The notes beneath the pieces were generated by a model. The model was not told the origin of the DNA and made no database searches. It was given only the letters and a program-made list of their open reading frames with translations. DNA of 64,000 bases, from positions 9,635 to 73,634 of the forward strand of contig JAAFIK010000020.1 in NCBI GenBank assembly GCA_013298665.1, given 5' to 3'. Positions 1 through 64,000 of this stretch are shown one piece after another. Every line of letters starts with the position of its first letter. Within the stretch, counting starts at the first letter, position 1. The translations under genes were made by a program, and so were the position numbers. Source of the DNA: Chitinophagales bacterium (GTDB lineage Bacteria; Bacteroidota; Bacteroidia; Chitinophagales; Chitinophagaceae).

Positions 1-3000
1 TGTCTGCCCACGAATGTATTGGGCAAAGAATACTACTCCATCAATTTCGAGCAGGTGTCTAACGAAAATAATTCCAATTCTTACGTAACCATCATCGCTG
101 TAGAAGACAATACCAGCGTTGAAATCACCCCAACGGCCGACACCAAGGGTGGCTGGACAGCCGGATCAACGCATACCGTATCACTGAACAAGGGCGAAAT
201 TTACCAGGTATTGGCAACAACGAATGGTACCAGTGGGGGAGACCTTACCGGTACACACGTCCGCTCTATTGCCAGCGGCGTTTCCGCCTGTAAGCGCATT
301 GCCGTTTTCAGCGGGAGTGGCAAAATCCGTATTCCGCAAACCTGCGCCGGCAACAACAGTTCCGATAACCTCTTTCAGCAGTGCTACCCGGTAGCATCCT
401 GGGGTAAAAAATACATTACCGTACCCAGCTACAACCGCACATTCAACTATTTCCGGGTTTGTAAAGCCGACCCTACGGCCAATGTAACCATCAATGGCTT
501 GCCGGTTGCTGCAGGGTTGTTCACCAACAATTTTTATTACCAGTTTACCAGTACCACCACCAATGTTATCGAATCCGATAAGCCAATCAGTGTAGCCCAG
601 TATTTCACCACCCAGGGCTGCAACGGAAACGGAAGCCCGTACGATCCGGAAATGATCTTCCTCAACCCGGTAGAACAGAACATCAGCGATGTAACACTGG
701 TAAGTTCCAATCTTGTGGCCGGAAGCCCGCAACACCATATACACGTGGTGAGTAAAAACAACGGATCTGCCCTCACCAATTTTCTCTTTGATGGCAACCC
801 CGTACCCACAGGCAACTGGACGCCGGTAGCTGCCGATCCATCTTACTCCTATATTTATTTTAACAACGTGGCGCAGGGCTATCATACTCTTTCCTCTGAT
901 ACGGGCTTTAATGCTTTAGCTTATGGTTATGCGAATGCAGAATCCTATGGCTATTCTGCCGGAACAAACGTTAAGGATCTGTACAACTTTATTACGCCCA
1001 TCAACCCCTTTGCATTAACCAATGATGCGGTGGCGTGCACGGGTACTCCCTTTTATTTCTCGGTAACCTACCCCTTTCAACCCACTTCACTTACCTGGGA
1101 TTTTCATGGGTCGCAGACAAACGTAACCATTACTAACCCGGCTTCCATCAACGACAGTACCTATTTTATCGGTAGCCGGCAGGTATGGCGGTATAAGCTG
1201 CCGACGCTTTATACCTACAGCCCGGCCAACTTTAACCCTGGTTACCTGGTAACCATTGTAGCGGGAACCACCAATGCAGACGGTTGCGGCAGTACTTTTG
1301 AAAAAGATTTCTACCTCAAAGTGTATGATCCAACCCCGGCCAAAATTGGTTGGGTACACAACGGTTGCGTAACCGATTCTGTGCAGTTTAAAGACTCCTC
1401 TGATTATAAAGGACCCCTCTATGCCTATAAATGGTGGTGGAGTTTTGGCGATGGTACGTTCGACAGTGTTCGTAATCCTAAGCACAAATACCTGGCGCCG
1501 GGTACGTATACCGTTCGCTTCTCTATGCTCACGAATGCCGGTTGCTTCAGCGATACCACTTCAAGGCAGATCACCGTTACCCTTGTGCCGGATGCCAAAT
1601 TCGGGGTGTCTAACCCCATCTGCGAAGGCAAGCCCATGACCTTCAGCGACTCCTCTGTGGCGTATGGTGGCAGCACACTCCAGAACTGGTATTGGAATTA
1701 TGGTGATGCATCGTCGGCCACACTCACCAGCAACAGTAATCACAACCATACTTATACCACCTGGGGCAATAAAACTGTAACACTTAAAGTAGAGACCAAT
1801 AGCGGATGCCAGAGCGCTACTTTTACCAAAACTATAGCGGTAAACCCCAACCCGGTAGCCAATTTTAACCAACCGGCCGGGCTCTGTCTGCCGGCGGCAA
1901 ATGCACAGTTTACCAGTACCAGTACCATTGCCGATAACACACAGGCAGGCTTCAGCTATCTCTGGGATTTTGGCGATCCGGCATCAGGCGTAGTCAGCAA
2001 TGCAGCCACCATTGCCAATCCCCAGCACCTGTACTCAGGTACCGGCCCCTTCAGTATCAAGCTGGAGGTGACCAGTGCAGCAGGCTGTAAGCACGATACC
2101 ACCAAAATATTGAGTAATGTATTTGCACAGCCCAAGGCCAACTTTACGGTTAACCCCGAAAACTGCCTGAACGATCCCACTACCTTTACCGACAACAGCC
2201 TGACCAATACTCCCGGCAGCGTTATCACAGAATGGCATTGGGATTTTGGCGATGGTCAAACGGCAACCGGTCTGCAGAACCCGGTACATGTATATGCCGC
2301 CGCCAATACGTATACAGTTAAACTGTATATCCGCACGGATAAGGGCTGCTATAGTGATACCATCAGCAAAACGGTAGTGGTGAACCCGCTTCCTGCTGCC
2401 AACTTTAATACTGCCGGGCCTTTTTGCGCAACAAAAGACATAACCTTCTCTGATGTTTCTATCGCCAATGCCGGTAACATCACCCTTTGGAAATGGGATC
2501 TCGGTGATGGTACCCTGCTCAACCTGAACAATGGTAACCCATTTGTACATGCTTATGCAGGTGCCAATACTTACAATGCCACACTCCAGGTAGAAACCAA
2601 CAAAGGGTGTAAAAGCACCCTTGTGAGCAAGCCGGTGGTGATTAACCCATTACCCGTGCCCGGATTTACCCATACCCGCGTTTGTCTGCCCGATGGTATT
2701 TCCAACTTTACCAATGCCAGCACCATCGCCGATGGGTCGGGTGCCCTGATGACGTACAACTGGAACTTTGGTGATGCGGGCAGCGGGGCAAACAATTCCT
2801 CGACCTTAACCAATCCCAGCCACCAGTACAGCGCTACCGGTCCATATACCGCCACCCTTACGGTAACGAGCAACAATGGTTGTATCGTTACCACCAGTCA
2901 ATCCATTGCGGATATTTATGCACAAGCCAAGGCCAACTTTACCGTTAACCCGGAAAACTGTCTGAACGACGTAACCAGTTTTACCGATAACAGCAACGGG

Positions 3001-5553
3001 CTGGGCAATGTGATCACGGAATGGCATTGGGATTTCGGGGATGGCCAAACCTCCACCCTGCAAAACCCAACGCATACCTACGCCACCGCAAATACCTATA
3101 CCGTAAAGCTTTATATCAAGACAGATAAGAATTGCAATAGCGATACCATGAGTAAAACAGTCGTGATCAATCCGCTTCCGGCAGCCAGTTTTACCAACAG
3201 TACGCCGCTTTGCGCTACCAATACCATCACTTTTACCGATGCCTCTGCAGCCAATGCGGGTAACCTTACCATATGGAAATGGAATATGGGTGATGGTACA
3301 GTGCAGACATTTAATACGGCCAATCCGTTCACGCATACTTATGCTGCAACAGGCAACTACACCGTAACCCTTAGTGTAGAAACAAACAAGGGTTGTAAAA
3401 GCAGTTTGTTCAGTAAGAACATTACGGTAAGCCCGCTGCCTGTACCCGGGTTCATCTTGCCGGAAGTTTGCCTGAGCGATGCCTTTGCACAGTTTACCGA
3501 TACCAGTAAAATACCCGCCGGATCGATTACCAACTGGGCCTGGAATTTCGGCGATCCCGCCAGCGGCGCACTCAATACCTCCACCCTGCAAAACCCGCAG
3601 CACAAATACAATGCTGTAGGCAATTATACGGTAACGCTTACTGTAACCAGTAACAATGGTTGCGTGGTTACATTACCGCAATCTTTTGTTGTGAATGGAG
3701 ATATCCCGATTGCCAACTTTAATGCGCTCAACCCGGCCACCATGTGTGCCAACGATTCTATTGCCATCAAAGACGCCAGCACGGTTAACTTCGGCAGTAT
3801 TACCAAGGTGGAGATCTACTGGGATAACCTTGGTACGCCAACGGTATTTGAAACAGACGATACACCTGCCCCGGGTAAAACGTACAAACACAAATATCCC
3901 AATTTCCAGAGTCCGCTCACGAGGAACTTTACCATACGTTACCGCGCTTATTCCGGCGGTACCTGTGTAAACGACCGCATTAAAGTGATTACTGTAAATG
4001 CGGCTCCGGCAGTACAATTCAACGCAATGCCCAATACCTGTCTCGATGCAACGCCATTTACCATCACACAGGCTTCTGAAACGGGCGGTGTTCCCGGTAC
4101 GGGCGTATTCAGCGGACCAGGCATAAACGCAGCAGGGCTATTCAATGCTGCTACGGCAGGTGTGGGAACACATACCCTGCGTTATACCTTTACCTCAACT
4201 GCCGGAGGCTGTGTTGACTTTAAAGAACAAACCATCACCGTGCTGGCACCACCGGTAGCAGACTTCAGTTTTGCGGGTCCTGTTTGTGAAACCAGGGCCA
4301 TTACTTTTACGGATGCATCATCCACTCCCGCCGGAACAGGTACGTTAACGATCTGGAGCTGGAATTTCGGAGACGGTACCCCCCCCGTGGTCCGTAACAA
4401 CAACAGTCCATTCACCCATACTTTTGCCACCACAGGTACATTCACCGTTACCCTCAGGGTAACCACCAGCAATGGTTGTGTAAGTGTTGTAAAGAGCCTG
4501 AATGCAGAGGTGAAACCGCTCCCCGGCGTTGATTTCAACATGCCAAAAGTATGTCTCCCCGATGCAGCAGCCACATTCACCGATATTTCCACCATCGCTG
4601 ACGGCACACAGAATGCCTTTACGTATGCCTGGAACTTTGGTGATATTGGCAGTGGTGCAGCCAATACTTCTGTGGCTAAGAACCCTACCCATACGTATAC
4701 CAGCACGGGTCCGTTCAATGTAAGCCTGGTGGTTACCTCGGGAGCAGGTTGTGCCGCGCAGCGTACAAAGCCGTATGATGATATACACCCGCAGCCACTG
4801 GCTGACTTCACCATTACCGATCCTGACGGCGTTTGTATCGGCGATCCTATCACTTTTACAGATAACAGCGATGGTAAAGATGGCACACTCAATAAGTGGT
4901 ACTGGAACCTCGGCGACGGCAACACGCGCAGCACTCCGAATGTGACCAATTATACTTATACCACCGCCAAAACATATGCGGTAAAATTGTATGTCGAAAA
5001 CAGTCAGGGTTGTAAAAGTGATACAACGTCTAAACCTTTCACGGTACATCCTTACCCTGTAGTAGACGCTGGTCCGGATCGTTTTGTACTCGAAGGCGGC
5101 TCGGTAACCATACAACCTGTTGTAACGGGCAACGACCTGCAGTACCTCTGGTCGCCAGGTGCTTATTTAGATAACAACAGGAGTGCTGCACCCATTTGTA
5201 AACCATTGGATGACATCACGTATACCCTTACGGTAACCGCAAGGGGGGGCTGTTCAGCATCTGATCAGGTTTTTGTAAAACTGCTCAAAGCGCCGCAGAT
5301 ACCGAATACCTTCTCTCCGAATAATGATGGTATCAACGACAGATGGTCGATAGAGTACCTGAATACCTATCCGCAAAACCGGGTGCAGGTATTTACCCGG
5401 ACGGGGCAACTCGTATTCGAATCGCGTGGATACAACAAGGCATGGGATGGTACATTCAATGGTAAACCGTTGCCATTCGATACCTATTATTATATCATTG
5501 AACCAGGCAACGGGCGCAAACCCATGACCGGTTATGTAACGATTATCAAATAA
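1..5553 (+). CDS. Giant PKD-repeat cell-surface protein with T9SS type-B (gliding-motility-associated) C-terminal sorting domain; 5' end runs off the window
   Basis: Frame 1 is open from base 1 (listed ORF 19..5553 begins at an internal TTG). At least 12 PKD-like units each carry a W-x-(F/W/L)-G-D motif (WWSFGDGT, WDFGDPASG, WHWDFGDGQT, WKWDLGDGT, WNFGDAGSG, WYWNLGDGN). The last ~85 aa (IPNTFSPNNDGINDRW...YYYIIEPG...GYVTIIK) fit the type-B T9SS CTD pattern. Confidence 0.85.
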   Translation, partial: CLPTNVLGKEYYSINFEQVSNENNSNSYVTIIAVEDNTSVEITPTADTKGGWTAGSTHTVSLNKGEIYQVLATTNGTSGGDLTGTHVRSIASGVSACKRIAVFSGSGKIRIPQTCAGNNSSDNLFQQCYPVASWGKKYITVPSYNRTFNYFRVCKADPTANVTINGLPVAAGLFTNNFYYQFTSTTTNVIESDKPISVAQYFTTQGCNGNGSPYDPEMIFLNPVEQNISDVTLVSSNLVAGSPQHHIHVVSKNNGSALTNFLFDGNPVPTGNWTPVAADPSYSYIYFNNVAQGYHTLSSDTGFNALAYGYANAESYGYSAGTNVKDLYNFITPINPFALTNDAVACTGTPFYFSVTYPFQPTSLTWDFHGSQTNVTITNPASINDSTYFIGSRQVWRYKLPTLYTYSPANFNPGYLVTIVAGTTNADGCGSTFEKDFYLKVYDPTPAKIGWVHNGCVTDSVQFKDSSDYKGPLYAYKWWWSFGDGTFDSVRNPKHKYLAPGTYTVRFSMLTNAGCFSDTTSRQITVTLVPDAKFGVSNPICEGKPMTFSDSSVAYGGSTLQNWYWNYGDASSATLTSNSNHNHTYTTWGNKTVTLKVETNSGCQSATFTKTIAVNPNPVANFNQPAGLCLPAANAQFTSTSTIADNTQAGFSYLWDFGDPASGVVSNAATIANPQHLYSGTGPFSIKLEVTSAAGCKHDTTKILSNVFAQPKANFTVNPENCLNDPTTFTDNSLTNTPGSVITEWHWDFGDGQTATGLQNPVHVYAAANTYTVKLYIRTDKGCYSDTISKTVVVNPLPAANFNTAGPFCATKDITFSDVSIANAGNITLWKWDLGDGTLLNLNNGNPFVHAYAGANTYNATLQVETNKGCKSTLVSKPVVINPLPVPGFTHTRVCLPDGISNFTNASTIADGSGALMTYNWNFGDAGSGANNSSTLTNPSHQYSATGPYTATLTVTSNNGCIVTTSQSIADIYAQAKANFTVNPENCLNDVTSFTDNSNGLGNVITEWHWDFGDGQTSTLQNPTHTYATANTYTVKLYIKTDKNCNSDTMSKTVVINPLPAASFTNSTPLCATNTITFTDASAANAGNLTIWKWNMGDGTVQTFNTANPFTHTYAATGNYTVTLSVETNKGCKSSLFSKNITVSPLPVPGFILPEVCLSDAFAQFTDTSKIPAGSITNWAWNFGDPASGALNTSTLQNPQHKYNAVGNYTVTLTVTSNNGCVVTLPQSFVVNGDIPIANFNALNPATMCANDSIAIKDASTVNFGSITKVEIYWDNLGTPTVFETDDTPAPGKTYKHKYPNFQSPLTRNFTIRYRAYSGGTCVNDRIKVITVNAAPAVQFNAMPNTCLDATPFTITQASETGGVPGTGVFSGPGINAAGLFNAATAGVGTHTLRYTFTSTAGGCVDFKEQTITVLAPPVADFSFAGPVCETRAITFTDASSTPAGTGTLTIWSWNFGDGTPPVVRNNNSPFTHTFATTGTFTVTLRVTTSNGCVSVVKSLNAEVKPLPGVDFNMPKVCLPDAAATFTDISTIADGTQNAFTYAWNFGDIGSGAANTSVAKNPTHTYTSTGPFNVSLVVTSGAGCAAQRTKPYDDIHPQPLADFTITDPDGVCIGDPITFTDNSDGKDGTLNKWYWNLGDGNTRSTPNVTNYTYTTAKTYAVKLYVENSQGCKSDTTSKPFTVHPYPVVDAGPDRFVLEGGSVTIQPVVTGNDLQYLWSPGAYLDNNRSAAPICKPLDDITYTLTVTARGGCSASDQVFVKLLKAPQIPNTFSPNNDGINDRWSIEYLNTYPQNRVQVFTRTGQLVFESRGYNKAWDGTFNGKPLPFDTYYYIIEPGNGRKPMTGYVTIIK
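2125..2919 (+). repeat. Copy 1 of a 265-aa three-PKD super-repeat inside the surface protein
   Basis: AQPKANFTVNPENCLNDPTTFTDNS...ITEWHWDFGDGQT...NPLPAANFN...WKWDLGDGT...NPLPVPGF...WNFGDAGSG is collinear with the next 260 aa (AQAKANFTVNPENCLNDVTSFTDNS...). The repeat is in frame and diverged at the DNA level. Confidence 0.8.
2920..3696 (+). repeat. Copy 2 of the three-PKD super-repeat
   Basis: Collinear protein-level match to 2125..2919 with the same order of three PKD subtypes. Confidence 0.8.
5299..5550 (+). other. T9SS type-B C-terminal sorting domain (approximate bounds)
   Basis: IPNTFSPNNDGINDRWSIEYLNTYPQNRVQVFTRTGQLVFES...WDGTFNGKPLPFDTYYYIIEPGNGRKPMTGYVTIIK at the extreme C-terminus. 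Confidence 0.8.
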
Positions 5554-5557
5554 CATA

Positions 5558-5598
5558 AGCAGCAAAAGCAAGGGGGATACTGTCCAGTTTTTGCTGCT
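5558..5598 (+). terminator. Candidate stem-loop downstream of the surface-protein gene
   Basis: agcagcaaaa (5558-5567) pairs perfectly with ttttgctgct (5589-5598) and is followed by tgttttt. The loop is long (21 nt), so this would be weak as an intrinsic terminator. Confidence 0.4.
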
Positions 5599-5642
5599 TG
5601 TTTTTAACAATAAGGCTTATCATGAAGGCACCTTTAACAACA

Positions 5643-6683
5643 ATGAACATGAAGCGTTTTTTTGTTTTACTGTCAGCTACTACAACCATCAGTCTCTGCA
5701 GCCTGGGGCAGGCCAAGCCTTTTTATAACCAGTATATCCTCAACAACTATATCCTCAACCCCGCCGTAACGGGTATCGAGAATTATACGGATGTTAAGCT
5801 GAGTTACCGCAACCAGTGGGCGGGTATCAATGGTGCCCCCGTAACCACTTACCTGACAGCGCATGGCCCCATCGGCAAATCAGACTATCGTACTTCAGCC
5901 ACTTCCTTTGAAGTGCCCGGTGAAAACCCAAGGGGCAGGGGCTATTGGGAAGACTATACAGCACCCGCACCCCACAAGGGTATTGGCGGTATCATCATCA
6001 ATGATAAAGCGGGTTATATCAACCGCTGGTCTGTTTTCGGCACCTTTGCCTACCACCGGCCACTGGGTGTAAAAACAACGCTTTCTGCCGGCTTTATGGC
6101 AGGGGTAACCAGCGTCAACCTCGATCGTACAAAGATTGAGTGGGCCAACCTTGATCCCAACGACCCGGCCATCGGGTACAACAATGGGGAACTGAAGAAA
6201 GTAAAACCAGAAGTCGGTGCAGGGTTATGGCTGTACTCTGCCAACTATTTTTTGGGCGCCTCCGTGCAGAATATCATTCCGGGTAAAGCGAAATTTGTTA
6301 AAAATGATAAGTTCGGAACATATTTCACCCCCAACTTTTTTGTTACCGGCGGCTACCGGTTTTTCCTGAATGACGACATTTCTGTACTGCCCTCTTTTAT
6401 GATGCAGTACTGGCAGCCTGTTGCTGCAAGTATGCACGTTAATGCCAAAATGCAATACCTCGATAAGCTCTGGCTGGGCGGGGGATATCGTTTCTCTGAT
6501 CTTGTTGGTGGTTACTCTGCTATGGCGGGAGTTAATGTATCCAATACTTTTAACATCAGTTATGCTTATGAGAGTGCAACCACTTCAAGGTTACGCACAT
6601 TTACCAGGAATACGCATGAGATTGTACTGGGCTTTTTGCTGGGGAATAAATACGGCGATACCTGTCCGCGAAATGTATGGTAA
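5643..6683 (+). CDS. PorP/SprF-family type IX secretion system membrane protein
   Basis: ORF 5598..6683. The signal-peptide-like start MNMKRFFVLLSATTTISLCSLGQA favours ATG 5643 or 5649. The N-terminal FYNQYILNNYILNPAVTGIENYTDVKLSYRNQWAGINGAPVT block is typical of PorP/SprF. The gene lies immediately downstream of a type-B CTD cargo gene, which is the expected pairing. Confidence 0.8.
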   Translation: MNMKRFFVLLSATTTISLCSLGQAKPFYNQYILNNYILNPAVTGIENYTDVKLSYRNQWAGINGAPVTTYLTAHGPIGKSDYRTSATSFEVPGENPRGRGYWEDYTAPAPHKGIGGIIINDKAGYINRWSVFGTFAYHRPLGVKTTLSAGFMAGVTSVNLDRTKIEWANLDPNDPAIGYNNGELKKVKPEVGAGLWLYSANYFLGASVQNIIPGKAKFVKNDKFGTYFTPNFFVTGGYRFFLNDDISVLPSFMMQYWQPVAASMHVNAKMQYLDKLWLGGGYRFSDLVGGYSAMAGVNVSNTFNISYAYESATTSRLRTFTRNTHEIVLGFLLGNKYGDTCPRNVW

Positions 6684-6685
6684 AC

Positions 6686-6961
6686 CTACTGTTGTTTAAG
6701 TAATACCTTCAATTGTAAGGAGTCTGCCCGGAGCAGCATCGTATCTACCAATGCTTGTCTGGATTCTGCCAGTAACTGCGGAATCAATTGCCACTGTCCG
6801 TTCTTGTACCGGAGCAGGTAAACCCGTAATGCTTTTTTCCCGCTGCCCGCAATTTCTTCTTCTATGATTACTTCTTTGGCCGGTTCTGTTGCGGCAAATC
6901 CCGCTTTTTCAAAGACCGGAACCATGTCATTTATGCGCATACCGGCAATAGTACCGGCCAT
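6686..6961 (-). CDS. Small hypothetical ORF; possibly the frameshifted 3' portion of the upstream M56 sensor gene
   Basis: A 91-aa ORF overlaps the end of the M56 ORF by 31 nt. Its reading frame stays open upstream to 7021, so two frames are open together over about 90 nt. No recognisable motif. Confidence 0.3.
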   Translation of the reverse strand: MAGTIAGMRINDMVPVFEKAGFAATEPAKEVIIEEEIAGSGKKALRVYLLRYKNGQWQLIPQLLAESRQALVDTMLLRADSLQLKVLLKQQ

Positions 6962-8193
6962 GTCTTCTGATGTATGCGCAGGAGCAGTTGCCGGGCGACT
7001 GATCTTATCCTTTTCCCGATGTCAGCATGATCTGCTTCCATTGGTGTTGAAGCCGGGCGATTGGGTATCCGGGGTATGCTAAGTTCTGCTGTACGCATTT
7101 CCGGAGGAGGGGCGATGGTGGCAATAACCGTTTCCGTATTACCCGAAGCAAGCCATAGCGAAGCCGGATGATGTATCATCAATACATTGGCCCCGCTACC
7201 TGTACCCAGTTTGCCCACCGGAAATGCCGGACCTGAAATAAGGATCACGATAGCGGCAACAACTGTGGTGAGGAGGCCGGTCATAGCCATGTGCAATCGG
7301 TTTTGTGTAAACGGCAATGCGTTCCGGTGCGTAAAAAAACGGATCCTTTGCAACAATTGCTGCTTACCCGATACTGCGGCTGGTTGGAGACAGACCGGCC
7401 GTTGTTGTAAATGTGCAGCCAGCAACAGACTCTCGGCATACGCCAATGGAGAATAATTAAACTGGATTACAGTCGTGTCGCAATGTTTTTCCCGCTCCAG
7501 CCTGGCTTCATGGCAAAGACTGCGCACAAACGGGTTGAAAAAGAATATGATTTCCACCAGCGAAAGCAGCCAGTTATAGCAATAATCATTTACCCTGATA
7601 TGTGCCAGTTCATGCAGCAGCAGGGCTTCTGTTTGTGGTATGGTCAATTGGTTTACAAGGGCAACAGGCAGCAGAATAACGGGTTTGAGCCAGCCAAAGG
7701 TTATGGGAGTATCAATAGCCGTACTCAGCCATACATTCACCTTGCGACGGATGCCGAGGTGCGCCGCTTTCACATCAGTAAACAACCGTAAGTGAATAGC
7801 CGGTTTTACCAAACCGCGGGCTGAGCCTTTTTTAAACCTTACCCATTGTACACCAAGGTACAGCAAGCGCCCTGTAATCCAGCAGAGGTAAACCGTAAAG
7901 AGCCACGGTGCAAGGGGGTAGAGAAAGGCTTTTAGTTGGTGATGCTCAATATTGACCCAGCCCGTCCAGTTGGCTGGCGCCTCACCGGCAGTATAATAGA
8001 TGCTGCAGGTGGTAATGGTGATCAATAATTGTATAGCGACGATGGAGAGTAGTGCATTGCGGCGGAACAGGGGAGTGGTTTGCCGCATAAGACCCTGGCT
8101 GAGTGTTTTATACAACAGCAACAGCAAGCCGCTCTGCCATAAACTGTGCAGCAATGCCATTACCAAAGCGTATGCAACATCCATCATAAGCAA
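6931..8193 (-). CDS. M56-family (BlaR1/MecR1-like) membrane metalloprotease signal transducer
   Basis: Multiple N-terminal TM segments and the zinc motif HELAHIRVNDY. Sits directly downstream of, and 3 nt from, a BlaI-type repressor gene. Confidence 0.8.
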   Translation of the reverse strand: MLMMDVAYALVMALLHSLWQSGLLLLLYKTLSQGLMRQTTPLFRRNALLSIVAIQLLITITTCSIYYTAGEAPANWTGWVNIEHHQLKAFLYPLAPWLFTVYLCWITGRLLYLGVQWVRFKKGSARGLVKPAIHLRLFTDVKAAHLGIRRKVNVWLSTAIDTPITFGWLKPVILLPVALVNQLTIPQTEALLLHELAHIRVNDYCYNWLLSLVEIIFFFNPFVRSLCHEARLEREKHCDTTVIQFNYSPLAYAESLLLAAHLQQRPVCLQPAAVSGKQQLLQRIRFFTHRNALPFTQNRLHMAMTGLLTTVVAAIVILISGPAFPVGKLGTGSGANVLMIHHPASLWLASGNTETVIATIAPPPEMRTAELSIPRIPNRPASTPMEADHADIGKRIRSVARQLLLRIHQKTWPVLLPVCA

Positions 8194-8196
8194 CGG

Positions 8197-8604
8197 TTAC
8201 TGTTGGTTTTTGAGTTCGTCAAGAAGTGCCTGTATCTTCGACAGTTCGTCGGTTGTGGTTTTGTGGTTACCCAGCGCCTGCATAACCAGTTCGGCAGATG
8301 AACCGGCAAACAGACCGTCAATCATCCTGTTGAGGAACTGCGAGCGGGTGGAGCTACGGCTCACTGCCGGCTGGTAAATATGCGTTTTATGGCTGTCGTC
8401 GCGTGTTACCAATCCTTTCTCAAACATAATCTGCATCAGTTTAAGCGTAGTGGTATAACCCGAATCCTTTGTTTTAGACAGTTCCTCGTGTACCACCCTC
8501 ACTGTAGCCTCACCCTGTGTCCATAGCACCTGTAGTATCTCCAGCTCACTTTCGGTAGGCCGGTTTATCTTGTTTGTCGTCATGTTACGATTTGTTTCGT
8601 ACAC
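8197..8604 (-). CDS. BlaI/MecI/CopY-family transcriptional repressor
   Basis: 135 aa with a winged-helix N-terminus: SELEILQVLWTQGEATVRVVHEELSKTKDSGYTTTLKLMQIMFEKGLVTRD. Classic two-gene arrangement with the M56 sensor. Confidence 0.85.
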   Translation of the reverse strand: MYETNRNMTTNKINRPTESELEILQVLWTQGEATVRVVHEELSKTKDSGYTTTLKLMQIMFEKGLVTRDDSHKTHIYQPAVSRSSTRSQFLNRMIDGLFAGSSAELVMQALGNHKTTTDELSKIQALLDELKNQQ

Positions 8605-8728
8605 TAAATTACGACTTTGTTCGTAAAAACCAAAAAACTATTGTTGCACCCTGCACCGGCAGAGGTCCATCCTTGCCCGTCTTACCGTTTTTACATTCGG
8701 TTCCCCCCGCTGATACGGATACAAACGA

Positions 8729-8755
8729 AACAACCCCGCGGCGGGCGGGGTTGTT
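8729..8755 (-). terminator. Stem-loop downstream of the M57 protease gene
   Basis: aacaaccccgc (8729-8739) and gcggggttgtt (8745-8755) form an 11-bp perfect GC-rich stem with a 5-nt loop. On the minus strand it is followed by tcgtttgt. Confidence 0.6.
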
Positions 8756-8787
8756 CCAAAATATATTCACCACAAATCCGATGTTCA

Positions 8788-9591
8788 TTAATACAGGAAA
8801 TCCAGTGCTGTACGATCATTGGCATTGAACGGACGGTTGATACCATTACCGATACAAGCCAGCATCCATGAATTGGGATCAGGACCAGCAGGTGTACCGG
8901 GAATAAGGATGGCACCGATACCGGCTGACCCTTCGTTTACTGCGGAACCACCACAGCTATAGGAACGGTTTGCATAATCGGTATGACGGAAACCGATGCA
9001 ATGCCCCATTTCATGCGCCAGAACACTGGCCAGTGTATTGGCATTCCAGGTAGCATAGGTAGTATTGAAACGGATAGAATTAAAAGGATTGCCGCCTGAG
9101 GGGAAGCCCGCAGAAGCAATATAAGAAACACCTGATACATTGCTTACGGTGATGTTGGCCGCTGCAGTAGAGGCAACACGGCTGAAGCGTAAACGGTAAG
9201 TGGCAGGCAGCGCATTATAACGCGCAATGGCAGCGTCAACAGCAGCGCTGATTGATGCTGTAGTGCCGGTGTACCTTACCGTAAGTGTACGGGGTAAACC
9301 GGTTACGAGGTTGGTGGTGCGGTATTGTTCTTCATCGCCTACCCGCATCAGGCTTGTTTGTTCCGGCACTTTATTCAGGTCTTCATTGCTCAGGAAAATA
9401 TCTCCTTCCACAATAAAACCGCCATCGGCTTTATACGCAGTGGAAGCGGTAAACCCAAGCGCAGAAATCTTGCTGCGCTCAGCCTGTGTTACACCTTCCG
9501 TTTCATCGGCAGGGGTACTGTTTTTTTTACAAGCTGAGAACATGGTGGCAGCGACAGCGCCAAAAAGTAGAAAACGAAATGTCTTTTTCAT
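8788..9591 (-). CDS. M57-family (dual-action HEIGH-type) zinc metalloprotease lipoprotein
   Basis: Lipoprotein signal MKKTFRFLLFGAVAATMFSAC. Zincin motif LAHEMGHCIGFRHTDY (forward coordinates 9001-9015 encode HEMGH). Confidence 0.8.
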   Translation of the reverse strand: MKKTFRFLLFGAVAATMFSACKKNSTPADETEGVTQAERSKISALGFTASTAYKADGGFIVEGDIFLSNEDLNKVPEQTSLMRVGDEEQYRTTNLVTGLPRTLTVRYTGTTASISAAVDAAIARYNALPATYRLRFSRVASTAAANITVSNVSGVSYIASAGFPSGGNPFNSIRFNTTYATWNANTLASVLAHEMGHCIGFRHTDYANRSYSCGGSAVNEGSAGIGAILIPGTPAGPDPNSWMLACIGNGINRPFNANDRTALDFLY

Positions 9592-9782
9592 AATAAATTT
9601 TTTTCTTCGAATGATTAAGTGTTACTGATTGTCGGTTAAAAGATCTGCGGAAAATATATGTACGTAAAACTAATATATCCCTGCAGGCATTGCAAAAATA
9701 TAAATGCAACACCCGTACAAAAAAAGCTTTCCAGCCTGATTATCAGCAGGTAGCATATTTCTTTTTTGTGGAAAATACGGTA

Positions 9783-10571
9783 CTAATATAAATAGTTCAG
9801 CGAGAACCGGTCATTGGCATTAAAGGGTCGGTCGTCCCCGGCATTGATACAGGCCAGCATCCATGAATTGGGATCGGGGCCTGTAGGTGTTCCGGGAATA
9901 TGAATATAGGTTAAACCGCCGGTACCACCCGTGGCAATACCACAGCTAAAGGCCTGGTTGATGATATCGGTATGCGCAAAGCCGATGCAGTGTCCGATCT
10001 GGTGTGCCATCAGCGTGGCCAGTGTTCCCGCAGGCCAGGTACTGTAAGCCGTATTGAACAGGATACTGTTGTACGGGTTTCCGGTTGCTGAAGGAAACCC
10101 CGATGTAGCCATATAAGAAACGCCTGAGACATTACTTACCGTAATATTGGCCGTAGCTGTTGCGGCTACCCGTGTAAACCGTATGCGCAGCGCAAGTGCA
10201 TTGTACCGGGCAATGGCGGTATTGATGGCCGTGCTGACAGCAGTTGTGCTGCCTGTGTAACGGATCGAAATCGTCCTGGGTAAACCTGTTACGAGATTGA
10301 CCACATGATACTGCTCTGCTTCCCCGGCCCGGATAGCTGTCCGGTTGGCCGGTGCCAGCGCCAGATCAGCATTACTGATAAAAAGATCACCCTCAGCAAT
10401 GATGCCGTCTGCAACCCTGTACGCCTGCGCGGCAGATAAACCATACGCATTGAGTTTGCTGCGTTCCTCAGCAGTAAGCCCCGAAGCGGTTTCGGTGATA
10501 TTTTTTTTGCAGGAAAAAAGCAGCATAGCTGTGCATAAAAAAAAGAGAAGAGGAGATTGTGTCTTTTGCAT
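9783..10571 (-). CDS. M57-like lipoprotein paralog with an HQIGH (Glu to Gln) active-site motif
   Basis: ORF 9783..10619. ATG at 10571 gives MQKTQSPLLFFLCTAMLLFSC, a lipobox. Collinear with the neighbouring M57 protein, but the zincin motif reads MAHQIGHCIGFAHTD. The Gln codon cag corresponds to forward ctg at 9999-10001. Confidence 0.75.
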   Translation of the reverse strand: MQKTQSPLLFFLCTAMLLFSCKKNITETASGLTAEERSKLNAYGLSAAQAYRVADGIIAEGDLFISNADLALAPANRTAIRAGEAEQYHVVNLVTGLPRTISIRYTGSTTAVSTAINTAIARYNALALRIRFTRVAATATANITVSNVSGVSYMATSGFPSATGNPYNSILFNTAYSTWPAGTLATLMAHQIGHCIGFAHTDIINQAFSCGIATGGTGGLTYIHIPGTPTGPDPNSWMLACINAGDDRPFNANDRFSLNYLY

Positions 10572-10784
10572 AACCTGTGTTTTAAATTGTTTTAAATAAG
10601 CGCAATACCAAACATACACTTACCTTACAGCAGGTATGGTATTGGCATTGTTTGTTTTACCGGAGGGAGGAGAAGGGTGTCAGCATTTATTGATCCGCAT
10701 AAATCTTTATATTTGTAAAGTTACACGCTATCCTTTTCGGGAGGGTAAAAAATTAATGCAACTTTGATACAAAATAATGCAAGT

Positions 10785-13412
10785 ATGATCCTGCGAAACA
10801 AACGCCACTACTGCTTCCTGCTGCTATTCATTTTCCTGTTGGCGCTGCTGCCATTTGCTCCGGCAGCACAAAAATTATCTGCAGGTCAATACAATGATCC
10901 CCGTTTATCGCCACTGCTGCAAACACAATTGCCTGTACAAAACGGGCTTGCCTTAGTGATAAAAGTAAAGGGTATTGCAGCCTTCCGTAATTACGTGTCT
11001 GCGGGAAAGCTTCAGGTCGAAATGACAAAAGTATATGCCGATGACCAGGCCATCCTGCTCAACTGTTCGCGTGCGTGCCTGCTGGATACCCTGCTCACTT
11101 ACCCGGGATTGCTGTTTGTCGATCTGCAACGCAAGGCCATTGAAGAGTCTTCGATTGAATCGGTTGACCTCAGTCTCAATACGGTTAACCTGGCACAATA
11201 CCGGTTTCCTTTGCTGAATGGCAATAACCAGCTGGTATCGGTAAAGGAACATCGCTTTGACACCGCAGATATCGACTTCAAAGGCCGGATGCGGCTCTTT
11301 GCAGGTACCTCCGCTACGCTGTCCTCCCATGCTACGGCTATGACGACCATCATCGGGGGGGCGGGCAACAGCTTTTACAAAGGCAGGGGTGTGGCACCGG
11401 GTGCTATGCTGAACAGCACTACTTTTCTTAATCTCCTGCCCGAGGCAGATACTTTTTACACCAACCAGAAAGTAATGGTGCAGAACCATTCTTATGGTAC
11501 GGGTATTGAAAATTATTATGGGATTGATGCTGAGGCGCACGACCGGAGTATGCGGAGCAACCCTTCGCTGCTGCATGTTTTCTCTGCGGGCAACAGCGGC
11601 CTCAGCGCAGCCACGACAGGCACTTATCAGAATATGCCGGGTTTTGCCAACCTCACCAGTAATGCCAAGATGGCCAAGAACCTTATTACCGTTGGTGCTA
11701 CAGATTCCTTTGGTATTGCAGCGCCATTGAGCTCCAAAGGCCCTGCTTATGATGGCCGCGTAAAGCCCGAAATGGTGGCCATGGGAGAAGATGGTTCTTC
11801 AGGTGCCGCTGCCATGGTATCGGGAGCCGCAGCATTGGTACAGCAGGCCTGGCAGTTGAACAACGGCGGCGCAAGTGCCAATGCCGCCATCGTAAAAGCC
11901 GTATTGCTCAACAGTGCCGCCGAAACAGGACCGGCGGGTATTGATTTCAGCACGGGTTATGGACAGTTGGACCTCAACCGGTCTCTGCAAACCATCGCCG
12001 ACAACCGCATCATCACCGGAAGTCTTGCCCAGGGGCAGACGGCTGCACACAGCATCACACTGCCGGCTAACGTTCTTTTGCTTAAAGCAACCATTACCTG
12101 GACGGATCTGCCCGCAGCAGCATCGGCAGCCAAAGCCCTCGTAAACGATCTTGACCTGTCTGTACAAACGCCTTCAGCCCAGGAAATACTACCCTGGGTA
12201 TTGAGCAGTTTCCCTCATCCCGATTCCCTTCGCAAACTACCGGTGCGAAGATTGGATACGCTCAACAATACCGAACAGGTTACCATCAGTAATCCGGCTG
12301 CAGGTACATACACACTTAAAGTGAACGGCCGTAAAATACCCAATGGTACGCAGGATTATGCCATTGCCTGGAGTTATGATACACTTGCCCTGCAATGGAT
12401 TTTTCCGCAACGGGATGATGCGGTGATTGCAGGTGCCCGCAACTTACTGCGCTGGCAAACGACTGCCACCACACCACTTACCATAGAGTACACCCTGAAC
12501 GGCAGCAACTGGATCTCCATTGCTGATAATATCCCTGCCTCGCCGGGCTATCGTTACTGGCTGGCTCCCGATACCTTTGCGCTGGCCATACTGCGGATCC
12601 GTACCGGTACCCTGGTGGTACAAACCGATACCATTGTCACGAGCAAACCGATCGACATCAAAGTAGGGTTCAATTGTCCTGACTCATTCCTGTTTACCTG
12701 GAAGCCTTATGGTCCCGGCCGCTATAAAGCGTGGCGCCTCGGCAGCCGGTATATGGAATCCCTCGCTGTACTCACCGATACCGTGCTGAGCCTCAGCAAA
12801 GCTGCTAACCCCGCATTAGACTATGCCATATCCCCACTGCTGGCCAACAACCGTAGCGGTATCCGCAGTTTTACCACCAATTATACCACACAGGGTACGG
12901 AATGTTATTTCAAAACCTTTACTGCGTTTCTGAACAATGCGGTAGCTGAAGTGGTTGCCGAACTGGCCACTGGCTACCGTGTCCGGCAAACACGCATCAT
13001 CAGGCTCAACAACAGTACCACCATCAGCAGTTTTACACCGGCATCGGGGCTGCTGTACACGGTTGCCGACAATGCCCTGACGCCGGGCATCAATCGTTAC
13101 CAGGCAGAAGTGGAATTGCTGGATGGCCGGAAGATCCGTTCGCGTTATGAAGATGTATATTTTGCAGGTGGAAAAACGGTGTATGTATTTCCCACACCGG
13201 TACAGCGCGGGCAGCCATTGAATATTGTAACCAGTGAGCAGGGTACGGGCAGGTTCAGCCTTTATGATGGCCTTGGCAGAAAAGTGCTTGACAAACGCAT
13301 CGTAACCACACAGGAAAGCATAAACACACTTAACCTGCCACGCGGATTGTATTTCTTCAGGCTTTTACCTGATACGGGTAAGGCTGTATCGGGAAGGGTA
13401 GTGGTGGAGTAG
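10785..13412 (+). CDS. S8-family subtilisin-like serine protease with T9SS type-A C-terminal sorting domain
   Basis: ORF 10764..13412. ATG 10785 gives the signal peptide MILRNKRHYCFLLLFIFLLALLPFAPAAQ. S8 blocks are present: FDTADIDF (Asp), SHATAMTTIIGG (His), HSYG and SAGNSG (oxyanion region), GSSGAAAMVSGAAAL (Ser). The C-terminal ~75 aa (VYVFPTPVQRGQPLNI...LPRGLYFFRLL...GRVVVE) look like a Por-secretion CTD. Confidence 0.8.
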   Translation: MILRNKRHYCFLLLFIFLLALLPFAPAAQKLSAGQYNDPRLSPLLQTQLPVQNGLALVIKVKGIAAFRNYVSAGKLQVEMTKVYADDQAILLNCSRACLLDTLLTYPGLLFVDLQRKAIEESSIESVDLSLNTVNLAQYRFPLLNGNNQLVSVKEHRFDTADIDFKGRMRLFAGTSATLSSHATAMTTIIGGAGNSFYKGRGVAPGAMLNSTTFLNLLPEADTFYTNQKVMVQNHSYGTGIENYYGIDAEAHDRSMRSNPSLLHVFSAGNSGLSAATTGTYQNMPGFANLTSNAKMAKNLITVGATDSFGIAAPLSSKGPAYDGRVKPEMVAMGEDGSSGAAAMVSGAAALVQQAWQLNNGGASANAAIVKAVLLNSAAETGPAGIDFSTGYGQLDLNRSLQTIADNRIITGSLAQGQTAAHSITLPANVLLLKATITWTDLPAAASAAKALVNDLDLSVQTPSAQEILPWVLSSFPHPDSLRKLPVRRLDTLNNTEQVTISNPAAGTYTLKVNGRKIPNGTQDYAIAWSYDTLALQWIFPQRDDAVIAGARNLLRWQTTATTPLTIEYTLNGSNWISIADNIPASPGYRYWLAPDTFALAILRIRTGTLVVQTDTIVTSKPIDIKVGFNCPDSFLFTWKPYGPGRYKAWRLGSRYMESLAVLTDTVLSLSKAANPALDYAISPLLANNRSGIRSFTTNYTTQGTECYFKTFTAFLNNAVAEVVAELATGYRVRQTRIIRLNNSTTISSFTPASGLLYTVADNALTPGINRYQAEVELLDGRKIRSRYEDVYFAGGKTVYVFPTPVQRGQPLNIVTSEQGTGRFSLYDGLGRKVLDKRIVTTQESINTLNLPRGLYFFRLLPDTGKAVSGRVVVE

Positions 13413-13623
13413 TACGCAGTACCTGAGTACTGAGTACCAGGCGGAGAACGCGTTCCGCGTTTCCCTGCGGGCAATGTCATCAGGTTAAGGATTGGCTTGG
13501 CGCAATTGCGTCACCCCTTCACGGTTTATTGCCCGTATAATCGGCTGATGGCTATAATAATACCACCCTGTTGGGTATACGATACACCTTAGTACGTTTT
13601 TATAATCGATGCTATCAGACTTG

Positions 13624-13815
13624 CAATCGACGCTGATGGCGGGGTATCACCCGCCACCACGGGTGGTAACCCCGCGGCAAGCGAACAATCGACGCTGGCA
13701 AGCAGACAATCGATGCTGATGGCGGGGTATCACCCGCCACCGCGGGTGGTAACCCCGCGGCAAGCGGACAATCGACACTGGCAAGCGGACAATCGATGCT
13801 GATGGCGGGGTATGG
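13624..13815. repeat. 83-bp tandem repeat, about 2.3 copies, each unit containing an imperfect palindrome
   Basis: Units start at 13624, 13707 and 13790 (caatcga(c/t)gctgatggcggggtatcacccgccacc(a/g)cgggtggtaaccccgcggcaagc...). A 21-bp sub-repeat caatcgac(g/a)ctggcaagc(a/g)ga occurs at 13686 and 13769. cacccg...cgggtg forms an internal hairpin. Confidence 0.85.
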
Positions 13816-13857
13816 GTAGTATAAATCAGATTGTGTAAACTGCCTAAGGGTTTTCAA

Positions 13858-13928
13858 CAGCGGGTCTCAGACAGCGGGTCTCAGACAGCGGGTTTACCCC
13901 GATGTTTACCCCGATGTTTACCCCGATG
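13858..13928. repeat. Two adjacent microsatellite-like tandem repeats (14-mer about 2.6 copies, 12-mer 3 copies)
   Basis: cagcgggtctcaga at 13858 and 13872, with a partial copy at 13886. tttaccccgatg at 13893, 13905 and 13917. Confidence 0.85.
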
Positions 13929-14014
13929 CTGACTTACAATTGATGCTGTTGGCCGGGTAGTATACCGGCACAGAAACGGCTACCTTATACCTTGTAAAGC
14001 TACCCCCCCCCGGT

Positions 14015-14719
14015 TTACCCGATCCGTTTATCTTCGTGTCCCGTCATATCCCATACAGCCATATCGTCGCGGATGATCTTATTTTTGAGTGCGTATTTGA
14101 GCATGCCTACGGTTGTACTCACCCCTATTTTCTCCTTCATCTCCTGCCTGATTTTTTCGATGGAGCGCGTACCGAGAAAAAAGGTAGCGGCGATCTCCCG
14201 GGTCGTTTTTTCTTCCCAGATGAGTTGCAGGATCTGCTTTTCCCGCTCGGTATATACCGTTTTGGCTGTGGGGCGGTTGCCCGGGGTAACTTCTGTCTTG
14301 TTCCAGTACAATGCCTCCGTAAAAAGTGCGCTCTTGTAAATTTTATTGTGGTACACGGAAATGATTGCCTCGTATAATTCTTCCGGGTCAGCAGCCTTGG
14401 AAAGGTAACCATGGATGCCCAGATCGAGCAGACCGCTGATGATGGATATTTCGGTACACATCGACAATACGATGATCCGTGTACGGGTGTACTGCTGCCG
14501 GATCTGCTGGATGAGTTCGGGTACATTACAGTTGGGTATGCAGAGGTCGAGGATGAGCAGGTCGCAGGGCGTGGTCTTGATTATTGTCAGCAGGTTCCGC
14601 GTATCTGCATCTTCAATCGTAACGTGGATGTCAGGATAATGCAGCAGGTAATCTTTGATGGCTTTTCTGAACATGGCATGATCGTCTATAAGCCCGATGT
14701 TAATACGTTCTGTTGGCAT
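14015..14719 (-). CDS. NarL/FixJ (LuxR-type HTH) response regulator with no partner kinase in the window
   Basis: Receiver domain features: IGLIDDHAMF and DLLILDLCIPNCNV with the phospho-acceptor Asp context. C-terminal GerE/LuxR HTH: REKQILQLIWEEKTTREIAATFFLGTRSIEKIRQEMKEKIG. Confidence 0.85.
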   Translation of the reverse strand: MPTERINIGLIDDHAMFRKAIKDYLLHYPDIHVTIEDADTRNLLTIIKTTPCDLLILDLCIPNCNVPELIQQIRQQYTRTRIIVLSMCTEISIISGLLDLGIHGYLSKAADPEELYEAIISVYHNKIYKSALFTEALYWNKTEVTPGNRPTAKTVYTEREKQILQLIWEEKTTREIAATFFLGTRSIEKIRQEMKEKIGVSTTVGMLKYALKNKIIRDDMAVWDMTGHEDKRIG

Positions 14720-15561
14720 TTGTTTGTGTTTGTTGATTCATTGTCGCTTGCTGAGCAGGGCTATACGGGTAACGGGCTGTGTCATACAGGGGAAAGGGAA
14801 ACTTTATATACTGGCGGTGTATGGTATGTTTCAGTACATCGGGTCAGGGGATTGCAGGATTAGCGATATTGGGGGCTTGTCAAAAACAGGGTGGTGGGCT
14901 TAACCCTGCATTGGGGTTACCGGAAAAGGTCAAAACGTGCATTCGGATGAAAGCGGTCATCAAAAGTATAAAAATTATCATGATTTATTTCGTTTTCCGC
15001 AAAACAATTACATAGAATTTATCCGGATAGAACCTTCTCCGCAATGCCATCGTTGATTTCACTTGCCGGTACAGCAGCATACAGCAATCAAGCCTGTTTG
15101 TCATGGAAGGGTAATAAAAAGAAGGGGCTATCGATTTCGTAAAAACCGAAATGGATTTTAGTAGTTTCCTGCTTGTGTGCTTCCGGGGTAAAAATTACTT
15201 TCGCTCTGTCAATATTTCCAGGCTGACAAGTAATGTACACACGATGCAACCGATGATGCACATGTCTTTGACCTGGTCTCTTTACACCTGTAGCATCCTG
15301 AATAAGCATAGTACGGTTTAACCCCGAATTTTGCAGCCAACAACAAAATCCGGGCTAACAGGTTGGCGCGGCTGACCTTTCTTCAGTATTGCCTGTATAG
15401 TCGTCTGAAAATTGTCATTTGCCAGGTTGATTGTTACCTGCTGCAGCGATAGCTGTACGTACTATTTATGAAAACGGTTGGCCACTCACGTGCATCACCT
15501 TCATCCGGGCCTATTGGTGGTGCCCGGTGCCATGCCCGGGTCTTCACTCATCCATTGTATT

Positions 15562-18500
15562 ATGAATCTTGTAACAGTACTTGAACAAACCATGAGTTCT
15601 TCGCAGAAGGGCATTGTCTTCCTGCAGGGTGCAGAAGGGCAGGTGCGTTTGCCGTATGCCGGACTCTGGTCGGCTGCGTTGCGTGTGCTGGGCAGTTTAC
15701 AGGCGAAGGGCTTGCGTGCCGGTGATGAGCTGGTGATCCAGACGGATGATCAGCTTCAGTTTGTCGTATTGTTCTGGGCGGGTATCATGGGGGGGATGAT
15801 TCCTGTACCCTTATCCACCGGCACACAGGAGGAACAAAAGCGGAAACTGTTCAGGGTCTGGCGGCTGCTCGGTAATCCATTCCTTGCCTGCGATGCAGAA
15901 CAGTACCAGCGTATTGCCGTACGTGCCGATGATGCGGAAAAAAATATCCATACCCGGCACCTCGCTATAGCAGAACTCATGGCAGGAGAGACCATGGGTG
16001 TATTGGCAACGATCGCGGATACAGATACGGCCTATATCCAGTTTTCATCAGGCTCTACGGGTGAACCCAAAGGTGTTTGCCTGACGCACAGGAATCTCCT
16101 GACCAATATCTATGATATTATTGAGGGACTTGGCATCACCAGGGCCGACACCCTCTTCAACTGGATGCCGCTTACGCATGATATGGGACTGATCGGGTTT
16201 CACCTGACGGGAATTGCAATGGCTATTGATGCAGTGAGTATGCCTACTGCGCTATTTATCCGAAGGCCACTGTTGTGGATGGAAGCGGTGGCAGCGGAGC
16301 AAGCGACTGTTTTATATTCTCCCAATTTTGGCCTGCAATATTTTCTGTCTGCCTTGCAGCGGCATACAGCCTTCCGGGCTGACCTGTCTGCTGTGCGCAT
16401 TATTGTGAATGGAGCCGAACCCATTGTGGTTGACCTCTGTCACAACTTTATCGCCAGTCTGAGGCCGTATGGCTTGCGTGAAAATGCAATCCTTTCTGCT
16501 TATGGTCTTGCAGAAGCGGCCGTGGCCGTGTCGGCCATGCCCCCGGGTAGTCCGCTGCTTTCTTATGTGCTTGACCGGCGATCCCTCAATACCGGCAACC
16601 CGGTGGTGCTGGTGGAAGACGATAGCCCGGTAGCCGTTCGTTTTGCGGATGCCGGTTTCCCGATGCGGCATTGCGGGTTGCGGGTTTGTGGTGATGATGA
16701 CGTGGTACTGCCACCGGGAACCATTGGCCATTTGCAGATTAAAGGGGAAAATGTAACGGCGGGGTACTACCGGCAGGAAGCGGCTACGCAGCAATTGTTT
16801 ACCGGAGACGGCTGGCTGCGTACGGGTGACCTTGGTTTTATCAGGGATGGCCGGCTGGTTGTGACGGGCAGACATAAAAACCTCATCATCCTTAACGGAC
16901 AAAACTACTACCCCCAGGATATTGAGGGCGTGGTGATTGCGGGCGGACTTGCTGAACAGGGAAGGGTTGTAGCCTGTGGTAACAGGGACAAGGATACAGG
17001 GCTTGAGGTACTACTGCTTTTTGTGTTGTACAAAGGGGATGCTCTTCGTTTTGCACCCACGGCAAATGCCATTGCTGCAAGGGTATTGGAGCAGGTGGGT
17101 ATTCCGGTTGCTGCTGTGGTGCCGGTTGCACGCATTCCCAAAACCACCAGTGGTAAAGTACAGTATTTTGCCTTGCTGGAACAGTACCGGAATACAATAA
17201 ACCTGCAAGGCATGCATGGAGCTGACAGTCCGGAAGCCTGGGGAAACATTGACTGGGATAACCCGCTTGCTGTCGAAACTTGTTTGCTGACATTCGTACA
17301 AACATTGCCGGGTAGTCCTGATAAGACTGCCAGTCTTACTGCGGCAGGGATGAACAGTTTATCGGCTATGCAGCTTGCTGATCGTTTGACAAGGTTTTCG
17401 GGTAAGGCCATTGCAGCAGAGTTGTTGTTCTCCAGTGCAGATATTACTGCGCTGAGCAGGCATATTGCGCTTGCCGGAAAGGGAAAACCGATATTGCCAT
17501 TGCCTGATGAAAGCGGTAAGGCAGCAAAACACCCCTCGCTTGCACAAATACGCATGTTTGCAGAATATACGATCGACAGCAGCTCAGCTGCGTATCATAT
17601 TCCACTGGTATTCCGTACAAACGGACACTTAGATAAAGGGGTATTGGAAAAAGCCATCAATATACTGGTGCAGCGCTATGAAACCCTGCGGATGGCTTTC
17701 CGGGCAACGGCCACCGGTACTGAAGTGACTGTGCTGGCTGTTCCGGATGCGCCATTCCTGCTTCAATACCATGATCTCCGCTTATCGGCCAACAGGGAAG
17801 CTGAAGAGACAGCGGTCATCCGTGCATTGGTATCCACTCCCTTTGAACTGGAAAAGGCATTGGTATTGCGCGGAGCCATACTACAGGGCAGAGAGTCCGA
17901 ACAGGTATTGGTCGTTGTTTTTCACCACATCTGTACCGATGGCTGGTCGCTGCAAATCTTTTTTCGCGAACTGGCACTGTTGTATGATGGCCTGCTGCAT
18001 CACCCTGAAGCGGTATTGCCTGAAGCGCCCCAAAGGATTTCCTATACACAGTATGCGGCCTGGCAACAGCGGCTGCTTGATACTGGTGTACTGGAAAAAA
18101 GCAGGCAGTACTGGCTTGGTCTATTGAAAGATTGCCCGGCACCGGTTGATTTCAGCGGTCAGCCGGCCGCCGGTATGTACACAGGTGCTGTACCAACAGA
18201 CCGCTATTGCTGTACACTTGATGAAAATGCTGTTGGGACTGTAAAAGCACTGGCTGCAAAATACCGGGTCTCTGTCTTCAGCGTAATCCTCGCAATGCTG
18301 AATACCCTGTTGTACCGTTATACCAACCGGAAGGATATCGTGATTGGTTTTGATACCGCCGGTCGTGTGCCGGAAACGATCGGGCAGGTGTTTGGGTATA
18401 CGCTGAATACGCTTTGTCTGCGGGCGGCACCTGATGGACAAATGACATTCAATGCACTGTTGCAGCAGGTACACGGGCAACTGATGGCTGCACTCGATCA

Positions 18501-21500
18501 CCAGTTGTATCCTTTTGAAAAACTGCTGGAAGAGATGACTGGTGACAGTCCTGAACCGCGCCGGCCTTTGTTTGGTGTAATGGTATTGCTGCAAAATTTT
18601 ATGGATGCGGATGCGCCGTTGTTGCTGGGTGATGCCGTGCTGACAAGAACGCGTGCCGCAACCCCGCACGGGTTTACAGATTTGTTGCTTGAGTTTGAAG
18701 AAAGCCGGGGTTGCTACCTGTTCAGCATTACCTGTAATACCCGCCGGTACACAGCGGAAGGTATTGCACTTCTGGCCAGTCATTTCAGGCACCTGCTGGC
18801 AGCGGTTTCGGAAAATGATGGTCTTTTCATCAGCAGATACGATTTTCTTACACCTGAGGAAAAACAAATCCACCGCAATTTTAACCATCACCCTTTTACT
18901 GCCCGTCGCCTGCGGCTGCCTGTACACGTTTTGTTTGAAAAGCAGGTGGTACTCCACCCTGAGGCGGTTGCGGTTTATGCGGGAGATGTTTTTCTTACGT
19001 ATCGCGAACTCAACGAACGTTGTAACCGTATTGCCCATCACCTGCGTACGGAGTTGCCCGTCAGTCCGGATACCTGTATTGCTTTCCGGACGGGCAGGAA
19101 TGAAAATATACTTGTAGCCATGCTTGCCATCCTCAAAACGGGTGCTGCTTTTCTGGCAATGGATGAAGAATGGCCGGTTGACCGCTGTGCGCAGGTGGTG
19201 AACGACAGCAAGAGCCTGGCATTACTGGTGGATAGCGAAACCCATCCGGCATTGCAGGATAGTGTTGCGGCTGCATTGCTGGTGGATATTGACGATGTTG
19301 TTTGCTGGTCGGGCAGGACAGACAATCCGGTTTATACGGGTGCTATTGAAAACCTGGCTTATCTCATTTATACTTCCGGCACAACGGGTCGTCCCAAGGG
19401 CATCATGATTGAGCAGGGTACGCTCACCGACTATGTCCAGTATTTTATCCATTACTTCGGCATAACCGCACGCGACGTGGTGATGCAACAGGCTTCCGTA
19501 GCTTTTGATACTTTTATTGAGGAAATCTTTCCGGCGATTTGTGCCGGGGGACGGGTAGTGATCGCCAGGGCAGGAGGGCGTGATATCCCCGCGCTGCTTG
19601 CACTCATCAAACAACACGCGGTAAGTATTCTTTCCACTACGCCATTGGTACTGAATGAGATCAATTACCAGTACGACAGCCGGATATCAACGCTTCGCCT
19701 CATCATCAGCGGGGGGGATGTGCTGCAGCCGCAATATGTTGATCAGCTTTTTCAGAATGTTTCGCTGTACAATACCTATGGCCCCTCAGAAACAACTGTA
19801 TGTGCCACCTTTCACCAGATTACCGCACTGGAGAACGCCGGGGTCATTGGTAAGCCGGTGGGTAATGGTGAGGTATGGATACTTGATGAACACCTGCAAC
19901 CACTGCCCTTCGGGGTACCGGGTGAATTGTATATCGGGGGCGGACTGGCGAGGGGATACTTCGGACAACCGGAACTGACTGCGAGGCATTTTATTCCGCA
20001 TCCTTTTGCACCGGGCAGACGATTGTACCGCTCAGGGGATATGGCTAAGCTGACGTATGCCGGTGAACTTGTATTTGCCGGCAGGGCAGACGACCAGGTG
20101 AAGATCCGCGGGCACCGGGTAGAATTACAGGAGGTGGAGAACTGTCTGCTGCAATACCCTGGTATCATTCAGGCTGCAGCAGTGCCGGAACCGGCAACAG
20201 CCCGGCTCACCGGATTTGTTGTTGCGCAGACCCGTATTGCTGCAACAGCCCTGCACGAGTTTATGCACCTGCACCTGCCATATTATATGGTGCCTGTCCG
20301 TTTTATTTTTCTTGCTGCACTACCGCTTACCGGTAACGGAAAGCTGGATAAAAAGCAATTGCTTGAACGGGCGCTGCTGCCCGATCCGCAGGAGCCGGGG
20401 CTGTCTGTACCCCTGCAGCCGCTGGAAGCCGGTTTGCTGGATATTGCCCGGGTTATTCTGCAAAGCCCGGCCATGCATGCCGGGGATCATTTTTTTGCAC
20501 ATGGCTGCACTTCAGTAAAAGCAGCTTCTTTCTGTTCGGCGATACAAAAACAACTCGGTTGCCAGGCCACTATACGGGATGTTTTCCTGTACCCAACGGT
20601 ATTGCGTCTTGCCGCCATTGTAAAAACACAACAGCCGCATCAGCCTGCACCGCTCCTCCTCACCGAAACGATGGATGATTATCCATTGTCGCCTGCGCAG
20701 AGCCGTTTATGGTTGCTGGCGCAATTGCAAAAGGAATCATTTGCTTACCATGAAGCGGAATGGTTTGTGCTGACCGGGGCACTGAACCCGGACTGGGTAA
20801 AAGAGGTGTTTGGGGCAATTGTGCGTAAATATGAAGTCTTCAGAACGCAGTTTGTACAGCGTGAAGGTATTCCGAGACAGATCGTCAGGGAACACGATGC
20901 TTGTCCATTAGCATTCACCTGTACTGATGTCAGCACCGCTGCGGCACCGGTGGAGGAGGCCAAAGCTATCCTGGACGAGGCACTGAAACAACCTTTCCGC
21001 CTGGATGAATATCCTTTGTACCGGATCGTACTTGTTAAAGTAGAGACCGGGCAATATTGGTTCTCATTGGTGATGCACCATATTGTTACGGACGATTGGT
21101 CTGCGCGGATTATCCTTGCTGACTTTTTTCAATACTACCATAAACTGAAGCAGGGGCAACCATTACTGGTGAGTGTACCATTGATACAATACAGGCATTA
21201 TGCTGCAGCTCAATCTGCAGCGCCTGTTGAACGGGAAGGGGACAGGCTGTACTGGCAAGACCTTTTTTCAGGCAGTCTGCCTGTGCTGGATTTGTATCCC
21301 GACCGGCCAAGACCTGTCGTCAAACACTATGCCGGCGGGGTTAAATATGCTTCATTTGATACTGCAACCGCCGGCGCGGTACAGGCGTTTTGCCAGGCGC
21401 AGGAAGTCAGCCTTTTTATGTTCCTGCTGTCGGGGGTTTATGTATTGCTGAACCGGTATTCCGGGCAGCAGGATATCGTTATAGGTGTACCGGTATCAGA

Positions 21501-23805
21501 CAGAGGGGATCATGTCTGGCATGATGTACCCGGCTTTTTTATCCATACCCTGCCTTTACGGCTGCAGGCCGGTCCCGGGTGTATTGCTGATCTGCTCGCG
21601 AAGGTGAAGCGGTGTTGCCTGGATGCACTGGCGCACCAGTCGTACCCCCTCGAAAGCCTGCTCAGCGACCTGCGTGTGCAACGGAATACGGGTCGTGCAC
21701 CGCTGTTTGATGTGATTGTAAACCTCAATACAACAGCGGATACAAAAGGTATTGCGGATTGTGGTATCCATTACGAACGCCTGCCCAAAACGGAGACGGG
21801 TTCAAAATACGATCTTGAGTTTTACTTTGAGGAAACGGTTGATGGGTTATCTGTTGCACTGGTTTATGACAAATACTTGTTTGACGAATCCCGGATGACC
21901 CGGATGCTTGATCATTTGCAAAACCTGCTCCGGGAGCTTTGTGCTGACCCGTTTGCAGCATGGCATCGCCTGGAGCTGTTGTTGCACACGGAGAAGGAAT
22001 TGTTGTTAAAAACGTTTAACCCTGTGCCTGTACCGCAGCGGAATGACACCATCACAGAACGCTTTTCGCAACAGGTGGCAGTACGGCCGGGTGCGGCTGC
22101 TGTTGCCTGTGGCGGGCGCATTTTTACCTATGCCGAAATCGACAACCAAAGCAATGCCCTTGCTGCGGCATTGCTGAACAGGTATGCGATACAGCCCGGC
22201 CAGCGCATCGCCCTGCGCCTGGACCGGGGTGCTGAGGTCATCACCTGTATATTGGGCGTATGGAAAGCGGGTGCGGTATATGTACCGCTCGACCCGGGAA
22301 TGCCGGATAAAAGGATTGCCCGGCTCCTGGAGTTGTCGGGCGTCCGGTTGCTCATCACCGATCAGCCGCAGCCGCTGTACCCTGCAGCAACTGTAAGCCT
22401 TGCTGATTTGCTGTCGGGTTTACCCAATGGTTATGCCGGTCAGTTTTTGGTGCTGCCAGTACCTGATGCGGAGAGAACGGCTTATGTGATTTTTACCTCC
22501 GGCTCCACGGGTGAGCCCAAAGGAGTGGAGATCCGTCATGCTTCGGTGAGCAATCTTTTGGACAGTCTTACGCAACGCGTGGGAATGCAGCCCGGGCAAA
22601 CCATGCTTTCCGTAAGTTCTTACACTTTTGACATTTCAGTATCGGAATTTTTTCTCCCCCTTATATCTGGTGCACGGGTAGTGATCGCTGCTGCGGCAGA
22701 AGTAACCAATGCCCGGCTGCTTTGCCGGTTGATGGCCGAACAGCAGCCCGATCTGATGCAGGCTACACCGGGGCTCTGGAGTATGCTTGTTGATTATGGC
22801 TGGGAAGGTAATACAGGGCTGACGGCGATTACCTGTGGTGAACCGCTGGGGCAGGTGTTGCGCGACAGGTTGCTGGAAAGGACAAAAGCGTTGTGGAATA
22901 TGTATGGCCCTACCGAGACCACCATTTTTTCATCCGGTGTACAGGTTACGGCAGCAGATGAGCTGATCACCATTGGCCGGCCACTGGACAATACCGTTAT
23001 GTTCATCCTGGATGACAACCTGCAACTGCTGCCTGTTGGTACACCGGGGCAATTGTATATTGGTGGTGCGGGAGTGGCTGCGGGTTACCTCAACCAGCCG
23101 CAACTGACCGCAGACAAATTTGTACAGGTGCCAGCCTTGTATCCCGGCACCCTGTATGCTACCGGTGATGTTGCAAGACACAGGGCCGATGGTGCTGTCG
23201 AATACATTGGTCGCGCAGACAACCAGGTTAAGATACGGGGTTACCGGGTAGAGCTTGGCGAGATTGAATACAGGGTGCTGCAATGCCCGGTTGTACAAGC
23301 TGCTGCAGTATTGCTGCAGGATGGGGGAAAGGAATCCCAAAAGATTATAGCCTTTGTTGTCTATAAAGATGGCGCAGATCATTACAACACATTAAATGCT
23401 TACCTGCGCAGTCACCTGCCCCTGTATATGTTGCCTGCGCGATGCCTCGCCGTGCCGGTCATTCCCCTTACGGTCAATGGTAAGGTAGACAGGGCGTTGT
23501 TGCTCAGCCAGTTGCTGCCTGCGTCTGCTGCCCGGGAGCAAGCTGTACCGCCGGTAACAAGAACGGAACGGATACTGTTGGAACTTTGGATGCAGTTGCT
23601 TGATCAGCACCATATCGGTACAACGGACGACTTTTTTGACCTTGGCGGACATTCGCTTATGGCCAATCAACTGCTGAATAAAATTTATCACCGCTTCTCC
23701 GTAGAACTCTTACTGTCTGACATCTTTTTGCACAGCACCATTAAACAATTGGGCGAGAAGATTGAAGCCCTTGAAAAAGAGGCTTATGAGTTTATTGACC
23801 TGTAA
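15562..23805 (+). CDS. NRPS-1, lipo-initiation megasynthetase: FAAL-ACP-C(starter)-A-T-C-A-T
   Basis: ORF 15478..23805; the first ATG with a sensible N-terminus is 15562 (MNLVTVLEQ...). FAAL motifs [32 protein letters not shown] and [22 protein letters not shown]. C motifs HHICTDGWS and [10 protein letters not shown] cores [11 protein letters not shown] and [11 protein letters not shown]. T cores FFAHGCTSV and FFDLGGHSL. Confidence 0.9.
   Translation: [2747 protein letters not shown]
15600..17190 (+). other. Fatty acyl-AMP ligase (FAAL) loading domain (approximate bounds)
   Basis: [46 protein letters not shown] and [12 protein letters not shown]. Followed by an ACP, not preceded by a C domain. 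Confidence 0.8.
17530..18840 (+). other. Starter-type condensation domain following FAAL-ACP (approximate bounds)
   Basis: [12 protein letters not shown]...[12 protein letters not shown]. Its position directly after the acyl carrier implies N-acylation of the first amino acid. Confidence 0.7.
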
Positions 23806-23937
23806 TGCCCTTATATAAGTCCGTGATTTATGCCGTGCTGCTTATACTTGGCCACAGCATCCGGACTGCAACCTGCCGGTCAGTCTGCGCAGCCGGTTAT
23901 CTTTTTTTGTTGTACAGCATGCTAAAAACCAAATACA

Positions 23938-25581
23938 ATGCATTTACTTAAGTTGTTTCAAACACGGTCAAAACTTTTTTATGTTTTCCTGATACTGCTG
24001 GGGCTGGTGAGCAGCCTCACCAATGTAGCCATCCTCATGCAGATCAATATTGCACTGGGCGGAAAACCCCTTATCGATTTCGGCCACTACAACTATATCG
24101 CCTTTATCGTCATGATTGTGGTATCTTTTTTTACCACACTTTTCTTTCAGGGCTATATGGCTGTGCTGACCAACAGTATCATGTACAGCCTTGAACTTTC
24201 TGTAATCGAAAAAGTAAGGAATGCTTCTTTTAATTCATTTGAAAAACTGGGGAGCAACCGCCTTTATGCAGCCATCAGCGATGCGCGTGTACTGAGCCGG
24301 GTGCCGCAGGTTTTTGTTTCTATACTTACCGCCTCTGTTACCCTTGCCTGCTCGCTGCTTTACCTGTTCAGCATCTCCCTGTGGGGAGGGCTGATGCTGC
24401 TGGCGTTGATGGGGCTATTGCTTGTTGTATATATGGTACGCAATAACAAACTGGAACGCGACCAGAATAAGGTGCGGGATCTGCAGGATGGGTATTATGC
24501 ATCCTTGCGGGAACTGTTGATGGGTTTTAAGCAGGTCCGGGTATCGGGCCGGCGGAACAAAACCATTTTTGAGCAGTTTATCCTCGCCAACCGGGGTAAA
24601 GCAAAATCGCTCAACACCAAAGTGTCGAAGGGTTTTGTGATCAACGAACTGATTGGTGTTTATTGCTGGTACATCGTATTGGGGGTGATTATCTTTTTGA
24701 TGCCGCTGCTGTTTAAGATCAGCCTGATCCAGCTTGCCGTTTTTATTACGTCGGTATTGTTTATGATGTCGCCCGTAACACAGTTGATCGTTTTTGTGCC
24801 TTCACTCACCGGGTTTAAGATTGCCCTCAACAGGATTGACCAGATTGATAAGGCCCTGGTGGAAGATGCTTTGCCTGCGGTAAAAGAACTGGCGCCTGCA
24901 AAAACGTTTGATTCGCTACGGTTCCGGAATGTGTTGTACCAGCATGGTGCTGATGAGGCAAATACGTTCCGGCTGGAGTTGGATGACCTGACCATTTCCA
25001 GGGGCGAGATTATCTTTCTGACGGGTGGCAACGGCAGCGGGAAAACGACATTTATCAACCTGCTTACCGGTCTTTATAAAATCACTGCCGGCAGTATTTA
25101 TATTGATGGCAAAGTGGCCGGTTGGGAGGATATGGCCGTTTTCAGCAACAATATGGCCATCGTTTATTCCGACCAGTACCTTTTTTCGGAAAACTATGAC
25201 GGGTACGATCTTTCAGACAAAAATACGTTGATGCAATCCTTTGCCGGTATGTTTAACCTGGACGGTATACTCCGTTACGATGAAAAGAAGAATACATTCC
25301 AGACGGCATTGTCGCGCGGGCAGCAAAAGCGGCTGGCCTTGTTACTGGCTTTACTGGAAGACAAACCCATCCTTATCCTGGACGAGTGGGCTGCCGAGCA
25401 GGATCCGCCCAACCGGAGGGAATTTTACACCGAATGGCTGCCGCTTATACGCAATATGGGCAAAACGATTATCGCCATATCGCATGATGATGACTTTTAT
25501 CACCATGCCGACCGGGTCATCCGTTTCGATTATGGCCGGATCAGCAGCGACTCTGCGCTTCCGGCACTTCAGGAATCATAA
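23938..25581 (+). CDS. Cyclic-peptide export ABC transporter (SyrD/YojI-like fused TMD-NBD half transporter)
   Basis: 547 aa with an N-terminal six-TM region. Walker A GGNGSGKTT, signature LSRGQQKRLAL, Walker B ILILDEW. Embedded between NRPS genes. Confidence 0.8.
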   Translation: MHLLKLFQTRSKLFYVFLILLGLVSSLTNVAILMQINIALGGKPLIDFGHYNYIAFIVMIVVSFFTTLFFQGYMAVLTNSIMYSLELSVIEKVRNASFNSFEKLGSNRLYAAISDARVLSRVPQVFVSILTASVTLACSLLYLFSISLWGGLMLLALMGLLLVVYMVRNNKLERDQNKVRDLQDGYYASLRELLMGFKQVRVSGRRNKTIFEQFILANRGKAKSLNTKVSKGFVINELIGVYCWYIVLGVIIFLMPLLFKISLIQLAVFITSVLFMMSPVTQLIVFVPSLTGFKIALNRIDQIDKALVEDALPAVKELAPAKTFDSLRFRNVLYQHGADEANTFRLELDDLTISRGEIIFLTGGNGSGKTTFINLLTGLYKITAGSIYIDGKVAGWEDMAVFSNNMAIVYSDQYLFSENYDGYDLSDKNTLMQSFAGMFNLDGILRYDEKKNTFQTALSRGQQKRLALLLALLEDKPILILDEWAAEQDPPNRREFYTEWLPLIRNMGKTIIAISHDDDFYHHADRVIRFDYGRISSDSALPALQES

Positions 25582-25636
25582 CAACGGCATCCCTGGCCCG
25601 GCAGGAAATCAGTGATCACCATTTAAAAAAATAATC

Positions 25637-27268
25637 ATGAGTGAAGAAAAATTGTATCTGAAACCCAATGTTGTGTTTGAACCCCTTATCGACCGGTGGT
25701 ATGCCTGGGCGCATCTTGTATCGCCGGCTACAGCCGCAATGAATGTTTTCTCCAAGCACCTGTCTGTTATGGAGTCGTACATCATGGCACCGGGCATACA
25801 TGCAGAAGCCGTTCGTAACCCGAAGATGCGGGGCGGTCCTTTTATGGATTTCAGCAGCGACCGGGTTAAGGAGATAACGGCTCTTGCCGCACACACGCGT
25901 GACAAACGCGCCGGTATGATTGCTTTTGCCAAAGCGGTTAAGGAATTGGATAAACTGCTGGCTACCGAAGCAAAAGGGTTTGGACTGGAAGAACTCTATG
26001 CCCGCGTGCCGGAGATACTCAGGGGGTTTGTGGAATTGTTTTACGACAGGAATAATAATGCGTCATTCCGTTTTTTTGAAGCCTTGCTTTATAAAAGCGA
26101 CTTTTACGACAAGGATGCGCAGGGGATGGCCTTCTGGATCACCAATAACGACCACCGGCCTTTCTGCCTGAGTACCCCAAGGCTGGATGAACCGGGGGTG
26201 CTGCACCTCCCGATTCCGTTTACACACCCGGGTATAGATGAACTGGCAAAAATGCGCCGGGTACCACAAACACTGTCGTACATCAAAAAAGTACTGGATA
26301 TTCCTGCGCAGGAGGAAACCTTGTTCGATAGTTTCTTTACGGCTGAACCGCATCGCGCTTACCATACGTATTCCGGCGATAAAATCAGGATGCGGTATTT
26401 TGGCCATGCCTGTATCCTTGTAGAAACCAGGGATGTTACGATTCTTGTGGATCCGCTGATCAGCTACTATGGTTATCATTCAGCTATCGACCACTTCTCC
26501 GATTGCGATCTTCCTGATGTGATCGATTATGTACTGATCACCCACAATCACCAGGACCATATCCTGTTCGAAACCTTGCTCCCCCTGCGGCATAAAATCA
26601 GGCAGGTGATTGTACCCCGTACTGATGGGGGCAGACTTGAAGACCCAAACCTCAGGCTGATGTTTACACAGCTCGGATTTAAACAAGTCACGGAGATCGG
26701 GGAAATGGAAACCCTGACATTTGCGGATGCAGCCATTACCGGTCTGCCATTTATGGGCGAACACAGCGACCTCAACATCATGGCCAAATGCTGCCACCTG
26801 GTGGAGATCAGCGGTTTCCGGCTGCTGTTTATGGCCGATTCAAGAATCATGGAACCGCGGCTGTACAGGCAGGTACACCGGTGGATCGGGGATATTGATG
26901 TGCTTTTTCTCGGCATGGAATGCGATGGCGCACCACTGTCGTGGTTGTACGGTCCGCTGATGCCGCGGAAAATGGCCCGCGACCAGGACGCCACCCGCAG
27001 GCTCAATGGCTCGGACTGCGAACGCGGTGTTGCCCTGGTTGACATTTTTCATCCCCGGGAAGTATATGTGTATGCCATGGGGCAGGAACCCTGGGTTGAG
27101 TTCATCAGCAGTATTAAATATACCGACGAGTCCAATCCCATCGTTCAGTCGAATCAACTGATCAGTTATTGCGCGGAACGTTCCATTATTGCCGAGCGCC
27201 TGTTTGGAGAAAAGGAACTGCTTTATGAAAGAAGAGAAACCGTACCGCAGGTACTGGCTGAGATTTGA
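25637..27268 (+). CDS. CmlA-like non-heme diiron beta-hydroxylase (N-terminal domain plus metallo-beta-lactamase fold)
   Basis: 543 aa. HNHQDH at residues 303-308 (nt 26543-26560), with downstream carboxylate/His candidates in FMGEHSD (E374/H375), LFMADS (D400) and LGMECDG (E427). An N-terminal domain of about 250 aa precedes the MBL core. Located inside an NRPS cluster. Confidence 0.6.
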   Translation: MSEEKLYLKPNVVFEPLIDRWYAWAHLVSPATAAMNVFSKHLSVMESYIMAPGIHAEAVRNPKMRGGPFMDFSSDRVKEITALAAHTRDKRAGMIAFAKAVKELDKLLATEAKGFGLEELYARVPEILRGFVELFYDRNNNASFRFFEALLYKSDFYDKDAQGMAFWITNNDHRPFCLSTPRLDEPGVLHLPIPFTHPGIDELAKMRRVPQTLSYIKKVLDIPAQEETLFDSFFTAEPHRAYHTYSGDKIRMRYFGHACILVETRDVTILVDPLISYYGYHSAIDHFSDCDLPDVIDYVLITHNHQDHILFETLLPLRHKIRQVIVPRTDGGRLEDPNLRLMFTQLGFKQVTEIGEMETLTFADAAITGLPFMGEHSDLNIMAKCCHLVEISGFRLLFMADSRIMEPRLYRQVHRWIGDIDVLFLGMECDGAPLSWLYGPLMPRKMARDQDATRRLNGSDCERGVALVDIFHPREVYVYAMGQEPWVEFISSIKYTDESNPIVQSNQLISYCAERSIIAERLFGEKELLYERRETVPQVLAEI

Positions 27269-27390
27269 GTAATCACCCGGTATGCCGGATTGGACAAGAC
27301 AACAGCATTGACGCACCAACAGCGGCGGATGCTATTTACATATACCCATGCGTCAGGCTGACTGACCGCTTTTATTTGTTTCCATAATTT

Positions 27391-27561
27391 ATGACAGCAC
27401 AACACATCTTATCCGTTATCAAAACGGCAGAAGCCGCGGGTATTGCTTTCTTTGTTGAAGACGGGGTACTCCGTATCCGCAAATCAAAAGGGGTTGTGCT
27501 CAGTGAGGCATTACTCCGGGAAGTACAGGCATACAAGCAGGAGATACTGACCCACCTGTCT
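27391..27561 (+). other. TubC-N-like beta-hairpin docking domain at the NRPS-2 N-terminus
   Basis: HILSVIKTAEAAGIAFFVEDGVLRIRKSKGVVLSEALLREVQAYKQEILTHLSG precedes the first C domain. The pattern matches the TubC N-terminal docking fold: helix, beta-hairpin (L-R-I/V-R/K), helix. Confidence 0.7.
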
Positions 27562-30500
27562 GGCCAGGACGGCGCCCCGGATACCCGTCACTATAAAATA
27601 ACCCCTGCTTCACCGGCAACCGGGTATTTGCCCCTTTCTTTTGCACAGGAAAGGCTTTGGTTTATCCACCACCTGCACGGGAGTGTTCAGTACCATTTGC
27701 CCTGGGTGTACCGGCTGAACGGCCGGGTTGACAGAGAACGGCTGGCAAATGCTTTTCTAACCATTATTGAACGGCATACGATTCTCAGAACGGTTATTGC
27801 TGAAGCGGAGGGCGAGCCTTATGCAGTGTGCAGACCCGCGCATGAATGGCGGATGGGGTATCGCAAAGAAGCCTTAACCGCCGCTGAAAAATATGCTGCA
27901 GCGGATGCTTTTGTAAGGACGCCTTTTGACCTTACGGCAGATTTTCCGCTCCGGGTGCTGCTGATCAGTACCGGGGAAGAGGAGCATATGCTGGTGGGTG
28001 TGGTACACCATATTGCTTTTGATGGCTGGTCTGTCGGCATATTGATACAGGAACTCACTGCCCTCTATCAAAACCCTTTGGCGCAATTGCCGCTGTTGCC
28101 TATCCAGTACAGCGACTTTGCGGCCTGGCAAAAGCAGACCATCAGTGATGACGTGATCACGCAGCAAGCGGCATACTGGAAGGAAAATCTTGCTGCTGTA
28201 CAATCCTGCGCACTGCTGACGGATTTTGTACGTCCCGCCGTGGAGCGCCATACAGGAGCAGTGGTCAGTATACCCATCAGCAAGCCACTAACGGAGGCGC
28301 TTGCAGCATTGTCCAGACAGGAAGGGGTTACCTTGTTTATGACCCTGCTCGCTGCTTACCAGGTACTCCTGTACCGGTACACCGGGCAAACGGATACCTG
28401 TGTGGGTACACCGGTAGCCGGCCGCCGCCAGGAAGAAGTGGAAGGGCTGATTGGTTTTTTTGTCAATACGCTCCCCCTGCGCAATCCCGTAAACGCCGGT
28501 GACACTTTCAGGGATATTCTGTTGCGGGTAAAACAGGCAGCATTGGGTGCTTATGAAAACCAGGACATCTCCTTTGAACGTATTGTTGAGGAACTGGCGT
28601 TAACGAGGGATCTTTCGCGTAGCCCCATATTCCAGGTCATGTTTGCATTGCAGCAGGAAGTACCCCGCAGCATTCAGCTTGGAGATGTGCAGGGTCTTGC
28701 CGAATCACCTGCAACCATCACTGCGCAATATGACCTTAGTCTTGAGGCAACACAGACGCCTGATGGACTTATCTTTTCCCTTACCTATTGTACTGCGTTG
28801 TATAAAGCGGCCACGGCAATGGGTATGCTTGATCATTATGTGAACCTGCTGGAGGCCGTGGTTGCCGATGCCGGGCAGGAGGCAGGCCAGCTCAGTATGC
28901 TGACTGCTGATGAGCAACACCAGTTGCTCTATCGCTTTAACGACACCGCAATGCCTATCCCTGAGCCCTGCAGCATCATCGCATGGTTTCACCAGCAGGT
29001 TCTGCACAGGCCATCTGCCACGGCGTTGGTATTTGACGGGGAAGTATTTTGTTACCGGCAACTGGATGAGCAGAGTAACCAACTGGCACATTACCTGCGG
29101 CAAAGCGGAATAAAGCAGCACGATCTTATACCCGTTGCCATGCAGCGCAGCACAACGATGATCATTACCCTGCTGGCGGTATTAAAGACGGGTGCGGCAT
29201 TTATTCCGGTAGATCCGGTTTTTCCGGAGGACCGGGTACAGTATATGCTGGAAGATGCGCAATGCCGCTGGATGATTACCCATGATGCCTGCCAGGATCT
29301 GGCCGCATACCATGGCCAGGCCACCATCATCAATACCGATACCTGCAGTGCTGCTATCGCCGGTATGCCGCAATCACCGCTGCATACAACTGCTGCTGCG
29401 GACGACCTGGTGTACACCATCTATACCTCGGGTTCAACGGGTAAGCCCAAGGGGGTGATGATTGAGCAGCGTTCACTCGTCAACTTTATCATGGCCATGC
29501 AGCGGCTGCTTCATACCGGTCCTGATTGCGCTTTTTATGCGGTAACCACTTTTTGCTTTGATATCTTTTACCTTGAAATGTTTCTTCCGCTTTTATCCGG
29601 CGGTAAGCTGATCCTTGCAGACCGGGAAACGGTGCAGGATGGCTACCGGCTCCGCAAAGCATTGGCACAGCACCGTCCTACACATATGCAGGCTGTACCC
29701 GCTATGTGGCGATTGTTGCTTGATTGCGACTGGTGCAACGAAGAAAACATACAGGTTCTGGTTGGTGGTGAGGCGGTAAGTGTACCGCTCAAAGAAGAAC
29801 TGACCCGGCTTTGTCAGCAACCGGTTTGGAACCTTTACGGCCCTACTGAAACCACCATCTGGTCAACCGCAGGGCTATTGCCGGCAGGAGATGTGGTGAC
29901 CATCGGGCGGCCCATCGGCAATACGCAGGTCTATATTACGGATGCACAACTGGGGCTGCAGCCCATTGGTGTGCCCGGCGAATTATATATAGGCGGTAAT
30001 GGATTGGCCAGGGGCTATCTTAACCGCCCTGAACTTACCGCAGAGAAGTTTATCATCCATTCCTTTGATGAGCAGGCGCACAGCCATCAGCGGATTTACC
30101 GTACAGGGGATATTGCCAAATGGCTGCCCGATGGCCGCCTGGTATACCTCGGGCGTGCCGATGAGCAGGTAAAGATCCGGGGCTACCGCATTGAACCCGG
30201 GGAGATTGAGGCGCTGCTGCTACAGGCTGCGGGTGTACGGCAGACGGTGGTGCTGGCGCAGGAAGACAGCCGGCAGGAGCGGCAATTGGTTGCTTTTATT
30301 GTGCCGGATGAACACTATACCCAGCCGGATATTATTCAATACCTGCAAAAACACCTGCCTGCCTATATGGTACCCGCAATATGGGTTACGGTACCGCATA
30401 TTCCGCAAACACCTAATGGGAAAGCAGACAGAAAAGCATTGCTCAATAATACCGTAATGCCGCTGGCCACCCGGGAATATGCGGAGGCGCGCAACAGTAC

Positions 30501-33500
30501 GGAGGAAATGCTGGTAGCGATCTGGCAGGATACCCTGGGTGTGGCACAGGTAGGGATACACGATAATTTCTTTGAACTGGGCGGGCATTCTCTCCAGGCC
30601 ATGCGCATCATCTCGGCCATCCGCAAAAGAATGGGTAAAGAAATACCGGTCAAAATGCTCTTTCAGTTTCCGGCAATCGCTTTACTCGCTCCCCGGTTAA
30701 GTGATACGCATGAAGGGGATGTATTGCCGTCCATTGCCACGCGAACCCGGGATACAGTTATCCCTTTGTCTTTTGCACAGGAAAGACTCTGGTTTATTGA
30801 CCGGCTGCAGGGTACTGTTCAGTATCACATGCCAAGGGTGTTTTACATCAGGGGAAGGCTTGATGTAGCTGCGCTTGAAGCTGCGTTTACCATGATACTC
30901 CGGCGGCATGAAGTTCTCCGGACGGTGATCCATACAGCGGAGGGCAGGGGAGAGCAAAAAATACTGGCGATGGACAACTGGGCTGTAACGCATGTCAGTG
31001 CGGGTGCCAATGGTCTTATGGACAAGCATGCGGTCAGCAGCCATATCCGCAGGTGTATTGAAGAACCTTTTGACCTGGGCCGAGACAGTATGCTCAGGGT
31101 CATGCTCATCACCGCAGGTGTGGATGACTATGTGCTTGTGGTATGTGCACACCATATTGCTTTTGATGGCTGGTCTATTGATATCATGCAGCGTGAGTGG
31201 ATCGCGTGTTACCGGGGGCTTTCGTCAGGCGGGCAGATTGACCTCCCGGTTTTGCCTGTACAATACGCCGATTATGCAATATGGCAACGCCAATACCTTG
31301 CCGGACATGTGCTGGAAACAAAGCTTGCGTATTGGAAAAAACAGCTTGAGGGGCTACAGCCACTGGCCCTGCCTGCCGATTATACGCGCCCTGCAGCACA
31401 AGGTACCCTCGCCGGTCATGTACATACCCCCATCCCCCCGTCGTTGGTTGATGCCCTGGGGAAAATCAGCCAGGCAGCAGGAGCTACCCTGTTTATGTCG
31501 ATGGCAACGCTGCTCAACCTGCTGCTGCACCGCTACACCAACCAGGAAGATATTGCTATTGGTTCTCCGGTGGCTAACCGGAACCAGCCCGAGCTTGAAG
31601 GACTTATCGGTTTCTTTGTCAACAGCATCGTACTGCGGAATACGGTCAGCAGCACGCTTTCCTTCCTGGATTTACTGGGGCGTGTAAAAGCGGTGACGAT
31701 GGAAGCGTATGCGCACCAGGATACACCGTTTGAAAAAATTGTGGAAGCTGTGGTAAAAGATCGGGACAGGAGCCGCAATCCGGTTTTTCAGGTAATGTTA
31801 CTGCTGCAGGATGCTGCTGCGATGACGCTGCCGGAAGATTGTCTTGGCGATGGGTTACGATTGACAGATGACGGAGAAGATCATGTAGCCAATAAGTTCG
31901 ACCTGGTATTCACCATTACGGAAGGTACAGCAGCGGTTGACCTGGGTATTACCTATAATGCGGAGCTGTTTGCACAGGCAACCATCGAAAGGATGGGCAG
32001 GCATTTTGTTGCCCTGCTGGCGTCGGCCGTGCAGCAACCCGAATCACCCGCTGGAGAGTTACCGATGCTGGATAAGGCTGAGACCGATTTGTTGCTGCGT
32101 GTGTATAACGATACGGCTGTAAGTTATCCTGCAGCCGCTACGGTGATCGATTGGTTCGAAGCACAGGTGCAGCGTACGCCCGGGGCTACTGCCGTTGTTT
32201 TTGAGCAGGTATCACTTTCCTATCAGGCATTGAATGCGTGCGTGAATCAACTCGCCGCTCATTTGCGTTCACTCGGGGTGCAGCAGGAGGTACTAGTGCC
32301 TGTTTGTCTGAACCGAAGTATCAATATGATCGCCGGAATACTTGGGATACTCAAAGCCGGTGCTGCTTACGTGCCTGTAGACCCGGAATACCCCGAAGAG
32401 CGCATCCGTTTTATGCTTGAAGACACCGCTGCAAAGTGGATCCTTACCACCAGTGATCTTTCCCTGCCCTTGTCTGAAGACCAGTCTGCCATAAACCTTG
32501 ACCTGTTGTGGCCGCAGATCAGTCACCTGGATACGCATAATCCGGTTCGCCTTGCTGAACCCGGTAACCTGGCCTATGTCATTTATACATCCGGTTCTAC
32601 AGGCCGCCCGAAGGGTGTTATGATCGAACATGCAGGGCTTTTCAACCGGCTTGCCTGGGCACAAGGACAGTATGCGCTTACCCCGGAAGATATTGTTTTG
32701 CAGAAAACGACCTTTTGCTTTGATGTTTCCGTTTGGGAACTGATCTGGCCCTTGCTGACGGGTGCCAGCCTCGTATTGGCAAAACCGGGCGGACATAAAG
32801 ACAGCGCTTACCTGCGGCAGGTTTGCGCAGACAGGGGCATCACCCTGATGCACTTTGTGCCTGCTATGCTGGAAGTCTTTCTTGCCGATATCCGGGCCGG
32901 TGATTGTGCCACACTGAAGAAAATATTGTGCAGTGGTGAAGCCCTGACACCCTCGCAGGTAAAGCTGTGTAAGGAGAAACTGCCCGGTGTTGCGCTGCAT
33001 AATTTGTATGGCCCGACAGAAGCATCTATTGATGTGACCTATTGGGCTGCCCCCACGGCAGCAGCGGATATTACCACAGTGCCGATTGGCAAACCCGTTG
33101 CCAATACGCGTTTATATATACTCGACCAGCGCGGCCGCCTCATGCACGCAGGAGGCATCGGCGAATTGTGTATTGCCGGTATCCAGGTAGCCCGCGGGTA
33201 CCTGAACCTCCCGGAACTTACCGCAGAAAAATTTATGCCTGATCCCTTTTATCCGGCTGCCGGAGCCGCGGGCAGGATGTACAGAACGGGTGACCTTGCC
33301 AGGTGGCAACAGGATGGGAACATAGCGTTTCTCGGGCGAAATGATGATCAGGTAAAAATCCGGGGCTTTCGTATAGAGCTGGGCGAAATTGAATATGCTT
33401 TATCCACCGCAGCAGGCGTCTCCGGTGTAAAAGTAATAGCCCGGGCAGCGCAGCCTGGTGAGGATAAACAGTTGCTTGGGTATATACAGGTAGATCACTT

Positions 33501-36500
33501 GCAACGGCCTTTACTGTACAATTACCAGACGCTGGTGCGTACAGGAGCCGTTAATGGTGCAGACCTGCGGATATTGCCCAATGGGCTGCCACTCTTGCAC
33601 GCCAATCCCAATGAAGTCGATTTTCTATACCGGGAAATTTTTGCAGAACAGTGTTACCTCAGGCATGGCATCAGCCTGCAGGCCGATAGCTGTGTGTTTG
33701 ACGTAGGCGCCAATATCGGTTGCTTTACAGTTTTTCTCAACCTCCTGCATCCGGGTATTACCGTGTATTCTTTTGAACCCATTCCTGCGGTGTTTACCTA
33801 CCTCCATCAAAACAGGTATCTGTATGATGTTCGCGGGAAAGCATTCCCTATAGCATTGCTGGAGTCGGAACAGGACATCAGCTTTACCTACTACCCGCAG
33901 ATGAGCATTGTCTCTGGTATCGGCAGTAACCAGGATGCCGTAAAAGAAGTGGTAAGCGCATATGCCACGTCATCCGGGGCAGACCTGGCTCCGGCAGAAA
34001 TGGAAGCATTGCTTGCTGCAAAACTTACACACCAGCAGGTGACCAGCCATGCCAGAACACTCTCACAGGTAATATCTGATGAAGGCATCACGAGGATTGA
34101 CCTGCTGAAGATTGATGTAGAAAATTCGGAACACCTGGTATTGCAGGGCATCCTTGATGCCGATTGGCAAAAAATAAACAGCCTCGTGGTAGAAGTGCAT
34201 GATGTGGATGGGCGTGTAGCTGCCATCATGGATATGCTCGTGGGGAGGGGCTTTACGGTACACGCAGAAAAAGAGGAGATACTGTCGCGCACCCATGGCC
34301 TGTATAACCTTTATGCTGTTCGTGATACAAACGCGAAAGGCTTAGTGATGCAGGATAGCACCCCACACCGGCGGATACAGGAATGGGAGTCTCCGCATGA
34401 TTTCACCCGGCGCCTGCATGGTCATCTGGAGCAGCAGTTGCCCCCCTATATGTTGCCGGCACAATGGATACTGATGGATCGGTTTCCCATTACGGCTAAT
34501 GGAAAGATCGATAAAACTGCATTGCCTTTCCCGGCACAGGAACCCGGCAACCACCCGCATGTATTGCCGCGTACCATCATGGAAACACAGTTGGCCGACC
34601 TTTGGCAGGGTTTGCTCAACCGGAAAACAATAGGTGCGTACGATGATTTTTTTGAATGTGGCGGACACTCACTCCTTGCCATGCGTCTCGTAGCCGCGAT
34701 ACGCCGCGTTTTGTTGAGAGAGATGCCGGTAAGAACCGTATTTGATCATCCGGTACTGGCTGATCTGGCGGTGCTGCTGGAGCAAATGCCTGCAAGTATT
34801 CTTCCGCCGGTTGCCATACGAGAGCCTGGTAAAAAAAATCCGCTTTCCTTTTACCAGGAACGTTTGTGGTTTGCCGGTCAGCTCCATGGCAATCAGCCTT
34901 ACCTGATGCCCTGGCTATTCAGTATACAGGGCATGTTGAATATCCCCGCGCTTGAAGAAGCTTTCCGCCGGGTGATAGCGCGGCATGAAATACTCCGTAC
35001 CGTGATACGTGAAGCGGACGGCATTGGGTATCAGTTAATCCGTGACCATACGCTTGCCGTCATGAACCATGTTACTGCGGGCAGCATCCTGGAAATGGGC
35101 TACGCCGGCACAGGCGCCTATCTTGATGCCCTGGCGGGTGAAACATTCGACCTCGCCAACGACGATGTGCTTCGGATTACCCTTATCCGGGAAACAGCAG
35201 ATGCTTACCTGCTCTTTCTGGTGGTACACCATATCGCATTTGATGCCTGGTCTGTTGCTATCATGGTGGAAGAACTGACCCATATCTACAATGCCATCTG
35301 CGAAGGCGATACACCTGTACTCAAGCCATTGCCGGTACAGTATGCCGATTACGCCTGCTGGCAAAGAACCTATTTTAACGCTGCGGTGCTGCAGGAGCGT
35401 ATGGCCTGGTGGCAGCAGCAACTGGCGGGTGTTGAGCCGCTGGCTTTACTGACCGATTTTCCGCGCCCTGATAAGCCTGGTTTTGACGGAGCAGTCGTGT
35501 CTGCCATAACCAGCAAAGAATTTCAGCAGCAGTTGACAGATTTTTGCCGGCAGGAAGGCGTAACCTTGTTCATGGTATTGCTGACGGCATTAAAAGCCCT
35601 GCTGTACCGTTATACGGGTCAGCAGGACATTTGTGTGGGTACTTCGGTTGCTGCACGGCAGCAGCCCGAACTCGAATCACTGATCGGCTTTTTTGTCAAC
35701 ACACTGGCTTTGCGGAGCGAGGTTGAGGGCAACCATGCTTTCAGAACATTATTACAGCAGGTACGGGCAACAACGCTGTCGGCATACGAATACCAGGATG
35801 TACCCTTTGAAAAAGTAGTTGAAGCGCTTGGCGTGGAAAGGGAGTTGAACCGTAACCCTTTGTTTGAAGTCATTCTGGTACTTGAAAATACACCACCCGC
35901 TGGTGCATTAAACTTTGGTGCAGCACAACTCCGTCCCGTTGATTACGGAACAGCGGCTGCTAAATTTGAACTCACGGTTGGTATCGCGGAAACAGAAAAT
36001 GGATTGCTGCTGAACATGGTTTACCGGCGCGATCTTTTTCGGGCGGAAACGATGACAACCATGCTTGATCATTATATTACGCTCTTGATGACGGGTGTTG
36101 CGAATGCCGGTACCGCCATCAACGATTGTTTACGCATCAACCCCTTAACCGGAACAGCAGGAGGTTCAGTGCTGCATACAGCAGTTGCCTGCCCGGCCGG
36201 GATCACTGTGCCGGAGATGTTTGCCCGACAGGTACAACGGGTACCCGAACAGGTCGCATTGGTATTCCGGCAGCAATCATTAACGTACCGGGAACTTGAC
36301 AGGCGTGCCAATCAATGGGCGCATTACCTGCAGAAACTCGGCGTTGGCGCAGAACAGCCCGTACCCGTCTGTATGGAGCGTGGTATGGATATGCTGACGG
36401 GTATACTGGCCGTCATGAAGGCAGGAGGTGCTTATGTGCCTGTTGACCCCGATTTTCCGGATGGCCGTATCCGGTATATACTCGAAGATACCATGCCCGG

Positions 36501-39500
36501 GGTAGTCCTTACCGGGGGTACGGAAGCGGAAAGGATTGCACAAATCATTGCCGGCAGTGGTATGCCCGGGGGGACAAGGGTGGTTGATACCGATACTGAT
36601 GAACATGTAATCAGCATCCAACCCACCACGGCGCCGGATGCTGGTATTGATGAAACAAACCTGGCGTATATGATCTACACGTCAGGCTCAACCGGTCAGC
36701 CCAAGGGGGTAATGATTGAACACCGTCACCTGATAGATTATGTACACGGTTTACGCGCCGCTATTGCACTTGATGCCTGCCGGTCCTTTGCCCTTGTATC
36801 AACACCCGCCGCAGACCTTGGCAATACGGTGATTTACGGCGCGCTGTTGTCCGGTGCCACACTCCATATTTGCCCGCGTGAAATGGTCAGTAACGGAAGC
36901 CTGCTCATGGATTATTTTCAGGAGCAGGCCATCGACTGTTTGAAAATAGTGCCCTCACACTGGAAAGCACTGTGCATAGGACAGGAGCTGCTGCTGCCGC
37001 AAAAACTGTTGATTTTTGGTGGGGAAGCATTACCGAAACAGGTTGCTGAAAGCATCAGTGCTGCAGGGTACAGTTGTACAGTAGTCAATCACTACGGGCC
37101 TACGGAAACCACCATTGGCAAGCTGCTCCACCAGTATGTTCCCGGTACTTTGTATGGTCGTCATATTCCCATCGGTCAGCCATTCTCCGATACACAGGTA
37201 TATGTGCTGTCACCGGACGCTGCCATTTGTCCTGTTGGTATTCCCGGCGAAATCTGCATCGCGGGTGCAGGTGTGGCGCGCGGATATTATCAACAACCCG
37301 GGCTTACTGCAGAAAAATTTATAGCCAACCCTTTTGCGGGCGGTCATGAAGGCGGGCGGTTGTATAAGACCGGCGACCGGGGACGGCTGCTGCCCGATGG
37401 CAATATTGAATACCTTGGCCGTACAGACGACCAGGTCAAAATCCGCGGGTACCGGGTTGAACCCGGCGAAATTGAACAGGCATTGCTGCAGTTGCCCTTT
37501 GTCAACGAAGCCGTAGTGCTGGTTAAAGAAGATGATAAAAACGAAAAGCGCCTGGCCGCCTTTGTGGTCACCGCAACTCCGTTCAGCAGGGATATTATCA
37601 TGGACGCATTGCGTACACGATTGCCGGAATACATGATACCGCCGATACTCCTGACGGTAGATGCGGTACCCCTCACGGCCAACGGTAAGGTCAACAGGAA
37701 GTTGCTGCTGGATATGGATACTGCTGTGCTGCCCCAAGCCGGCTTTGCAGCGCCCCGCAACGATATTGAAACCACATTGACCACCCTTTGGCAGGAATTG
37801 CTTGAGGCAGACCGTGTAGGCATACACGATAATTTTTTTGAACTGGGTGGCGATTCGATCATTGCCATACAGGTGGTGAGCCGGGCACGGCGATCGGGCT
37901 ATGAACTGCAGGTGGGCGATATTTTTGAATACCAGACCATTGCAGGTCTGTCAGACTACTGGTCGTCGCGCACCAGTCTTTCGGCATCACCCGCTGTGCA
38001 GGCACTCCCGGGCGAACCCTTTGGTTTACTGCCCATCCAGCGCTGGTACCTGGAGTCTGCTCCCGCTGTTCCTTCCCATTTTAACCAGGCCGTCCTGCTG
38101 TCAATCCGCAAGACCCTCACCCCCGGGCAGGTACAGCAGGCCATTGATGCACTGGTACACCACCATGATGCCCTGCGGCTTTGCTTTACCTGTCATGACG
38201 GGCATTGGCAGCAAACCTATGGTGCTTCACCGGTGGCATTGGGGCTTACCGATCTGCAAACCGTAAGCGCGGCTGATTTTACCGCCACCCTGGAGCAGCA
38301 CAACGACCAGGTTCAGCACCAGCCCGACATCACCCGCGGGGAGTTGCTCCGGCCTGTACTGGTCCTTACCCCCGGCTTTGAAGCGGACAACCGTTTACTG
38401 CTGGTCATTCATCACCTGGTGATTGATGGGGTATCCTGGCGTATCCTGCTCGAAGACCTTTCGCAACTGCTTGTTCGTGCCGATGCGTTGCTGCCGGCAA
38501 AGACGGCACCCCTGCACCACTGGCTGAGTACCCTTTGGGCTTATGGGCAGCAGGCTGCTGTACAGGCAGAAGAAGCCTGGTGGACAAGCGTATTGTCGCA
38601 ATACCGGCCGCTGCCCACCGATCATGATTATCCTGCCCCCTTAGTTTTTGAAGACCTTTCAACCTGCCATATCCGGCTTGATGCCGGTCATACCCAATCG
38701 CTGCTGCATGCGCTTCCATCAATCTTCCATACCCGTGTCAACGACGTACTGCTGGCTGCACTGGGTACCGCACTCTGTTCTTTTGGTGATTGTACGCAGG
38801 TGGTGGTGGGTCTTGAAGGCCACGGCCGCGAGCAGGTGGCAGGCGATACCGATATCAGCCGTACGGTGGGTTGGTTTACGCAGATGTACCCGGTATTGCT
38901 GGGTGGAAGTAATGGCAATCCCGGTGATACGCTCAAAAATACCAAGGAGCAATTGCGGCGGGTACCGGGTAAGGGTATGGGGTATATGGTGCTGAAATAT
39001 CTTACAGGATCAGCAGCTCTGCAGCAGGGAAGCGGCTGGGATGTGGTGTTCAATTACCTGGGTCAGTTGGACAATGCAGCCGGGGACAATGATTTGTGGT
39101 GTATTGCACCGGAATCTGCGGGTAATACGATCAGCGGACTGAACGGCACGGGCTACCGGCTGATCATCAACAGTATGGTCGAGGGTGGTGAGTTGCGGAT
39201 GAACTGGTTGTACAGCCGCCGCCATTATGACCATGCAACGATAGAAGGGCTTGCGCAGTTGTATGTGCGTTCGCTTGAAGCACTGGTTGATTACTGCCTG
39301 TTGCAGGATAAGCCTGTGTTCACGCCCTCGGATTATGGTATAGGCGATGCCGTGAATTATGAAGAACTTGATGCGTTTCTCGCCGCAGGGGAGGGGGGCA
39401 GTACCCGTGGAGACCAGATTGAGACGATGTACCGGTTGAGCGCACTCCAGCAGGGGATGTTGTTTCACAGCCTCTATGAAGGAAGGGCAGGGATCTACGC

Positions 39501-42500
39501 CGAACAATTTTCCTGCGTGTTTACCGGGTTGAATGAGGAATGGTTTGTCCGGTGCTGGAACCGTTTGTTGCAGCAGCATACTATTTTACGTACCGCTTTT
39601 TACCACGATGTGTTTGATATACCGGTACAATGTGTCTGTAAAGAAATAAGCCTGCCGCTCAGTGTGCATGATTTCAGCCACTTCCCGGCAGCCATCGGGG
39701 AGGAGAAATGCCGGGTGTATGCGCTTGAAGACCGGGAACGCGGCTTCCGGCTGGACAAAGCCCCACTGATGCGGCTAAGTCTCCTGAAGCTGGGAGATGG
39801 CCATTGCCGTATGGTATGGACCTATCACCATATGATTATGGATGGCTGGTCGCTGCCTGTACTGATGGAATCTTTTCTGAACAGTTATGAAGCACTTGCT
39901 GCGGGTCGGCTGCCCAGGATACTTCCGGAAGACCGCTATGAAGAATACATACGGTTTATGGAACGGCGGAATACACAACGCGAAGAAGCTTTCTGGCGGG
40001 AGTATATGGCTGGTGTTGCCGGGCCGGTATTGCTGCCTTTTTGCGAAACCGCTGAAAGGAATAAAGGCGTGGGTATATACGGCATGTCGTCGTGTGTACT
40101 GGATGCGGCTGTAACAGCAGCGGTACAAGCCTTTGCACAACAGCACCACATCACCATCAATACACTGGTACAGGGCATCTGGGCCTATCTCCTGTATCGC
40201 TATACCGGCCAGCATGATATTGTATATGGGGTAACTGTTTCCGGCAGACCCGATGACATGGCACGTATTGAACACCGGGTAGGGATGTACATCAATACGA
40301 TACCCCTGCATGCGGTCATTGCAGAAGACCAGGCATGGGCTGACTGGTTGCAGGGGGTACAACAGGGACAATTGTCTGCCCGTGTACACCAGTATGCAGC
40401 ACTCAATGATATTCAGCGGTGGATTAACCAGCCTGGTGATCTGTTCGATACCGTACTCGTTTACGAAAACTATCCTGTAAACCAGGTATTGTCTTCCGGT
40501 AAATGGCGGCTGCAGACAACGGATATACGCCAGGAAGGAAAAACCAACTACCTGTTGTATATGATTGCCCAGGTGACCACAACAATCAATATCCAGTTTC
40601 ATTACAACAGCAGTTTGCTGCCTGCTGTGTATGCCGGCCAAATCAACGCAGATTTTACCAGGGTACTCACGCAGGTCGTATCTGTCCCCGGTATGCTGCT
40701 GGCGGATACGGTTTTGTTTTCAACCGCAGCGCCGGAAGCAGAAACCAATCCATCCGCTGCTGACGGATATGCAAACATATACAGCGGCAGTATTGTGGAA
40801 TGCTTCGGTAAACAGGCAGCGCAAAAGCCCGATGCCATTGCCCTGGTTTTTGAGGATAACCAGTGGAGTTACAGGGAACTGGATGAACGCAGCAATCAAC
40901 TGGCACATTACCTGCGGGATACAGGTGTTGCCGAACAAACAATTGTGCCTGTTTGTATGGACCGGAGTGCGACCCTCATCATCACCATACTGGCCATACT
41001 CAAGGCTGGCGGAACATATGTACCTGTTGATCCGGCATATCCTGCACACAGGATCCGCCATATGCTTGAAGATACCGGCAGTACGCTCCTGCTGACCGGG
41101 GTGCATTTGCCCGCCGGTATTGATGATCTGCAGGATTTCCGCATCATCTCCATCAATACCCTGGCCGGTCATTTGTCTGAACAGCCCATGACACCATTGT
41201 GCGGTAAGGCTGCACCGGATTCCCTGGCTTGTATCCTGTATACTTCAGGTTCTACCGGTAATCCCAAGGGGGTTATGGTGAGCCATAGCAATATTGTAAG
41301 CCTGGTGTATGGTATGGATGCTATGCGTCCGGAGCCCGGGGATGTACTACTGGCTACCGGATCGCCGGCTTTTGATGCAACCACTTATGAGTACTGGGGT
41401 ACGCTGCTTAATGGCGCCCGTCTCGTGATCTGTTCGCATGAAACATTGTTAGACGGAACCCTGCTGCATACTGTTGTTCAGCAGCAAAGGGTAAACAAAA
41501 TGTGGTTTACTTCGGGTTGGTTTAACCAGTTGGTAGAAACGGTACCGGAACTCTTTGCAGCTTTAGGTGCTGTTATTGTTGGTGGCGATCGCCTGTCTGC
41601 ACACCATATCCGCCGGTTACAGGTATTGTATCCGCGTTTGCAGATGTTCAACGGGTATGGGCCAACGGAGAATACGACCTTTTCCACTATTTATGCTATC
41701 CCTCCTGCTTATGCGCATGACGCTGTTCCGATCGGTCGCGCCATCGCTTACCGCAGTGCTTTTGTACTTGACCATTGCAGACGGATTTGTCCGCCCGGTG
41801 TACCCGGAGAATTGTATGTTGGCGGTGCAGGCTTGTCCAAAGGATACTGGCGGCAGGAGACCCTTACCGCAGAACGCTTTCTGACGATGGCCAACCTGGG
41901 GCGTTTATACCGTACGGGTGATAAGGCATTGCAACAGGCTGACGGGAATATTATTTTCCTCGGCCGCACAGACGACCAGGTAAAAATCCGCGGTTACCGC
42001 GTTGAACCGGGTGAAATTGAAGCCGTACTGCTGAAGGCTGACGGTGTAGTACAGGCTGCGGTGGTCTTAACGCCTGACGCTGCCGGCGTTAAGCGTTTGG
42101 TGGCGTATGTGGTGCCGCAAACCATGTATGATGTACACGCCTTATGCCATCATCTCCGGGAACATCTGCCCGGCTATATGGTACCACATACCATTGTTGC
42201 CCTGCCCGAACTGCCATTAACGGGAAATGGGAAGGTAGACAGGAAGACCCTGGCTGTAATGGCGGCGGCACCGCAACAGCCTGCCACGCCGTTTGCTATA
42301 CTCACGCCGGAAGAACGCACACTGCTGCTGCACCAATTCAATGATACGGATATGCTGTATCCCCGGGATAAAACCCTTATTGACCTGCTTGACGAACAGG
42401 CGGCAATGACCCCGGATGCGCCGGCCCTGCTTTTTGACATACAGCAACTGAGCTATGGTTCGCTGGTGAGGCATAGTAACCAGCTTGCGCATTACCTGCT

Positions 42501-45500
42501 GCAACAGGGCATTGGTCATGGTATGCTCGTGCCTGTGTGTATGCAGCGCAGTGCTGAAATGGTAATAGCCCTGCTTGCCGTACTCAGAACCGGTGCCGGT
42601 TTTATACCCATAGATCCGATATTTCCAAACGGACGCATCGCATATATGCTGGACAACGCAGGCTGTCGTTGCATCATCGCCGATACGCACGGAACAGCAC
42701 TGCTGCCGGATAATGCGGCCTTGCAGATACTCAATCCGGATCTGGCCACCGCTGATATTGCTGCAATGCCTGTGACGCCCCCCGCTTTCCGTCCCACGCC
42801 CGCAGACACGGCTTATGTTATTTATACCTCCGGCTCAACCGGTCTGCCCAAAGGCGTTGCCATCGGCCACCAGTCATTGGTCAACTTTATATATGCCATG
42901 AAACAGTTGCTGCAAACAGACCAGCACTGCCGCCTGTATTCGGTAACTACTTTCTGTTTCGACATTTTTTATCTCGAACTTTTCCTGCCATTGCTCTCCG
43001 GTGGCCAGGTCATCATTGCACAAAAAGATCAATTGCAGGATGGCGACCAGTTGAGGGCGGCATTGAACCGGTACCAGCCCACACACCTGCAGGCTGTACC
43101 CGTGATGTGGCAGATGCTGGTGAACAGCGGCTGGACGAATGAGGAGCAACTGGTCATCCTTACCGGCGGAGAGGCCATAAGCGAACACCTTAAAGATACA
43201 TTATGCAGATTGGGTACGCAGAAAGTCTGGAACCTTTATGGGCCAACAGAAACGACCATCTGGTCGGTAGCCGGTGAACTGCTTGCAAGTGAGCCCGTTA
43301 CCATCGGTAAGCCCATTGGTAATACACAGGTGTACATCACCAATGCAACAGGCCGGTTGCAACCCATCGGTGTGGCGGGGGAATTGCTCATAGGTGGGGA
43401 CGGACTTGCCAAAGCCTACCTCAACCGTCCCGATCTTACGGATGAGCGGTTTGCACCATTGCATATTGAGGGTATCGGCAACCGAAGGCTTTACCGTACA
43501 GGCGATCTTGCCAAATGGCTGCCTGACGGGCGCCTGATCTGTCTCGGGCGTACAGATGAGCAATTAAAAATAAATGGTTACCGTATTGAGCCGGGGGAAA
43601 TAGAAGCCTTACTGCTCCGGGTTACCGGCGTGGAGCAGGCTGTGGTAGTGATGCAGGAAGATCCGCAGCAGGGCAGACGCCTGGCGGGTTTTCTGGTAAC
43701 CGGTGCGGGTTACGACCAGTCGATGGTGGCAGCATACCTCAGCAGGTATATTCCCGGGTATATGATTCCAAGGATATTGGTCAGCCTGCCGCAACTGCCC
43801 CTCACGCCAAATGGCAAAATTGACCGGAAAGCATTGCAGCAGACACCCGCAGTACCCTCCGCTTCAACGGCATACGAAGCGGCTCAAACGAATACCGAAG
43901 AAGTACTGGTCAGGATATGGCAGGATATACTGGGGGTAACCCCGGTAGGCATACACGATAATTTCTTTGAACTGGGTGGGGATTCGATCATTGCCATACA
44001 GGTGGTGAGCCGCACCCGGCGGGCCGGGTACCCATTGTCACCCAGGGAGCTGTTTGAACATCCCACCATTGCAGGTCTGTCAGACTACTGGTCGTCGCGC
44101 ACCAGTCTTTCGGCATCACCCGCTGTGCAGGCACTCCCGGGCGAACCCTTTGGTTTACTGCCCGTCCAGCGCTGGTACCTGGAATCTGCTCCCGCTGTTC
44201 CTTCCCATTTTAACCAGGCCGTCCTGCTGTCGATCCGCAAGACCCTCACCCGCGGGCAGGTGCAGCAGGCCATTGATGCACTGGTACACCACCATGATGC
44301 CCTGCGGCTTTGTTTTACCTGTCATGACGGGCATTGGCAGCAAACCTATGGTGCTTCGCCCGTGGCATTGGGGCTTACCGATCTGCAAACCGTAAGCGCG
44401 GCTGATTTTACCGCCACCCTGGAGCAGCACAACGACCAGGTTCAGCACCAGCCCGACATCACCCGCGGGGAGTTGCTCCGGCCTGTACTGGTCCTTACCC
44501 CCGGCTTTGAAGCGGACAACCGTTTACTGCTGGTCATTCATCACCTGGTGATTGATGGGGTATCCTGGCGTATCCTGCTCGAAGACCTTTCGCAACTGCT
44601 TGTTCGTGCCGATGCGTTGCTGCCGGCAAAGACGGCACCCCTGCACCACTGGCTGAGTACCCTTTGGGCTTATGGGCAGCAGGCTGCTGTACAGGCAGAA
44701 GAAGCCTGGTGGACAAGCGTATTGTCGCAATACCGGCCGCTGCCCACCGATCATGATTATCCTGCCCCCTTAGTTTTTGAAGACCTTTCAACCTGCCATA
44801 TCCGGCTTGATGCCGGTCATACCCAATCGCTGCTGCATGCGCTTCCATCAATCTTCCATACCCGTGTCAACGACGTACTGCTGGCTGCACTGGGTACCGC
44901 ACTCTGTTCTTTTGGTGATTGTACGCAGGTGGTGGTGGGTCTTGAAGGCCACGGCCGCGAGCAGGTGGCAGGCGATACCGATATCAGCCGTACGGTGGGT
45001 TGGTTTACGCAGATGTACCCGGTATTGCTGGGTGGAAGTAATGGCAATCCCGGTGATACGCTCAAAAATACCAAGGAGCAATTGCGGCGGGTACCGGGTA
45101 AGGGTATGGGGTATATGGTGCTGAAATATCTTACAGGATCAGCAGCTCTGCAGCAGGGAAGCGGCTGGGATGTGGTGTTCAATTACCTGGGTCAGTTGGA
45201 CAATGCAGCCGGGGACAATGATTTGTGGTGTATTGCACCGGAATCTGCGGGTAATACGATCAGCGGACTGAACGGCACGGGCTACCGGCTGATCATCAAC
45301 AGTATGGTCGAGGGTGGTGAGTTGCGGATGAACTGGTTGTACAGCCGCCGCCATTATGACCATGCAACGATAGAAGGGCTTGCGCAGTTGTATGTGCGTT
45401 CGCTTGAAGCACTGGTTGATTACTGCCTGTTGCAGGATAAGCCTGTGTTCACGCCCTCGGATTATGGTATAGGCGATGCCGTGAATTATGAAGAACTTGA

Positions 45501-45546
45501 TGCATTCATGGATGATAATGAAACCGATGATGTGATGACCTTCTGA
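27391..45546 (+). CDS. NRPS-2: dock-C-A-T-C-A(MT)-T-C-A-T-E-C-A-A-T-E (6051 aa)
   Basis: C motifs HHIAFDGWS (x2), HHIAFDAWS and HHMIMDGWS. Five A cores (YTSGSTG[KRQNL]PKG). T cores GGHSL (x2) and GGDSI (x2). E motifs HHLVIDGVSW (x2). No carrier domain between the 4th and 5th A domains. Confidence 0.95.
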   Translation: MTAQHILSVIKTAEAAGIAFFVEDGVLRIRKSKGVVLSEALLREVQAYKQEILTHLSGQDGAPDTRHYKITPASPATGYLPLSFAQERLWFIHHLHGSVQYHLPWVYRLNGRVDRERLANAFLTIIERHTILRTVIAEAEGEPYAVCRPAHEWRMGYRKEALTAAEKYAAADAFVRTPFDLTADFPLRVLLISTGEEEHMLVGVVHHIAFDGWSVGILIQELTALYQNPLAQLPLLPIQYSDFAAWQKQTISDDVITQQAAYWKENLAAVQSCALLTDFVRPAVERHTGAVVSIPISKPLTEALAALSRQEGVTLFMTLLAAYQVLLYRYTGQTDTCVGTPVAGRRQEEVEGLIGFFVNTLPLRNPVNAGDTFRDILLRVKQAALGAYENQDISFERIVEELALTRDLSRSPIFQVMFALQQEVPRSIQLGDVQGLAESPATITAQYDLSLEATQTPDGLIFSLTYCTALYKAATAMGMLDHYVNLLEAVVADAGQEAGQLSMLTADEQHQLLYRFNDTAMPIPEPCSIIAWFHQQVLHRPSATALVFDGEVFCYRQLDEQSNQLAHYLRQSGIKQHDLIPVAMQRSTTMIITLLAVLKTGAAFIPVDPVFPEDRVQYMLEDAQCRWMITHDACQDLAAYHGQATIINTDTCSAAIAGMPQSPLHTTAAADDLVYTIYTSGSTGKPKGVMIEQRSLVNFIMAMQRLLHTGPDCAFYAVTTFCFDIFYLEMFLPLLSGGKLILADRETVQDGYRLRKALAQHRPTHMQAVPAMWRLLLDCDWCNEENIQVLVGGEAVSVPLKEELTRLCQQPVWNLYGPTETTIWSTAGLLPAGDVVTIGRPIGNTQVYITDAQLGLQPIGVPGELYIGGNGLARGYLNRPELTAEKFIIHSFDEQAHSHQRIYRTGDIAKWLPDGRLVYLGRADEQVKIRGYRIEPGEIEALLLQAAGVRQTVVLAQEDSRQERQLVAFIVPDEHYTQPDIIQYLQKHLPAYMVPAIWVTVPHIPQTPNGKADRKALLNNTVMPLATREYAEARNSTEEMLVAIWQDTLGVAQVGIHDNFFELGGHSLQAMRIISAIRKRMGKEIPVKMLFQFPAIALLAPRLSDTHEGDVLPSIATRTRDTVIPLSFAQERLWFIDRLQGTVQYHMPRVFYIRGRLDVAALEAAFTMILRRHEVLRTVIHTAEGRGEQKILAMDNWAVTHVSAGANGLMDKHAVSSHIRRCIEEPFDLGRDSMLRVMLITAGVDDYVLVVCAHHIAFDGWSIDIMQREWIACYRGLSSGGQIDLPVLPVQYADYAIWQRQYLAGHVLETKLAYWKKQLEGLQPLALPADYTRPAAQGTLAGHVHTPIPPSLVDALGKISQAAGATLFMSMATLLNLLLHRYTNQEDIAIGSPVANRNQPELEGLIGFFVNSIVLRNTVSSTLSFLDLLGRVKAVTMEAYAHQDTPFEKIVEAVVKDRDRSRNPVFQVMLLLQDAAAMTLPEDCLGDGLRLTDDGEDHVANKFDLVFTITEGTAAVDLGITYNAELFAQATIERMGRHFVALLASAVQQPESPAGELPMLDKAETDLLLRVYNDTAVSYPAAATVIDWFEAQVQRTPGATAVVFEQVSLSYQALNACVNQLAAHLRSLGVQQEVLVPVCLNRSINMIAGILGILKAGAAYVPVDPEYPEERIRFMLEDTAAKWILTTSDLSLPLSEDQSAINLDLLWPQISHLDTHNPVRLAEPGNLAYVIYTSGSTGRPKGVMIEHAGLFNRLAWAQGQYALTPEDIVLQKTTFCFDVSVWELIWPLLTGASLVLAKPGGHKDSAYLRQVCADRGITLMHFVPAMLEVFLADIRAGDCATLKKILCSGEALTPSQVKLCKEKLPGVALHNLYGPTEASIDVTYWAAPTAAADITTVPIGKPVANTRLYILDQRGRLMHAGGIGELCIAGIQVARGYLNLPELTAEKFMPDPFYPAAGAAGRMYRTGDLARWQQDGNIAFLGRNDDQVKIRGFRIELGEIEYALSTAAGVSGVKVIARAAQPGEDKQLLGYIQVDHLQRPLLYNYQTLVRTGAVNGADLRILPNGLPLLHANPNEVDFLYREIFAEQCYLRHGISLQADSCVFDVGANIGCFTVFLNLLHPGITVYSFEPIPAVFTYLHQNRYLYDVRGKAFPIALLESEQDISFTYYPQMSIVSGIGSNQDAVKEVVSAYATSSGADLAPAEMEALLAAKLTHQQVTSHARTLSQVISDEGITRIDLLKIDVENSEHLVLQGILDADWQKINSLVVEVHDVDGRVAAIMDMLVGRGFTVHAEKEEILSRTHGLYNLYAVRDTNAKGLVMQDSTPHRRIQEWESPHDFTRRLHGHLEQQLPPYMLPAQWILMDRFPITANGKIDKTALPFPAQEPGNHPHVLPRTIMETQLADLWQGLLNRKTIGAYDDFFECGGHSLLAMRLVAAIRRVLLREMPVRTVFDHPVLADLAVLLEQMPASILPPVAIREPGKKNPLSFYQERLWFAGQLHGNQPYLMPWLFSIQGMLNIPALEEAFRRVIARHEILRTVIREADGIGYQLIRDHTLAVMNHVTAGSILEMGYAGTGAYLDALAGETFDLANDDVLRITLIRETADAYLLFLVVHHIAFDAWSVAIMVEELTHIYNAICEGDTPVLKPLPVQYADYACWQRTYFNAAVLQERMAWWQQQLAGVEPLALLTDFPRPDKPGFDGAVVSAITSKEFQQQLTDFCRQEGVTLFMVLLTALKALLYRYTGQQDICVGTSVAARQQPELESLIGFFVNTLALRSEVEGNHAFRTLLQQVRATTLSAYEYQDVPFEKVVEALGVERELNRNPLFEVILVLENTPPAGALNFGAAQLRPVDYGTAAAKFELTVGIAETENGLLLNMVYRRDLFRAETMTTMLDHYITLLMTGVANAGTAINDCLRINPLTGTAGGSVLHTAVACPAGITVPEMFARQVQRVPEQVALVFRQQSLTYRELDRRANQWAHYLQKLGVGAEQPVPVCMERGMDMLTGILAVMKAGGAYVPVDPDFPDGRIRYILEDTMPGVVLTGGTEAERIAQIIAGSGMPGGTRVVDTDTDEHVISIQPTTAPDAGIDETNLAYMIYTSGSTGQPKGVMIEHRHLIDYVHGLRAAIALDACRSFALVSTPAADLGNTVIYGALLSGATLHICPREMVSNGSLLMDYFQEQAIDCLKIVPSHWKALCIGQELLLPQKLLIFGGEALPKQVAESISAAGYSCTVVNHYGPTETTIGKLLHQYVPGTLYGRHIPIGQPFSDTQVYVLSPDAAICPVGIPGEICIAGAGVARGYYQQPGLTAEKFIANPFAGGHEGGRLYKTGDRGRLLPDGNIEYLGRTDDQVKIRGYRVEPGEIEQALLQLPFVNEAVVLVKEDDKNEKRLAAFVVTATPFSRDIIMDALRTRLPEYMIPPILLTVDAVPLTANGKVNRKLLLDMDTAVLPQAGFAAPRNDIETTLTTLWQELLEADRVGIHDNFFELGGDSIIAIQVVSRARRSGYELQVGDIFEYQTIAGLSDYWSSRTSLSASPAVQALPGEPFGLLPIQRWYLESAPAVPSHFNQAVLLSIRKTLTPGQVQQAIDALVHHHDALRLCFTCHDGHWQQTYGASPVALGLTDLQTVSAADFTATLEQHNDQVQHQPDITRGELLRPVLVLTPGFEADNRLLLVIHHLVIDGVSWRILLEDLSQLLVRADALLPAKTAPLHHWLSTLWAYGQQAAVQAEEAWWTSVLSQYRPLPTDHDYPAPLVFEDLSTCHIRLDAGHTQSLLHALPSIFHTRVNDVLLAALGTALCSFGDCTQVVVGLEGHGREQVAGDTDISRTVGWFTQMYPVLLGGSNGNPGDTLKNTKEQLRRVPGKGMGYMVLKYLTGSAALQQGSGWDVVFNYLGQLDNAAGDNDLWCIAPESAGNTISGLNGTGYRLIINSMVEGGELRMNWLYSRRHYDHATIEGLAQLYVRSLEALVDYCLLQDKPVFTPSDYGIGDAVNYEELDAFLAAGEGGSTRGDQIETMYRLSALQQGMLFHSLYEGRAGIYAEQFSCVFTGLNEEWFVRCWNRLLQQHTILRTAFYHDVFDIPVQCVCKEISLPLSVHDFSHFPAAIGEEKCRVYALEDRERGFRLDKAPLMRLSLLKLGDGHCRMVWTYHHMIMDGWSLPVLMESFLNSYEALAAGRLPRILPEDRYEEYIRFMERRNTQREEAFWREYMAGVAGPVLLPFCETAERNKGVGIYGMSSCVLDAAVTAAVQAFAQQHHITINTLVQGIWAYLLYRYTGQHDIVYGVTVSGRPDDMARIEHRVGMYINTIPLHAVIAEDQAWADWLQGVQQGQLSARVHQYAALNDIQRWINQPGDLFDTVLVYENYPVNQVLSSGKWRLQTTDIRQEGKTNYLLYMIAQVTTTINIQFHYNSSLLPAVYAGQINADFTRVLTQVVSVPGMLLADTVLFSTAAPEAETNPSAADGYANIYSGSIVECFGKQAAQKPDAIALVFEDNQWSYRELDERSNQLAHYLRDTGVAEQTIVPVCMDRSATLIITILAILKAGGTYVPVDPAYPAHRIRHMLEDTGSTLLLTGVHLPAGIDDLQDFRIISINTLAGHLSEQPMTPLCGKAAPDSLACILYTSGSTGNPKGVMVSHSNIVSLVYGMDAMRPEPGDVLLATGSPAFDATTYEYWGTLLNGARLVICSHETLLDGTLLHTVVQQQRVNKMWFTSGWFNQLVETVPELFAALGAVIVGGDRLSAHHIRRLQVLYPRLQMFNGYGPTENTTFSTIYAIPPAYAHDAVPIGRAIAYRSAFVLDHCRRICPPGVPGELYVGGAGLSKGYWRQETLTAERFLTMANLGRLYRTGDKALQQADGNIIFLGRTDDQVKIRGYRVEPGEIEAVLLKADGVVQAAVVLTPDAAGVKRLVAYVVPQTMYDVHALCHHLREHLPGYMVPHTIVALPELPLTGNGKVDRKTLAVMAAAPQQPATPFAILTPEERTLLLHQFNDTDMLYPRDKTLIDLLDEQAAMTPDAPALLFDIQQLSYGSLVRHSNQLAHYLLQQGIGHGMLVPVCMQRSAEMVIALLAVLRTGAGFIPIDPIFPNGRIAYMLDNAGCRCIIADTHGTALLPDNAALQILNPDLATADIAAMPVTPPAFRPTPADTAYVIYTSGSTGLPKGVAIGHQSLVNFIYAMKQLLQTDQHCRLYSVTTFCFDIFYLELFLPLLSGGQVIIAQKDQLQDGDQLRAALNRYQPTHLQAVPVMWQMLVNSGWTNEEQLVILTGGEAISEHLKDTLCRLGTQKVWNLYGPTETTIWSVAGELLASEPVTIGKPIGNTQVYITNATGRLQPIGVAGELLIGGDGLAKAYLNRPDLTDERFAPLHIEGIGNRRLYRTGDLAKWLPDGRLICLGRTDEQLKINGYRIEPGEIEALLLRVTGVEQAVVVMQEDPQQGRRLAGFLVTGAGYDQSMVAAYLSRYIPGYMIPRILVSLPQLPLTPNGKIDRKALQQTPAVPSASTAYEAAQTNTEEVLVRIWQDILGVTPVGIHDNFFELGGDSIIAIQVVSRTRRAGYPLSPRELFEHPTIAGLSDYWSSRTSLSASPAVQALPGEPFGLLPVQRWYLESAPAVPSHFNQAVLLSIRKTLTRGQVQQAIDALVHHHDALRLCFTCHDGHWQQTYGASPVALGLTDLQTVSAADFTATLEQHNDQVQHQPDITRGELLRPVLVLTPGFEADNRLLLVIHHLVIDGVSWRILLEDLSQLLVRADALLPAKTAPLHHWLSTLWAYGQQAAVQAEEAWWTSVLSQYRPLPTDHDYPAPLVFEDLSTCHIRLDAGHTQSLLHALPSIFHTRVNDVLLAALGTALCSFGDCTQVVVGLEGHGREQVAGDTDISRTVGWFTQMYPVLLGGSNGNPGDTLKNTKEQLRRVPGKGMGYMVLKYLTGSAALQQGSGWDVVFNYLGQLDNAAGDNDLWCIAPESAGNTISGLNGTGYRLIINSMVEGGELRMNWLYSRRHYDHATIEGLAQLYVRSLEALVDYCLLQDKPVFTPSDYGIGDAVNYEELDAFMDDNETDDVMTF
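33500..34340 (+). other. FkbM-family methyltransferase domain inserted in the second A domain of NRPS-2, between cores A8 and A9 (approximate bounds)
   Basis: VFDVGANIGCFTVFL (SAM-binding GxNxG) and RIDLLKIDVENSEHLVLQG are hallmark FkbM/Methyltransf_21 blocks. Flanked by KIRGFRIELGEIE (A8) upstream and LPPYMLP...ANGKIDK (A9/A10) downstream. Confidence 0.8.
37936..39374 (+). repeat. E-domain repeat copy 1 (NRPS-2 module 3 epimerase)
   Basis: 1439 bp matching 44065..45503 at a constant offset of 6129 bp (in frame). About 8 mismatches are visible, all within the first ~310 bp. I found no mismatch from about 38250 to 39374. Confidence 0.9.
40790..42250 (+). other. NRPS-2 fourth A domain, Val-like code, not followed by a carrier domain (approximate bounds)
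   Basis: Cores LYTSGSTGNPKG, NGYGPTENTT, GELYVGGAGLSKGY, YRTGD, GRTDDQVKIRGYRVEPGEIE and LPLTGNGKVDRK (A10 at 42222-42245). Hand-extracted code DAYWIGGTFK. Confidence 0.8.
42301..43840 (+). other. NRPS-2 fifth A domain, Gly code, beginning with a C-A-linker-like motif 18 codons after the previous A10 (approximate bounds)
   Basis: LTPEERTLLLHQFNDT (42301-42348) parallels LTADEQHQLLYRFNDT at the C1-A1 junction. Cores IYTSGSTGLPKG, NLYGPTETTIWS, YRTGD and TPNGKIDRK. Hand-extracted code DILQLGLIWK. The A8 core reads KING instead of KIRG. Confidence 0.8.
44065..45503 (+). repeat. E-domain repeat copy 2 (NRPS-2 terminal epimerase)
   Basis: See copy 1. Several minus-strand shadow ORFs are amino-acid identical between the copies (38395..38625 = 44524..44754, 38648..38995 = 44777..45124 and others). 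Identity ends at 39375/45504, where copy 1 continues into a C domain and copy 2 into the tail MDDNETDDVMTF-stop. Confidence 0.9.
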
Positions 45547-45626
45547 CCTGAAAATGGTCTTCCCGGCACAAATGCCGGGGATAAAATTATTCGCTGCACT
45601 TATCACTAAGAAAAAATACAACAACA

Positions 45627-48600
45627 ATGGATAACCTGGAATCTACGACCATGACCGGTCAGCAGTCTGCCGGAGATAATGGCAGTATAGCAACCCTGTC
45701 TCCCGGCGGGCAAAGCCTCGTACAAATATTCACCCGTCAGGTGCAGCAGCATCCTGCCGCAGTGGCACTGCTGATGGGTAAGGAGAAAATGACATATCAG
45801 GAACTTGATCAACGCAGCAACCAGGTGGCTCATGGTCTGCGGTTGCAGGGTGTTCGGCCGGGTGACGCCATCGGGTTGCTGTCTGAGCGTGGTACAGCCA
45901 TGGTGGTCAGTTTGTGGGGCATACTGAAAGCCGGGGGTATTTATGTACCCCTTAGCACTAGTTATCCTGCCGAACGTTTGCAGTACATGGTGCGGGATGC
46001 CGGGGTTACCTGTATTGTACACACCGCCGAAAGCCTGCTTGATCAGTTGGGATTGCCGGATCATGGCCTTACGCTTGATGAATACGATTGCCGGTTTTAT
46101 CCGGTTACCCCTGTTGAAGATGCCACCACAGCAGCGGCAGGAGCATATATCATGTACACCTCCGGCTCTACGGGCAAACCCAAGGGTATACTGGTTACAC
46201 ATGCCAATATTGTTCAACTGGTATTTGACCCCGGTCCGATCAGGATACTGCCGGGCGATCGTGTACTCCAGTGGTCTGACTATGCATTTGACGGGTCTGT
46301 TTATGACATGTTTGGCAGTTTACTGAATGGCGCCTGTCTCTGTCTTGTCCGGGGCAATACCTCAGATGTTTATGCCCTTGGCCGGTTGATTGCTGAACAG
46401 GAAGTCAGTCTCGCTTTTTTCACTACCGCTTTACTGAATAATTTTGCAGATGCCTGCCCGGAAGCACTCCGGGATATGCGGAAGGTGTTGTTTGGCGGGG
46501 AAGAGGCTTCGGTTGCGCATGTACGCAACATACTGGAGGTGCTCGGTCCGGGAAAACTGGTACACGTGTACGGACCTACAGAAACAACGGTTTTTGCCAC
46601 CGCTTATGCTGTCAATACCATTGAGGCAGAGCAATACATCCCTATTGGTAAGCCGCTGAAGGATGCCCGTATTCTTTTGCTGGGTGCAGATGGACATCCG
46701 GTGTCTGCGGGGTCGCCCGGGGAGATATGTATCGGTGGTGGTGGCGTATCGGCCGGGTACCTGCGTAATGAAACCCTGACTGCGGAGAAATTTGTGCACC
46801 GGAACGGAGCGCGCTATTACCATTCCGGCGATCTTGCCCGTGAAGATGAAGCGGGGAACCTCATTTTTATGGGCAGGATAGACGGGCAGATCAAACTGCG
46901 CGGATACCGTATTGAACCCGGAGAGATTGAAGCCCTGCTCCTGCAATGCCCGGGTGTACAGCAGGCAGTTGTTTTACTGCATACTACAGGAGAAACGCAT
47001 AAAAAACTGGCCGGGTTCTTAGTCACCGGCAATGGGTATGATAAGGCTGCCATGCTCGATGTTGTACAAGGGCAATTGCCTGCCTGGATGATCCCTGCTG
47101 TATGGATGGAACTGCCCCATATACCGTTGACGCCTAACGGAAAAACTGATCGTGCAGCGCTCATACACCTCTTGTCTGCCCCCGATAAGGAACAGGAAAC
47201 CGCAGACACCCGATCCGTTGCCGAAGAAGTATTTACGCAAATATGGCAGGATACGCTGGGTATCCGGCGGGTAGGTATAACAGATAATTTTTTCGATTTG
47301 GGGGGGGACTCGATTATCTCAATACAGGTCGTAAGCCGGGCAAGAAAAGCGGGCTACAATTTATCCCCCAAAGATATATTTGAGTATCCAACCATTCGCG
47401 CGCTTGCAGCATACTGGCAGTCGGAAGACAGACCCGGGCCCGGAGAAAGGGAGCAAGGGCTGCTGACAGGCCTATGCGGATTGCTGCCCGTGCAGCACTG
47501 GTATTTTGAACAGGGCCTGGCACGACATTCCCATTTTAACCAGGCAGTACTGCTCGGCATCGGTAAACCGGTTACGCAGGATCAACTGCAGCAAATATAT
47601 ACCCGGCTGACCGACCACCACGACGCACTCCGTTTTGTCTTTACCCCGCAGAACGGAGGGTGGGAGCAGGTATACGGCAATCCGGAGCTCCGGTTGCAGG
47701 TGATTGATATGGAAGCTGTTGCTGCCGGGGATTTTGCAGCCACCCTTCTTGCACACAGCAACAGTATACAGGAAAGCCTGTGTATAGAAACCGGTGAACT
47801 CTTCAGGATGGTATTGTTCAACACACCCGCTTTTGAGCAACAGAACCGGTTGTTACTGGTTATCCATCACCTGGTGGTAGACGGGGTTTCCTGGCGCATC
47901 CTTATCGAAGATATCGAACGCCTGCTGGATAACCCGGCTGCTGCACTGCCGCCCAAAACGGCCTCCTGTCGCGACTGGCAGGAGGCACTCCTTTATTATG
48001 CCCGGCAAAAAACCGTGCAGGAAGAAGCACACTACTGGGCAGAAACAATCGCCACCGCTGAACGCCTGCCCACTGATTATACTTACGAAACACCCCTGGT
48101 GCAGGATGATATGCAGCAGTATTGCATCCGCCTCAGTGCCGCTTCCACAAAGGCCCTGCTGCAGGATATCCCCGCTCTCTTTCATACCGGTATCAACGAT
48201 ATCCTGCTGACGGCACTGGGGATATCGGTTTGTGCATTCGCTGGAACCAGCCAGGTAGTGATCGGGCTCGAAGGCCATGGCCGTGAATCCATCGCGGGGG
48301 ATATTGACCTGAGCCGTACCGTGGGTTGGTTCACCAGTTTGTACCCCCTGCGGCTGGAGGTTCAGGACAAAAATCCAGTTGAGGTATTGAAGCATACCAA
48401 GGAACAGTTGCGCAGGGTACCCGGGAGGGGTATGGGCTATATGGTGCTGAAATACCTGCAGCGTTTACCCGGATTGCAGGGGCCGGACTGCTGGGATCTG
48501 CTGTTCAACTATCTCGGGCAACTGGATCGTGTCGCCACAGGTCATGGCCCGCTTTCAGTAGTACAGGAATCTGCAGGTCAGAATACTGCTGCTGCCAACA

Positions 48601-51600
48601 AACCCATTTGCAGGCTGATCATCAACGGGATGGTTACCGGGGAAGCATTACTTGTGCAATGGCAGTACAGTACCCGGCACTATGCAGCAGATACCATCGC
48701 TTCGGTTGCAGCCACCTTTCAGGAAGTACTGGAAACCCTGGTGCGCGATTGCAGACACCAGCAACCTGTATTTACACCTGCCGATTATGGTCTTGGCGAT
48801 AGTGTTGACTATAGGGAACTTGATGATTTCCTGGGTGTGGATACCCCTGCTTCCACAAGTATTACCCGGGAAGACACCGATGCCGCCAGCATCCGTATGT
48901 TTATCGATAACCTCGCTGCACAGGATTTTTTTCTGGTTGTGGAAAAGGAAAACCTCATACTGCGCACAAAAAAAGGGAAACCGCCGGGCGGGCAGCGGGT
49001 AAAGCCTGCATCTTCAATCGTGAACTATATCAAAACCCACAAAGCTGCACTTATGCAGCATCTTTCCGGTACTGAAACTGCTGTACAGCAAAAGCCCCGG
49101 AAAAAAGTGACGGGTATTTGTAAACTCTCCCCCTTACAGGCCGGGATGCTCTTTCACGGGCTTTATGAGCAGCATACCCTCGCCTATATCGAACAGTTCT
49201 GCTGCAGGTGCAGCAACCTTGATCCCGTACTGTTTTCGCGTGGGTGGCACATACTCGTCGTGCAGCACAGTATCCTCAGGACGGCTTTTTATGCAAATAC
49301 ATTTAATATACCCGTTCAATGTGTACAGGAGAATGTTGTACTGCCCATCACCATTATTGACTATCGTCAACTGGATAAGGCTAAACAGGAACAGGCTATT
49401 GCTGCATACAAGAGTGCCGACCAGCAGCAGCCTTTCGATTTTGAGCAGGCACCATTGATGCGTATTGGGTTGCTCAGGCTCAGCGAACAGGAATGGCATA
49501 TGGTATGGACCTATCACCATATACTGGTAGATGGCTGGTCTATGCAATTGCTGATGCAGTCTTTTCTTACGATCTATGAAGCCCTCGTATCCGGCGAAGC
49601 ATTACCGCAGGTTAAGGAAGACCGCTATGAAGATTATATCCGGTATATTGAGCGGCAGGATAAGGCCAAAGAAGAAGCCTTCTGGCGGGGGTATATGGCT
49701 GGTATGGATACGGCCACATTATTACCCTTTATACATTCCCTGGCCGATCGTAATAAAACAGTGGAGACGTTCAGTGCCGAGTATCTTGTATTGGATGAGG
49801 CACAGTCGGTACAACTGCAGTCCTGGGCACAACAGCAACGGGTTACCATGAATACGGTATTGCAGGGGGTATGGGCAATACTATTGCACCATTATACAGG
49901 CAACAATCATATTGCATACGGGATAACCGTATCCGGCCGGCCCGCTGATTTAAAAAATGTAGAGGAGAAAATTGGCATCTACAGCAACCTGAATCCGCTG
50001 CATTCCTGCTGGCGGGCTGAGCAGGATATTGCCGGATGGCTGCAGGATATGCAGTTGCAACAGCTCCTGTCAAGAGAGTTCCAGTACAGTTCGGTGAATG
50101 ACATACAACGCTGGACGGGTATTATGGGTGACTGGTTCGACAGCATACTCACTTTTGAAAATTATCCGCTGAGCCGGATGCTGGCTTCGCGTCAATGGTC
50201 GCTCAGTATTGAAGCTACTGAAAAGTATGAGCGGACAACCAATTATCCCATGAGTGTACGTGTGGTACCCGGCACCAATACCCAGGTACAGTTTATCTAT
50301 AAAAGCAGTCTTCTGCCGCAGGCATCAGCAGCGCAGATCGCCCGTCACTTCAGGGAGGTGCTGCTCGGGATGATTACCGGTAAGGCAACCACCGTAGGCA
50401 GTCTGCAGTTGATGGGCGACATCGAACGGCAGAGCTTACTGGATACTTTTTCTGCCGGGGACACTGTACCCGTACCCACCGGTACATCCATCACCGGTCT
50501 GTTTGCCGAACAGGTAAACGCTACGCCGGATCATCCGGCACTGGTGTTTGAAAATATAACCATTACCTATAAGGTATTAGACGATCAGGCGGTATGCCTG
50601 GCGCATCACCTCATCAACCATGGTATTGATTCGGGAGATATGGTCCCCATCTGTATGGAACGCAGTGTACACTTCATCATTGCCATATTCGCCACCCTGA
50701 AAGCAGGTGCCGCTTATGTTCCCATCGATCCTGCATACCCGGCAGAACGCGTTGCTTATATGCTTAAAGATACCGCAGCAAAACTGGTGCTTACGGATGA
50801 AGGTTCACGCAGCCTCCTGCCTGCTGACCTGCCCGTACTGCTTCCTGCTGCTGTTTTGACCGGTACTGGCGGTTTGCCTGCACCGATACATAAACACCCG
50901 GAACCACACGATCTGGCATACGTTATCTATACTTCCGGAAGTACCGGGTTACCCAAGGGTGTGATGATCGAACATGGTAACCTGCTGCATTCTGTATGGG
51001 CGCGTAAAGCATATTATGGCCCGGCAGGGGCAGCCTTTCTCGTGCCTTCATTTGCTTTCGACTCTTCCGTAGCCGTTATTTTCGGCACGTTGCTCAGCGG
51101 TGGTCAACTGTTGTTTTGCCGGGAAGAATGGTTAAAAGATACCCGTTATCTTGAAACGATATTACCGCAGACGGATATGTTGCTTTGCGTACCTTCCTAC
51201 TACCAGTTCCTGCTCCAGGAACGGTTGCTGGACAATACCCGGCTGCAAACGGTGATCCTTGCGGGGGAGCCACTGGAGCCCTCACTTGTCCGCCAGCACT
51301 ATACCGTATCGGCAGCACAGCTATACAATGAGTACGGGCCCACCGAAGCCAGTGTATGGGCTACCGTAAGCCATGTTAAAAAAGAAGACCGGCAGGTAAC
51401 GATCGGCAGACCTGTACCAAACCTCAGCCTGTATATCCTCGATGCTGCCGGTTGCCCGGTGCCGGAAGGTATTCCGGGTGAAATATATATTGGCGGGCCA
51501 CAGGTGGCAAGAGGGTATCTTAACCAGACAATACTTACCGGGGAGAAATTTGTAACCATTGCTGCAGACGGGCATACACCCCGCCGCCTCTACCGCACCA

Positions 51601-54600
51601 ATGACCGGGCCCGCTGGCTGCCCAATGGTGAAATTATGTTTCTTGGCCGGTCAGACGACCAGGTAAAGATCAGGGGCTACAGGGTTGAACCCGGTGAAAT
51701 AGAAGCTGTACTCCATCGTGCACCCGGCATACAGCAGGCTGTTGTACTGGCCGCAGAAAACGCCCGGGGACAGCAGCAATTGATGGCATTTGTCGTTTGT
51801 CATGAACCGCCTGACAGGGATGGCCTGCAGGAGTACCTGAGGGCTTATCTGCCGGGATACATGGTGCCTGGTATTGTTATTCGTGTCAACAGCATTCCCC
51901 TCACGGCAAATGGTAAAACGGATAAGAAAAAATTAACCGCAGTTTACCAGTCGCAGGTGCAGCAACAGCAATACACCGCACCGGTTAACCATACGCAGGA
52001 ACGCCTTGCAGAGATGTGGCAGTCTATCCTTGAACAGCCCAAAGTGGGCATACACGACGATTTCTTTGACCTGGGCGGACACTCGCTGTCTGCCATGCGT
52101 CTGGTGGCAGCTATACGGCGGCAATGGAATATCGACCTGCCACTCAGGACCGTATTCAGCCATGCAACAATTGCACAGTTAGCCCCGCTGCTCCGGCAGC
52201 AAACAGTTGCTGCCGATGCGGCATTGGCAAAGCGCCCGGACAATGAACCTGCCCGTCTTTCTTTTGCGCAGGAACGCCTCTGGTTTATTCACCGGTTGCA
52301 GGGCAGTACACAATACCAGTTGCCCTGGTTGTTCCGGCTCACCGGGCACCTCAACATCCAGGCCATGCAAATGGCATTTACCACCATTTTGCAACGCCAT
52401 GAGGTACTGCGAACCATTATTAAAGCAGCGGATGGCACCGGCACCCCCTGCCTGCTGGAGGCAAACAGGTGGGGTATGGATGTACAGACCGGGAATGGTG
52501 CACCTGCAACCGATATCCTCAGCGATATTTACCAATGGCTGCAACTGCCGGTCAACCTCAGCCAGGATTATATGCTCAGGGCCCGGCTGGTCATTACCGG
52601 CAACAGTACATATCTGCTTGGCCTGGTGGTACACCATATTGCTTTTGACGGATGGTCGGTAGCTGTTTTGGTGGATGAATGGATGGCCTTGTACAACAGC
52701 TTTTCCACCCAACAGGCACATGCACTGCCCGAACCCTTACTCCAGTATGCAGATTACGCCCACTGGCAAAGAAAACAACAGAACCAGTCCCGTGAAAAAT
52801 TGCTTGAATATTGGGCTGCCCATCTTGCAGGTGTAACACCCGTTGATATACCCACCGACTATCTGCGGCCTGTGAGACAAAGCATAGCGGGGGCACAGGT
52901 AAGCCTTCAGCTCAGCCCGGTGCTGAGCAACCGCCTGCAACAGTTTGCCCGCGAAGAAAATGTAACCTTGTTTATGGTACTGCTTGCTGCAGCCAATGTA
53001 TTGCTCAGCAGGTACAGCAGGCAGGACGACATCTGTATCGGAACGCCGGTTGCCGGCCGTCAGCATACCGCACTCGAAAAAATGATCGGGTTATTTGTCA
53101 ATACCCTGCCCATGCGTAACCGGTTGAAAGCAGGACAGTCTTTCAGTGATTTGCTGCAGCAGGTAAAAGCGTCAACGCTTTCGGCCTACGAACACCAGGA
53201 GCTCCCCTTTGAGCAGATGGTTGATGTACTCGGTCTTGCCCGTGATCCTGCCCGTCACCCGGTATTCCAGGTGGTACTGTCGCTGCACAATATGCCCGCC
53301 GCGGCGAACCTGCAACTCCACGAGCTGGACTGCACCCTGCTGCCTGTAGCACGTACCACTACTGCTTTTGAACTTGACTTTGACATTACCCTCGGCGACC
53401 AGGGGTTGCGCGTGGTACTGACTTACTGTTCCGAACTCTTTGCCGAGCCACGGATGCAGCATTTTCTGGCTCACTATGTTCACCTGCTGGAGCGTTTTGC
53501 CGCAGATCCGGCCATTGCTGTTGATCTGGCGCCCATGTGGACGTCCGGTGAAGAAATGGCCGGCCGGTTGCAGTTGGCGGTTAAAGCGTTTCCCGAAAAC
53601 GGGGCAGGTAATGTTGTACAATGTTTTGCCGCACAGGTAGCACAGGCACCCGATGCCGTGGCACTGGTTTTTGGTGATGCCTGCTGGAGCTACCGTAGGC
53701 TGGATGAAGAGAGTAACCAGCTTGCCCATTACCTCTGCAGCATCGGTATAAAGGAAGGGACCCCGGTTCCCCTTTGCATCGACCGCAGCGCAACACTCAT
53801 CATCACTATACTGGCTATCCTGAAAGCAGGCGGCGCCTATGTACCCATCGATCCGGCCTATCCGGCCAGCCGCATATCGTATATGCTTGCAGACATCGGC
53901 ATGCCTTTGCTGCTGGTGGATAAAGCATATCCGGTACTTGCGGATATTGACGATACGGTGATGCAGGTACTGGTGGATATGCAGCGCGACCAGTTGCGTA
54001 CCCAGCCATCTGCTCCCGTCGATATTGCTGTTCAGCCCGGTACGCTGGCCTATATCATGTATACGTCCGGCTCCACCGGAAAACCAAAAGGTGTAATGAT
54101 CGAACACCAGAATATCGTGAGTCTTGTACGGTCGGTGAACGATATGCCGCTGCAGCCGGGGGATACCTTACTGGCTACAGGTTCACCCTCTTTTGATGCC
54201 ACTACTTTTGAATACTGGGGTACCCTGCTTAATGGAGCCCGTCTTGTGATGTGCAGCCAGGAAACCCTGCTGGATACAGCATTGCTGCAGGCAGCCATCC
54301 GCCGGGAAAACGTGAACAAACTCTGGATGACCATTGGCTGGTTCAACCAGTTGGTAGAAACCGTTCCGGAAATATTCAGCACCCTCAACCATATTATTAC
54401 CGGCGGAGACCGGCTGTCGGCAGCCCATATTGCGCAGTTGCAGAAAGCCTGTCCGCAACTGACAATCGTCAGTGCGTATGGGCCTACTGAAAATACCACT
54501 TATTCAACGACTTATGTCATTCCGCCGGTTGACGGCCGTGCAGCCATTCCGCTTGGATGGCCTGTCGCATACAGAGGTGCCTTTGTGCTGGATAGACACG

Positions 54601-57600
54601 GCCGTCTTTGCCCGCCCGGTGTACCCGGAGAGTTGTATGTTGGCGGTGCAGGTCTCGCCAGGGGATACTGGAAACAGCCGGAGCTCACCGGTGAAAGGTT
54701 TACCGAAATTGCGCCCTTCGGGCGTTTATACCGGACCGGCGATATGGCATATGCCCGGCCGGATGGCAACCTCATTTTTCTTGGCAGGGACGATGAACAG
54801 GTAAAGATCCGGGGTTACCGCGTTGAACCCGGAGAAGTTGAGCGCCTCCTGGAAGAAGCACCGGGTATCCGGCAGGGCGTTGTGGTGGTGGCACGCGACA
54901 CGGCAGGTATAAAATGCCTCGTGGCTTATGTCATTCCGGGTGATGATTATGAAAGCGGGGCTGTAACCGGTTACCTGAAAGCACGGTTGCCGGAGTATAT
55001 GGTACCACAGGCGGTTGTTCCGGCGGAGCAATTGCCATTAACGGGCAATGGTAAGGTTGACCGTAAGGCTTTGGCCGCCCAACCCTTACCCGATGGTACG
55101 CATAGTGAAGCCACAGGATATATTGCACCCGCTACGTCAACCGAAGCCATACTGGCAGCGTTATGGGAAACCCTGCTCAGTAAGAAAAGGATCGGTACCC
55201 GGGATGATTTTTTTGCGCTCGGGGGGCATTCCATCATGGCCATGCGCCTGGCATCCGATATCCATAAAACCCTGCTCAAAGAACTGCCCATACGGGATAT
55301 ATTTGAACACCCCACGATTGCGGAACTGGCAGCAATACTGGAAAATATTTTACCCGATGCGGTTCCCTTACTGCCCTGCCGGGAAGAGGGGATTAACATA
55401 CCGCTTTCATTTTCCCAGGAACGCCTCTGGTTTATCGACCAGTTGCAGGGCTCCGTTCAATACCATATGTCATGGCTGTTCCGGCTGAAAGGTACCCTTA
55501 ACGTTGCAGCGCTGGAAGCTGCCTTTACAACCATTGTACAAAGGCATAGCGTGCTGCGTACTGTTGTACAGGAAATGGATGGCATCGGTTACCAGCAGGT
55601 TAATCCGGCGGCTGACTGGAAGATGGTGTATATAACGGTACCGGATATCATCGCCGGCAACACCACCGTAGAGGAGTACATCCGGGAGCGGGTACAAACA
55701 CCTTTCAACCTCGCCGCCGATCCCATGCTCAAAGTGACCATGATACAGGTAGCTGCAGATGAACATATCCTCTCCACCCTGTTTCACCATATTGCTTTTG
55801 ACGGTTGGTCCATCAGTATTATGGTTGATGAACTGGTGCAGCTTTACCACAGTTTTGTTGCAGGACAGCCGGATAAACTGACGCCCCTGCCTGTGCAATA
55901 TGCCGACTATGCCATCTGGCAGCGCGAGCACCTTTCCGGCAGCCGGCTCAACGCCAAGCTGGCCTACTGGAAAAATAAGCTGTCGGGTCTCCAGCCGCTC
56001 AACCTGCCCACAGATTATGTGCGCCCGCCTGTGCAGAGTACAAAGGGGCAAAGCATAAAATTTGTTATTGAACCCGCATTGACGGCACGTCTTGAACAAT
56101 GGGCGCAGGTACACGGCGCAACGCCCTTTATGGCCCTGCTCACGGCTTTTAAAATACTGTTGTACCGTTATACCGGTCAGCCGGATATTGCTGTAGGCAC
56201 ACCCGCTGCCAATCGTTTGCAACCTGCGGCTGCACCACTGATCGGCTTTTTTGTCAATACCCTTGTGCTCCGGGATTGTATTGACGGGGAAAGCGATGCA
56301 TGTACACTTCTGCAGCAGGTGAAAACAACCGCGCTCGAAGCCTATGCCGAACAGGATACGCCGTTCGAGAAAGTGGTGGAAGCCGTAGCTGTGGAAAGGA
56401 ATATGGACAATTCCCCGCTTTTTCAGGTGTTTTTCGCCCTGCAGAACATTCCTGAAGTAAAACCACTCAGCTTTGCCGGTGTTGAACTGTCGGTTATACC
56501 CGCAGCAACCGAAACGGCCAAGTTTGACCTGTATTTTGATTTTACACAGACACCCGAAGGCCTGCATACGCTTGTACAGTTTTGTACAGACCTGTTCAGT
56601 CCCGATACCATCAGCAGGATGTTTATGCACTTCAGGCAATTACTGGTATCCATGCTTGACCAGCCTGCGCAGAAGATCAGCCGCCTCAATATGCTGACCC
56701 CCGCAGAAGAGGCACAGTTGAATGATTTTAACAATACCGCACAGCCCTTTCCTGAAGGGGCAAGCATAACCGGTTGGTTTGAAGAACAGGTCAGGCAAAC
56801 ACCCGCCAGACCCGCGGTGGTGATGAACGGGGAGTCGCTCAGTTATACCGCATTAAACCGGCAGGCTAATATACTGGCAAACCGGCTTTTGTCAACCGGC
56901 GTGCAACCGGGTAGCCGGGTAATCGTTTGCACAGAGCGTTCCTTTGGAATGATTGCAGCCGTACTGGCTGTTCTTAAGGCGGGTGCCACCGTGGTGCCGG
57001 TAGATCCGGGATATCCTGCAGAACGGATTGCCTTTATGCTGCAGGATGCGGCTGCAACGGCCATACTCAGCAGCACCCGTTGCATGGGTATTGTACCCGC
57101 AACGGTCGGCCTGTCCCTGATCCTTGTTGATGAAAGCGGTAAGGATCATACGGATGCAGCACAGGAAAATCCGGCTATGGTTACCGATCCTGCAATACCC
57201 GTTTACCTCATTTATACTTCCGGGTCAACCGGCAAACCCAAGGGCGTATTACTGCCCCGGCAGGCCCTGCAGAACCTTTTGTACTGGCAGCACCGGTGCG
57301 GAGTGAACCGTCCGGGTGAAAGGATCCTCCAGTTTGCCAGCCTCAACTTTGATGTCAGCTTTCAGGAGATCGGCAGCGCCCTGTGTTTTGGACATACCCT
57401 TTGTCTCGTTGATGAAGACCTCCGGAAAGATATGCAGGAACTGACCAGCCTGATCAACCGGGAAGCGCTTACGCAATTGTTTATTCCTTATGTGGTACTG
57501 AAAAACCTGGCTGAATATGCCGGCCAGTCCGGTAGCTATCCCACTACTATCCGGGCCATATTTACTGCCGGCGAGCAGCTCCGTCTTACAGAAGATATCC

Positions 57601-58577
57601 GCCGGTTTGTACAACATTCCGGGCTGCGGCTATTCAACCAGTATGGCCCGTCAGAAGCGCATGTGGTGAGCGCCTATGAAGTACAGGATGCCGATTATGC
57701 CCTCCGGCCCTTACCCCCCATCGGCAAACCCATTGCCAATACACAGTTGTATATCGCAGATGCCGGCAAAACCATCTGCGGTATCGGCATCATTGGTGAG
57801 TTGTACATTGGTGGTGTGCAGGTAGCATCGGGGTATTTCAACCAGCCCGGTCTCACCGCCATAAAATTTATACCCGATCATTTCGGCAGGCAACCGGGTG
57901 CAAGGCTCTATTGTACAGGTGATAAAGCAAGATGGCTGCCCGATGGTACGATTGAATTTCTCGGTCGCCTGGATGACCAGGTGAAGATACGCGGCTACCG
58001 TGTTGAACCCGGTGAAATCGAATCTGTATTGCAGCAGATGCCCGGCATACTGCAGGCTATTGTACTGGCAAGCCGCGACCAGCGGGGTGATCCATTCCTC
58101 GCGGCTTATCTGCGTACGGATGCCAAACGCGATACGGATGCTGTATATGCCCATCTCAGGCAGAACCTGCCCGTGTATATGATCCCTGCTGCGGTGATCT
58201 ATATCGATGAAGTGCCATTGACCAGTAATGGAAAAGTGGACAAACAAAAGCTGCCGGGTATCGACATGAACCGCCTCAGCACACATCGCTATGCAGCACC
58301 CCGAAACGATACCGAAGCCAGACTGGTAGCCTTGTGGCAGGAACTGCTGGGTATTGCTGAAGTGGGTATACATGATGATTTCTTTGCATCGGGCGGACAT
58401 TCCCTGCTGGTAACCCGGATGCGTGCTGCACTGCGTAAATTATTCAGCCTTGACGTGTCTGTACGCGTTCTCTTCCAGCTTACCACACCCGAAGCCATCG
58501 CCGCTTATATCGACCTGCAGCGAGCAGCCGGTACCACTGCTCACGAGCCGGACAACTATGATACCATACAACTCTGA
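45627..58577 (+). CDS. NRPS-3: A-T-E-(internal dock)-C-A-T-C-A-T-C-A-T (4316 aa)
   Basis: Starts about 27 aa before an A domain, with no C domain. A cores MYTSGSTGKPKG (x2), IYTSGSTGLPKG and IYTSGSTGKPKG. T cores GGDSI, GGHSL, GGHSI and GGHSL. E motif HHLVVDGVSW. C motifs HHILVDGWS (preceded by LSPLQAGMLFH, DCL-type) and HHIAFDGWS (x2). Confidence 0.95.
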   Translation: MDNLESTTMTGQQSAGDNGSIATLSPGGQSLVQIFTRQVQQHPAAVALLMGKEKMTYQELDQRSNQVAHGLRLQGVRPGDAIGLLSERGTAMVVSLWGILKAGGIYVPLSTSYPAERLQYMVRDAGVTCIVHTAESLLDQLGLPDHGLTLDEYDCRFYPVTPVEDATTAAAGAYIMYTSGSTGKPKGILVTHANIVQLVFDPGPIRILPGDRVLQWSDYAFDGSVYDMFGSLLNGACLCLVRGNTSDVYALGRLIAEQEVSLAFFTTALLNNFADACPEALRDMRKVLFGGEEASVAHVRNILEVLGPGKLVHVYGPTETTVFATAYAVNTIEAEQYIPIGKPLKDARILLLGADGHPVSAGSPGEICIGGGGVSAGYLRNETLTAEKFVHRNGARYYHSGDLAREDEAGNLIFMGRIDGQIKLRGYRIEPGEIEALLLQCPGVQQAVVLLHTTGETHKKLAGFLVTGNGYDKAAMLDVVQGQLPAWMIPAVWMELPHIPLTPNGKTDRAALIHLLSAPDKEQETADTRSVAEEVFTQIWQDTLGIRRVGITDNFFDLGGDSIISIQVVSRARKAGYNLSPKDIFEYPTIRALAAYWQSEDRPGPGEREQGLLTGLCGLLPVQHWYFEQGLARHSHFNQAVLLGIGKPVTQDQLQQIYTRLTDHHDALRFVFTPQNGGWEQVYGNPELRLQVIDMEAVAAGDFAATLLAHSNSIQESLCIETGELFRMVLFNTPAFEQQNRLLLVIHHLVVDGVSWRILIEDIERLLDNPAAALPPKTASCRDWQEALLYYARQKTVQEEAHYWAETIATAERLPTDYTYETPLVQDDMQQYCIRLSAASTKALLQDIPALFHTGINDILLTALGISVCAFAGTSQVVIGLEGHGRESIAGDIDLSRTVGWFTSLYPLRLEVQDKNPVEVLKHTKEQLRRVPGRGMGYMVLKYLQRLPGLQGPDCWDLLFNYLGQLDRVATGHGPLSVVQESAGQNTAAANKPICRLIINGMVTGEALLVQWQYSTRHYAADTIASVAATFQEVLETLVRDCRHQQPVFTPADYGLGDSVDYRELDDFLGVDTPASTSITREDTDAASIRMFIDNLAAQDFFLVVEKENLILRTKKGKPPGGQRVKPASSIVNYIKTHKAALMQHLSGTETAVQQKPRKKVTGICKLSPLQAGMLFHGLYEQHTLAYIEQFCCRCSNLDPVLFSRGWHILVVQHSILRTAFYANTFNIPVQCVQENVVLPITIIDYRQLDKAKQEQAIAAYKSADQQQPFDFEQAPLMRIGLLRLSEQEWHMVWTYHHILVDGWSMQLLMQSFLTIYEALVSGEALPQVKEDRYEDYIRYIERQDKAKEEAFWRGYMAGMDTATLLPFIHSLADRNKTVETFSAEYLVLDEAQSVQLQSWAQQQRVTMNTVLQGVWAILLHHYTGNNHIAYGITVSGRPADLKNVEEKIGIYSNLNPLHSCWRAEQDIAGWLQDMQLQQLLSREFQYSSVNDIQRWTGIMGDWFDSILTFENYPLSRMLASRQWSLSIEATEKYERTTNYPMSVRVVPGTNTQVQFIYKSSLLPQASAAQIARHFREVLLGMITGKATTVGSLQLMGDIERQSLLDTFSAGDTVPVPTGTSITGLFAEQVNATPDHPALVFENITITYKVLDDQAVCLAHHLINHGIDSGDMVPICMERSVHFIIAIFATLKAGAAYVPIDPAYPAERVAYMLKDTAAKLVLTDEGSRSLLPADLPVLLPAAVLTGTGGLPAPIHKHPEPHDLAYVIYTSGSTGLPKGVMIEHGNLLHSVWARKAYYGPAGAAFLVPSFAFDSSVAVIFGTLLSGGQLLFCREEWLKDTRYLETILPQTDMLLCVPSYYQFLLQERLLDNTRLQTVILAGEPLEPSLVRQHYTVSAAQLYNEYGPTEASVWATVSHVKKEDRQVTIGRPVPNLSLYILDAAGCPVPEGIPGEIYIGGPQVARGYLNQTILTGEKFVTIAADGHTPRRLYRTNDRARWLPNGEIMFLGRSDDQVKIRGYRVEPGEIEAVLHRAPGIQQAVVLAAENARGQQQLMAFVVCHEPPDRDGLQEYLRAYLPGYMVPGIVIRVNSIPLTANGKTDKKKLTAVYQSQVQQQQYTAPVNHTQERLAEMWQSILEQPKVGIHDDFFDLGGHSLSAMRLVAAIRRQWNIDLPLRTVFSHATIAQLAPLLRQQTVAADAALAKRPDNEPARLSFAQERLWFIHRLQGSTQYQLPWLFRLTGHLNIQAMQMAFTTILQRHEVLRTIIKAADGTGTPCLLEANRWGMDVQTGNGAPATDILSDIYQWLQLPVNLSQDYMLRARLVITGNSTYLLGLVVHHIAFDGWSVAVLVDEWMALYNSFSTQQAHALPEPLLQYADYAHWQRKQQNQSREKLLEYWAAHLAGVTPVDIPTDYLRPVRQSIAGAQVSLQLSPVLSNRLQQFAREENVTLFMVLLAAANVLLSRYSRQDDICIGTPVAGRQHTALEKMIGLFVNTLPMRNRLKAGQSFSDLLQQVKASTLSAYEHQELPFEQMVDVLGLARDPARHPVFQVVLSLHNMPAAANLQLHELDCTLLPVARTTTAFELDFDITLGDQGLRVVLTYCSELFAEPRMQHFLAHYVHLLERFAADPAIAVDLAPMWTSGEEMAGRLQLAVKAFPENGAGNVVQCFAAQVAQAPDAVALVFGDACWSYRRLDEESNQLAHYLCSIGIKEGTPVPLCIDRSATLIITILAILKAGGAYVPIDPAYPASRISYMLADIGMPLLLVDKAYPVLADIDDTVMQVLVDMQRDQLRTQPSAPVDIAVQPGTLAYIMYTSGSTGKPKGVMIEHQNIVSLVRSVNDMPLQPGDTLLATGSPSFDATTFEYWGTLLNGARLVMCSQETLLDTALLQAAIRRENVNKLWMTIGWFNQLVETVPEIFSTLNHIITGGDRLSAAHIAQLQKACPQLTIVSAYGPTENTTYSTTYVIPPVDGRAAIPLGWPVAYRGAFVLDRHGRLCPPGVPGELYVGGAGLARGYWKQPELTGERFTEIAPFGRLYRTGDMAYARPDGNLIFLGRDDEQVKIRGYRVEPGEVERLLEEAPGIRQGVVVVARDTAGIKCLVAYVIPGDDYESGAVTGYLKARLPEYMVPQAVVPAEQLPLTGNGKVDRKALAAQPLPDGTHSEATGYIAPATSTEAILAALWETLLSKKRIGTRDDFFALGGHSIMAMRLASDIHKTLLKELPIRDIFEHPTIAELAAILENILPDAVPLLPCREEGINIPLSFSQERLWFIDQLQGSVQYHMSWLFRLKGTLNVAALEAAFTTIVQRHSVLRTVVQEMDGIGYQQVNPAADWKMVYITVPDIIAGNTTVEEYIRERVQTPFNLAADPMLKVTMIQVAADEHILSTLFHHIAFDGWSISIMVDELVQLYHSFVAGQPDKLTPLPVQYADYAIWQREHLSGSRLNAKLAYWKNKLSGLQPLNLPTDYVRPPVQSTKGQSIKFVIEPALTARLEQWAQVHGATPFMALLTAFKILLYRYTGQPDIAVGTPAANRLQPAAAPLIGFFVNTLVLRDCIDGESDACTLLQQVKTTALEAYAEQDTPFEKVVEAVAVERNMDNSPLFQVFFALQNIPEVKPLSFAGVELSVIPAATETAKFDLYFDFTQTPEGLHTLVQFCTDLFSPDTISRMFMHFRQLLVSMLDQPAQKISRLNMLTPAEEAQLNDFNNTAQPFPEGASITGWFEEQVRQTPARPAVVMNGESLSYTALNRQANILANRLLSTGVQPGSRVIVCTERSFGMIAAVLAVLKAGATVVPVDPGYPAERIAFMLQDAAATAILSSTRCMGIVPATVGLSLILVDESGKDHTDAAQENPAMVTDPAIPVYLIYTSGSTGKPKGVLLPRQALQNLLYWQHRCGVNRPGERILQFASLNFDVSFQEIGSALCFGHTLCLVDEDLRKDMQELTSLINREALTQLFIPYVVLKNLAEYAGQSGSYPTTIRAIFTAGEQLRLTEDIRRFVQHSGLRLFNQYGPSEAHVVSAYEVQDADYALRPLPPIGKPIANTQLYIADAGKTICGIGIIGELYIGGVQVASGYFNQPGLTAIKFIPDHFGRQPGARLYCTGDKARWLPDGTIEFLGRLDDQVKIRGYRVEPGEIESVLQQMPGILQAIVLASRDQRGDPFLAAYLRTDAKRDTDAVYAHLRQNLPVYMIPAAVIYIDEVPLTSNGKVDKQKLPGIDMNRLSTHRYAAPRNDTEARLVALWQELLGIAEVGIHDDFFASGGHSLLVTRMRAALRKLFSLDVSVRVLFQLTTPEAIAAYIDLQRAAGTTAHEPDNYDTIQL
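45700..48830 (+). other. C-less A-T-E tridomain at the N-terminus of NRPS-3 (approximate bounds)
   Basis: A domain with hand-extracted code DGYFLGVVFK (Ile-like), T core FFDLGGDSIISIQVVSR, and E domain with HHLVVDGVSWRIL. No C domain between the start codon and the A domain. Confidence 0.85.
48885..49071 (+). other. TubC-N-like docking domain embedded internally in NRPS-3, between the E domain and a DCL-type C domain
   Basis: ASIRMFIDNLAAQDFFLVVEKENLILRTKKGKPPGGQRVKPASSIVNYIKTHKAALMQHLSG aligns by eye with the N-terminal docks of NRPS-2 (...GIAFFVEDGVLRIRKSKG...YKQEILTHLSG) and NRPS-4. Confidence 0.65.
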
Positions 58578-58613
58578 TGCTGTTTCTTTTTTATCCATTT
58601 AATCTGATCAATC

Positions 58614-58799
58614 ATGTCTGATTTTGATTTAGCCGAAGTTATTGGCCTTTTGCAAAAGGCCGAAGCGCTTGACGTCAGGCTTTCCTGCGAAAAGGATGAA
58701 CTTGTGGTGAAGGTCAATCGCGAAAAAAGACCCGATGCACAATTCCTTGATGCCTTGCGAAACCATAAGGTACACCTGCTGGAATACTTCAGGCAATAT
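58614..58799 (+). other. TubC-N-like docking domain at the NRPS-4 N-terminus
   Basis: LAEVIGLLQKAEALDVRLSCEKDELVVKVNREKRPDAQFLDALRNHKVHLLEYF precedes the first C domain. Confidence 0.65.
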
Positions 58800-61700
58800 G
58801 CACAGACCAAACTCAATACCAGTGAAGTAAATATCCCCCTGCTGCAACCGGGTACGGTTGTTCCGCTTTCCTTTGCGCAGGAGCGTTTGTGGTTTATGCA
58901 CGGTATGCAGGGCGACCTGCCTTACCGGCTGCACTGGCTTTTTGAGCTGAACGGTCAACCCGATATTGCGCTGCTGGAGAATGCTTTCCGCCTGGTGATG
59001 GATCGCCACGAGGTATTGCGTACGACGATCCGGGAGAAGGGTGGTGTTGGTTTTGCACAGCTTCTTGCTGCGCAGGACTGGCAATTGCATACGGTATCCG
59101 CTGCATCCCTTGCCCGCCTGGGTTACCGCACGGGTATGGACTATATCCATCACCTGTCTGGTATTCCCTTCGACCTCACCTGCGACTATATGTTGCGGGT
59201 AACCCTTGTGGAGACGGGCCCATCGGGCTGGTTGCTGTCAGCCCTTGTTCACCATATTGCCTTTGATGGCTGGTCTATCGGGATCATGGTGCGTGAGCTT
59301 GTAGAGTGTTACAACAGCCTTATGGCCGGCCGTGCGCCTTTATTATCCCCATTACCGATCCGGTACAGCGACTATGCGGCCTGGCAGCGGGATTACCTGC
59401 AGGGTGCGGTGGCTGCTGATAAACTGGCCTACTGGTGCAACCAGCTCAGTGGGGTGTCTGCTTCAGCCCTGCCCGCCGATTATGCACGCCCTGCCCGGCA
59501 AAGCGGCCGTGGTGGCGCGGTCCGTCACCTGCTTGATCCGGCATTGCAGCAGTTGCTGCAGCAGTATGCGCGTAGTGAAGGCGTTACCCTGTTTATGCTG
59601 CTGCTGGCTGCTTTTAAAGTACTGCTGTACCGCTACAGCCGCCAGGAAGACATCTGTGTGGGTACACCGATTGCCGGCCGGCAGCAACAGGAAACAGAAG
59701 GGCTGATCGGCTTTTTCATCAATACCCTTGCCCTTCGCAGCAGGGTAGACCCGCAGCAATCTTTTGCTGTTTTTTTACAACAGGTCAAACAATGCACATT
59801 GTCTGCTTACGAGCACCAGGACCTGCCCTTTGAGAAGATCGTACAGGCGCTGGGTATCGAACGCGATCCGGGGAGGAGCCCTTTGTTCCAGGTGGTCTTT
59901 GCACTGCACAATACACCCGAGTCTGCCCCCTTACAACTGGGCAGCCTTGCCCTTCAGCCGGTAGATAGCGGTGAGATTACGGTACAGTACGACCTTGACC
60001 TTAATGCGACCGGGACGGCTGAGGGCATTGTACTGGTGATGACCTATTGCAGCGACCTGTACAAAGGTGCAACGGTTGTCCGGTTGCTGGAACATTATGA
60101 ACAATTGCTTCGTTCAGCCCTTGCAGCAAGCGATACAGAAGTGGCTGCGTTGCCATGGGTGAGTGCGGCAGAACAGCAACTGCTTGCGGCCTGGAATGAT
60201 ACCGGTGTTGCTTATCCGGTAACGGCGACGGTTACGGATCTTTTTGCCGCACAGGTGCAGCACCACCCGATGAGTACTGCACTGGTGATGGGGGAAGAGC
60301 GTATGTGTTACCGGGAGCTGGATGCGGCGGGTAACCGTTTGGCCAACTACCTTATACAGGCAGGAGTTGTTCCCGGCACTGCCATTGGTTTACTGTCGCA
60401 CCGGGGTATGGGCATGCTGGTGGGTATCTGGGGCATCCTGAAGGCTGGTGGTATCTATGTTCCGCTCAATATGGATTATCCGGCCAGCCGTCTGCAGCAT
60501 ATCGCCACCGATGCTGCTGTTCGCTTTATTGTGCATGGTGAGGATTGCGATCCTGCTGATTACGGGTTGGGTGATCATGGTGTGCTGGTGGAGGTTACCG
60601 CCGGTGAGTACTATCCCGATACGCTGCCTTTGGTGAAGACCGCTGCCGGTGATGGGGTGTATATCATGTACACTTCCGGTACCACGGGTAAGCCCAAGGG
60701 TATACTGGTTACCCATACCAATATCATCAAACTGGTGAGCGATCCCGGTGCGATCCGCATATTCCCCGATGATCATGTACTGCAATGGTCGAACTATGCC
60801 TTTGATGGTTCGGTGTACGACATTTTTGGTGCGCTGCTCAATGGGGCCTGTCTGCACCTGATTGGTGATATTGCTGCCGATGTGTATGCGCTGGGTAAGC
60901 AGATTGAAGCAGAAAAGATCAGCATCAGTTTTTTTACCACGGCACTGTTCAACAGTTTTGCTGATGCCTGTCCCGGCAGCCTTGCCGGTATGCGCCGGAT
61001 ATTGGTGGGCGGGGAGCAGTTGTCCGCCCCGCATGTGCGCAGGGTGTTTGACCTGCTTGGTCCCGGCCGTATTGTGAATGGATATGGTCCTACCGAAACA
61101 ACGGTTTTTGCCACCTGTCATGTTTTTGATGTATTGGAAGAAGGTGCTGTACCCATTGGCAAACCGCTGGGCAATACGCGTGTGTTATTGCTTGATGGGC
61201 AGGGTAATCCCGTGCCCATCGGCGTTGAGGGAGAGTTGTATATAGGCGGGGCTGGTGTTGCTGCGGGTTATGTGAACAATGAGGCGCTTAGCCTTACGAA
61301 ATTTGTCAATATAGACGGCGCGCGTTATTACCGCAGTGGCGATATTGTACGCTGGAATGATAAGGGGGAGTTGCTGTTTACGGGCAGGATGGACGGACAG
61401 GTGAAGCTTCGTGGTTACCGCATTGAATTGGGTGAGATAGAAGCGGTACTGTTGCGCAGCGGTGGTGTTCGGCAGGCTGTGGTGCTGCTGCATACCGATG
61501 AGCAGGAGAACAAACGTTTGGCGGCGTTTGTGGTAACGGACAGTAGTTATGATAGTTTTCTTACCCAGGCACTGCTTCGGGCGTCTTTACCGGAGTATAT
61601 GGTACCGGGTATATGTATGGTAGTACCGGCGCTGCCGCTGACCGGCAACGGTAAGGTAGATCACCGTGCATTGCTGTCGGGGATCCGTCCGGGTACTGTG

Positions 61701-64000
61701 GTACAGGAGCGTGCGGCACCCCGTACGGAAACGGAGAAGGCATTGGCGGTTATCTGGGAGGAGTTACTGGATATAGCGGCGGTGGGTATCCATGATGATT
61801 TTTTTGACCTTGGTGGTCACTCCCTGCTCGCTGTGCGTGTACTGTCGGCGATCCGCAGCAGTTTTGGTAAGGAGCTTGCCATCCGCGATATGTTCGATAC
61901 GCCAACGATTGCCGGTCTTGCCGCGCTGATCAGCAATGAAGATACTGCTGCAGAGGCGCGGCCATCCATCCGCCCCGGGCAGCGACCGGATAGGGTTCCG
62001 CTTTCCTTTGCGCAGGAGCGTTTGTGGTTTATGCACGGTATGCAGGGCGACCTGCCTTACCGGCTGCACTGGCTTTTTGAGCTGAACGGTCAACCCGATA
62101 TTGCGCTGCTGGAGAATGCTTTCCGCCTGGTGATGGATCGCCACGAGGTATTGCGTACGACGATCCGGGAGAAGGGTGGTGTTGGTTTTGCACAGCTTCT
62201 TGCTGCGCAGGACTGGCAATTGCATACGGTATCCGCTGCATCCCTTGCCCGCCTGGGTTACCGCACGGGTATGGACTATATCCATCACCTGTCTGGTATT
62301 CCCTTCGACCTCACCTGCGACTATATGTTGCGGGTAACCCTTGTGGAGACGGGCCCATCGGGCTGGTTGCTGTCAGCCCTTGTTCACCATATTGCCTTTG
62401 ATGGCTGGTCTATCGGGATCATGGTGCGTGAGCTTGTAGAGTGTTACAACAGCCTTATGGCCGGCCGTGCGCCTTTATTATCCCCATTACCGATCCGGTA
62501 CAGCGACTATGCGGCCTGGCAGCGGGATTACCTGCAGGGTGCGGTGGCTGCTGATAAACTGGCCTACTGGTGCAACCAGCTCAGTGGGGTGTCTGCTTCA
62601 GCCCTGCCCGCCGATTATGCACGCCCTGCCCGGCAAAGCGGCCGTGGTGGCGCGGTCCGTCACCTGCTTGATCCGGCATTGCAGCAGTTGCTGCAGCAGT
62701 ATGCGCGTAGTGAAGGCGTTACCCTGTTTATGCTGCTGCTGGCTGCTTTTAAAGTACTGCTGTACCGCTACAGCCGCCAGGAAGACATCTGTGTGGGTAC
62801 ACCGATTGCCGGCCGGCAGCAACAGGAAACAGAAGGGCTGATCGGCTTTTTCATCAATACCCTTGCCCTTCGCAGCAGGGTAGACCCGCAGCAATCTTTT
62901 GCTGTTTTTTTACAACAGGTCAAACAATGCACATTGTCTGCTTACGAGCACCAGGACCTGCCCTTTGAGAAGATCGTACAGGCGCTGGGTATCGAACGCG
63001 ATCCGGGGAGGAGCCCTTTGTTCCAGGTGGTCTTTGCACTGCACAATACACCCGAGTCTGCCCCCTTACAACTGGGCAGCCTTGCCCTTCAGCCGGTAGA
63101 TAGCGGTGAGATTACGGTACAGTACGACCTTGACCTTAATGCGACCGGGACGGCTGAGGGCATTGTACTGGTGATGACCTATTGCAGCGACCTGTACAAA
63201 GGTGCAACGGTTGTCCGGTTGCTGGAACATTATGAACAATTGCTTCGTTCAGCCCTTGCAGCAAGCGATACAGAAGTGGCTGCGTTGCCATGGGTGAGTG
63301 CGGCAGAACAGCAACTGCTTGCGGCCTGGAATGATACCGGTGTTGCTTATCCGGTAACGGCGACGGTTACGGATCTTTTTGCCGCACAGGTGCAGCACCA
63401 CCCGATGAGTACTGCACTGGTGATGGGGGAAGAGCGTATGTGTTACCGGGAGCTGGATGCGGCGGGTAACCGTTTGGCCAACTACCTTATACAGGCAGGA
63501 GTTGTTCCCGGCACTGCCATTGGTTTACTGTCGCACCGGGGTATGGGCATGCTGGTGGGTATCTGGGGCATCCTGAAGGCTGGTGGTATCTATGTTCCGC
63601 TCAATATGGATTATCCGGCCAGCCGTCTGCAGCATATCGCCACCGATGCTGCTGTTCGCTTTATTGTGCATGGTGAGGATTGCGATCCTGCTGATTACGG
63701 GTTGGGTGATCATGGTGTGCTGGTGGAGGTTACCGCCGGTGAGTACTATCCCGATACGCTGCCTTTGGTGAAGACCGCTGCCGGTGATGGGGTGTATATC
63801 ATGTACACTTCCGGTACCACGGGTAAGCCCAAGGGTATACTGGTTACCCATACCAATATCATCAAACTGGTGAGCGATCCCGGTGCGATCCGCATATTCC
63901 CCGATGATCATGTACTGCAATGGTCGAACTATGCCTTTGATGGTTCGGTGTACGACATTTTTGGTGCGCTGCTCAATGGGGCCTGTCTGCACCTGATTGG
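58614..64000 (+). CDS. NRPS-4 (3' partial): dock-C-A-T-C-A...
   Basis: Absent from the ORF track because no stop occurs before the window end. ATG at 58614 opens MSDFDLAEVIGLLQKAEALDVRLSCEKDELVVKVNREKRPDAQFLDALRNHKVHLLEYF..., followed by LSFAQERLWF, HHIAFDGWS, MYTSGTTGKPKG, GNGKVDHRAL and FFDLGGHSLLAVRV, then the same C-A sequence again. The frame is open to base 64000. Confidence 0.9.
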   Translation, partial: MSDFDLAEVIGLLQKAEALDVRLSCEKDELVVKVNREKRPDAQFLDALRNHKVHLLEYFRQYAQTKLNTSEVNIPLLQPGTVVPLSFAQERLWFMHGMQGDLPYRLHWLFELNGQPDIALLENAFRLVMDRHEVLRTTIREKGGVGFAQLLAAQDWQLHTVSAASLARLGYRTGMDYIHHLSGIPFDLTCDYMLRVTLVETGPSGWLLSALVHHIAFDGWSIGIMVRELVECYNSLMAGRAPLLSPLPIRYSDYAAWQRDYLQGAVAADKLAYWCNQLSGVSASALPADYARPARQSGRGGAVRHLLDPALQQLLQQYARSEGVTLFMLLLAAFKVLLYRYSRQEDICVGTPIAGRQQQETEGLIGFFINTLALRSRVDPQQSFAVFLQQVKQCTLSAYEHQDLPFEKIVQALGIERDPGRSPLFQVVFALHNTPESAPLQLGSLALQPVDSGEITVQYDLDLNATGTAEGIVLVMTYCSDLYKGATVVRLLEHYEQLLRSALAASDTEVAALPWVSAAEQQLLAAWNDTGVAYPVTATVTDLFAAQVQHHPMSTALVMGEERMCYRELDAAGNRLANYLIQAGVVPGTAIGLLSHRGMGMLVGIWGILKAGGIYVPLNMDYPASRLQHIATDAAVRFIVHGEDCDPADYGLGDHGVLVEVTAGEYYPDTLPLVKTAAGDGVYIMYTSGTTGKPKGILVTHTNIIKLVSDPGAIRIFPDDHVLQWSNYAFDGSVYDIFGALLNGACLHLIGDIAADVYALGKQIEAEKISISFFTTALFNSFADACPGSLAGMRRILVGGEQLSAPHVRRVFDLLGPGRIVNGYGPTETTVFATCHVFDVLEEGAVPIGKPLGNTRVLLLDGQGNPVPIGVEGELYIGGAGVAAGYVNNEALSLTKFVNIDGARYYRSGDIVRWNDKGELLFTGRMDGQVKLRGYRIELGEIEAVLLRSGGVRQAVVLLHTDEQENKRLAAFVVTDSSYDSFLTQALLRASLPEYMVPGICMVVPALPLTGNGKVDHRALLSGIRPGTVVQERAAPRTETEKALAVIWEELLDIAAVGIHDDFFDLGGHSLLAVRVLSAIRSSFGKELAIRDMFDTPTIAGLAALISNEDTAAEARPSIRPGQRPDRVPLSFAQERLWFMHGMQGDLPYRLHWLFELNGQPDIALLENAFRLVMDRHEVLRTTIREKGGVGFAQLLAAQDWQLHTVSAASLARLGYRTGMDYIHHLSGIPFDLTCDYMLRVTLVETGPSGWLLSALVHHIAFDGWSIGIMVRELVECYNSLMAGRAPLLSPLPIRYSDYAAWQRDYLQGAVAADKLAYWCNQLSGVSASALPADYARPARQSGRGGAVRHLLDPALQQLLQQYARSEGVTLFMLLLAAFKVLLYRYSRQEDICVGTPIAGRQQQETEGLIGFFINTLALRSRVDPQQSFAVFLQQVKQCTLSAYEHQDLPFEKIVQALGIERDPGRSPLFQVVFALHNTPESAPLQLGSLALQPVDSGEITVQYDLDLNATGTAEGIVLVMTYCSDLYKGATVVRLLEHYEQLLRSALAASDTEVAALPWVSAAEQQLLAAWNDTGVAYPVTATVTDLFAAQVQHHPMSTALVMGEERMCYRELDAAGNRLANYLIQAGVVPGTAIGLLSHRGMGMLVGIWGILKAGGIYVPLNMDYPASRLQHIATDAAVRFIVHGEDCDPADYGLGDHGVLVEVTAGEYYPDTLPLVKTAAGDGVYIMYTSGTTGKPKGILVTHTNIIKLVSDPGAIRIFPDDHVLQWSNYAFDGSVYDIFGALLNGACLHLI
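58860..61994 (+). repeat. Tandem module duplication, copy 1 (complete C-A-T module, 3135 bp = 1045 codons)
   Basis: Sequence from 58860 onward is reproduced from 61995 onward at a constant offset of 3135 bp. I saw no mismatch in the lines compared. Shadow ORFs are amino-acid identical (58894..59106 = 62029..62241, 59332..59706 = 62467..62841, 59463..59759 = 62598..62894, 59764..59964 = 62899..63099). Confidence 0.9.
61995..64000 (+). repeat. Tandem module duplication, copy 2 (truncated by the window end)
   Basis: Matches 58860..60865. The left breakpoint falls at the T-C linker, immediately before VPLSFAQERLWF. Confidence 0.9.

Follow-up and report, generated by a model that had tools for sequence, protein, structure and literature searches.

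Gene content and domain organisation of the locus

The window (the whole stretch of 64,000 nucleotides that was analysed) contains four NRPS genes, here called N1 to N4, with an ABC exporter gene and a CmlA-type β-hydroxylase gene between the first two (Table 1). All open reading frames of the original prediction were recovered, and the domain identities found here agree with its reading of an NRPS lipopeptide line that is primed by a FAAL and accompanied by an exporter and a CmlA-type β-hydroxylase. A domain map made with HMMs built from the cluster's own domains gave FAAL-ACP-C-A-T-C-A-T for N1, dd-C-A-T-C-A(MT)-T-C-A-T-E-C-A-A-T-E for N2, A-T-E-dd-C-A-T-C-A-T-C-A-T for N3 and, within the window, dd-C-A-T-C-A(partial) for N4 (dd, docking domain). 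The totals within the window (one FAAL, one ACP, 11 T, 11 C, 13 A, three E, one MT, three docking domains and no TE) equal those first reported, where the surplus of A domains had been given without consequence; one N2 module is C-A-A-T-E, and the head of N3 is C-less. As had also been stated, the line is cut at the window edge, the N4 frame being open from 58614 to the window end. No type II TE was found within the window. An S8 peptidase and a LuxR-type response regulator are also encoded nearby.

Table 1. Position of the genes, domains and repeats in the window.
Feature	Position	Strand	Remarks
N1, lipo-initiation NRPS	15478-23805	+	2775 aa
N1 FAAL	~15631-17277	+	NCBIfam and PDB matches
N1 ACP	~17320-17466	+	
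ABC exporter	23938-25581	+	547 aa; fused permease and ATPase, cyclic-peptide exporter type
CmlA-type non-haem diiron β-hydroxylase	25637-27268	+	543 aa; CmlA_N and MBL fold
N2	27391-45546	+	6051 aa
N2 N-terminal β-hairpin docking domain	27391-27576	+	
FkbM-type putative O-MT in N2	~33700-34254	+	inside Ser-code A domain
T-E repeat in N2, copy 1	37812-39374	+	97.8% DNA identity to 43942-45503
N2 tandem A-A didomain	40804-43818	+	single T serves both A
N2-A4	40804-42234	+	DAYWIGGTFK
N2-A5	42388-43818	+	DILQLGLIWK
N3	45627-58577	+	4316 aa
N3 internal β-hairpin (TubC_N-like) docking domain	48870-49076	+	N3 residues ~1082-1150, E1-to-C1 linker
N4, cut by window edge	58614-64000	+	docking domain, C-A(DGYFLGGVFK)-T-C-A(partial)
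N4 docking domain	58614-58811	+	
N4 module repeat, copy 1	58860-60865	+	100% identity over 2006 bp to 61995-64000

The substrate codes were read again from a MAFFT alignment, both by eye and with a script. All 13 codes listed originally came out identical, except that N4-A2 yields only DGY at the window edge. The residue predictions are code-based only: Lys-like for N1-A1 (DTESIGTVCK); Gly, Ser, Asp, Val-like and Gly for N2-A1 to A5; Ile-like, His, Val-like and Pro-like for N3-A1 (DGYFLGVVFK) to A4; and Ile/Val type for N4-A1, with DISQICMIFK (N1-A2) and the Pro-like DVQFFAQVVK (N3-A4) lacking an assignment. The code of N3-A2, DSALIAEVWK, had been called unassigned but matches a published His code.

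The head cassette: N1, exporter and hydroxylase

The N1 reading frame as called opens with TTG; translation more probably begins at the ATG at 15562, since the orthologue in a Ferruginibacter MAG (2751 aa; see below) aligns from N1 residue 36. Among NCBIfam models, those for fatty acyl-AMP ligases match the N-terminal domain best (NF006624, 336 bits, under its cutoff of 600), and its best PDB matches include the FAALs 3pbk and 3kxw as well as FadD32. The ACP is followed by two C-A-T modules and an acidic C-terminal tail ending in EAYEFIDL. The exporter matches ABC_tran, PRK10522 (296 bits) and the cyclic peptide exporter model TIGR01194 (265 bits against a cutoff of 286), and is 83% identical to its MAG orthologue. 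The hydroxylase combines CmlA_N (1.8e-89) with an MBL fold, matches PDB entry 8a90 (473 bits) and CmlA (4jo0, 376 bits), keeps the HNHQDH metal motif and shares 81% identity with the MAG orthologue and 75% with a Chitinophaga oryziterrae homologue.

N2: an embedded methyltransferase and a module with two A domains

The first three modules of N2 are C-A(Gly)-T, C-A(Ser with inserted MT)-T and C-A(Asp)-T-E. The MT belongs to the FkbM family (Pfam PF05050, 6e-16; TIGR01444, 77.5 bits against a cutoff of 37.7) and is placed between motifs a8 and a9 of the Ser-code A domain. This position, the Ser code, the family and the SAM motif DVGANIG, which fits DVGx(N/H)xG, are as in KtzH and ColG, whose type II interrupted A domains (A8-M(O,Ser/Thr)-A9) O-methylate Ser or Thr (PMC8341866). 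The O-methyl-Ser proposed earlier is thus well supported, and O-methylation is the likely activity; it is not certain, because one FkbM-family enzyme is known to N-methylate. D-residues, also proposed earlier, are expected, as all three E domains of the cluster carry complete HHxxxDG, EGHGRE and FNYLGQ motifs.

The last N2 module consists of a DCL-type C domain, a Val-like and a Gly-code A domain, one T and an E domain, followed by an acidic tail ending in ETDDVMTF. Motifs A3, A5, A7, A8 and A10 are intact in both A domains, and A5 has its own remnant of a C-A linker (LTPEERTLLLHQFNDT). In 86 other NRPS loci, with 330 A domains in all, no two A domains were adjacent, and none of seven metagenome relatives had such a pair.

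N3: a C-less head and an internal docking domain

N3 starts 80 bp downstream of N2 with a 34-aa leader that has no C-A linker motif, followed by A-T-E, an internal docking domain, a DCL-type C domain with A(His)-T, two further C-A-T modules (Val-like and Pro-like) and a tail ending in DNYDTIQL. According to the HMM domain map there is no C domain before N3-A1. With motifs A3, A5, A7, A8 and A10 intact, a GGDSI-type T domain and complete E motifs, the head looks functional rather than decayed.

The segment between E1 and C1 resembles the docking domains of N2 and N4 in local alignments (z = 6.6-8.0, a score reached by none of 500 shuffles) and obtains 14-16 bits from a docking-domain HMM built without it, while Pfam TubC_N gives 12.5 bits, under its cutoff of 26. 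An AF2 model of moderate confidence (mean pLDDT 71, from a three-sequence alignment) shows an alpha-beta-beta-alpha-alpha fold, for which the best nine Foldseek matches in the PDB are all NRPS/PKS β-hairpin docking domains; ranks 1-4, stand-alone docking-domain entries, have TM-scores of 0.70-0.78, normalised to the target. The E-to-C linker that N2 has in cis is short and without a docking domain, and in the 86 other loci all 16 docking domains are N-terminal. Those of N2 and N4 are N-terminal too, and the partner proteins preceding them have acidic C-terminal tails. The cluster has exactly three docking domains and three tails with a common pattern (YEFIDL, YDTIQL, DDVMTF), which pair off three to three. 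Both the first C domain of N3 and N2-C4 are of the DCL type (LSxLQxGMLFH, HHxxxDGWS), in line with D-configured donors.

The closest relative

Closest to the locus is Ferruginibacter MAG contig CAZPXP010000024.1, which has the same gene order and is collinear as far as N4, overall at about 60% identity and for single proteins at 55-83%. The N2 orthologue on this contig, of 6265 aa, terminates at contig position 52956; it was compared as far as its C-terminal 2951 aa, the part in which an A-A didomain and the tail would lie. In the N3 orthologue, the DCL-type C domain has reached its WTYHH motif by contig position 53592, and the at most 211 codons upstream of this motif extend back to N3 residue 1082, where the internal docking domain begins. 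This leaves no room for an A-T-E of 1080 aa: the MAG protein starts at the docking domain, and its gene boundary coincides with the internal docking domain of N3. In the closest relative, N2(T-E) is thus followed by dd-C. The MAG N4 orthologue ends with a third module and a TE (A-T-TE), and by homology N4 would continue past the window in the same way, to about 69 kb.

Proposed assembly route

The FAAL-primed line of the original prediction stands; the simple collinearity that it implied is not supported at the N2/N3 junction: with no C domain before the N3 A-T-E, the first N3 residue cannot be added to the N2 chain by canonical logic. The reading we favour, with little more than even confidence, is one main line with a bypass at this junction, from N1 to N2, in trans to the N3 C domain and on to N4-TE. 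On the domain identities, the FAAL would adenylate a fatty acid and load it on the ACP, N1-C1 would acylate the first, Lys-like residue, and N1 would add a second. N2 would add Gly, Ser (O-methylated by the embedded MT), Asp (epimerised to D) and a sixth residue that may be chosen by either tandem A domain (Val-like or Gly), loaded on one T and epimerised. The acidic N2 tail may then dock in trans on the internal docking domain of N3, so that the DCL-type C domain would join the acyl-hexapeptide to His, the second N3 residue. Val and a Pro-like residue would come next, then the residues of the Ile/Val-type N4 modules, and the third N4 module and TE, placed past the window by homology, would release an acyl-dodecapeptide. 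On the best reading of the codes this is acyl-(Lys-like)-X-Gly-OMe-Ser-D-Asp-D-Val/Gly-His-Val-(Pro-like)-Ile/Val-Ile/Val-X. The length, previously put at 11-12 residues or more, is better predicted as 12 (2+4+3+3), with N3 module 1 outside the count. The CmlA-type diiron enzyme would β-hydroxylate at least one T-bound residue, and the ABC transporter would export the product. The fused N3 head would be a second, C-less entry to the same C domain, which could not lengthen the lipopeptide and may start an unacylated heptapeptide (D-Ile-His-Val-...) or be idle.

Alternative explanations

Two separate lines could lie side by side, N1-N2 making an acyl-hexapeptide released by hydrolysis or in trans and N3-N4 an unacylated heptapeptide released by the N4 TE. 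N3 does open with a C-less A-T-E in the style of GrsA and TycA, with intact motifs, and N3 and N4 alone, judged by their MAG homologues F1 and F2, make up a full line from start to TE. N3-T1-E1 is moreover tethered in cis to N3-C1 and should be kinetically favoured over a donor in trans, which counts against the bypass. However, TE, R and terminal C domains are all absent from N2, and no type II TE is encoded in the window; N2 keeps a docking-type tail, and the docking domain inside N3 is the sole one left unpaired; and the MAG N3 orthologue has no starter module, so that its chain must come from N2. We consider two lines rather unlikely. A further point against the bypass is the roughly 14 kb of source contig past the window, where a release enzyme or one more dd-C protein may be encoded.

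An assembly artefact, or a decaying and non-functional cluster that arose when near-identical repeats recombined in a metagenome-assembled contig, is a very improbable source of the odd architecture. The sequence does come from one NCBI contig of 78,413 bp, and two large internal repeats are present: one spans 1564 bp and has as its second copy the T-E of the last N2 module, and the other, in N4, has a period of 3135 bp and reaches the window edge, its length thus being at least 2006 bp. Yet the NRPS reading frame runs for about 48 kb without interruption, all catalytic motifs are intact, neither the A4/A5 nor the E1/docking-domain junction falls on a repeat boundary, and a two-copy direct repeat permits this linear order only. 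The N2 of the independent MAG is over-long as well: it has 6265 aa, where canonical modules would give about 5540 aa.

A strictly collinear line, in which each module including N3 module 1 gives one residue of an acyl-peptide of 13 or more, fits the co-directional, tightly spaced genes but is very improbable: it needs a non-canonical condensation before N3-A1, for example by the terminal N2 E domain, and although E domains belong to the C-domain superfamily, this one is a genuine E with every signature (HHLVIDGVS, EGHGRE, FNYLGQ) and a near-exact copy of the internal one (~100% identical in protein sequence), and the MAG orthologue lacks N3 module 1.

Relationship to other systems

The cluster is genuine and uncharacterised, an orphan NRPS lipopeptide line primed by a FAAL; its host is a member of the Chitinophagaceae, a soil-type Bacteroidota bacterium. 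No characterised cluster matching it was found. The line is of a known kind, but of unusual architecture: an extra loading module is fused mid-line (N3) and one module has two amino-acid-selecting domains (N2), so that gene order is not a simple predictor of the product.

At least four more Chitinophagaceae loci have the same head cassette (Ferruginibacter MAG CAZPXP010000024.1 and CAZPXP010000035.1, JGI metagenome Ga0376084_0000133 and Chitinophaga oryziterrae WRXO01000009.1); they form an uncharacterised family with no compound linked to any cluster. As here, they combine a FAAL-ACP-C-A-T-C-A-T NRPS, an ABC exporter, a CmlA-type hydroxylase and a large NRPS; N1 orthologues are 44-55% and hydroxylases 75-81% identical, the head codes are the same or nearly so (DTESIG[TS]VCK, DISQIC[MLF]IFK), and three of the four continue with Gly and then Ser. 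Between exporter and hydroxylase, three of the four relatives have a gene for a type II thioesterase, which is absent here and from MAG contig 24. The downstream NRPSs differ in size (6265 and 8304 aa), and the fused A-T-E head present here is absent from the MAG N3 orthologue.

In gramicidin S and tyrocidine biosynthesis, the initiation modules of the GrsA/TycA type are C-less A-T-E units from which a DCL-type C domain receives a D-aminoacyl thioester. The N3 head differs in being fused to the elongation synthetase via a retained docking domain and in having upstream of it another synthetase, with T-E at its end. The internal docking domain shares its predicted fold with those of rhabdopeptide Kj12A-C, TubC, EpoB, AerJ and enacyloxin Bamb_5915, a class that works with C-terminal short linear motifs; it differs in being internal, behind an A-T-E.

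The chitinopeptin clusters of Chitinophaga eiseniae and C. flava, suggested earlier for comparison, proved to be loose relatives only, and the locus is not a chitinopeptin cluster. Common to both are Chitinophagaceae NRPS lipo(depsi)peptide lines with embedded E domains, an ABC transporter, an MBL-fold CmlA-type β-hydroxylase and a nearby S8 peptidase and transcription factor (PMC9248904). Chitinopeptin lines, however, start with a C-starter domain, or a PKS module in C. niastensis, instead of FAAL-ACP, and have sbnA/B for Dap and an N-Me-Val module, neither of which is found here; their residue order (NMeVal-Thr-...) does not match the present codes, of which Gly, His and Pro-like have no counterpart (PMC9248904).

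Two consecutive A domains in one NRPS module have been described for AulA of auriculamide biosynthesis, a starter enzyme of four domains that can do without the first of its A domains (PMC5238615). The N2 pair differs in sitting in an elongation module, with both motif sets intact and with different codes.

Gene organization and adenylation domain codes

The cluster belongs to a well-known class, that of orphan NRPS lipopeptide lines, and its architecture represents a new variant in which three things are unusual: the intact A-A didomain, the fusion of a C-less module, and the presence of an internal docking domain (dd), for which a canonical sister cluster exists. The open reading frames and the NRPS cluster announced by the original prediction are real and were reproduced in the reading frames of the window. 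The four synthetase genes, N1 to N4, are co-directional, and N1 and N2 are separated by two genes encoding proteins of 547 and 543 aa. Domains were mapped with HMMs made from the cluster's own domains, by which all copies were located, and the map agrees exactly with the earlier tally: eleven T, eleven C, thirteen A and three E domains, one embedded methyltransferase (MT), three dd and no TE. The counts of that tally were therefore correct, but two anomalies that they imply, in the last N2 module and at the start of N3, had been left unpursued.

Positions of the genes and other features in the window
Feature	Position	Strand	Length	Organization or content
PKD-repeat protein and PorP/SprF protein	19-6683		1844 aa (PKD-repeat protein)	12 PKD repeats, IgGFc_binding-like domain, CHU_C type IX secretion signal
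Sensor/repressor gene pair	6931-8604	-		BlaR1-like M56 peptidase/sensor; BlaI/Penicillinase_R-type repressor
Two metallopeptidases	8788-10619	-		Tandem M57 'dual-action HEIGH' type
S8 subtilase	10764-13412	+		T9SS sorting tail
Intergenic region with tandem repeat	13624-13928			83-bp unit, 2.3 copies, 95% matches
LuxR-type response regulator	14015-14719	-
N1	15478-23805		2775 aa	FAAL-ACP-C-A-T-C-A-T
N1-T1	20440-20610			Core FFAHGCTSV
N2	27391-45546		6051 aa	dd-C-A-T-C-A(MT)-T-C-A-T-E-C-A-A-T-E
N2 module 3 T-E	37812-39374
N2 module 4 T-E	43942-45503
N2-N3 gap	45547-45626			Hairpin CCCGGCA-CAAA-TGCCGGG
N3	45627-58577		4316 aa	A-T-E-dd-C-A-T-C-A-T-C-A-T
N4	58614 (ATG) to window edge		at least 1795 aa, open frame	dd-C-A-T-C-A(partial)
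N4 module 1 repeat	58860-60865		at least 2006 bp
N4 module 2 repeat	61995-64000		at least 2006 bp

The true start of N1 is probably the ATG at 15562 and not the TTG of the open reading frame, because in the closest orthologue, which has a length of 2751 aa, the alignment begins at N1 residue 36. All 13 Stachelhaus codes read earlier by hand were found to be identical in a MAFFT alignment, inspected by eye and by script, save that of N4-A2, which is cut at the window edge and of which only DGY can be read. The letters of the codes stood, but one of the calls did not: DSALIAEVWK, for which no residue had been given, is a His code in the literature, where it is reported for beta-hydroxy-His too (PMC12283262). 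A literature search on DISQICMIFK and DVQFFAQVVK found no assignment.

No release domain (TE, R or terminal C) is present within the window. The closest relative of the cluster lies in an uncultured Ferruginibacter MAG (contig CAZPXP010000024.1), where the genes come in the same order and encode proteins 55-83% identical to those of the window; its N4 orthologue (3473 aa) comprises three modules and ends in A-T-TE (PF00975, 86 bits). From this three-module, TE-ended orthologue, the N4 of the window is predicted to end probably near 69 kb. A genome contig search with the N4 end returned no genome above 60% identity.

The third A domain of the MAG N4 orthologue (approximately 17000-18400 of locus L001) shares 21-29% identity with other A domains, has SKTFVPETAS at the Stachelhaus-equivalent positions and is devoid of Asp235, Lys517 and the YGPTE motif. 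For this highly divergent domain, inactivity or the activation of a non-amino-acid substrate may be considered; its counterpart in the window organism falls past the window edge. In the N2-N3 gap, a short, GC-rich hairpin lies immediately 3' of the N2 stop. A scan of this gap for promoter and terminator consensus sequences yielded nothing over shuffled expectation, and the hairpin was not called a terminator. An Rfam search gave no matches.

Lipo-initiation and tailoring

The best NCBIfam matches of the N1 head are fatty acyl-AMP ligase models (NF006624 with 336 bits, and the FadD32 and FadD28 models), each of these ligase matches scoring below its whole-protein cutoff, and the PDB matches include the FAALs 3pbk, 3kxw, FadD32, FadD23 and FadD28. 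By these similarities, the N1 head is a FAAL-like fatty acyl-AMP ligase. It is followed by a PP-binding domain with a GMNSL motif (residues 615-663; 25.9 bits, cutoff 20.8) and, behind this ACP, by a C domain (residues 686-1112, motif HHICTDGWS), so that ligase, carrier and C domain succeed each other. The first T domain of the same protein, N1-T1, has an atypical core compared with FFxLGGHSL and a low T-domain HMM score, as does its MAG orthologue. This domain could be a carrier adapted to an in-trans tailoring enzyme, for example the conserved hydroxylase.

The 547-aa protein encoded between N1 and N2 is an ABC exporter, with an ABC_tran match and 265 bits against the cyclic-peptide exporter model TIGR01194, just below the cutoff of 286. 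The 543-aa protein combines CmlA_N (PF18456, 1.8e-89) with an MBL fold, as expected of a CmlA-type diiron beta-hydroxylase; its PDB matches include 8a90 (473 bits) and CmlA 4jo0 (376 bits), and the metal motif HxHxDH is retained as HNHQDH. This enzyme is predicted to beta-hydroxylate at least one residue, with Asp and His as candidate targets.

The MT embedded in N2, a member of the FkbM family (PF05050, 6e-16; TIGR01444, 77.5 bits, cutoff 37.7), sits between a8 and a9 (GRNDDQVKIRG / A10 region) of the A domain with the Ser code DVWHLSLIDK. A PDB search with this MT returned no relative. DVGANIG, the SAM motif of the MT, conforms to DVGx(N/H)xG, which defines KtzH and ColG, interrupted A domains of type II that O-methylate Ser (PMC8341866). 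FkbM-family enzymes of natural-product clusters have been reported to be nearly all O-methyltransferases (PMC9259500). Because of the fit to the KtzH/ColG motif and the predominance of O-methyltransferases in this family, the proposed O-methylation of Ser by the embedded MT can be considered well founded, in support of the O-methyl-Ser candidate named at the outset.

The three E domains carry the motifs HHxxxDGVS, EGHGRE and FNYLGQ, and the T domains preceding them show the GGDSI signature. The C domains downstream of E (N2-C4 and N3-C1) have the N-terminus LSxLQxGMLFH of the DCL type, i.e., of C domains taking a D-configured donor.

Proposed docking at the N2-N3 junction

The last domain of N2 is a true E domain, behind which a short acidic tail follows, and N3 starts with a 34-aa leader that leads directly into A-T-E (the N3 head), with no C domain. 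Read in this way, canonical NRPS logic would offer nothing to link the N2 chain with the first N3 residue. A split C/A-T module, in which the terminal domain of N2 would be a C domain serving N3, was considered and rejected, as this domain is E by every motif.

Between E1 and C1 of N3 the linker measures 125 aa, whereas its cis counterpart in N2, likewise leading from E to C, has approximately 48 aa. Residues 1082-1150 of N3 align locally with the N-terminal dd of N2 and N4 (z = 6.6-8.0, with none of 500 shuffles equalling the score). The segment scores 14-16 bits against a dd HMM trained without it, and 12.5 bits against Pfam TubC_N, which is under the cutoff of 26. Its AF2 model has the order alpha-beta-beta-alpha-alpha (mean pLDDT 71, core 80-89), and in a Foldseek search with this segment the PDB entries ranking 1-9 are all beta-hairpin dd (Kj12A/B/C, AerJ, EpoB and the enacyloxin C domain). 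By modelled fold and by similarity, therefore, N3 1082-1150 is identified as a beta-hairpin (TubC_N-type) dd. It departs from this type in its position, approximately 1080 residues into the protein, whereas all 16 beta-hairpin dd in 86 other loci are N-terminal.

A comparison with the MAG puts this junction in context. On the MAG contig, the N2 orthologue (6265 aa) runs to position 52956, and by position 53592 the N3 orthologue has already reached WTYHH in its DCL-type C domain. The intervening stretch has room for at most 211 codons, reaching back to the equivalent of N3 residue 1082, where the dd starts; the A-T-E unit cannot fit, and the MAG N3 orthologue therefore begins at the dd. The gene positions thus point to N2(T-E) followed by dd-C as the arrangement in the closest relative, and to an A-T-E unit fused ahead of the dd in the window lineage. 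One junction would then exist in two forms, split and canonical in the MAG, and fused through a kept dd in the window organism, a comparison that informs on NRPS module insertion and on dd survival through gene fusion and is relevant to NRPS engineering.

The A domain of the N3 head is 56-62% identical to N4-type A domains of the window organism and the MAG. At this level of identity the N3 head is not recent; nor is it decayed. Among the matches listed in homologue searches, which were no longer than about 1.75 times the query and did not include the MAG N3 orthologue of roughly 3200 aa, no protein exceeded 47% identity to the N3 head or to N3 dd-C-A-T. A metagenome scan with the N3 head gave no match.

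The tails of the synthetases follow a shared pattern (N1 ...YEFIDL, N3 ...YDTIQL and N2 ...DDVMTF; MAG tails ...YDVIDL and ...YETIQL). Since there are three such tails and exactly three dd, we infer that the N2 tail pairs with the internal dd of N3.

Tandem A domains and recent repeats

The last module of N2 (module 4) has the order C-A-A-T-E, in which an A domain with the Val-like code DAYWIGGTFK (N2-A4) is followed, approximately 50 residues on, by one with the Gly code DILQLGLIWK (N2-A5), one T domain being present for both. The A3, A5, A7, A8 and A10 motifs are intact in each, and N2-A5 retains its own C-A-linker remnant LTPEERTLLLHQFNDT. From its organization, N2-A5 looks like an A-T(-E) unit recombined in after a retained A domain. 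For the A-A arrangement there is a published precedent, AulA, in which the first A domain is dispensable (PMC5238615). No A-A pair was present among 330 A domains of 86 other NRPS loci, and a metagenome scan with the A4/A5 junction found seven loci, none of them with an A-A didomain. An intact didomain of this kind is rare and offers a test case for two A domains serving one carrier domain.

Signs of ongoing recombination are seen in two regions that are repeated nearly or fully identically. The T-E regions of N2 modules 3 and 4 share 97.8% DNA identity, and modules 1 and 2 of N4 show 100% identity across 2006 bp or more (period 3135 bp), the match continuing up to the window edge. The A domains corresponding to the N4 repeat are only 72% identical in the MAG, so both repeats are recent gene conversions or duplications in the window lineage. 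Short-read assembly would collapse a 100% repeat of this length; for this reason, either the contig is long-read based or the N4 repeat region needs verification.

Proposed assembly of the peptide

We lean, with slightly better than even confidence, towards a bypass of the N3 head, in which N1 and N2 form one line that docks in trans at the internal dd of N3 and proceeds to N4 and its TE. Judged by domain identity, the FAAL/ACP would start this line with a fatty acid, and the six modules on N1 and N2 would add their residues, Ser being O-methylated and positions 5 and 6 epimerised. A D-specific C domain, on the same basis, guards the entry to N3. The N2 tail is proposed to bind the internal N3 dd in trans, whereupon the acyl-hexapeptide would pass to N3-C1 and be lengthened first by His and Val, then by a Pro-like residue and the Ile/Val-type residues of N4, before release by the TE. 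The predicted product would be acyl-(Lys-like)-X-Gly-OMe-Ser-D-Asp-D-Val/Gly-His-Val-(Pro-like)-Ile/Val-Ile/Val-X. The fused N3 A-T-E would constitute a second entry point, which could begin a free heptapeptide or idle.

Another reading, the most novel but an unlikely one, is a branch-point line in which N3-C1 is fed by two rival donors, the fused A-T-E starter and the docked acyl-hexapeptidyl T-E of N2, the A-A didomain diversifying position 6. If this were true, the organism would make two products, one an acylated dodecapeptide and the other a free heptapeptide, with the same six C-terminal residues; position 6 would also vary (D-Val or Gly), and the internal dd would still be functional away from the N-terminus. 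The cluster would then be a snapshot of A-T-E insertion, gene fusion and gene conversion remodelling an NRPS, and a natural template for the engineering of multi-entry synthetases. Two independent assembly lines lying side by side are an unlikely explanation as well, as N2 would be left without any release function and the MAG architecture speaks against it. We regard it as very improbable that the junctions reflect an assembly artefact or a decaying cluster: 48 kb of reading frame are intact, the odd junctions do not fall on repeat boundaries, and the MAG N2 orthologue is over-long as well, with about 680 aa in excess of canonical modules. Very improbable too is a strictly collinear product of at least 13 residues, since the simple collinearity implied in the original prediction, with one C, A and T per module, fails in N2 module 4 (C-A-A-T-E) and N3 opens without a C domain.

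Relationship to known lipopeptide clusters

The head of the cluster can be described as a cassette consisting of a FAAL-NRPS with the codes DTESIG[TS]VCK and DISQIC[MLF]IFK, an ABC exporter, a CmlA-type hydroxylase and a large NRPS. Another contig of the MAG also carries this cassette, as do a JGI metagenome contig and Chitinophaga oryziterrae; its recurrence across loci therefore indicates a family and not a single case. In the literature searched, no compound was found to be tied to any member. A lipopeptide line in this organism is unsurprising, because Chitinophagaceae hold many orphan NRPS and the head cassette occurs in several genomes. Since few lipopeptides are known from the phylum, this family (acyl-(Lys-like)-X, CmlA-type hydroxylase and exporter) could be prioritised for isolation. 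Seen as a gene cluster, the locus has modest value; its value is greater as a case study of NRPS evolution and docking.

Chitinopeptin clusters, which had been suggested for comparison, have accessory gene types in common with the present one, but membership of that family is not borne out. Chitinopeptin lines begin with a C-starter or PKS, whereas this line begins with FAAL-ACP; the sbnA/B genes carried by chitinopeptin clusters have no counterpart, as no sbnA/B-like Dap genes were found among the flanking ORFs; and the sole MT of the window is of the FkbM type in a Ser module, unlike the N-methylating Val module of chitinopeptins. The A-domain codes do not match the chitinopeptin residue order either. 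A link to falcitidin-type acyl-tetrapeptides was likewise rejected, as the order of His, Ile, Val and Pro and the position of the D-residue known for those peptides do not match.

Flanking genes

Upstream of N1, the large protein with PKD repeats and CHU_C signal precedes a PorP/SprF membrane protein of type IX secretion. These two support a Bacteroidota origin. The PKD/CHU_C protein is probably unrelated to the NRPS cluster. They precede the BlaR1/BlaI-like gene pair and the two M57 metallopeptidases. The S8 subtilase may be considered a candidate member of the cluster; an S8 peptidase is reported to be conserved beside chitinopeptin clusters too (PMC9248904). The 83-bp tandem repeat lies between the S8 peptidase and the LuxR-type regulator, and is followed by two perfect short tandem arrays of 14 bp and 12 bp.

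Follow-up and report, generated by a model that had tools for sequence, protein, structure and literature searches.

The terminal module of a giant Bacteroidota NRPS gene carries two complete adenylation (A) domains in tandem ahead of a single carrier (T) domain. The gene encodes 6051 amino acids at 27391-45546 on the forward strand of the window, by which we mean the whole 64-kb stretch of DNA analysed here, and its last module has the order C-A-A-T-E (condensation, two adenylation, carrier and epimerisation domains). A recombination accident is the most likely origin of the tandem. Our leading reading, held tentatively and at a little less than even confidence, is that a real in-frame recombination between linkers left the downstream domain, A4b, to load Gly in cis, and left the upstream domain, A4a, as an intact relic and platform partner of the condensation domain C4, perhaps with a minor role in loading D-Val.

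Architecture of the terminal module

A sequence-only reading of this DNA had proposed the order C-A-A-T-E, with neither T nor C between the A domains, and had suggested HMM domain calling as a check. Pfam returned two Condensation-family stretches, two AMP-binding and two AMP-binding_C domains, and one PP-binding domain in 39391-45546, and phmmer, seeded with the window's own domains to place the borders of C4, A4a, A4b, T and E, agreed with the proposed order (Table 1). The module thus departs from the canonical C-A-T order, in which each carrier has a single A domain: ahead of its one PP-binding domain, the complete AMP-binding/AMP-binding_C unit occurs twice. The A3, A5, A7, A8 and A10 motifs were found in both A4a and A4b, and the catalytic core motifs of the other domains are all present (C, HHMIMDGWS; T, FFELGGDSI; E, HHLVIDGVS). 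The earlier reading had placed the linker motif of A4b exactly, and the A10 motif of A4a one base off.

Table 1. Features of the terminal module and of the T-E repeat, in window coordinates.
Feature	Position	Strand	Basis or remark
T-E repeat copy 1, module 3	37812-39374	+	Self-megablast, 97.8% identity over 1564 nt
C4 condensation domain, DCL-like (YHHMIMDGWS), downstream of E3	39421-40728	+	Pfam Condensation; phmmer borders
A4a, complete adenylation domain, DAYWIGGTFK, Val-type	40810-42246 (phmmer 40810-42240)	+	Pfam, phmmer, motifs, MAFFT code
A4a A10 motif GNGKVDRK	42223-42246	+	Catalytic Lys, K4948 in protein numbering
18-aa spacer TLAVMAAAPQQPATPFAI between A4a and A4b	42247-42300	+	Compared with post-A10 sequences of all window A domains
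A4b, complete adenylation domain, DILQLGLIWK, Gly	42301-43830 (phmmer 42397-43824)	+	Pfam, phmmer, motifs, MAFFT code
C-A-linker motif LTPEERTLLLHQFNDT at start of A4b	42301-42348	+	Motif coordinates
A4b A10 motif PNGKIDRK	43807-43830	+	Lys is K5476
T4, sole carrier of the module, mosaic sequence	43891-44100	+	Pfam PP-binding; T-domain alignment
T-E repeat copy 2, terminal module, from the VGIHDNFFELGG motif inside T4	43942-45503	+	Self-megablast
E4 epimerisation domain (HHLVIDGVS)	44146-45480	+	Pfam, phmmer; mostly identical to E3
C-terminal tail TPSDYGIGDAVNYEELDAFMDDNETDDVMTF	45451-45543	+	Translation
GC-rich 9-bp hairpin 14 nt past the stop codon, then A/U-rich stretch; terminator-like	45560-45581	+	RNA fold -20.6 kcal/mol, z = -3.96

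Only one further C domain in the window follows an E domain, and its motif is similar to that of C4; the remaining C domains carry HHIAFDGWS. The GGDSI motif of T4 is of the type usual in carriers upstream of E domains. The C-terminal tail appears to resemble a COM-type donor docking helix. A consensus terminator scan did not call the hairpin that follows the stop codon. In module 2 of the same gene, an FkbM-type methyltransferase truly interrupts an A domain.

The A-A junction joins two linkers

Comparison of the linkers of every A domain in the window showed that, at the junction, the A-T linker of A4a is retained in full and runs directly into the C-A linker of A4b. The spacer looks like a complete A-T linker and ends where helix 1 of a T domain would start, such that A4a has an A-T linker without a T domain and A4b a C-A linker without a C domain. 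The sequence-only reading had put a breakpoint in the C-A linker, which is right for the A4b side; the junction is more specific in that an A-T linker lies on the other side. That reading would have fallen had a carrier fold been hidden in the spacer. Eighteen residues cannot accommodate such a fold, and the 66 residues spanning the junction (42223-42420) matched no Pfam family even at E ≤ 1, so there is no hidden carrier domain. The arrangement fits the scar expected if two modules had lost the T-C pair that separated their A domains, or if an A domain had been inserted with an offset left crossover.

Both A domains look alive and differ in specificity

To read the specificity codes we aligned the domains to a fragment of GrsA with MAFFT, and obtained the same assignments as the sequence-only reading, Val-type for A4a and Gly for A4b. 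The A4b code is identical to that of the gene's first A domain (28996-30429), which is also its closest paralogue (57% amino acid and ~65% nucleotide identity), and the linkers flanking A4b on both sides are similar to those of the same domain. Among its paralogues, A4a is closest to the third A domain encoded by the next gene (61% amino acid identity). Since A4a and A4b share only 41% amino acid identity, they are not a tandem duplicate. Neither stands out as foreign in GC, GC3 or codon usage.

Pfam scores for AMP-binding and AMP-binding_C were 286 and 57 bits for A4a and 276 and 42 bits for A4b; eight other A domains of the window, scored alongside, ranged over 244-299 and 30-49 bits, making the AMP-binding_C score of A4a the highest in the window. 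As a measure of decay, we counted deviations at 76 columns that are at least 90% conserved among 357 outside A domains. A4a deviated at 2 columns and A4b at 7, with a median of 2 for the outside domains and a range of 0-10 for the other A domains of the window. Non-conservative changes in A4b affect A8 (KIRG to KING) and A6 (ARGY to AKAY). For dN/dS between paralogues, synonymous sites are saturated at ~65% nucleotide identity. Judged by the Pfam scores and the conserved columns, both A domains look alive and A4a is without sign of decay. A decaying relic, as the earlier reading had offered, is not supported for A4a, which is better conserved than A4b.

Probable gene conversion of the T-E pairs

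The T-E didomains of modules 3 and 4 consist of near-identical tracts broken by divergent patches (Table 1), and the T-E pair that follows A4b is in this sense a patchy copy of that in module 3. The longest tract, 44362-45503 against 38233-39374, is 1142 nt at 100% identity with zero mismatches, and identity with the E3-C4 linker stops at 45503, inside the C-terminal tail. The divergent patch lies at 44013-44064 in copy 2, between near-identical tracts, and at 37884-37935 in copy 1, where it is ~50% divergent with identical tracts on both sides. We aligned T4 with T3, with the first T of the next gene (47223-47423) and with the first T of its own gene (30499-30690): within the patch, 13 of 20 residues of T4 match the first T of the next gene, versus 10 of 20 for T3. 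The pattern looks like gene conversion. Elsewhere, two modules of the next-but-one gene share 2006 nt at 100% identity, and the cluster is visibly recombination-active.

These tracts bear on an argument of the sequence-only reading, in which the E domain has no stereochemical function on achiral Gly but would have one on Val. The first half stands: E4 would be silent on Gly. As a clue for Val it is weak, because homogenisation of the T-E pair with module 3 would keep E4 intact whatever the substrate, and E4 therefore says little about what T4 carries.

Rarity of the arrangement

No A domain followed directly by another A domain occurred among 398 A domains in 240 retrieved homologues. A 35-aa junction peptide searched against 1.84 billion protein representatives matched only its own gene and one ordinary C-A linker. 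With the 2051-aa C-A-A-T-E query, identity reached at most 48% and query coverage at most 54%, and neither an A-A homologue nor an orthologue was found. A homologue search with 321 aa of the junction, which apparently kept hits up to ~1.75 times the query length, yielded nothing longer than ~560 aa, and a scan of genome contigs with the junction returned only two unrelated loci at 25-26% identity. The window proteins that were looked up, including the NRPS gene, are singletons on one 78-kb NCBI contig, and an exact look-up of a neighbouring gene gave no match. In an independent assembly, a Logan contig from SRR9948924 matches window positions 2589-10201 at 99.92%. Chitinopeptin clusters have the accessory genes in common with this one, but the chitinopeptin peptide disagrees with the residues predicted here.

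Phrase searches of the literature for A-A architectures returned only PyrG and AulA. PyrG (pyridomycin, Streptomyces pyridomyceticus), like the module described here, has two A domains without a carrier between them and a single T downstream. PyrG-A2 carries an embedded KR, and its substrate is an α-keto acid. The sequence-only reading was right that no standard NRPS grammar explains the arrangement, but these two enzymes provide precedent; in both, the first of the sequential A domains is degenerate and the T-proximal one active (PMC5238615; PMC10510592). In PyrG, activity resides in A2 alone; A1 lacks the catalytic Lys as well as the phosphate-binding residues of A3 (PMC10510592). AulA (auriculamide, Herpetosiphon aurantiacus; A1-A2-KR-PCP) likewise has two consecutive A domains in one protein, which its authors called a very rare feature known before only from PyrG; its A1 has a poorly conserved core with Asp413 changed to Tyr and is dispensable in vitro (PMC5238615).

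The terminal module shares with these enzymes sequential A domains with neither a carrier nor a condensation domain between them, only the 18-aa spacer. Unlike them, its first A domain is not degenerate, as A4a has YTSGSTGNPKG, YRTGD and GNGKVDRK, and its second is not of the α-keto acid plus KR kind: A4b has the canonical Gly code, with Asp in first position, and no KR domain was found by Pfam in 39391-45546. AulA, with its KR, is of the initiation type, whereas A4a follows a C domain, and both A domains, in contrast to those of PyrG, are of plain amino-acid type in a C-A-A-T-E elongation module.

Other systems are more distant. Colibactin ClbH, A1-C-A2-T, has an extra A domain without its own T in a multidomain NRPS, and its A1 loads a free-standing carrier in trans; its A domains are, however, separated by a C domain, and no free-standing carrier occurs in the 64-kb window here. 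In interrupted A domains (MT, KR or E inserted in Asub), as here, a large extra domain hangs from the moving Asub, which in PchE is compatible with catalysis (PMC10510592), but the insert lies between A8 and A10, whereas here a whole second A domain follows a complete A10. Natural recombination of NRPS A domains and modules, which extends to deletion or duplication of modules and to concerted evolution between paralogous domains, has the same linker breakpoints and near-identical T-E and C-A tracts within one cluster. Its usual outcome keeps one A per T, unlike the non-equivalent endpoints here, which leave two.

Which domain loads the carrier

Dual loading, a recombination relic and action in trans, all raised by the sequence-only reading, remain the right candidates, all three being compatible with the sequence. 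The sequence shows the domain anatomy, the intactness of both A domains, the junction scar and the conversion tract; which A domain loads T4, and in what order events took place, we infer as follows. Either two former modules, C4-A4a-T and C-A4b-T-E, were fused by deletion of the T-C pair at their boundary, or an A(Gly) unit entered with a left crossover shifted into the A-T linker. T-proximal A4b would then charge T4 with Gly in cis, and C4, still seated on the A4a core as its native platform, would couple the chain ending in D-Asp from T3/E3 onto Gly-S-T4. E4 would persist through repeated conversion from E3 and by carrying the hand-off tail, whose partner would begin with a D-donor-type C domain and lie outside the window. 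A4a probably still makes Val-AMP and would be either a relic of recent origin or a secondary loader that contributes a little D-Val congener.

Several observations point to A4b in cis. The stretch from A4b through its A-T linker to helix 1 of T4 is collinear with the gene's canonical A1-linker-T1, and a carrier is delivered by movement of the attached Asub subdomain (PMC10510592). Both characterised tandem-A enzymes use the T-proximal A domain, which supports A4b as the loader. Recombination between linkers is in turn supported by the signs of recombination across the cluster, namely the 1142-nt E3/E4 identity, the mosaic T and the 2006-nt repeat, and the junction's lack of conservation in our searches fits a young, lineage-specific event. 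Four points argue against this reading: by analogy with PyrG and AulA, an old event should have left an unused A4a degenerate; A4a is without sign of decay; A4b is changed in A8 and A6; and a pre-E carrier followed by an E domain is what a module for a chiral residue such as Val would normally contain.

The strongest alternative, which we regard as possible although unlikely, is programmed dual loading. Both A domains would charge T4 at relevant rates, giving Gly and D-Val congeners, with E4 acting on Val only. The full integrity of both domains and the pairing of an E domain with a GGDSI-type carrier are consistent with this, and reach across a domain is not forbidden, given that in yersiniabactin HMWP2 one A domain serves non-adjacent carriers. 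However, dual loading draws no evidence from conservation and has no precedent, the distal A domain being dead in the known tandem-A enzymes, and the Asub of A4a is tethered to a ~55-kDa domain with T4 ~530 residues off.

We consider it improbable that A4a is the true loader, of D-Val, with Gly-type A4b a little-used passenger captured between A4a and its T-E. A4a is better conserved, the substitutions in A8 and A6 being in A4b; C4-A4a looks like a native pair, with a linker type that matches the paralogue of A4a; and an E domain is meaningful for Val only. Yet the A4b-linker-T4 geometry is canonical and the same as in module 1, E4 is explained by gene conversion and the hand-off tail, and the 7 deviations of A4b lie within the range of the other, presumably working, A domains of the window. 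Action of A4a in trans on an A-less module or stand-alone T elsewhere, analogous to ClbH, seems less probable still. It would account for an intact A domain without its own T, and ~14 kb of the contig lies outside the window with the cluster continuing past 64000, but every module in the window, including the divergent T of the first NRPS gene, has its own A, and neither a stand-alone T nor a C-T module was seen within the 64 kb.

Misassembly of the A-A junction or its surrounding loop is very improbable, despite a draft 78-kb contig of a singleton genome whose cluster contains two perfect direct repeats, one of 1.1 kb and one of at least 2.0 kb. No exact repeat of at least 21 nt occurs within 42190-42470, and the junction, in the segment that the repeats enclose, is thus in sequence that occurs only once, making repeat-driven misassembly unlikely. 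The reading frame, open over 18 kb, continues across the join, which coincides with natural boundaries of linkers. Had k-mers been joined at a conserved motif, the outcome would be A-T rather than A-A, and a flank swap of the two direct repeats could only delete the segment, never create the junction.

Implications

The module is a variant of a known rarity, new in that the two A domains of an elongation module are both intact and differ in specificity. If linker recombination with Gly loading by A4b is correct, it may represent a freshly caught intermediate in NRPS evolution, showing that recombination from one linker to another can retain the original A domain as partner of the C domain. The tandem may alternatively be a natural route to product diversity at one position, and it may or may not give two product variants. 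Both possibilities matter for NRPS engineering: adding an A domain downstream of a native C-A platform, rather than replacing one, could avoid the C-A interface problems of swaps. There is a modest chance that it is a natural "either/or" module, in which live Val and Gly A domains would compete for one carrier to give D-Val and Gly congeners; if so, it would be the first tandem-A module with both A domains working.

Two complete A domains in the last module of N2

Domain maps built with Pfam, and with phmmer seeded with the window's own domains, gave the order C-A-A-T-E for the last module of the NRPS gene N2. This agrees with the sequence-only reading, and the motif coordinates match to within one base: two complete A domains (A4a and A4b) lie 18 codons apart, followed by one T (T4) and one E domain (E4). 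The claimed absence of a T or C domain between them also held, as the 66-residue junction had no Pfam match at E ≤ 1.

Specificity codes were taken from a MAFFT alignment against a GrsA fragment, for which the control code (DAWTIAAICK) was as expected. On this alignment A4a has a Val-type code (DAYWIGGTFK) and A4b the canonical Gly code (DILQLGLIWK), matching the earlier assignments. The Gly code is identical to that of the first A domain of N2, which is the nearest paralogue of A4b (57% aa identity), a relationship also proposed previously. The nearest paralogue of A4a is the third A domain of N3 (61%). A4a and A4b are not tandem duplicates because they share only 41% aa identity.

Features of the window (positions in the window; NRPS domain orders from Pfam and phmmer)
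Feature	Position	Strand	Description
1844-aa protein	within 1-13412		12 PKD repeats and CHU_C domain
PorP/SprF gene	within 1-13412
M57 metallopeptidases	within 1-13412		two paralogues
M56 peptidase	within 1-13412		BlaR1-type
S8 peptidase	within 1-13412		with Por_Secre_tail
N1	15478-23805	+	CAL-ACP-C-A-T-C-A-T
N2	27391-45546	+	C-A-T-C-A(FkbM-type MT)-T-C-A-T-E-C-A-A-T-E
C4	39421-40728	+	C domain of the last N2 module (Pfam, phmmer)
A4a	40810-42246	+	ends in GNGKVDRK (42223-42246)
Spacer A4a/A4b	42247-42300	+	TLAVMAAAPQQPATPFAI
A4b opening motif	42301-42348	+	LTPEERTLLLHQFNDT
A4b end	43807-43830	+	PNGKIDRK
T4	43891-44100	+	sole T after A4b
E4	44146-45480	+	sole E after T4
N3	45627-58577	+	A-T-E-C-A-T-C-A-T-C-A-T
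N4	58614 to beyond 64000	+	C-A-T-C-A..., open at window end

Integrity of the A domains

AMP-binding and AMP-binding_C scores were 286 and 57 bits for A4a and 276 and 42 bits for A4b, with the eight other A domains scored alongside them at 244-299 and 30-49. We then counted deviations at 76 alignment columns, each at least 90% conserved among 357 outside A domains (median 2 deviations, 95th percentile 6.2). A4a deviates at two columns (Tyr to Cys beside A3, and Pro to Ala), equal to the outside median, and therefore shows no decay; the suggestion that one A domain is a decaying relic is not supported for A4a. A4b deviates at seven, including KIRG to KING (A8) and ARGY to AKAY (A6), within the range of the remaining window A domains (0-10). 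Judged by their sequences, both domains look alive.

Origin of the junction and of the T-E pair

A4a appears to retain its entire A-T linker (RKTLAVMAAAPQQPATPFAI versus RKALAAQPLPDGTHSEATGYIAP... behind its paralogue), which breaks off at the expected start of T helix 1. A4b opens with a C-A-linker motif like the one ahead of the first A domain of N2 (LTADEQHQLLYRFNDT), and both its A-T linker and helix 1 of T4 correspond to their counterparts in the first module. These retained linkers indicate that A4a once had a T domain directly behind it and A4b a C domain directly ahead. An in-frame T-C loss between two adjacent modules fits and requires a single event; an inserted A(Gly) plus linker, with its left crossover in the A-T rather than the C-A linker, also fits.

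The T-E pair behind A4b is nearly a copy of the module-3 pair (37812-39374 versus 43942-45503, 97.8% identity). The copy starts inside the T domain (VGIHDNFFELGG) and ends 40 nt short of the N2 stop codon, at the point where the C-terminal tail parts from the cis E-C linker. Between near-identical tracts lies a ~50%-divergent patch (37884-37935), followed by 8 mismatches as far as 38232 and none across the next 1142 nt (38233-39374 = 44362-45503). The divergent patch of T4 (RTRRAGYPLSPRELFEHPTI) resembles the first N3 T domain more closely than it does the module-3 T domain. Simple duplication does not fit this patchwork; it is the pattern that gene conversion between T-E pairs already present would give. 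An intact E4 is then no evidence on substrate. The two-A layout of the sequence-only reading stood and its interpretation is supported in part; its use of the E domain as an argument for Val is weak.

We consider it very improbable that the A-A junction is an assembly artefact. Perfect repeats within a draft contig warrant caution, but the sequence that separates the two T-E copies and contains the junction is unique, 42190-42470 has no exact match of at least 21 nt to the rest of the window, and the join is in frame at natural linker boundaries. Flank exchange between two direct repeats only deletes a segment and cannot make the junction. N2 is annotated as a single 6051-aa protein on the 78,413-nt NCBI contig, and all window proteins looked up were singletons at 90% identity. 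An independently assembled 7.6-kb Logan contig (SRR9948924_124841) from a public read set matches window 2589-10201 at 99.92% identity, with 5 mismatches and a single gap, so there are reads that could decide the matter. The M56 peptidase has 499 aa in that contig and 420 aa in the window, probably due to that gap; the window copy may carry a frameshift or differ in its start site.

Separately, 2006 nt of N4 (58860-60865) recur without a mismatch 3135 nt further on (61995-64000, up to the window end); the repeat spans the C domain and first part of the A domain of two modules. Either a module was duplicated or converted very recently, or the repeat is an assembly loop.

Cluster setting

The window is an NRPS cluster on the + strand. 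Its left 13 kb (1-13412) form a block of genes for cargo and machinery of type IX secretion (CHU_C, PorP/SprF and Por_Secre_tail domains), which places the source in the Bacteroidota. The accessory genes of the cluster (S8 peptidase, LuxR-type response regulator, ABC transporter and CmlA-like diiron beta-hydroxylase) resemble those of the chitinopeptin gene-cluster family (PMC9248904). The residues predicted from the window A domains differ from those of chitinopeptins.

The second A domain of N2 (32101-34587) has a canonical Ser code (DVWHLSLIDK) and an FkbM-type methyltransferase (PF05050, 56.6 bits) inserted between core and A10, which suggests a methylated Ser. In N2 there is also an A domain of Asp type (DLTKIGHIGK) with an E domain behind it, and the beta-hydroxylase (25637-27268; CmlA_N plus metallo-beta-lactamase fold) lies directly upstream of the gene; a D-beta-hydroxy-Asp residue, as in chitinopeptins, is plausible. 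The carrier that the first N1 A domain precedes (20335-20712) scores as PP-binding (33.9 bits) despite an unusual attachment motif (HFFAHGCTSV versus FFxxGGHS/GGDS).

N3 opens at once with an initiation-type A-T-E (45544-45740) and a short N-terminus, and both a C domain and a C-A-linker motif are absent from its start. Together with a stable hairpin upstream (45560-45581; -20.6 kcal/mol, z = -3.96), this start implies that the window may contain either two assembly lines or a single non-collinear one. For the terminal T-E of N2, the expected partner, a protein starting with a D-donor-type C domain, was not found in the window. A TubC_N docking domain lies at the N-terminus of N2 (27391-27570; 31.8 bits, over the Pfam cut-off) and a weak one at that of N4 (58614-58800; 19.7 bits, under it), and the short C-terminal tails of N1 (23770-23805, ...AYEFIDL before the stop) and N3 (58540-58577, ...NYDTIQL before the stop) are alike. 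From these termini, the docking pairs N1-N2/N3-N4 and N1-N4/N3-N2 both look possible.

Possible function and precedent

The Asub subdomain to which a carrier is attached is what delivers it (PMC10510592), and in both tandem-A enzymes studied so far activity lies with the A domain next to T (PMC10510592, PMC5238615). Combined with the canonical A4b-linker-T4 arrangement, this leads us to expect that A4b loads Gly. We tentatively favor a module in which A4b charges T4 with Gly, C4, still on the platform it natively forms with the A4a core, joins the D-Asp-ended chain to it, and E4 would be silent on Gly yet present the hand-off tail. A4a could probably still form Val-AMP; it may be a relic of recent origin, or it may serve C4 as a structural partner or act as a minor loader. 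The main evidence against this favored reading is that A4a is, if anything, the better conserved domain. True dual loading of T4, yielding Gly and D-Val congeners, seems rather unlikely; that A4a is the real loader is improbable, and its acting in trans slightly more so.

Sequential A domains have been described as "a very rare feature ... only preceded by PyrG" (PMC5238615), and a 2023 review lists only PyrG (pyridomycin) and the auriculamide enzyme AulA, in both of which the first A domain is non-functional or dispensable (PMC10510592). Among the 398 A domains of 240 retrieved homologues, no two stood directly one behind the other, and no match covered more than 54% of the 2051-aa C-A-A-T-E query. 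Searching 1.84 billion representatives with the 35-aa junction peptide returned N2 itself and one ordinary C-A linker. Tandem-A modules as such are thus known, if very rare. Unlike those of PyrG and AulA, the module of N2, known from one draft contig, has both A domains intact, and what is new is such a module in an elongation context, C-A-A-T-E.

Follow-up and report, generated by a model that had tools for sequence, protein, structure and literature searches.

The question raised by this locus, an orphan lipopeptide NRPS cluster of a Bacteroidota bacterium with four NRPSs, found in a 64,000-nucleotide stretch of DNA (the window), is how the chain passes from NRPS-2 to NRPS-3, a subunit that opens with adenylation (A), carrier (T) and epimerization (E) domains without a preceding condensation (C) domain and that carries a docking domain deep in its interior. 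The preliminary description explained the boundary by a gene fusion with broken colinearity, the scar of a lost stop codon and a recent cassette insertion or duplication; the broken domain grammar is upheld here and fusion is retained as the probable origin, whereas the scar and the recent date are not supported. The best and simplest reading, and the most likely one, is that an A-T-E reading frame became fused to a dock-C subunit. The complete scenario, in which the fusion is old and the buried dock still takes the hand-off from NRPS-2, appears moderately probable. The combination of a buried dock and a C-less start is unusual, yet it represents no new kind of enzyme.

Translation of NRPS-2 (27391-45546, plus strand, 6051 aa) bears out the earlier claim that this protein ends with T-E and an acidic tail, the order being T5-E5-ELDAF-MDDNETDDVMTF-stop. 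The terminal epimerization domain E5 occupies aa 5586-6045 (44146-45525, plus strand), and the tail MDDNETDDVMTF, presumed to be a short linear docking motif, lies with the stop codon at 45508-45546 (plus strand). NRPS-3 (45627-58577, plus strand, 4316 aa) follows after a gap of 80 nt (45547-45626, plus strand) in a frame different from that of NRPS-2. Because the gap is this small and ATG 45627 is the first start codon past the preceding stop, neither a C domain nor a dock could be hidden there, and the domain map likewise agrees with the earlier view that NRPS-3 opens directly with an A domain.

The opening of NRPS-3 comprises A (aa 35-506), T (534-594) and E (615-1075), with all core motifs intact; the C-A linker motif that precedes other A domains is missing from its first 34 aa. 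The adenylation domain A1 (45729-47144, plus strand; motifs A3, A5, A7, A8 and A10 intact) has the specificity code DGYFLGVVFK, which we take to be Ile/Val-like, and its closest paralogue is NRPS-4 A1 (56% identity). The carrier domain T1 (47226-47408, plus strand) is of the E-partnering type (GGDSI..IQ) and is nearest to NRPS-2 T5 (67%), followed by NRPS-2 T3 (62%). The epimerization domain E1 (47469-48833, plus strand; motifs PVQHWYF, HHLVVDGVSW, EGHGRE, RTVGWFT and FNYLGQ, conserved end DYRELDDFL) shares 51-52% identity with E3 and E5. For all three domains, the in-cluster paralogues (A 56%, T 67%, E 52%) are closer than any database match (45% at most). With full-length NRPS-4 counted, the cluster contains 13 A, 13 T and 12 C domains, and by these totals, a C domain is absent only from the NRPS-3 A-T-E.

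About 1090 aa into NRPS-3, where a docking domain had been placed at 48885-49071, an internal beta-hairpin (TubC_N-type) dock was indeed identified at aa 1086-1152 (48882-49082, plus strand) by profile, BLASTP, AlphaFold2 and Foldseek analyses. The suggested check with the Pfam TubC_N model yielded only a partial match (12.6 bits, E=0.16) below the gathering threshold of 26 bits, compared with 32.6 bits for the N-terminal dock of NRPS-2 (27394-27564, plus strand) and 20.5 bits for that of NRPS-4 (58629-58796, plus strand); an HMM made from 146 docks, all from outside the window, was more successful. Across the four NRPSs, this HMM matches three sites only, the N-termini of NRPS-2 and NRPS-4 and positions 1088-1150 of NRPS-3, and the excised NRPS-3 dock scores 25.0 bits, a value reached by none of 2000 shuffles (maximum 7.4). 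A representative search also places the domain at 1086-1152, and BLASTP links it to the NRPS-2 dock (E=6e-4). By sequence alone, no dock was found for this segment in the PDB. The AlphaFold2 model (44-sequence alignment, pLDDT 74, topology alpha-beta-beta-alpha-alpha), which is biased towards the fold of canonical docks because its alignment consists of them, has beta-hairpin docking domains as its five best Foldseek matches in the PDB (6EWU, 6EWS, 5T7Z, 6EWT and 8AQQ), with the Kj12, EpoB and AerJ docks as the best ones. These results, which go well beyond chance, confirm that the buried segment is a divergent beta-hairpin docking domain. Its basic hairpin reads LILRTKKGK, and 7-8 residues are inserted after strand beta2.

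Beyond the buried dock, NRPS-3 continues with a flexible linker (49083-49118, plus strand), a DCL-type C domain and three full modules. The linker measures 12 aa by these coordinates and approximately 16-18 aa from the HLSG to the LSPLQ motif, that is, a normal length similar to the roughly 20 aa described for linkers of beta-hairpin docks (PMC9113145). The C domain, C2 (49119-50438, plus strand, motif LSPLQAGMLFH), belongs to the DCL type as originally assigned: its identity is 45% with NRPS-2 C4, which alone among the remaining C domains follows an E domain, and does not exceed 27% with any of the nine other C domains that are not E domains. On the other side of the dock, a 16-aa linker, GVDTPASTSITREDTD (48834-48881, plus strand), connects it to E1, and the entire E-to-C spacer amounts to about 90 aa; where E3 meets C4 in cis within NRPS-2, the spacer is about 11-20 aa.

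The three C-terminal tails of NRPS-1 (EAYEFIDL), NRPS-2 and NRPS-3 (NYDTIQL) equal in number the three docks (NRPS-2 N-terminus, NRPS-3 internal and NRPS-4 N-terminus); all three tails are acidic and share the hydrophobic-x-hydrophobic ending, and all three docks have basic hairpins. Of the three docks, the internal one alone is followed by a C domain of the DCL type. Because the terminal E domain of NRPS-2 requires such a C domain, the buried dock is the most plausible point of hand-off for NRPS-2, to judge from the domain sequences. An E-to-C hand-off via this type of dock is documented in TxlAB, a precedent for the proposed transfer from NRPS-2 E5 to NRPS-3 C2 (PMC6195595). Under this scenario, the buried dock would still be functional and bind the acidic NRPS-2 tail, and C2 would accept at its donor site, in trans, the lipopeptidyl chain carried by T5 once E5 has acted. 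The main line would then run from NRPS-1 through NRPS-2 and NRPS-3 (from C2) to NRPS-4, resulting in a 12-residue lipopeptide. Without a C domain to receive a chain, the A-T-E could only be a second donor to C2 or have a role in trans. As an initiation-type, cis-tethered donor, it would present a D-Ile/Val-like residue to C2, and such an alternative start would give a 7-residue peptide; otherwise, it might serve in trans. A cis-tethered donor should out-compete a donor in trans, which makes a productive NRPS-2 hand-off less obvious.

With respect to the origin of this architecture, docks are normally N-terminal (of the 150 best dock matches from a search of 1.84 billion proteins, 142 have a best-scoring match that begins no later than residue 30), so an internal dock points to fusion. 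Internal TubC_N domains occur in other proteins, namely those with the dock-C-dock-C-A-T arrangement (Pfam 52-75 bits), so internal docks can be stable. The fusion is read from the domain grammar alone because neither a fused nor an unfused orthologue, nor any close relative, was found in the databases searched; clustering at 90% identity leaves the proteins as singletons, and their closest relatives (44-47% identical) have plain T-E-C junctions. The tail-like motif before the dock, previously taken for the scar of a lost stop codon, is the conserved end of E domains (DYRELDDFL, NYEELDAF in NRPS-2), which also occurs where E3 and C4 are joined in cis in the usual way (NYEELDAFLAAGEGG). In the linker GVDTPASTSITREDTD, no similarity to the NRPS-2 tail was detectable at the protein or DNA level, and nothing is recognisable there as left over from a tail, a stop codon or DNA between genes. 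The A-T-E resembles the rest of the cluster in codon usage. We infer that the fusion is old, from a tridomain that is intact although made of diverged in-cluster paralogues, and this combination makes use more likely than a fresh scar. An ancient duplication followed by replacement of the A domain is possible because NRPS-3 T1 is nearest to NRPS-2 T5; such a course of events would merge into the fusion reading.

Two further irregularities have to be accommodated. NRPS-2 has one A domain more than carrier domains, in the form of a tandem A4-A5 didomain (40804-43818, plus strand) in which both domains have intact core motifs, with the codes DAYWIGGTFK (A4, Val-like) and DILQLGLIWK (A5, Gly), and A5 carries its own C-A linker motif. 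NRPS-4 extends beyond the window; at full length (P0128, 3014 aa), it closes with an A-less C-T-TE module. The extra A domain probably balances this A-less last module and may be its trans-loader rather than debris.

This balance, with one A domain lacking an adjoining T and one T lacking an A, is the starting point of the best surviving alternative, which we regard as unlikely but worth considering: the NRPS-4 terminus would be supplied either by a carrier-less A domain of NRPS-2 (A4 or A5) or by the complete NRPS-3 A-T-E, which would then pre-load and epimerize; the A-T-E would not start synthesis at C2, and NRPS-2 alone would use the buried dock. The trans-loaded modules of WS9326A and thalassospiramide, which are A-less like the terminal C-T-TE of NRPS-4, provide the precedent (PMC10510592). 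The NRPS-4 terminal T (GGYSI..IQ) scores highest with NRPS-2 T3 (150), NRPS-3 T1 (148) and NRPS-2 T5 (143), against 130 or less for others, although this similarity to E-partner carriers is only modest. For both A domains ahead of the A-less module, the nearest paralogue is NRPS-3 A1 (56%), but nothing ties the terminal T to any one A domain, and the adjoining NRPS-4 A2 could load both carriers. Moreover, no shuttling thioesterase, acyltransferase or free-standing C domain was found within the window.

A recent insertion or tandem duplication of an A-T-E cassette over the NRPS-2/NRPS-3 boundary, as advanced in the preliminary description, would explain the extra A, the buried dock and the A-T-E without a C domain by a single event, leaving a fresh, probably non-functional scar. 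Canonical grammar is indeed regained by removing either A5-T5-E5, the stop, the gap and the NRPS-3 A domain, or A4 together with the NRPS-3 A-T-E; this restoration ignores the A-less module of NRPS-4, which gives the extra A a possible job. The cluster does recombine, as the E3/E5 pair (99% identical proteins; DNA 44089-45514 equals 37960-39385, ending exactly at ELDAF) and NRPS-4 modules 1 and 2 (100% identical) indicate. However, the E5/E3 identity is the only recent event near the boundary, no long DNA repeat was found across it, composition is uniform, and the NRPS-3 A, T and E domains are just 37, 67 and 52% identical to A5, T5 and E5, the T1-T5 value being the one that favors a cassette. 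With the tridomain and both tandem A domains keeping their motifs despite divergence, we consider a recent cassette improbable.

Mis-assembly across near-identical repeats, or inactive evolutionary debris, is equally doubtful. The repeats inside the cluster (one of 1.4 kb and one of more than 2 kb) leave some room for mis-assembly, the source is a single 78-kb contig without relatives, and one cluster holds three separate grammar anomalies. Nevertheless, two E-repeat copies on one linear contig allow no alternative linear order, and the E repeat does not include the NRPS-2 tail, the intergenic gap or the beginning of NRPS-3. Short-read assemblers usually collapse an exact 3.1-kb tandem repeat rather than create one. 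Decay is further opposed by the uninterrupted reading frames of NRPS-2, NRPS-3 and NRPS-4, by the catalytic motifs checked, all of which are intact, and by the three-to-three balance of tails and docks.

Very improbably, an internal start at the in-frame GTG 48837, 15 codons ahead of the dock helix, where the fusion could have left an old initiation region partly in place, would yield a canonical dock-C NRPS-3 beside the full-length protein and confine the A-T-E to part of the enzyme pool, but in-frame GTG codons are common by chance, and this one lacks an A-rich leader like those of the NRPS-3 and NRPS-4 start codons. In the 80-nt gap, the A-rich stretch lies 5' of the ATG; no terminator-like site was called on the plus strand of the gap, which also contains a 9-bp G+C-rich hairpin at 45560-45581 (MFE -21.9 kcal/mol, z = -2.8).

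The four synthetases of this cluster are encoded by NRPS-1 (15478-23805; FAAL-ACP-C-A-T-C-A-T, C-terminal tail EAYEFIDL), NRPS-2 (27391-45546; dock-C-A-T-C-A-T-C-A-T-E3-C4-A4-A5-T5-E5, with an FkbM methyltransferase insert in the second A domain, tail MDDNETDDVMTF), NRPS-3 (45627-58577; A-T-E-linker-dock-linker-C-A-T-C-A-T-C-A-T, tail NYDTIQL) and NRPS-4 (58614 onward, 3014 aa; dock-C-A-T-C-A-T-C-T-TE), with genes for an ABC transporter (23938-25581) and a CmlA-like beta-hydroxylase (25637-27268) located between NRPS-1 and NRPS-2. The map of NRPS-4 was completed from the full-length protein P0128, residues 1-1795 of which are identical to the NRPS-4 portion in the window. Altogether the cluster comprises 13 A, 13 T and 12 C domains (starter C counted), including a separate FAAL-ACP-C lipo-initiation unit in NRPS-1; in this count, the A-T-E at the start of NRPS-3 is the sole unit without a C domain, and the carrier-less A domain of NRPS-2 offsets the A-less carrier of NRPS-4.

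The preliminary description of the NRPS-2/NRPS-3 boundary was accurate in its outline: translation confirms that NRPS-2 ends with T-E followed by the tail MDDNETDDVMTF, and the domain map and reading frames agree that NRPS-3 begins with an A domain, without a C domain or dock. The two genes are separated by 80 nt and, given that the ATG at 45627 is the first start codon after the preceding stop and lies in a different frame, no C domain or dock is hidden upstream. Residues 1-34 of NRPS-3 even lack the LxxxExxxLLxxxNDT motif of C-A linkers, which is found ahead of most other A domains in the cluster, A5 of NRPS-2 among them. The core motifs of A1, T1 (GGDSI) and E1 (PVQHWYF, HHLVVDGVSW, EGHGRE, RTVGWFT, FNYLGQ) are all intact, so that this A-T-E displays two features of initiation modules of the GrsA/TycA type, namely the absence of an upstream C domain and intact A, T and E motifs. 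GrsA and TycA are free-standing A-T-E initiation modules that feed the DCL-type C domain of the next subunit. The NRPS-3 A-T-E resembles these in that it has no C domain, combines a GGDSI carrier with an intact E domain and lies directly upstream of a DCL C domain; unlike GrsA and TycA, it forms one polypeptide with the acceptor subunit, comes third in gene order, behind the lipo-initiation subunit, and has at its interface a beta-hairpin dock in place of a COM helix. Directly after the NRPS-2 stop, a 9-bp G+C-rich hairpin is predicted (45560-45581; MFE of the gap -21.9 kcal/mol, z = -2.8) which, having no T-run, is not a classical terminator.

E1 is separated from the following condensation domain, C2, by approximately 90 residues, compared to approximately 11-20 at the ordinary cis E3-C4 junction of NRPS-2. 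The claim that this spacer contains a TubC_N-type docking domain fared differently depending on the method. The Pfam TubC_N profile (PF18563; gathering score 26 bits) matches NRPS-3 residues 1086-1152 (48882-49082) only in part and below the cut-off (12.6 bits, E=0.16, profile positions 1-29, that is, the first half), whereas the N-termini of NRPS-2 and NRPS-4 score 32.6 and 20.5 bits, respectively. An HMM constructed from 146 docks, all from other organisms, was run against the four NRPSs and the upstream PKD/CHU_C protein (16.8 thousand residues in total) and produced only three matches: the N-termini of NRPS-2 and NRPS-4, and residues 1088-1150 of NRPS-3, which align over the full model (positions 2-56). 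The excised dock segment scores 25.0 bits with this HMM, a value that was reached by none of 2000 shuffled sequences (maximum 7.4). The buried dock is also similar to the NRPS-2 dock (BLASTP E=6e-4), and both end in HLSG. A search of 1.84 billion representative proteins with a profile that consisted of dock columns only, with no E-end columns, detected 2609 docks, with the match in NRPS-3 spanning residues 1086-1152.

At the level of structure, a profile including the buried dock matches AerJ, TubC, EpoB, Bamb_5915 and Kj12 in the PDB, and the dock sequence alone (phmmer against the PDB) yields only chance matches, none of them a dock. AlphaFold2 with a 44-sequence alignment predicts an alpha-beta-beta-alpha-alpha fold (H6-18, E21-26, E29-34, H49-57, H59-70) with a pLDDT of 74, in a model that depends on the alignment of canonical docks and hence leans to their fold; the single-sequence model (pLDDT 39.5) is too poor for searching and has the same order of elements. 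The top five Foldseek matches of the alignment-based model in the PDB (6EWU, 6EWS, 5T7Z, 6EWT and 8AQQ; TM up to 0.77) are the Kj12C, Kj12A, EpoB, Kj12B and AerJ docks, with the enacyloxin C-domain dock and TubC ranking lower. From these sequence comparisons and models, we conclude that the NRPS-3 spacer is a divergent but genuine beta-hairpin dock. It appears to share the alpha-beta-beta-alpha-alpha fold of the TubC, EpoB, Kj12A-C, TxlAB, enacyloxin Bamb_5915 and AerJ docks and, like the known beta-hairpin docks, has a basic hairpin (LILRTKKGK) that would face a partner tail which is acidic and ends in hydrophobic residues. Unlike those docks, it is divergent in sequence, as reflected in the Pfam score, and contains an insertion of 7-8 residues after strand beta2; unlike the known N-terminal docks, it lies approximately 1,085 residues inside the protein (starting at residue 1086 of 4316), behind an E domain, and not at the N-terminal location typical of the family. 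The string TDAASIRMF was considered as a relic of the tail TDDVMTF and rejected because it sits in helix 1 of the dock. An in-frame GTG at 48837, 15 codons before the dock helix, is a possible start of a dock-C isoform of NRPS-3.

The location of the dock is unusual and not unique. Among the best 150 of the 2609 dock matches, there are 142 in which the top-scoring dock begins within 30 residues of the N-terminus, and none except NRPS-3 has a dock behind an E domain. Four unrelated proteins from metagenome contigs (P0237, P0153, P0164 and P0145) have the architecture dock-C-dock-C(-A-T), with an internal TubC_N immediately before the C domain, so buried docks occur repeatedly; Pfam TubC_N, applied to two of the four, gives 74.7 bits for the internal dock of P0237 and 52.6 bits for that of P0153. 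In NRPS-3 the internal dock is preceded by an A-T-E; in these four proteins, this place is taken by a C domain that carries an N-terminal dock itself. Four other proteins (P0129, P0131, P0175 and P0233) carry tandem N-terminal docks.

Given that docks are mostly N-terminal (the 142 of 150 matches) and that the flexible linker between the NRPS-3 dock and C2 (approximately 16-18 aa from HLSG to the LSPLQ motif) is of the usual length (PMC9113145), NRPS-3 is likely to be a fusion. The preliminary description had reached the same interpretation, which thus stands in part, although its evidence for a scar and its dating of the event were wrong and its picture was incomplete. The tail-like segment before the dock had been taken as the trace of a lost stop codon. 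The similarity between DYRELDDFL and NYEELDAF, however, reflects the conserved end of the E domain: a string of this type also closes E3 at its ordinary cis junction (NYEELDAFLAAGEGG...), so that the likeness to the NRPS-2 tail is uninformative with regard to a lost stop codon. The 16-residue NRPS-3 linker GVDTPASTSITREDTD has no detectable similarity to the NRPS-2 tail at either the protein or the DNA level.

With respect to the origin of the A-T-E, the tridomain at the end of NRPS-2 may have been duplicated in the distant past, with subsequent loss of the stop codon, which would give the same fusion. The finding that T1 of NRPS-3 is closest to T5 of NRPS-2 is consistent with this scenario; the closest paralogue of NRPS-3 A1 is A1 of NRPS-4 (56%). 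The recent insertion or duplication of an A-T-E cassette that had been proposed is not compatible with the divergence of the domains from those of NRPS-2 (37% identity between A1 and A5, 67% between T1 and T5, and 52% between E1 and E5); no long DNA repeat was found across the NRPS-2/NRPS-3 boundary. Recent acquisition from outside was rejected since the codon usage and GC3 of the A-T-E match those of the rest of the cluster. The chitinopeptin cluster family was rejected as a source as well, given that the published description gives a classically embedded E domain and that Chitinophaga proteins show at most ~41% identity. The A-T-E domains are more similar to their in-cluster paralogues than to any database protein, for which identity does not exceed 45%; this indicates that the A-T-E arose long ago inside this lineage; its intactness despite this age argues that it is in use.

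The C2 domain that follows the dock is 45% identical to C4 of NRPS-2, the sole other C domain located after an E domain, and shares no more than 27% identity with the remaining non-E C domains. Its N-terminal motif is LSPLQAGMLFH, which fits the LSPxQxGMLFH-type motif that we take to mark the DCL subtype. Both the identity to C4 and the motif bear out the earlier assignment of C2 to this subtype.

The cluster encodes three acidic tails ending in hydrophobic-x-hydrophobic and three basic docks, and the buried dock is the only one that precedes a DCL C domain, as an E-terminated donor requires. Tails and docks are thus complementary in charge and match in number (3:3). Probably, NRPS-2 docks on the buried domain and hands its chain to C2 of NRPS-3, in a colinear line that would yield a 12-residue lipopeptide with the A-T-E bypassed. 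The A-T-E itself would only be able to offer a D-aminoacyl residue in cis to C2, or to act in trans; the cis offer would be a second start, leading to a 7-residue product. Transfer across a dock of the beta-hairpin type, with an E-terminated donor subunit and an acceptor C domain, is documented for TxlAB (PMC6195595), which the NRPS-2/NRPS-3 pair would resemble. The most elaborate reading is that the buried dock makes a single DCL C domain a programmed two-input junction that accepts either a lipopeptidyl chain in trans from NRPS-2 or a D-aminoacyl starter in cis from the NRPS-3 A-T-E, resulting in two peptide families, a lipo-dodecapeptide and a free heptapeptide, with identical six-residue C-termini, while the carrier-less A domain of NRPS-2 serves as trans-loader of the last, A-less module of NRPS-4; we consider this complete scheme improbable. 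The two-donor logic of C2 is hypothetical. The parts of NRPS-3 are all known, and its arrangement is a variant rather than a set of new parts. Docking domains are handles for engineers who split and recombine peptide synthetases, and NRPS-3, in which such a handle lies within the chain beside a covalently attached donor module, is a natural test of whether a beta-hairpin dock can recruit a partner away from a free N-terminus and of how a C domain chooses between cis and trans donors; should the arrangement be no more than a fusion that is tolerated, its interest would be that of an evolutionary oddity.

NRPS-2 also contains a tandem A4-A5 didomain (40804-43818) within C4-A4-A5-T5-E5, a C-A-A-T arrangement (module 4/5) similar to those of PyrG of pyridomycin and AurA of auriculamide (PMC10510592). 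Unlike PyrG, in which the first A domain lacks catalytic residues, neither NRPS-2 copy shows such a loss: A4 and A5 both retain motifs A3, A5, A7, A8 and A10, and A5 has its own C-A linker motif, LTPEERTLLLHQFNDT. The specificity codes of A4 (DAYWIGGTFK) and A5 (DILQLGLIWK) differ; code extraction was validated on GrsA, for which DAWTIAAICK was returned. Based on Stachelhaus codes, we take the A4 code to be Val-like and the A5 code to be Gly. The A5 code is identical to that of NRPS-2 A1, yet A5 is followed by an E domain.

The last module of NRPS-4 consists of a C domain (2173-2610), a 45-aa Ala/Pro-rich linker, a T domain (2656-2716) and TE, with no A domain; after the C domain, Pfam detects PP-binding and Thioesterase only. 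The terminal carrier (aa 2656-2716) has the motif GGYSI..IQ and its top scores are to E-partner carriers, although no E domain follows. Trans-loaded A-less modules are known from WS9326A and thalassospiramide (PMC10510592), and the C-T-TE module of NRPS-4 is similar to these in the absence of an A domain; unlike in those systems, the domain that may act as trans-loader is part of a different subunit, NRPS-2. An A-T donor accompanied by a shuttling thioesterase-like enzyme was not found within the window, the scope of the analysis ending with NRPS-4. The tandem A domains together with the A-less last module make this cluster a compact case of non-colinear logic.

Recent events are evident elsewhere in the cluster. 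E5 is a 99% copy of E3 (44089-45514 and 37960-39385, respectively, approximately 1.43 kb), and the identity tract, which runs from the T-domain end to precisely the ELDAF that terminates the E domain, is the product of a domain-precise gene conversion or duplication. Modules 1 and 2 of NRPS-4 (C-A-T) are 100% identical in DNA from 58850 to the window end at 64000, with a period of 3135 nt; P0128 confirms two identical modules followed by the terminal C-T-TE.

The cluster is an orphan. NRPS-2, -3 and -4 and the beta-hydroxylase are singletons at 90% identity in the protein collection, and the closest NRPS relatives found by protein search come from Chitinophagaceae and other Bacteroidota (approximately 40% identity). 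Together with the type IX secretion genes upstream of the cluster, these relatives assign the host to the Bacteroidota. Neither a fused nor an unfused orthologue of NRPS-3 was found in protein and genome contig searches. A genome contig scan with E-dock-C yielded only two Streptomyces loci (29% identity), and a word-indexed protein search gave no match with the 170-aa junction, only two fragments with a four-dock profile, and matches of at most 45% identity with A-T-E-dock-C, the sole TubC_N-bearing one being P0029, a protein in which the dock is N-terminal. A metagenome scan detected two loci (44-47% identity) with plain T-E-C junctions and N-terminal docks. The peptide chemistry of Bacteroidota is, to our knowledge, little explored.

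The FkbM-family methyltransferase domain (33700-34254) interrupts the Ser-coded A domain of the second NRPS-2 module, suggesting that the product contains a methylated serine. Upstream of the cluster lies a type IX secretion neighborhood (19-13412) that includes genes for a giant PKD/CHU_C protein (19-5553), PorP/SprF (5598-6683), a BlaR1-like M56 peptidase and an S8 peptidase that carries a Por_Secre_tail (10764-13412). It also encodes a pair of paralogous M57 metallopeptidases (8788-9591 and 9783-10619) that share a 98-nt stretch with 79% identity, and an 83-nt unit is present in two tandem copies, 87% identical, at 13604-13769 between the genes for the S8 peptidase and a LuxR-type response regulator.

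Follow-up and report, generated by a model that had tools for sequence, protein, structure and literature searches.

The terminal NRPS gene of a putative lipopeptide cluster in a Chitinophagales bacterium carries two consecutive C-A-T modules that are nearly the same letter for letter. How did such a pair arise, and did its formation lengthen the peptide? We analyzed the 64,000-nucleotide stretch of DNA that carries the 5' part of this gene (hereafter, the window), together with the full-length product of the gene and its relatives. We consider it fairly likely that the repeat is a genuine and very young recombinational homogenization of two neighbouring modules. Rather than adding a residue, the event probably replaced an older second module, which was either overwritten or re-created very recently.

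The C-A-T repeat is present in the sequence as deposited. When the window was compared with itself, positions 58860-60865 and 61995-64000 were identical at 2006 of 2006 bp, at a constant offset of 3135 bp; at the same offset, the rest of the window reached an identity of just 17-36%. Other module pairs within the window were ~65-69% identical by self-BLASTN, or about 66%; hence, the 100% identity of the repeat is far beyond this background. The base 5' of each copy is not shared (T at 58859, G at 61994). In the gene that starts with the ATG at 58614, codon 83 (GTT, Val) begins at position 58860; the offset is therefore exactly 1045 codons. Copy 1 joins copy 2 between 61994 and 61995. The offset is constant and as long as the unit, the identity extends over exactly one period, and there is one novel junction, a combination that describes a tandem head-to-tail duplication. 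The comparison at the DNA level covers the first 2006 bp of copy 2, and the last 1129 bp and the right junction are known from the protein alone. The initial annotation had given the same coordinates and the same 3135-bp period, and had placed the left breakpoint correctly, on the codon with which the C domain starts.

The gene, designated N4, occupies 58614-64000 of the plus strand, with its frame open to the window end, and runs beyond it. A public protein of 3014 aa, P0001, located on a 78,413-bp NCBI contig, matched the 1795-aa N4 translation of the window with 100% identity and 100% coverage, which places the stop of the gene at ~67658. P0001 consists of a docking region followed by C-A-T, C-A-T, C, T, and TE, and its Pfam matches comprise three Condensation, two AMP-binding, three PP-binding, and one Thioesterase. 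Residues 83-1127 and 1128-2172 are two 1045-aa copies with one mismatch, Ala1089 versus Thr2134, in the T domain. The copies diverge at Val1128/Ile2173, so that the identity extends for exactly one period, starting with the first C codon and ending with the final codon of the T-C linker. The initial annotation had reported no mismatch. The exact alignment that it called for found none over the 2006 bp of copy 2 in the window, and beyond the window at least one difference exists, namely Ala1089/Thr2134. The self-BLAST that it proposed was likewise run on the window, and the right breakpoint (Val1128/Ile2173) and the number of copies as deposited, two, were obtained from P0001.

Copy 1 (58860-61994, plus strand; aa 83-1127) is a complete C-A-T module according to self-comparison, Pfam domains, and motifs. 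Its C domain spans 58860-60185, its A domain 60243-61655, and its T domain 61734-61949, and the T-C linker extends to 61994. The GCC codon for Ala1089, the sole protein-level difference between the copies, lies in the T domain at 61878-61880 (plus strand); its counterpart, Thr2134 of copy 2, falls outside the window. The visible part of copy 2 (61995-64000, plus strand), identical to copy 1 at all 2006 positions, contains the C domain at 61995-63320 and an A domain that begins at 63378 and is cut at the window end. Judged from the protein, in which the repeat ends at aa 2172, copy 2 would reach ~65129. The repeat unit is thus a complete C-A-T module, as had been proposed. To the left of the repeat lies a unique 82-aa N-terminal region (58614-58859, plus strand), which scored 21.2 bits (E = 3e-4) against TubC_N (PF18563). 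Because this score is below the gathering cutoff of 26, the region is called docking-like only. It is kept in the orthologue of the closest relative (F4; phmmer, 80 bits). The N-terminus of the second NRPS of the cluster, N2, passes the TubC_N cutoff with 33.3 bits.

The domains of both copies appear intact. Pfam Condensation matched three stretches of P0001 with a total of 935 bits, and the HHxxxDG motif occurs in each of them as HHIAFDG, at aa 213, 1258, and 2302. The A-domain core motifs A3 (SGTTGKPKG), A5 (NGYGPTE), A7 (YRSGD), A8 (GRMDGQVKLRG), and A10 (NGKV) are present in both copies, and AMP-binding and AMP-binding_C each have two Pfam matches. The carrier serine is found in GGHS at aa 1067 and 2112 and in GGYS at aa 2681, within the three PP-binding domains. 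Both A domains of the repeat share the specificity code DGYFLGGVFK, which agrees at 7 of 10 positions with DGFFLGVVYK, the isoleucine code of bacitracin (PMC2866473). A literature search for the exact code DGYFLGGVFK found the bacitracin isoleucine code alone. The 'Ile/Val-like' specificity of the initial annotation is therefore reasonable. Since all catalytic motifs are intact in both copies, N4 is predicted to add the same branched-chain hydrophobic (Ile-like) residue twice in a row, ahead of the last module and of release by the TE. A GC skew of +0.19 in the A-T part of the repeat was considered as a sign of foreign origin and dropped: the GC3 skew is +0.18, at the upper end of the values in other domains, which reach +0.22, and the high skew was judged to reflect amino-acid composition.

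Whether a residue was gained depends on what the locus looked like before the event. The sole close relative in the searched collections was a Ferruginibacter MAG (L001), whose colinear protein, P0241, is an orthologue of 3473 aa with 62% identity. A 2342-aa query from this relative retrieved just two proteins of the orthogroup from the searched collections, and a genome-contig scan anchored on the docking region and the C start gave one close relative, the same MAG, among the matches listed. A metagenome-contig scan anchored on T3-TE, with generic T-domain motifs as patterns, yielded no orthologue; its best match was 38% identical. The Ferruginibacter protein has two adjacent Ile-type modules and then a third module, at the same positions as in N4. 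Its first and second modules are 56% (C) and 72% (A) identical in protein, and 66% (C) and 74% (A-T) identical in DNA. No near-identical patches were found when their DNA was searched for recent conversion tracts. In this single relative, the orthologous locus thus holds two diverged paralogues at the same positions, which is the arrangement that gene conversion would start from.

In a neighbour-joining tree, the C domain of the window's first module (C1) paired with C1 of the relative with 100% bootstrap, and C2 of the relative fell outside the pair. The relative's C2 thus appears to be an older paralogue, and the C1/C2 split would predate the split of the two lineages. The A-domain tree did not settle the branching (57.5% bootstrap). 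Informative sites that point to module 1 only or module 2 only numbered 75 and 44 in C, 34 and 57 in A, and 3 and 8 in T (Fisher p = 9e-5), and the code DGYFLGGVFK is that of the relative's A2 and differs from that of its A1. Given the pairing of the C1 domains to the exclusion of C2 and the two Ile-type modules of the relative, the three-module layout is probably ancestral, as far as a single outgroup can tell, and the event probably replaced or homogenized a module. By this comparison, the number of modules is the same as in the nearest relative. The proposal of the initial annotation that the duplication adds one extra residue found no support here, as a pair of Ile-type modules is present at this place in the relative too and the C1 orthology has 100% bootstrap. 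The relative's A1 and A2 may themselves be partly homogenized. Alternatively, its C2 could have been imported later, and the ancestor might then have had one module.

These comparisons suggest the following history. The ancestor would have had the order dock-C1-A1-T1-C2-A2-T2-C3-(A3)-T3-TE, with two paralogous Ile-type modules, and in the lineage of the window this pair would have given way to a single 1045-codon C-A-T unit, present twice head to tail. This unit looks mosaic, with a C1-type condensation domain and an A-T part somewhat nearer to module 2; a mosaic origin is only moderately supported because the A-domain tree has a bootstrap of 57.5%. In the most economical scheme, recombination within the similar A domains would have fused the two modules into one, and an unequal crossover in the short conserved C start, (V/I)PLS(F/Y)(A/G)QERLWF, would then have re-duplicated the fused module. 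A crossover at that motif would account for a junction that coincides exactly with the first C codon. The same end state could have been reached by one or two long gene-conversion events. Both edges of the repeat are sharp and lie at the module boundary, and a conversion tract of at least one period would look alike; recent duplication and gene conversion are both viable and not cleanly separable. Given such similarity, RecA-type recombination would be expected to keep the copies identical and also to delete or amplify them.

A rival reading, the first option of the initial annotation, is a net gain: C3 would have been preceded by just one Ile-type module in the immediate ancestor, and the peptide would have grown by one residue through simple tandem duplication. 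The classic head-to-tail signature is present, as the identity covers exactly one period and the only novel junction coincides with a codon boundary. Moreover, direct conversion between paralogues that are only 66-74% identical in DNA, as in the relative, would be mechanistically hard, and the two-step history that we prefer also ends in a duplication. However, the nearest orthologue has two modules here and the C1/C2 split is older than the lineage split, so there is no gain relative to the family, and the single-module intermediate is inferred rather than observed. We therefore regard a net gain as rather unlikely and favour the homogenization of two existing modules.

Another alternative is an assembly artefact. 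The true genome might have one copy, expanded spuriously in tandem, or two diverged copies that were homogenized by consensus or polishing. The source is a 78-kb NCBI contig that carries no annotation and probably belongs to a MAG, and polishing of near-identical repeats can exaggerate perfect identity; however, it is unable to raise an identity of 66-74% to 100%. The T1-to-C2 junction (61973-62010) is a novel join, which an assembler could make from a one-copy genome only with supporting reads. The copies differ at one residue and their flanks differ. Every NRPS frame in the window is intact, with ORFs of 6051, 4316, and 2775 aa among them, and the contig was also assembled through a dispersed exact repeat in N2, which suggests that long-range read information was available. 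Equivalent repeats occur in other projects, on a 3.08-Mb contig (L160, ENA ERZ25071726) and a 0.70-Mb scaffold (L161, ENA ERZ28598847), and one published repeat was confirmed by Sanger sequencing (PMC7472662). An artefact is accordingly unlikely. The real genome might also have more than two copies: if the contig was built from short reads, a perfect tandem repeat would form a loop that assemblers usually traverse the minimum number of times. Nevertheless, in the deposited protein a distinct C3 comes directly after exactly two copies, the total of three modules is shared with the relative, and no positive evidence points to further copies; we consider this highly improbable.

Recombination commonly homogenizes NRPS modules, and the repeat of N4 is an ordinary example of it, mainly one more case of a well-documented phenomenon. 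Near-identical internal repeats were found in 49 of the 232 multimodular NRPSs (at least 2000 aa) that were fetched. In P0320, encoded on the 3.08-Mb contig, a 998-aa repeat has 1 mismatch, with an exact DNA run of 2584 bp at an offset of 3168 bp. In P0252, on the 0.70-Mb scaffold, a 968-aa repeat has 1 mismatch, with an exact run of 2817 bp at an offset of 3135 bp. Like N4, both carry tandem repeats at a one-module offset. The unit of P0320, C-A plus the start of T, is almost the same as that of N4. P0252 shares the three-module layout from dock to TE, but its unit is shifted and runs from the end of C1 through A and T into C2, of which it includes about three quarters. Unlike N4, both proteins keep an A domain in every module, and they are only 38-41% identical to the proteins of the N4/P0241 orthogroup.

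Concerted evolution of NRPS and PKS modules has been described by a model in which modules duplicate and are then trapped in a homogenization cycle, with the syringopeptin NRPS and the mycolactone PKS as extreme cases (Medema et al., 2014; PMC4256081). As in those cases, modules within one synthetase are kept, or have become, near-identical through internal recombination; in N4, however, the unit is one complete C-A-T with edges exactly at the T-C linker, and there are two copies only, with almost no divergence between them (an exact match over at least 2006 bp and 1 aa changed in 1045). Intra-cluster repeats have also been reported for cichofactin, syringafactin, and jessenipeptin; A4 and A7 of cif are 99.4% identical over 1251 bp, as verified by Sanger sequencing, and the repeats, which have very sharp identity edges, were read as the recent replacement of a domain by a duplicate of another (Götze et al., 2019; PMC7472662). 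Those repeats involve A or A-T of non-adjacent modules and begin after the C-A linker, whereas the copies in N4 stand in tandem and take in the C domain as a whole.

The repeat is followed by a C-T-TE module, with C at 2173-2605 and T at 2656-2721 of P0001 and no A domain between them. A search for AMP-binding in the 50-aa C-T linker gave no match even at E ≤ 1. The relative keeps an A domain in its third module, but this domain is degenerate and has lost all core motifs. Other modules that lack an A domain and are served in trans are the C-T-TE of SyrE in syringomycin biosynthesis and the HMWP1 module of yersiniabactin. With no A domain in its module, the third carrier protein of N4 must be loaded by an A domain elsewhere, as in WS9326A biosynthesis, where a module without an A domain is served in trans (PMC7539972). 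Neither a stand-alone A domain nor a SyrC-like transferase was found as a loading partner within the window. A protein search with C3-T3-TE for other terminal modules of this kind gave generic C-domain matches only among the matches listed (up to 1.75x the query length). The cluster has 13 A domains and 13 carrier domains without one-to-one pairing, and one module of N2 has two adjacent A domains (C-A-A-T-E). On a more speculative reading, the assembly line would be in the middle of remodelling yet functional and non-colinear, with C-T-TE loaded by another A domain and the duplication part of a compensatory rewiring rather than neutral homogenization. Candidate loaders would then be the adjacent duplicated Ile-type A domain, with an Ile-Ile-Ile tail as the outcome, or the surplus A domain of the C-A-A-T-E module; we consider this reading unlikely.

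If real, the repeat is a clean natural case in which a C-A-T module was copied as a whole, cut exactly at the T-C linker, and this bears on the debate over which exchange units are usable in NRPS evolution and engineering. Homologous recombination between perfect direct repeats of 3.1 kb should lead to in-frame deletion or amplification; an unstable locus is thus predicted, with strain-level peptide variants that are one Ile-like residue apart. The comparison with Ferruginibacter also amounts to a small natural experiment in module homogenization and in the decay, then deletion, of an A domain.

[quoted passage not shown] However, its NRPS proteins are only ~40-47% identical to the Chitinophaga proteins, and the predicted residue order differs from that of chitinopeptin. 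In the same comparison, neither Dap genes (sbnA/B) nor a separate reductase gene was seen within the window. A second intra-cluster repeat was observed in N2, between two T-E didomains that are 97.2% identical over 1590 bp (self-BLASTN) and share an exact core of 1142 bp. One belongs to module 3 (37789-39377, plus strand; exact tract 38233-39374; TIGR01720 above cutoff), and the other lies at the C-terminus (43918-45506, plus strand; exact tract 44362-45503). The mismatch map of the pair shows a graded left edge, which is typical of conversion.

In a self-comparison of the window, shifted by 3135 bp, 58860-60865 matched 61995-64000, the window end, at 2006 of 2006 bp. Outside the repeat, identity at the same offset was 17-36%, and the bases immediately 5' of the two copies are not equal (T at 58859, G at 61994). 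N4, the terminal NRPS gene, starts with ATG at 58614; this places the start of codon 83 (GTT, Val) at 58860, and the 3135 bp correspond to exactly 1045 codons. By self-BLASTN, identity between the remaining module pairs of the window is 65-69%, with a T-E repeat in N2 as the sole exception. The identity at the 3135-bp offset is real and far above chance or ordinary paralogy.

The initial annotation had described this exact repeat from the part inside the window, and its extent was completed from P0001, a 3014-aa database protein taken as the complete N4 product. P0001 is encoded on a 78,413-bp NCBI contig and matched the 1795-aa translation of the window with 100% identity and coverage in a protein search. 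Sequence and domain scans gave its layout as a docking-like N-terminus (aa 1-82), C-A-T copy 1 (aa 83-1127), C-A-T copy 2 (aa 1128-2172), a third C domain (aa 2173-2605) followed by a 50-aa linker, a third T domain (aa 2656-2721), and a TE domain (aa 2758-2998). The repeat unit is one whole C-A-T module including the T-C linker, with its left edge before the C domain, as originally proposed. The right breakpoint was located at the protein level: identity ends at aa 2172, exactly one period after its start (RPDR followed by V versus RPDR followed by I), leaving two copies. Beyond this point, C3 resembles C1 only partly. The absence of mismatches described earlier holds for the 2006 bp of copy 2 inside the window; over the full unit, the two modules at offset 1045 differ at a single T-domain residue, Ala1089 (copy 1 codon GCC, 61878-61880) versus Thr2134. 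Neither copy has lost a catalytic motif. Both A domains carry the Stachelhaus code DGYFLGGVFK; the code extraction was controlled with a GrsA fragment, which gave DAWTIAAICK. Describing the specificity as Ile/Val-like is reasonable because 7 of 10 code positions agree with the bacitracin Ile code, DGFFLGVVYK (PMC2866473).

Near-identical module repeats are not very unusual in NRPSs. Concerted evolution and duplication of NRPS/PKS modules have been described, with syringopeptin and mycolactone as extremes (PMC4256081). Among 232 NRPS proteins with a length of 2000 aa or more, fetched as homologues and hence a sample biased to multimodular proteins, 49 contained a near-identical internal repeat. 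In P0320, C-A and the start of T are repeated over 998 aa with 1 mismatch; in P0252, the unit is A-T-C (968 aa, 1 mismatch) and spans the last part of one C domain, the A and T domains, and three quarters of the C domain that follows. Two further NRPS proteins carry repeats, of 610 aa with 1 mismatch in P0102 and of 548 aa without any in P0346. At the DNA level, the P0320 gene has an exact run of 2584 bp at an offset of 3168 bp (locus L160, 6722-9305, 3.08-Mb contig), and the P0252 gene one of 2817 bp at an offset of 3135 bp (locus L161, 4558-7374, 0.70-Mb scaffold). These two NRPS genes are unrelated and come from unrelated metagenome projects, and both repeats lie at a one-module offset.

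These cases bear on whether the 3135-bp repeat was created by the assembly, since like repeats are known from far more contiguous assemblies and from one published, Sanger-verified case, the 1251-bp, 99.4% identical repeats of the cichofactin NRPS (PMC7472662). An artefact is unlikely on other grounds as well: the T1-to-C2 junction, being a novel join, requires read support, the copies have dissimilar flanks and differ by one residue, the assembly also passes through a dispersed exact repeat of 1.14 kb, and none of the window's NRPS reading frames is broken, those of 6051, 4316, and 2775 aa included. That the real copy number is higher than the assembly shows is very improbable. As to mechanism, identity over one period with a single novel junction at a codon boundary is the expected product of head-to-tail duplication. 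Gene conversion over a tract of one period or more would leave the same picture, so the two are not strictly separable.

The closest counterpart of P0001 is P0241 (3473 aa), encoded at locus L001 of a Ferruginibacter MAG. The two proteins are colinear and 62% identical, docking region included. In a search of 5.8 billion clusters they were the sole members of the orthogroup, and the best other match was 42% identical. P0241 is organized as dock-C-A-T-C-A-T-C-A-T-TE, with Ile-type codes in both module 1 (DGYFLGVVYK) and module 2 (DGYFLGGVFK). These modules share 56% (C), 72% (A), and 74% (T) protein identity and 66% (C) and 74% (A-T) DNA identity; a DNA-level search for near-identical tracts between modules 1 and 2 of L001 found none. 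In NJ trees, the repeated C domain of the window paired with C1 of the relative at 100% bootstrap, with C2 outside (69.5%). The window unit's A domain and the relative's two formed a 100% clade without resolved internal order; the window A-domain code is the same as that of the relative's A2. Informative sites, at which the window unit matches one of these two modules of the relative and not the other, divided between modules 1 and 2 as 75 and 44 in C, 34 and 57 in A, and 3 and 8 in T plus linker. The split of C against A+T was significant (p = 9e-5, Fisher's test).

From this comparison, the three-module layout with two Ile modules is probably ancestral, a C2-type domain was probably lost in the window lineage, and the present unit appears to be a mosaic of C1 and A2/T2-like parts; confidence is moderate because there is a single outgroup. 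The event would thereby have replaced or homogenised a module. The earlier suggestion that the duplication adds an extra residue was not supported, as P0241 already has two Ile-type modules at this place; with the same moderate confidence, the peptide appears not to have been lengthened relative to the family. The reading that fits the repeat best is a very recent module duplication or replacement within an ancestral pair, an ordinary mode of NRPS evolution. Homologous conversion over 3.1 kb works poorly between paralogues at 66-74% DNA identity, as in the relative; this and the mosaic unit favour a two-step history. Modules 1 and 2 may have fused through recombination inside the more similar A domains, and the fused module would then have been re-duplicated by unequal crossover within the first dozen codons of C1 and C3, where the conserved C start, (V/I)PLS(F/Y)(A/G)QERLWF, is the putative crossover site. 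A perfect 3.1-kb direct repeat keeps being homogenised by RecA-dependent recombination, which also deletes and amplifies it in frame. The prediction of strain-level length variants is sound on this established ground.

The second repeat comprises the T-E didomains of N2 module 3 (37789-39377) and the last N2 module (43918-45506), with TIGR01720 hitting above its cutoff. They are 97.2% identical, with an exact 1142-bp core (38233-39374 and 44362-45503). At the left edge mismatches rise gradually, and at the right identity falls sharply at the E-domain end. This repeat looks like a conversion tract and demonstrates that homogenisation within the cluster is active at this locus.

Several modules are irregular, which suggests that the cluster has been repeatedly reshaped through internal recombination. 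The third module of N4 (P0001 aa 2173-3014, approximately 65130-67658, beyond the window) is C-T-TE and lacks an A domain. The relative still has a third A domain (L001 15920-17440; AMP-binding, only 107 bits), but all five core motifs are gone from it, so decay came first and deletion later. Because C3 (68%) and the T3-TE segment (62%) are as conserved relative to P0241 as the other domains, the third module probably still works, with an A domain from another place loading it. A-less modules are known from SyrE and HMWP1. WS9326A offers another precedent (PMC7539972). N2 contains a C-A-A-T-E module with two complete A domains 59 aa apart and no T or C between: a Val-like one (40807-42234, aa 4473-4948, DAYWIGGTFK) and a Gly one (42409-43818, aa 5007-5476, DILQLGLIWK). 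The T-C that normally lies between them is precisely missing, and the junction reads like an A10 motif fused directly to a C-A linker. In N2 module 2, an FkbM-type methyltransferase (PF05050, E = 7e-16; 33490-34590, aa ~2036-2400) interrupts the Ser-type A domain (DVWHLSLIDK). N2 ends with an E domain and an acidic tail, and N3 opens with A-T-E after about 35 residues, with neither a C domain nor a docking region (45547-45731 spans the N2 stop, the intergenic stretch, and the N3 start). The step from N2 to N3 thus appears to lack a condensation domain; counted over the whole cluster, there are 13 A and 13 T domains but 12 C domains.

Upstream of N4 lie the NRPS genes N1 (15478-23805), which has a fatty-acyl-AMP-ligase-like loading region, and the very large N2 (27391-45546) and N3 (45627-58577). 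The closest relatives are Chitinophagaceae. An S8 peptidase with a T9SS sorting tail (10764-13412), a LuxR-type response regulator (14015-14719, minus strand), an ABC transporter (23938-25581), and a CmlA-type diiron β-hydroxylase (25637-27268) flank the NRPS genes and resemble the accessory gene set reported for chitinopeptin-type lipodepsipeptide clusters of Chitinophaga (PMC9248904), a likeness that provides context and not membership. The window also encodes T9SS cargo, PorP/SprF, and further peptidases. Between the S8 peptidase and response-regulator genes, an intergenic 83-bp tandem repeat (13624-13813, 2.3 copies, 95% matches) holds a GC-rich inverted repeat (GGCGGGGTATCACCCGCC) in its unit; tandem arrays with shorter units of 14 and 12 bp occupy 13857-13928. 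Two adjacent M57 metallopeptidase genes (8788-9591 and 9783-10619, both minus strand; ~68% DNA identity) and the internal PKD-domain repeats (2124-2891 and 2919-3671) of the large T9SS cargo protein encoded at the window's left end are ordinary paralogy.
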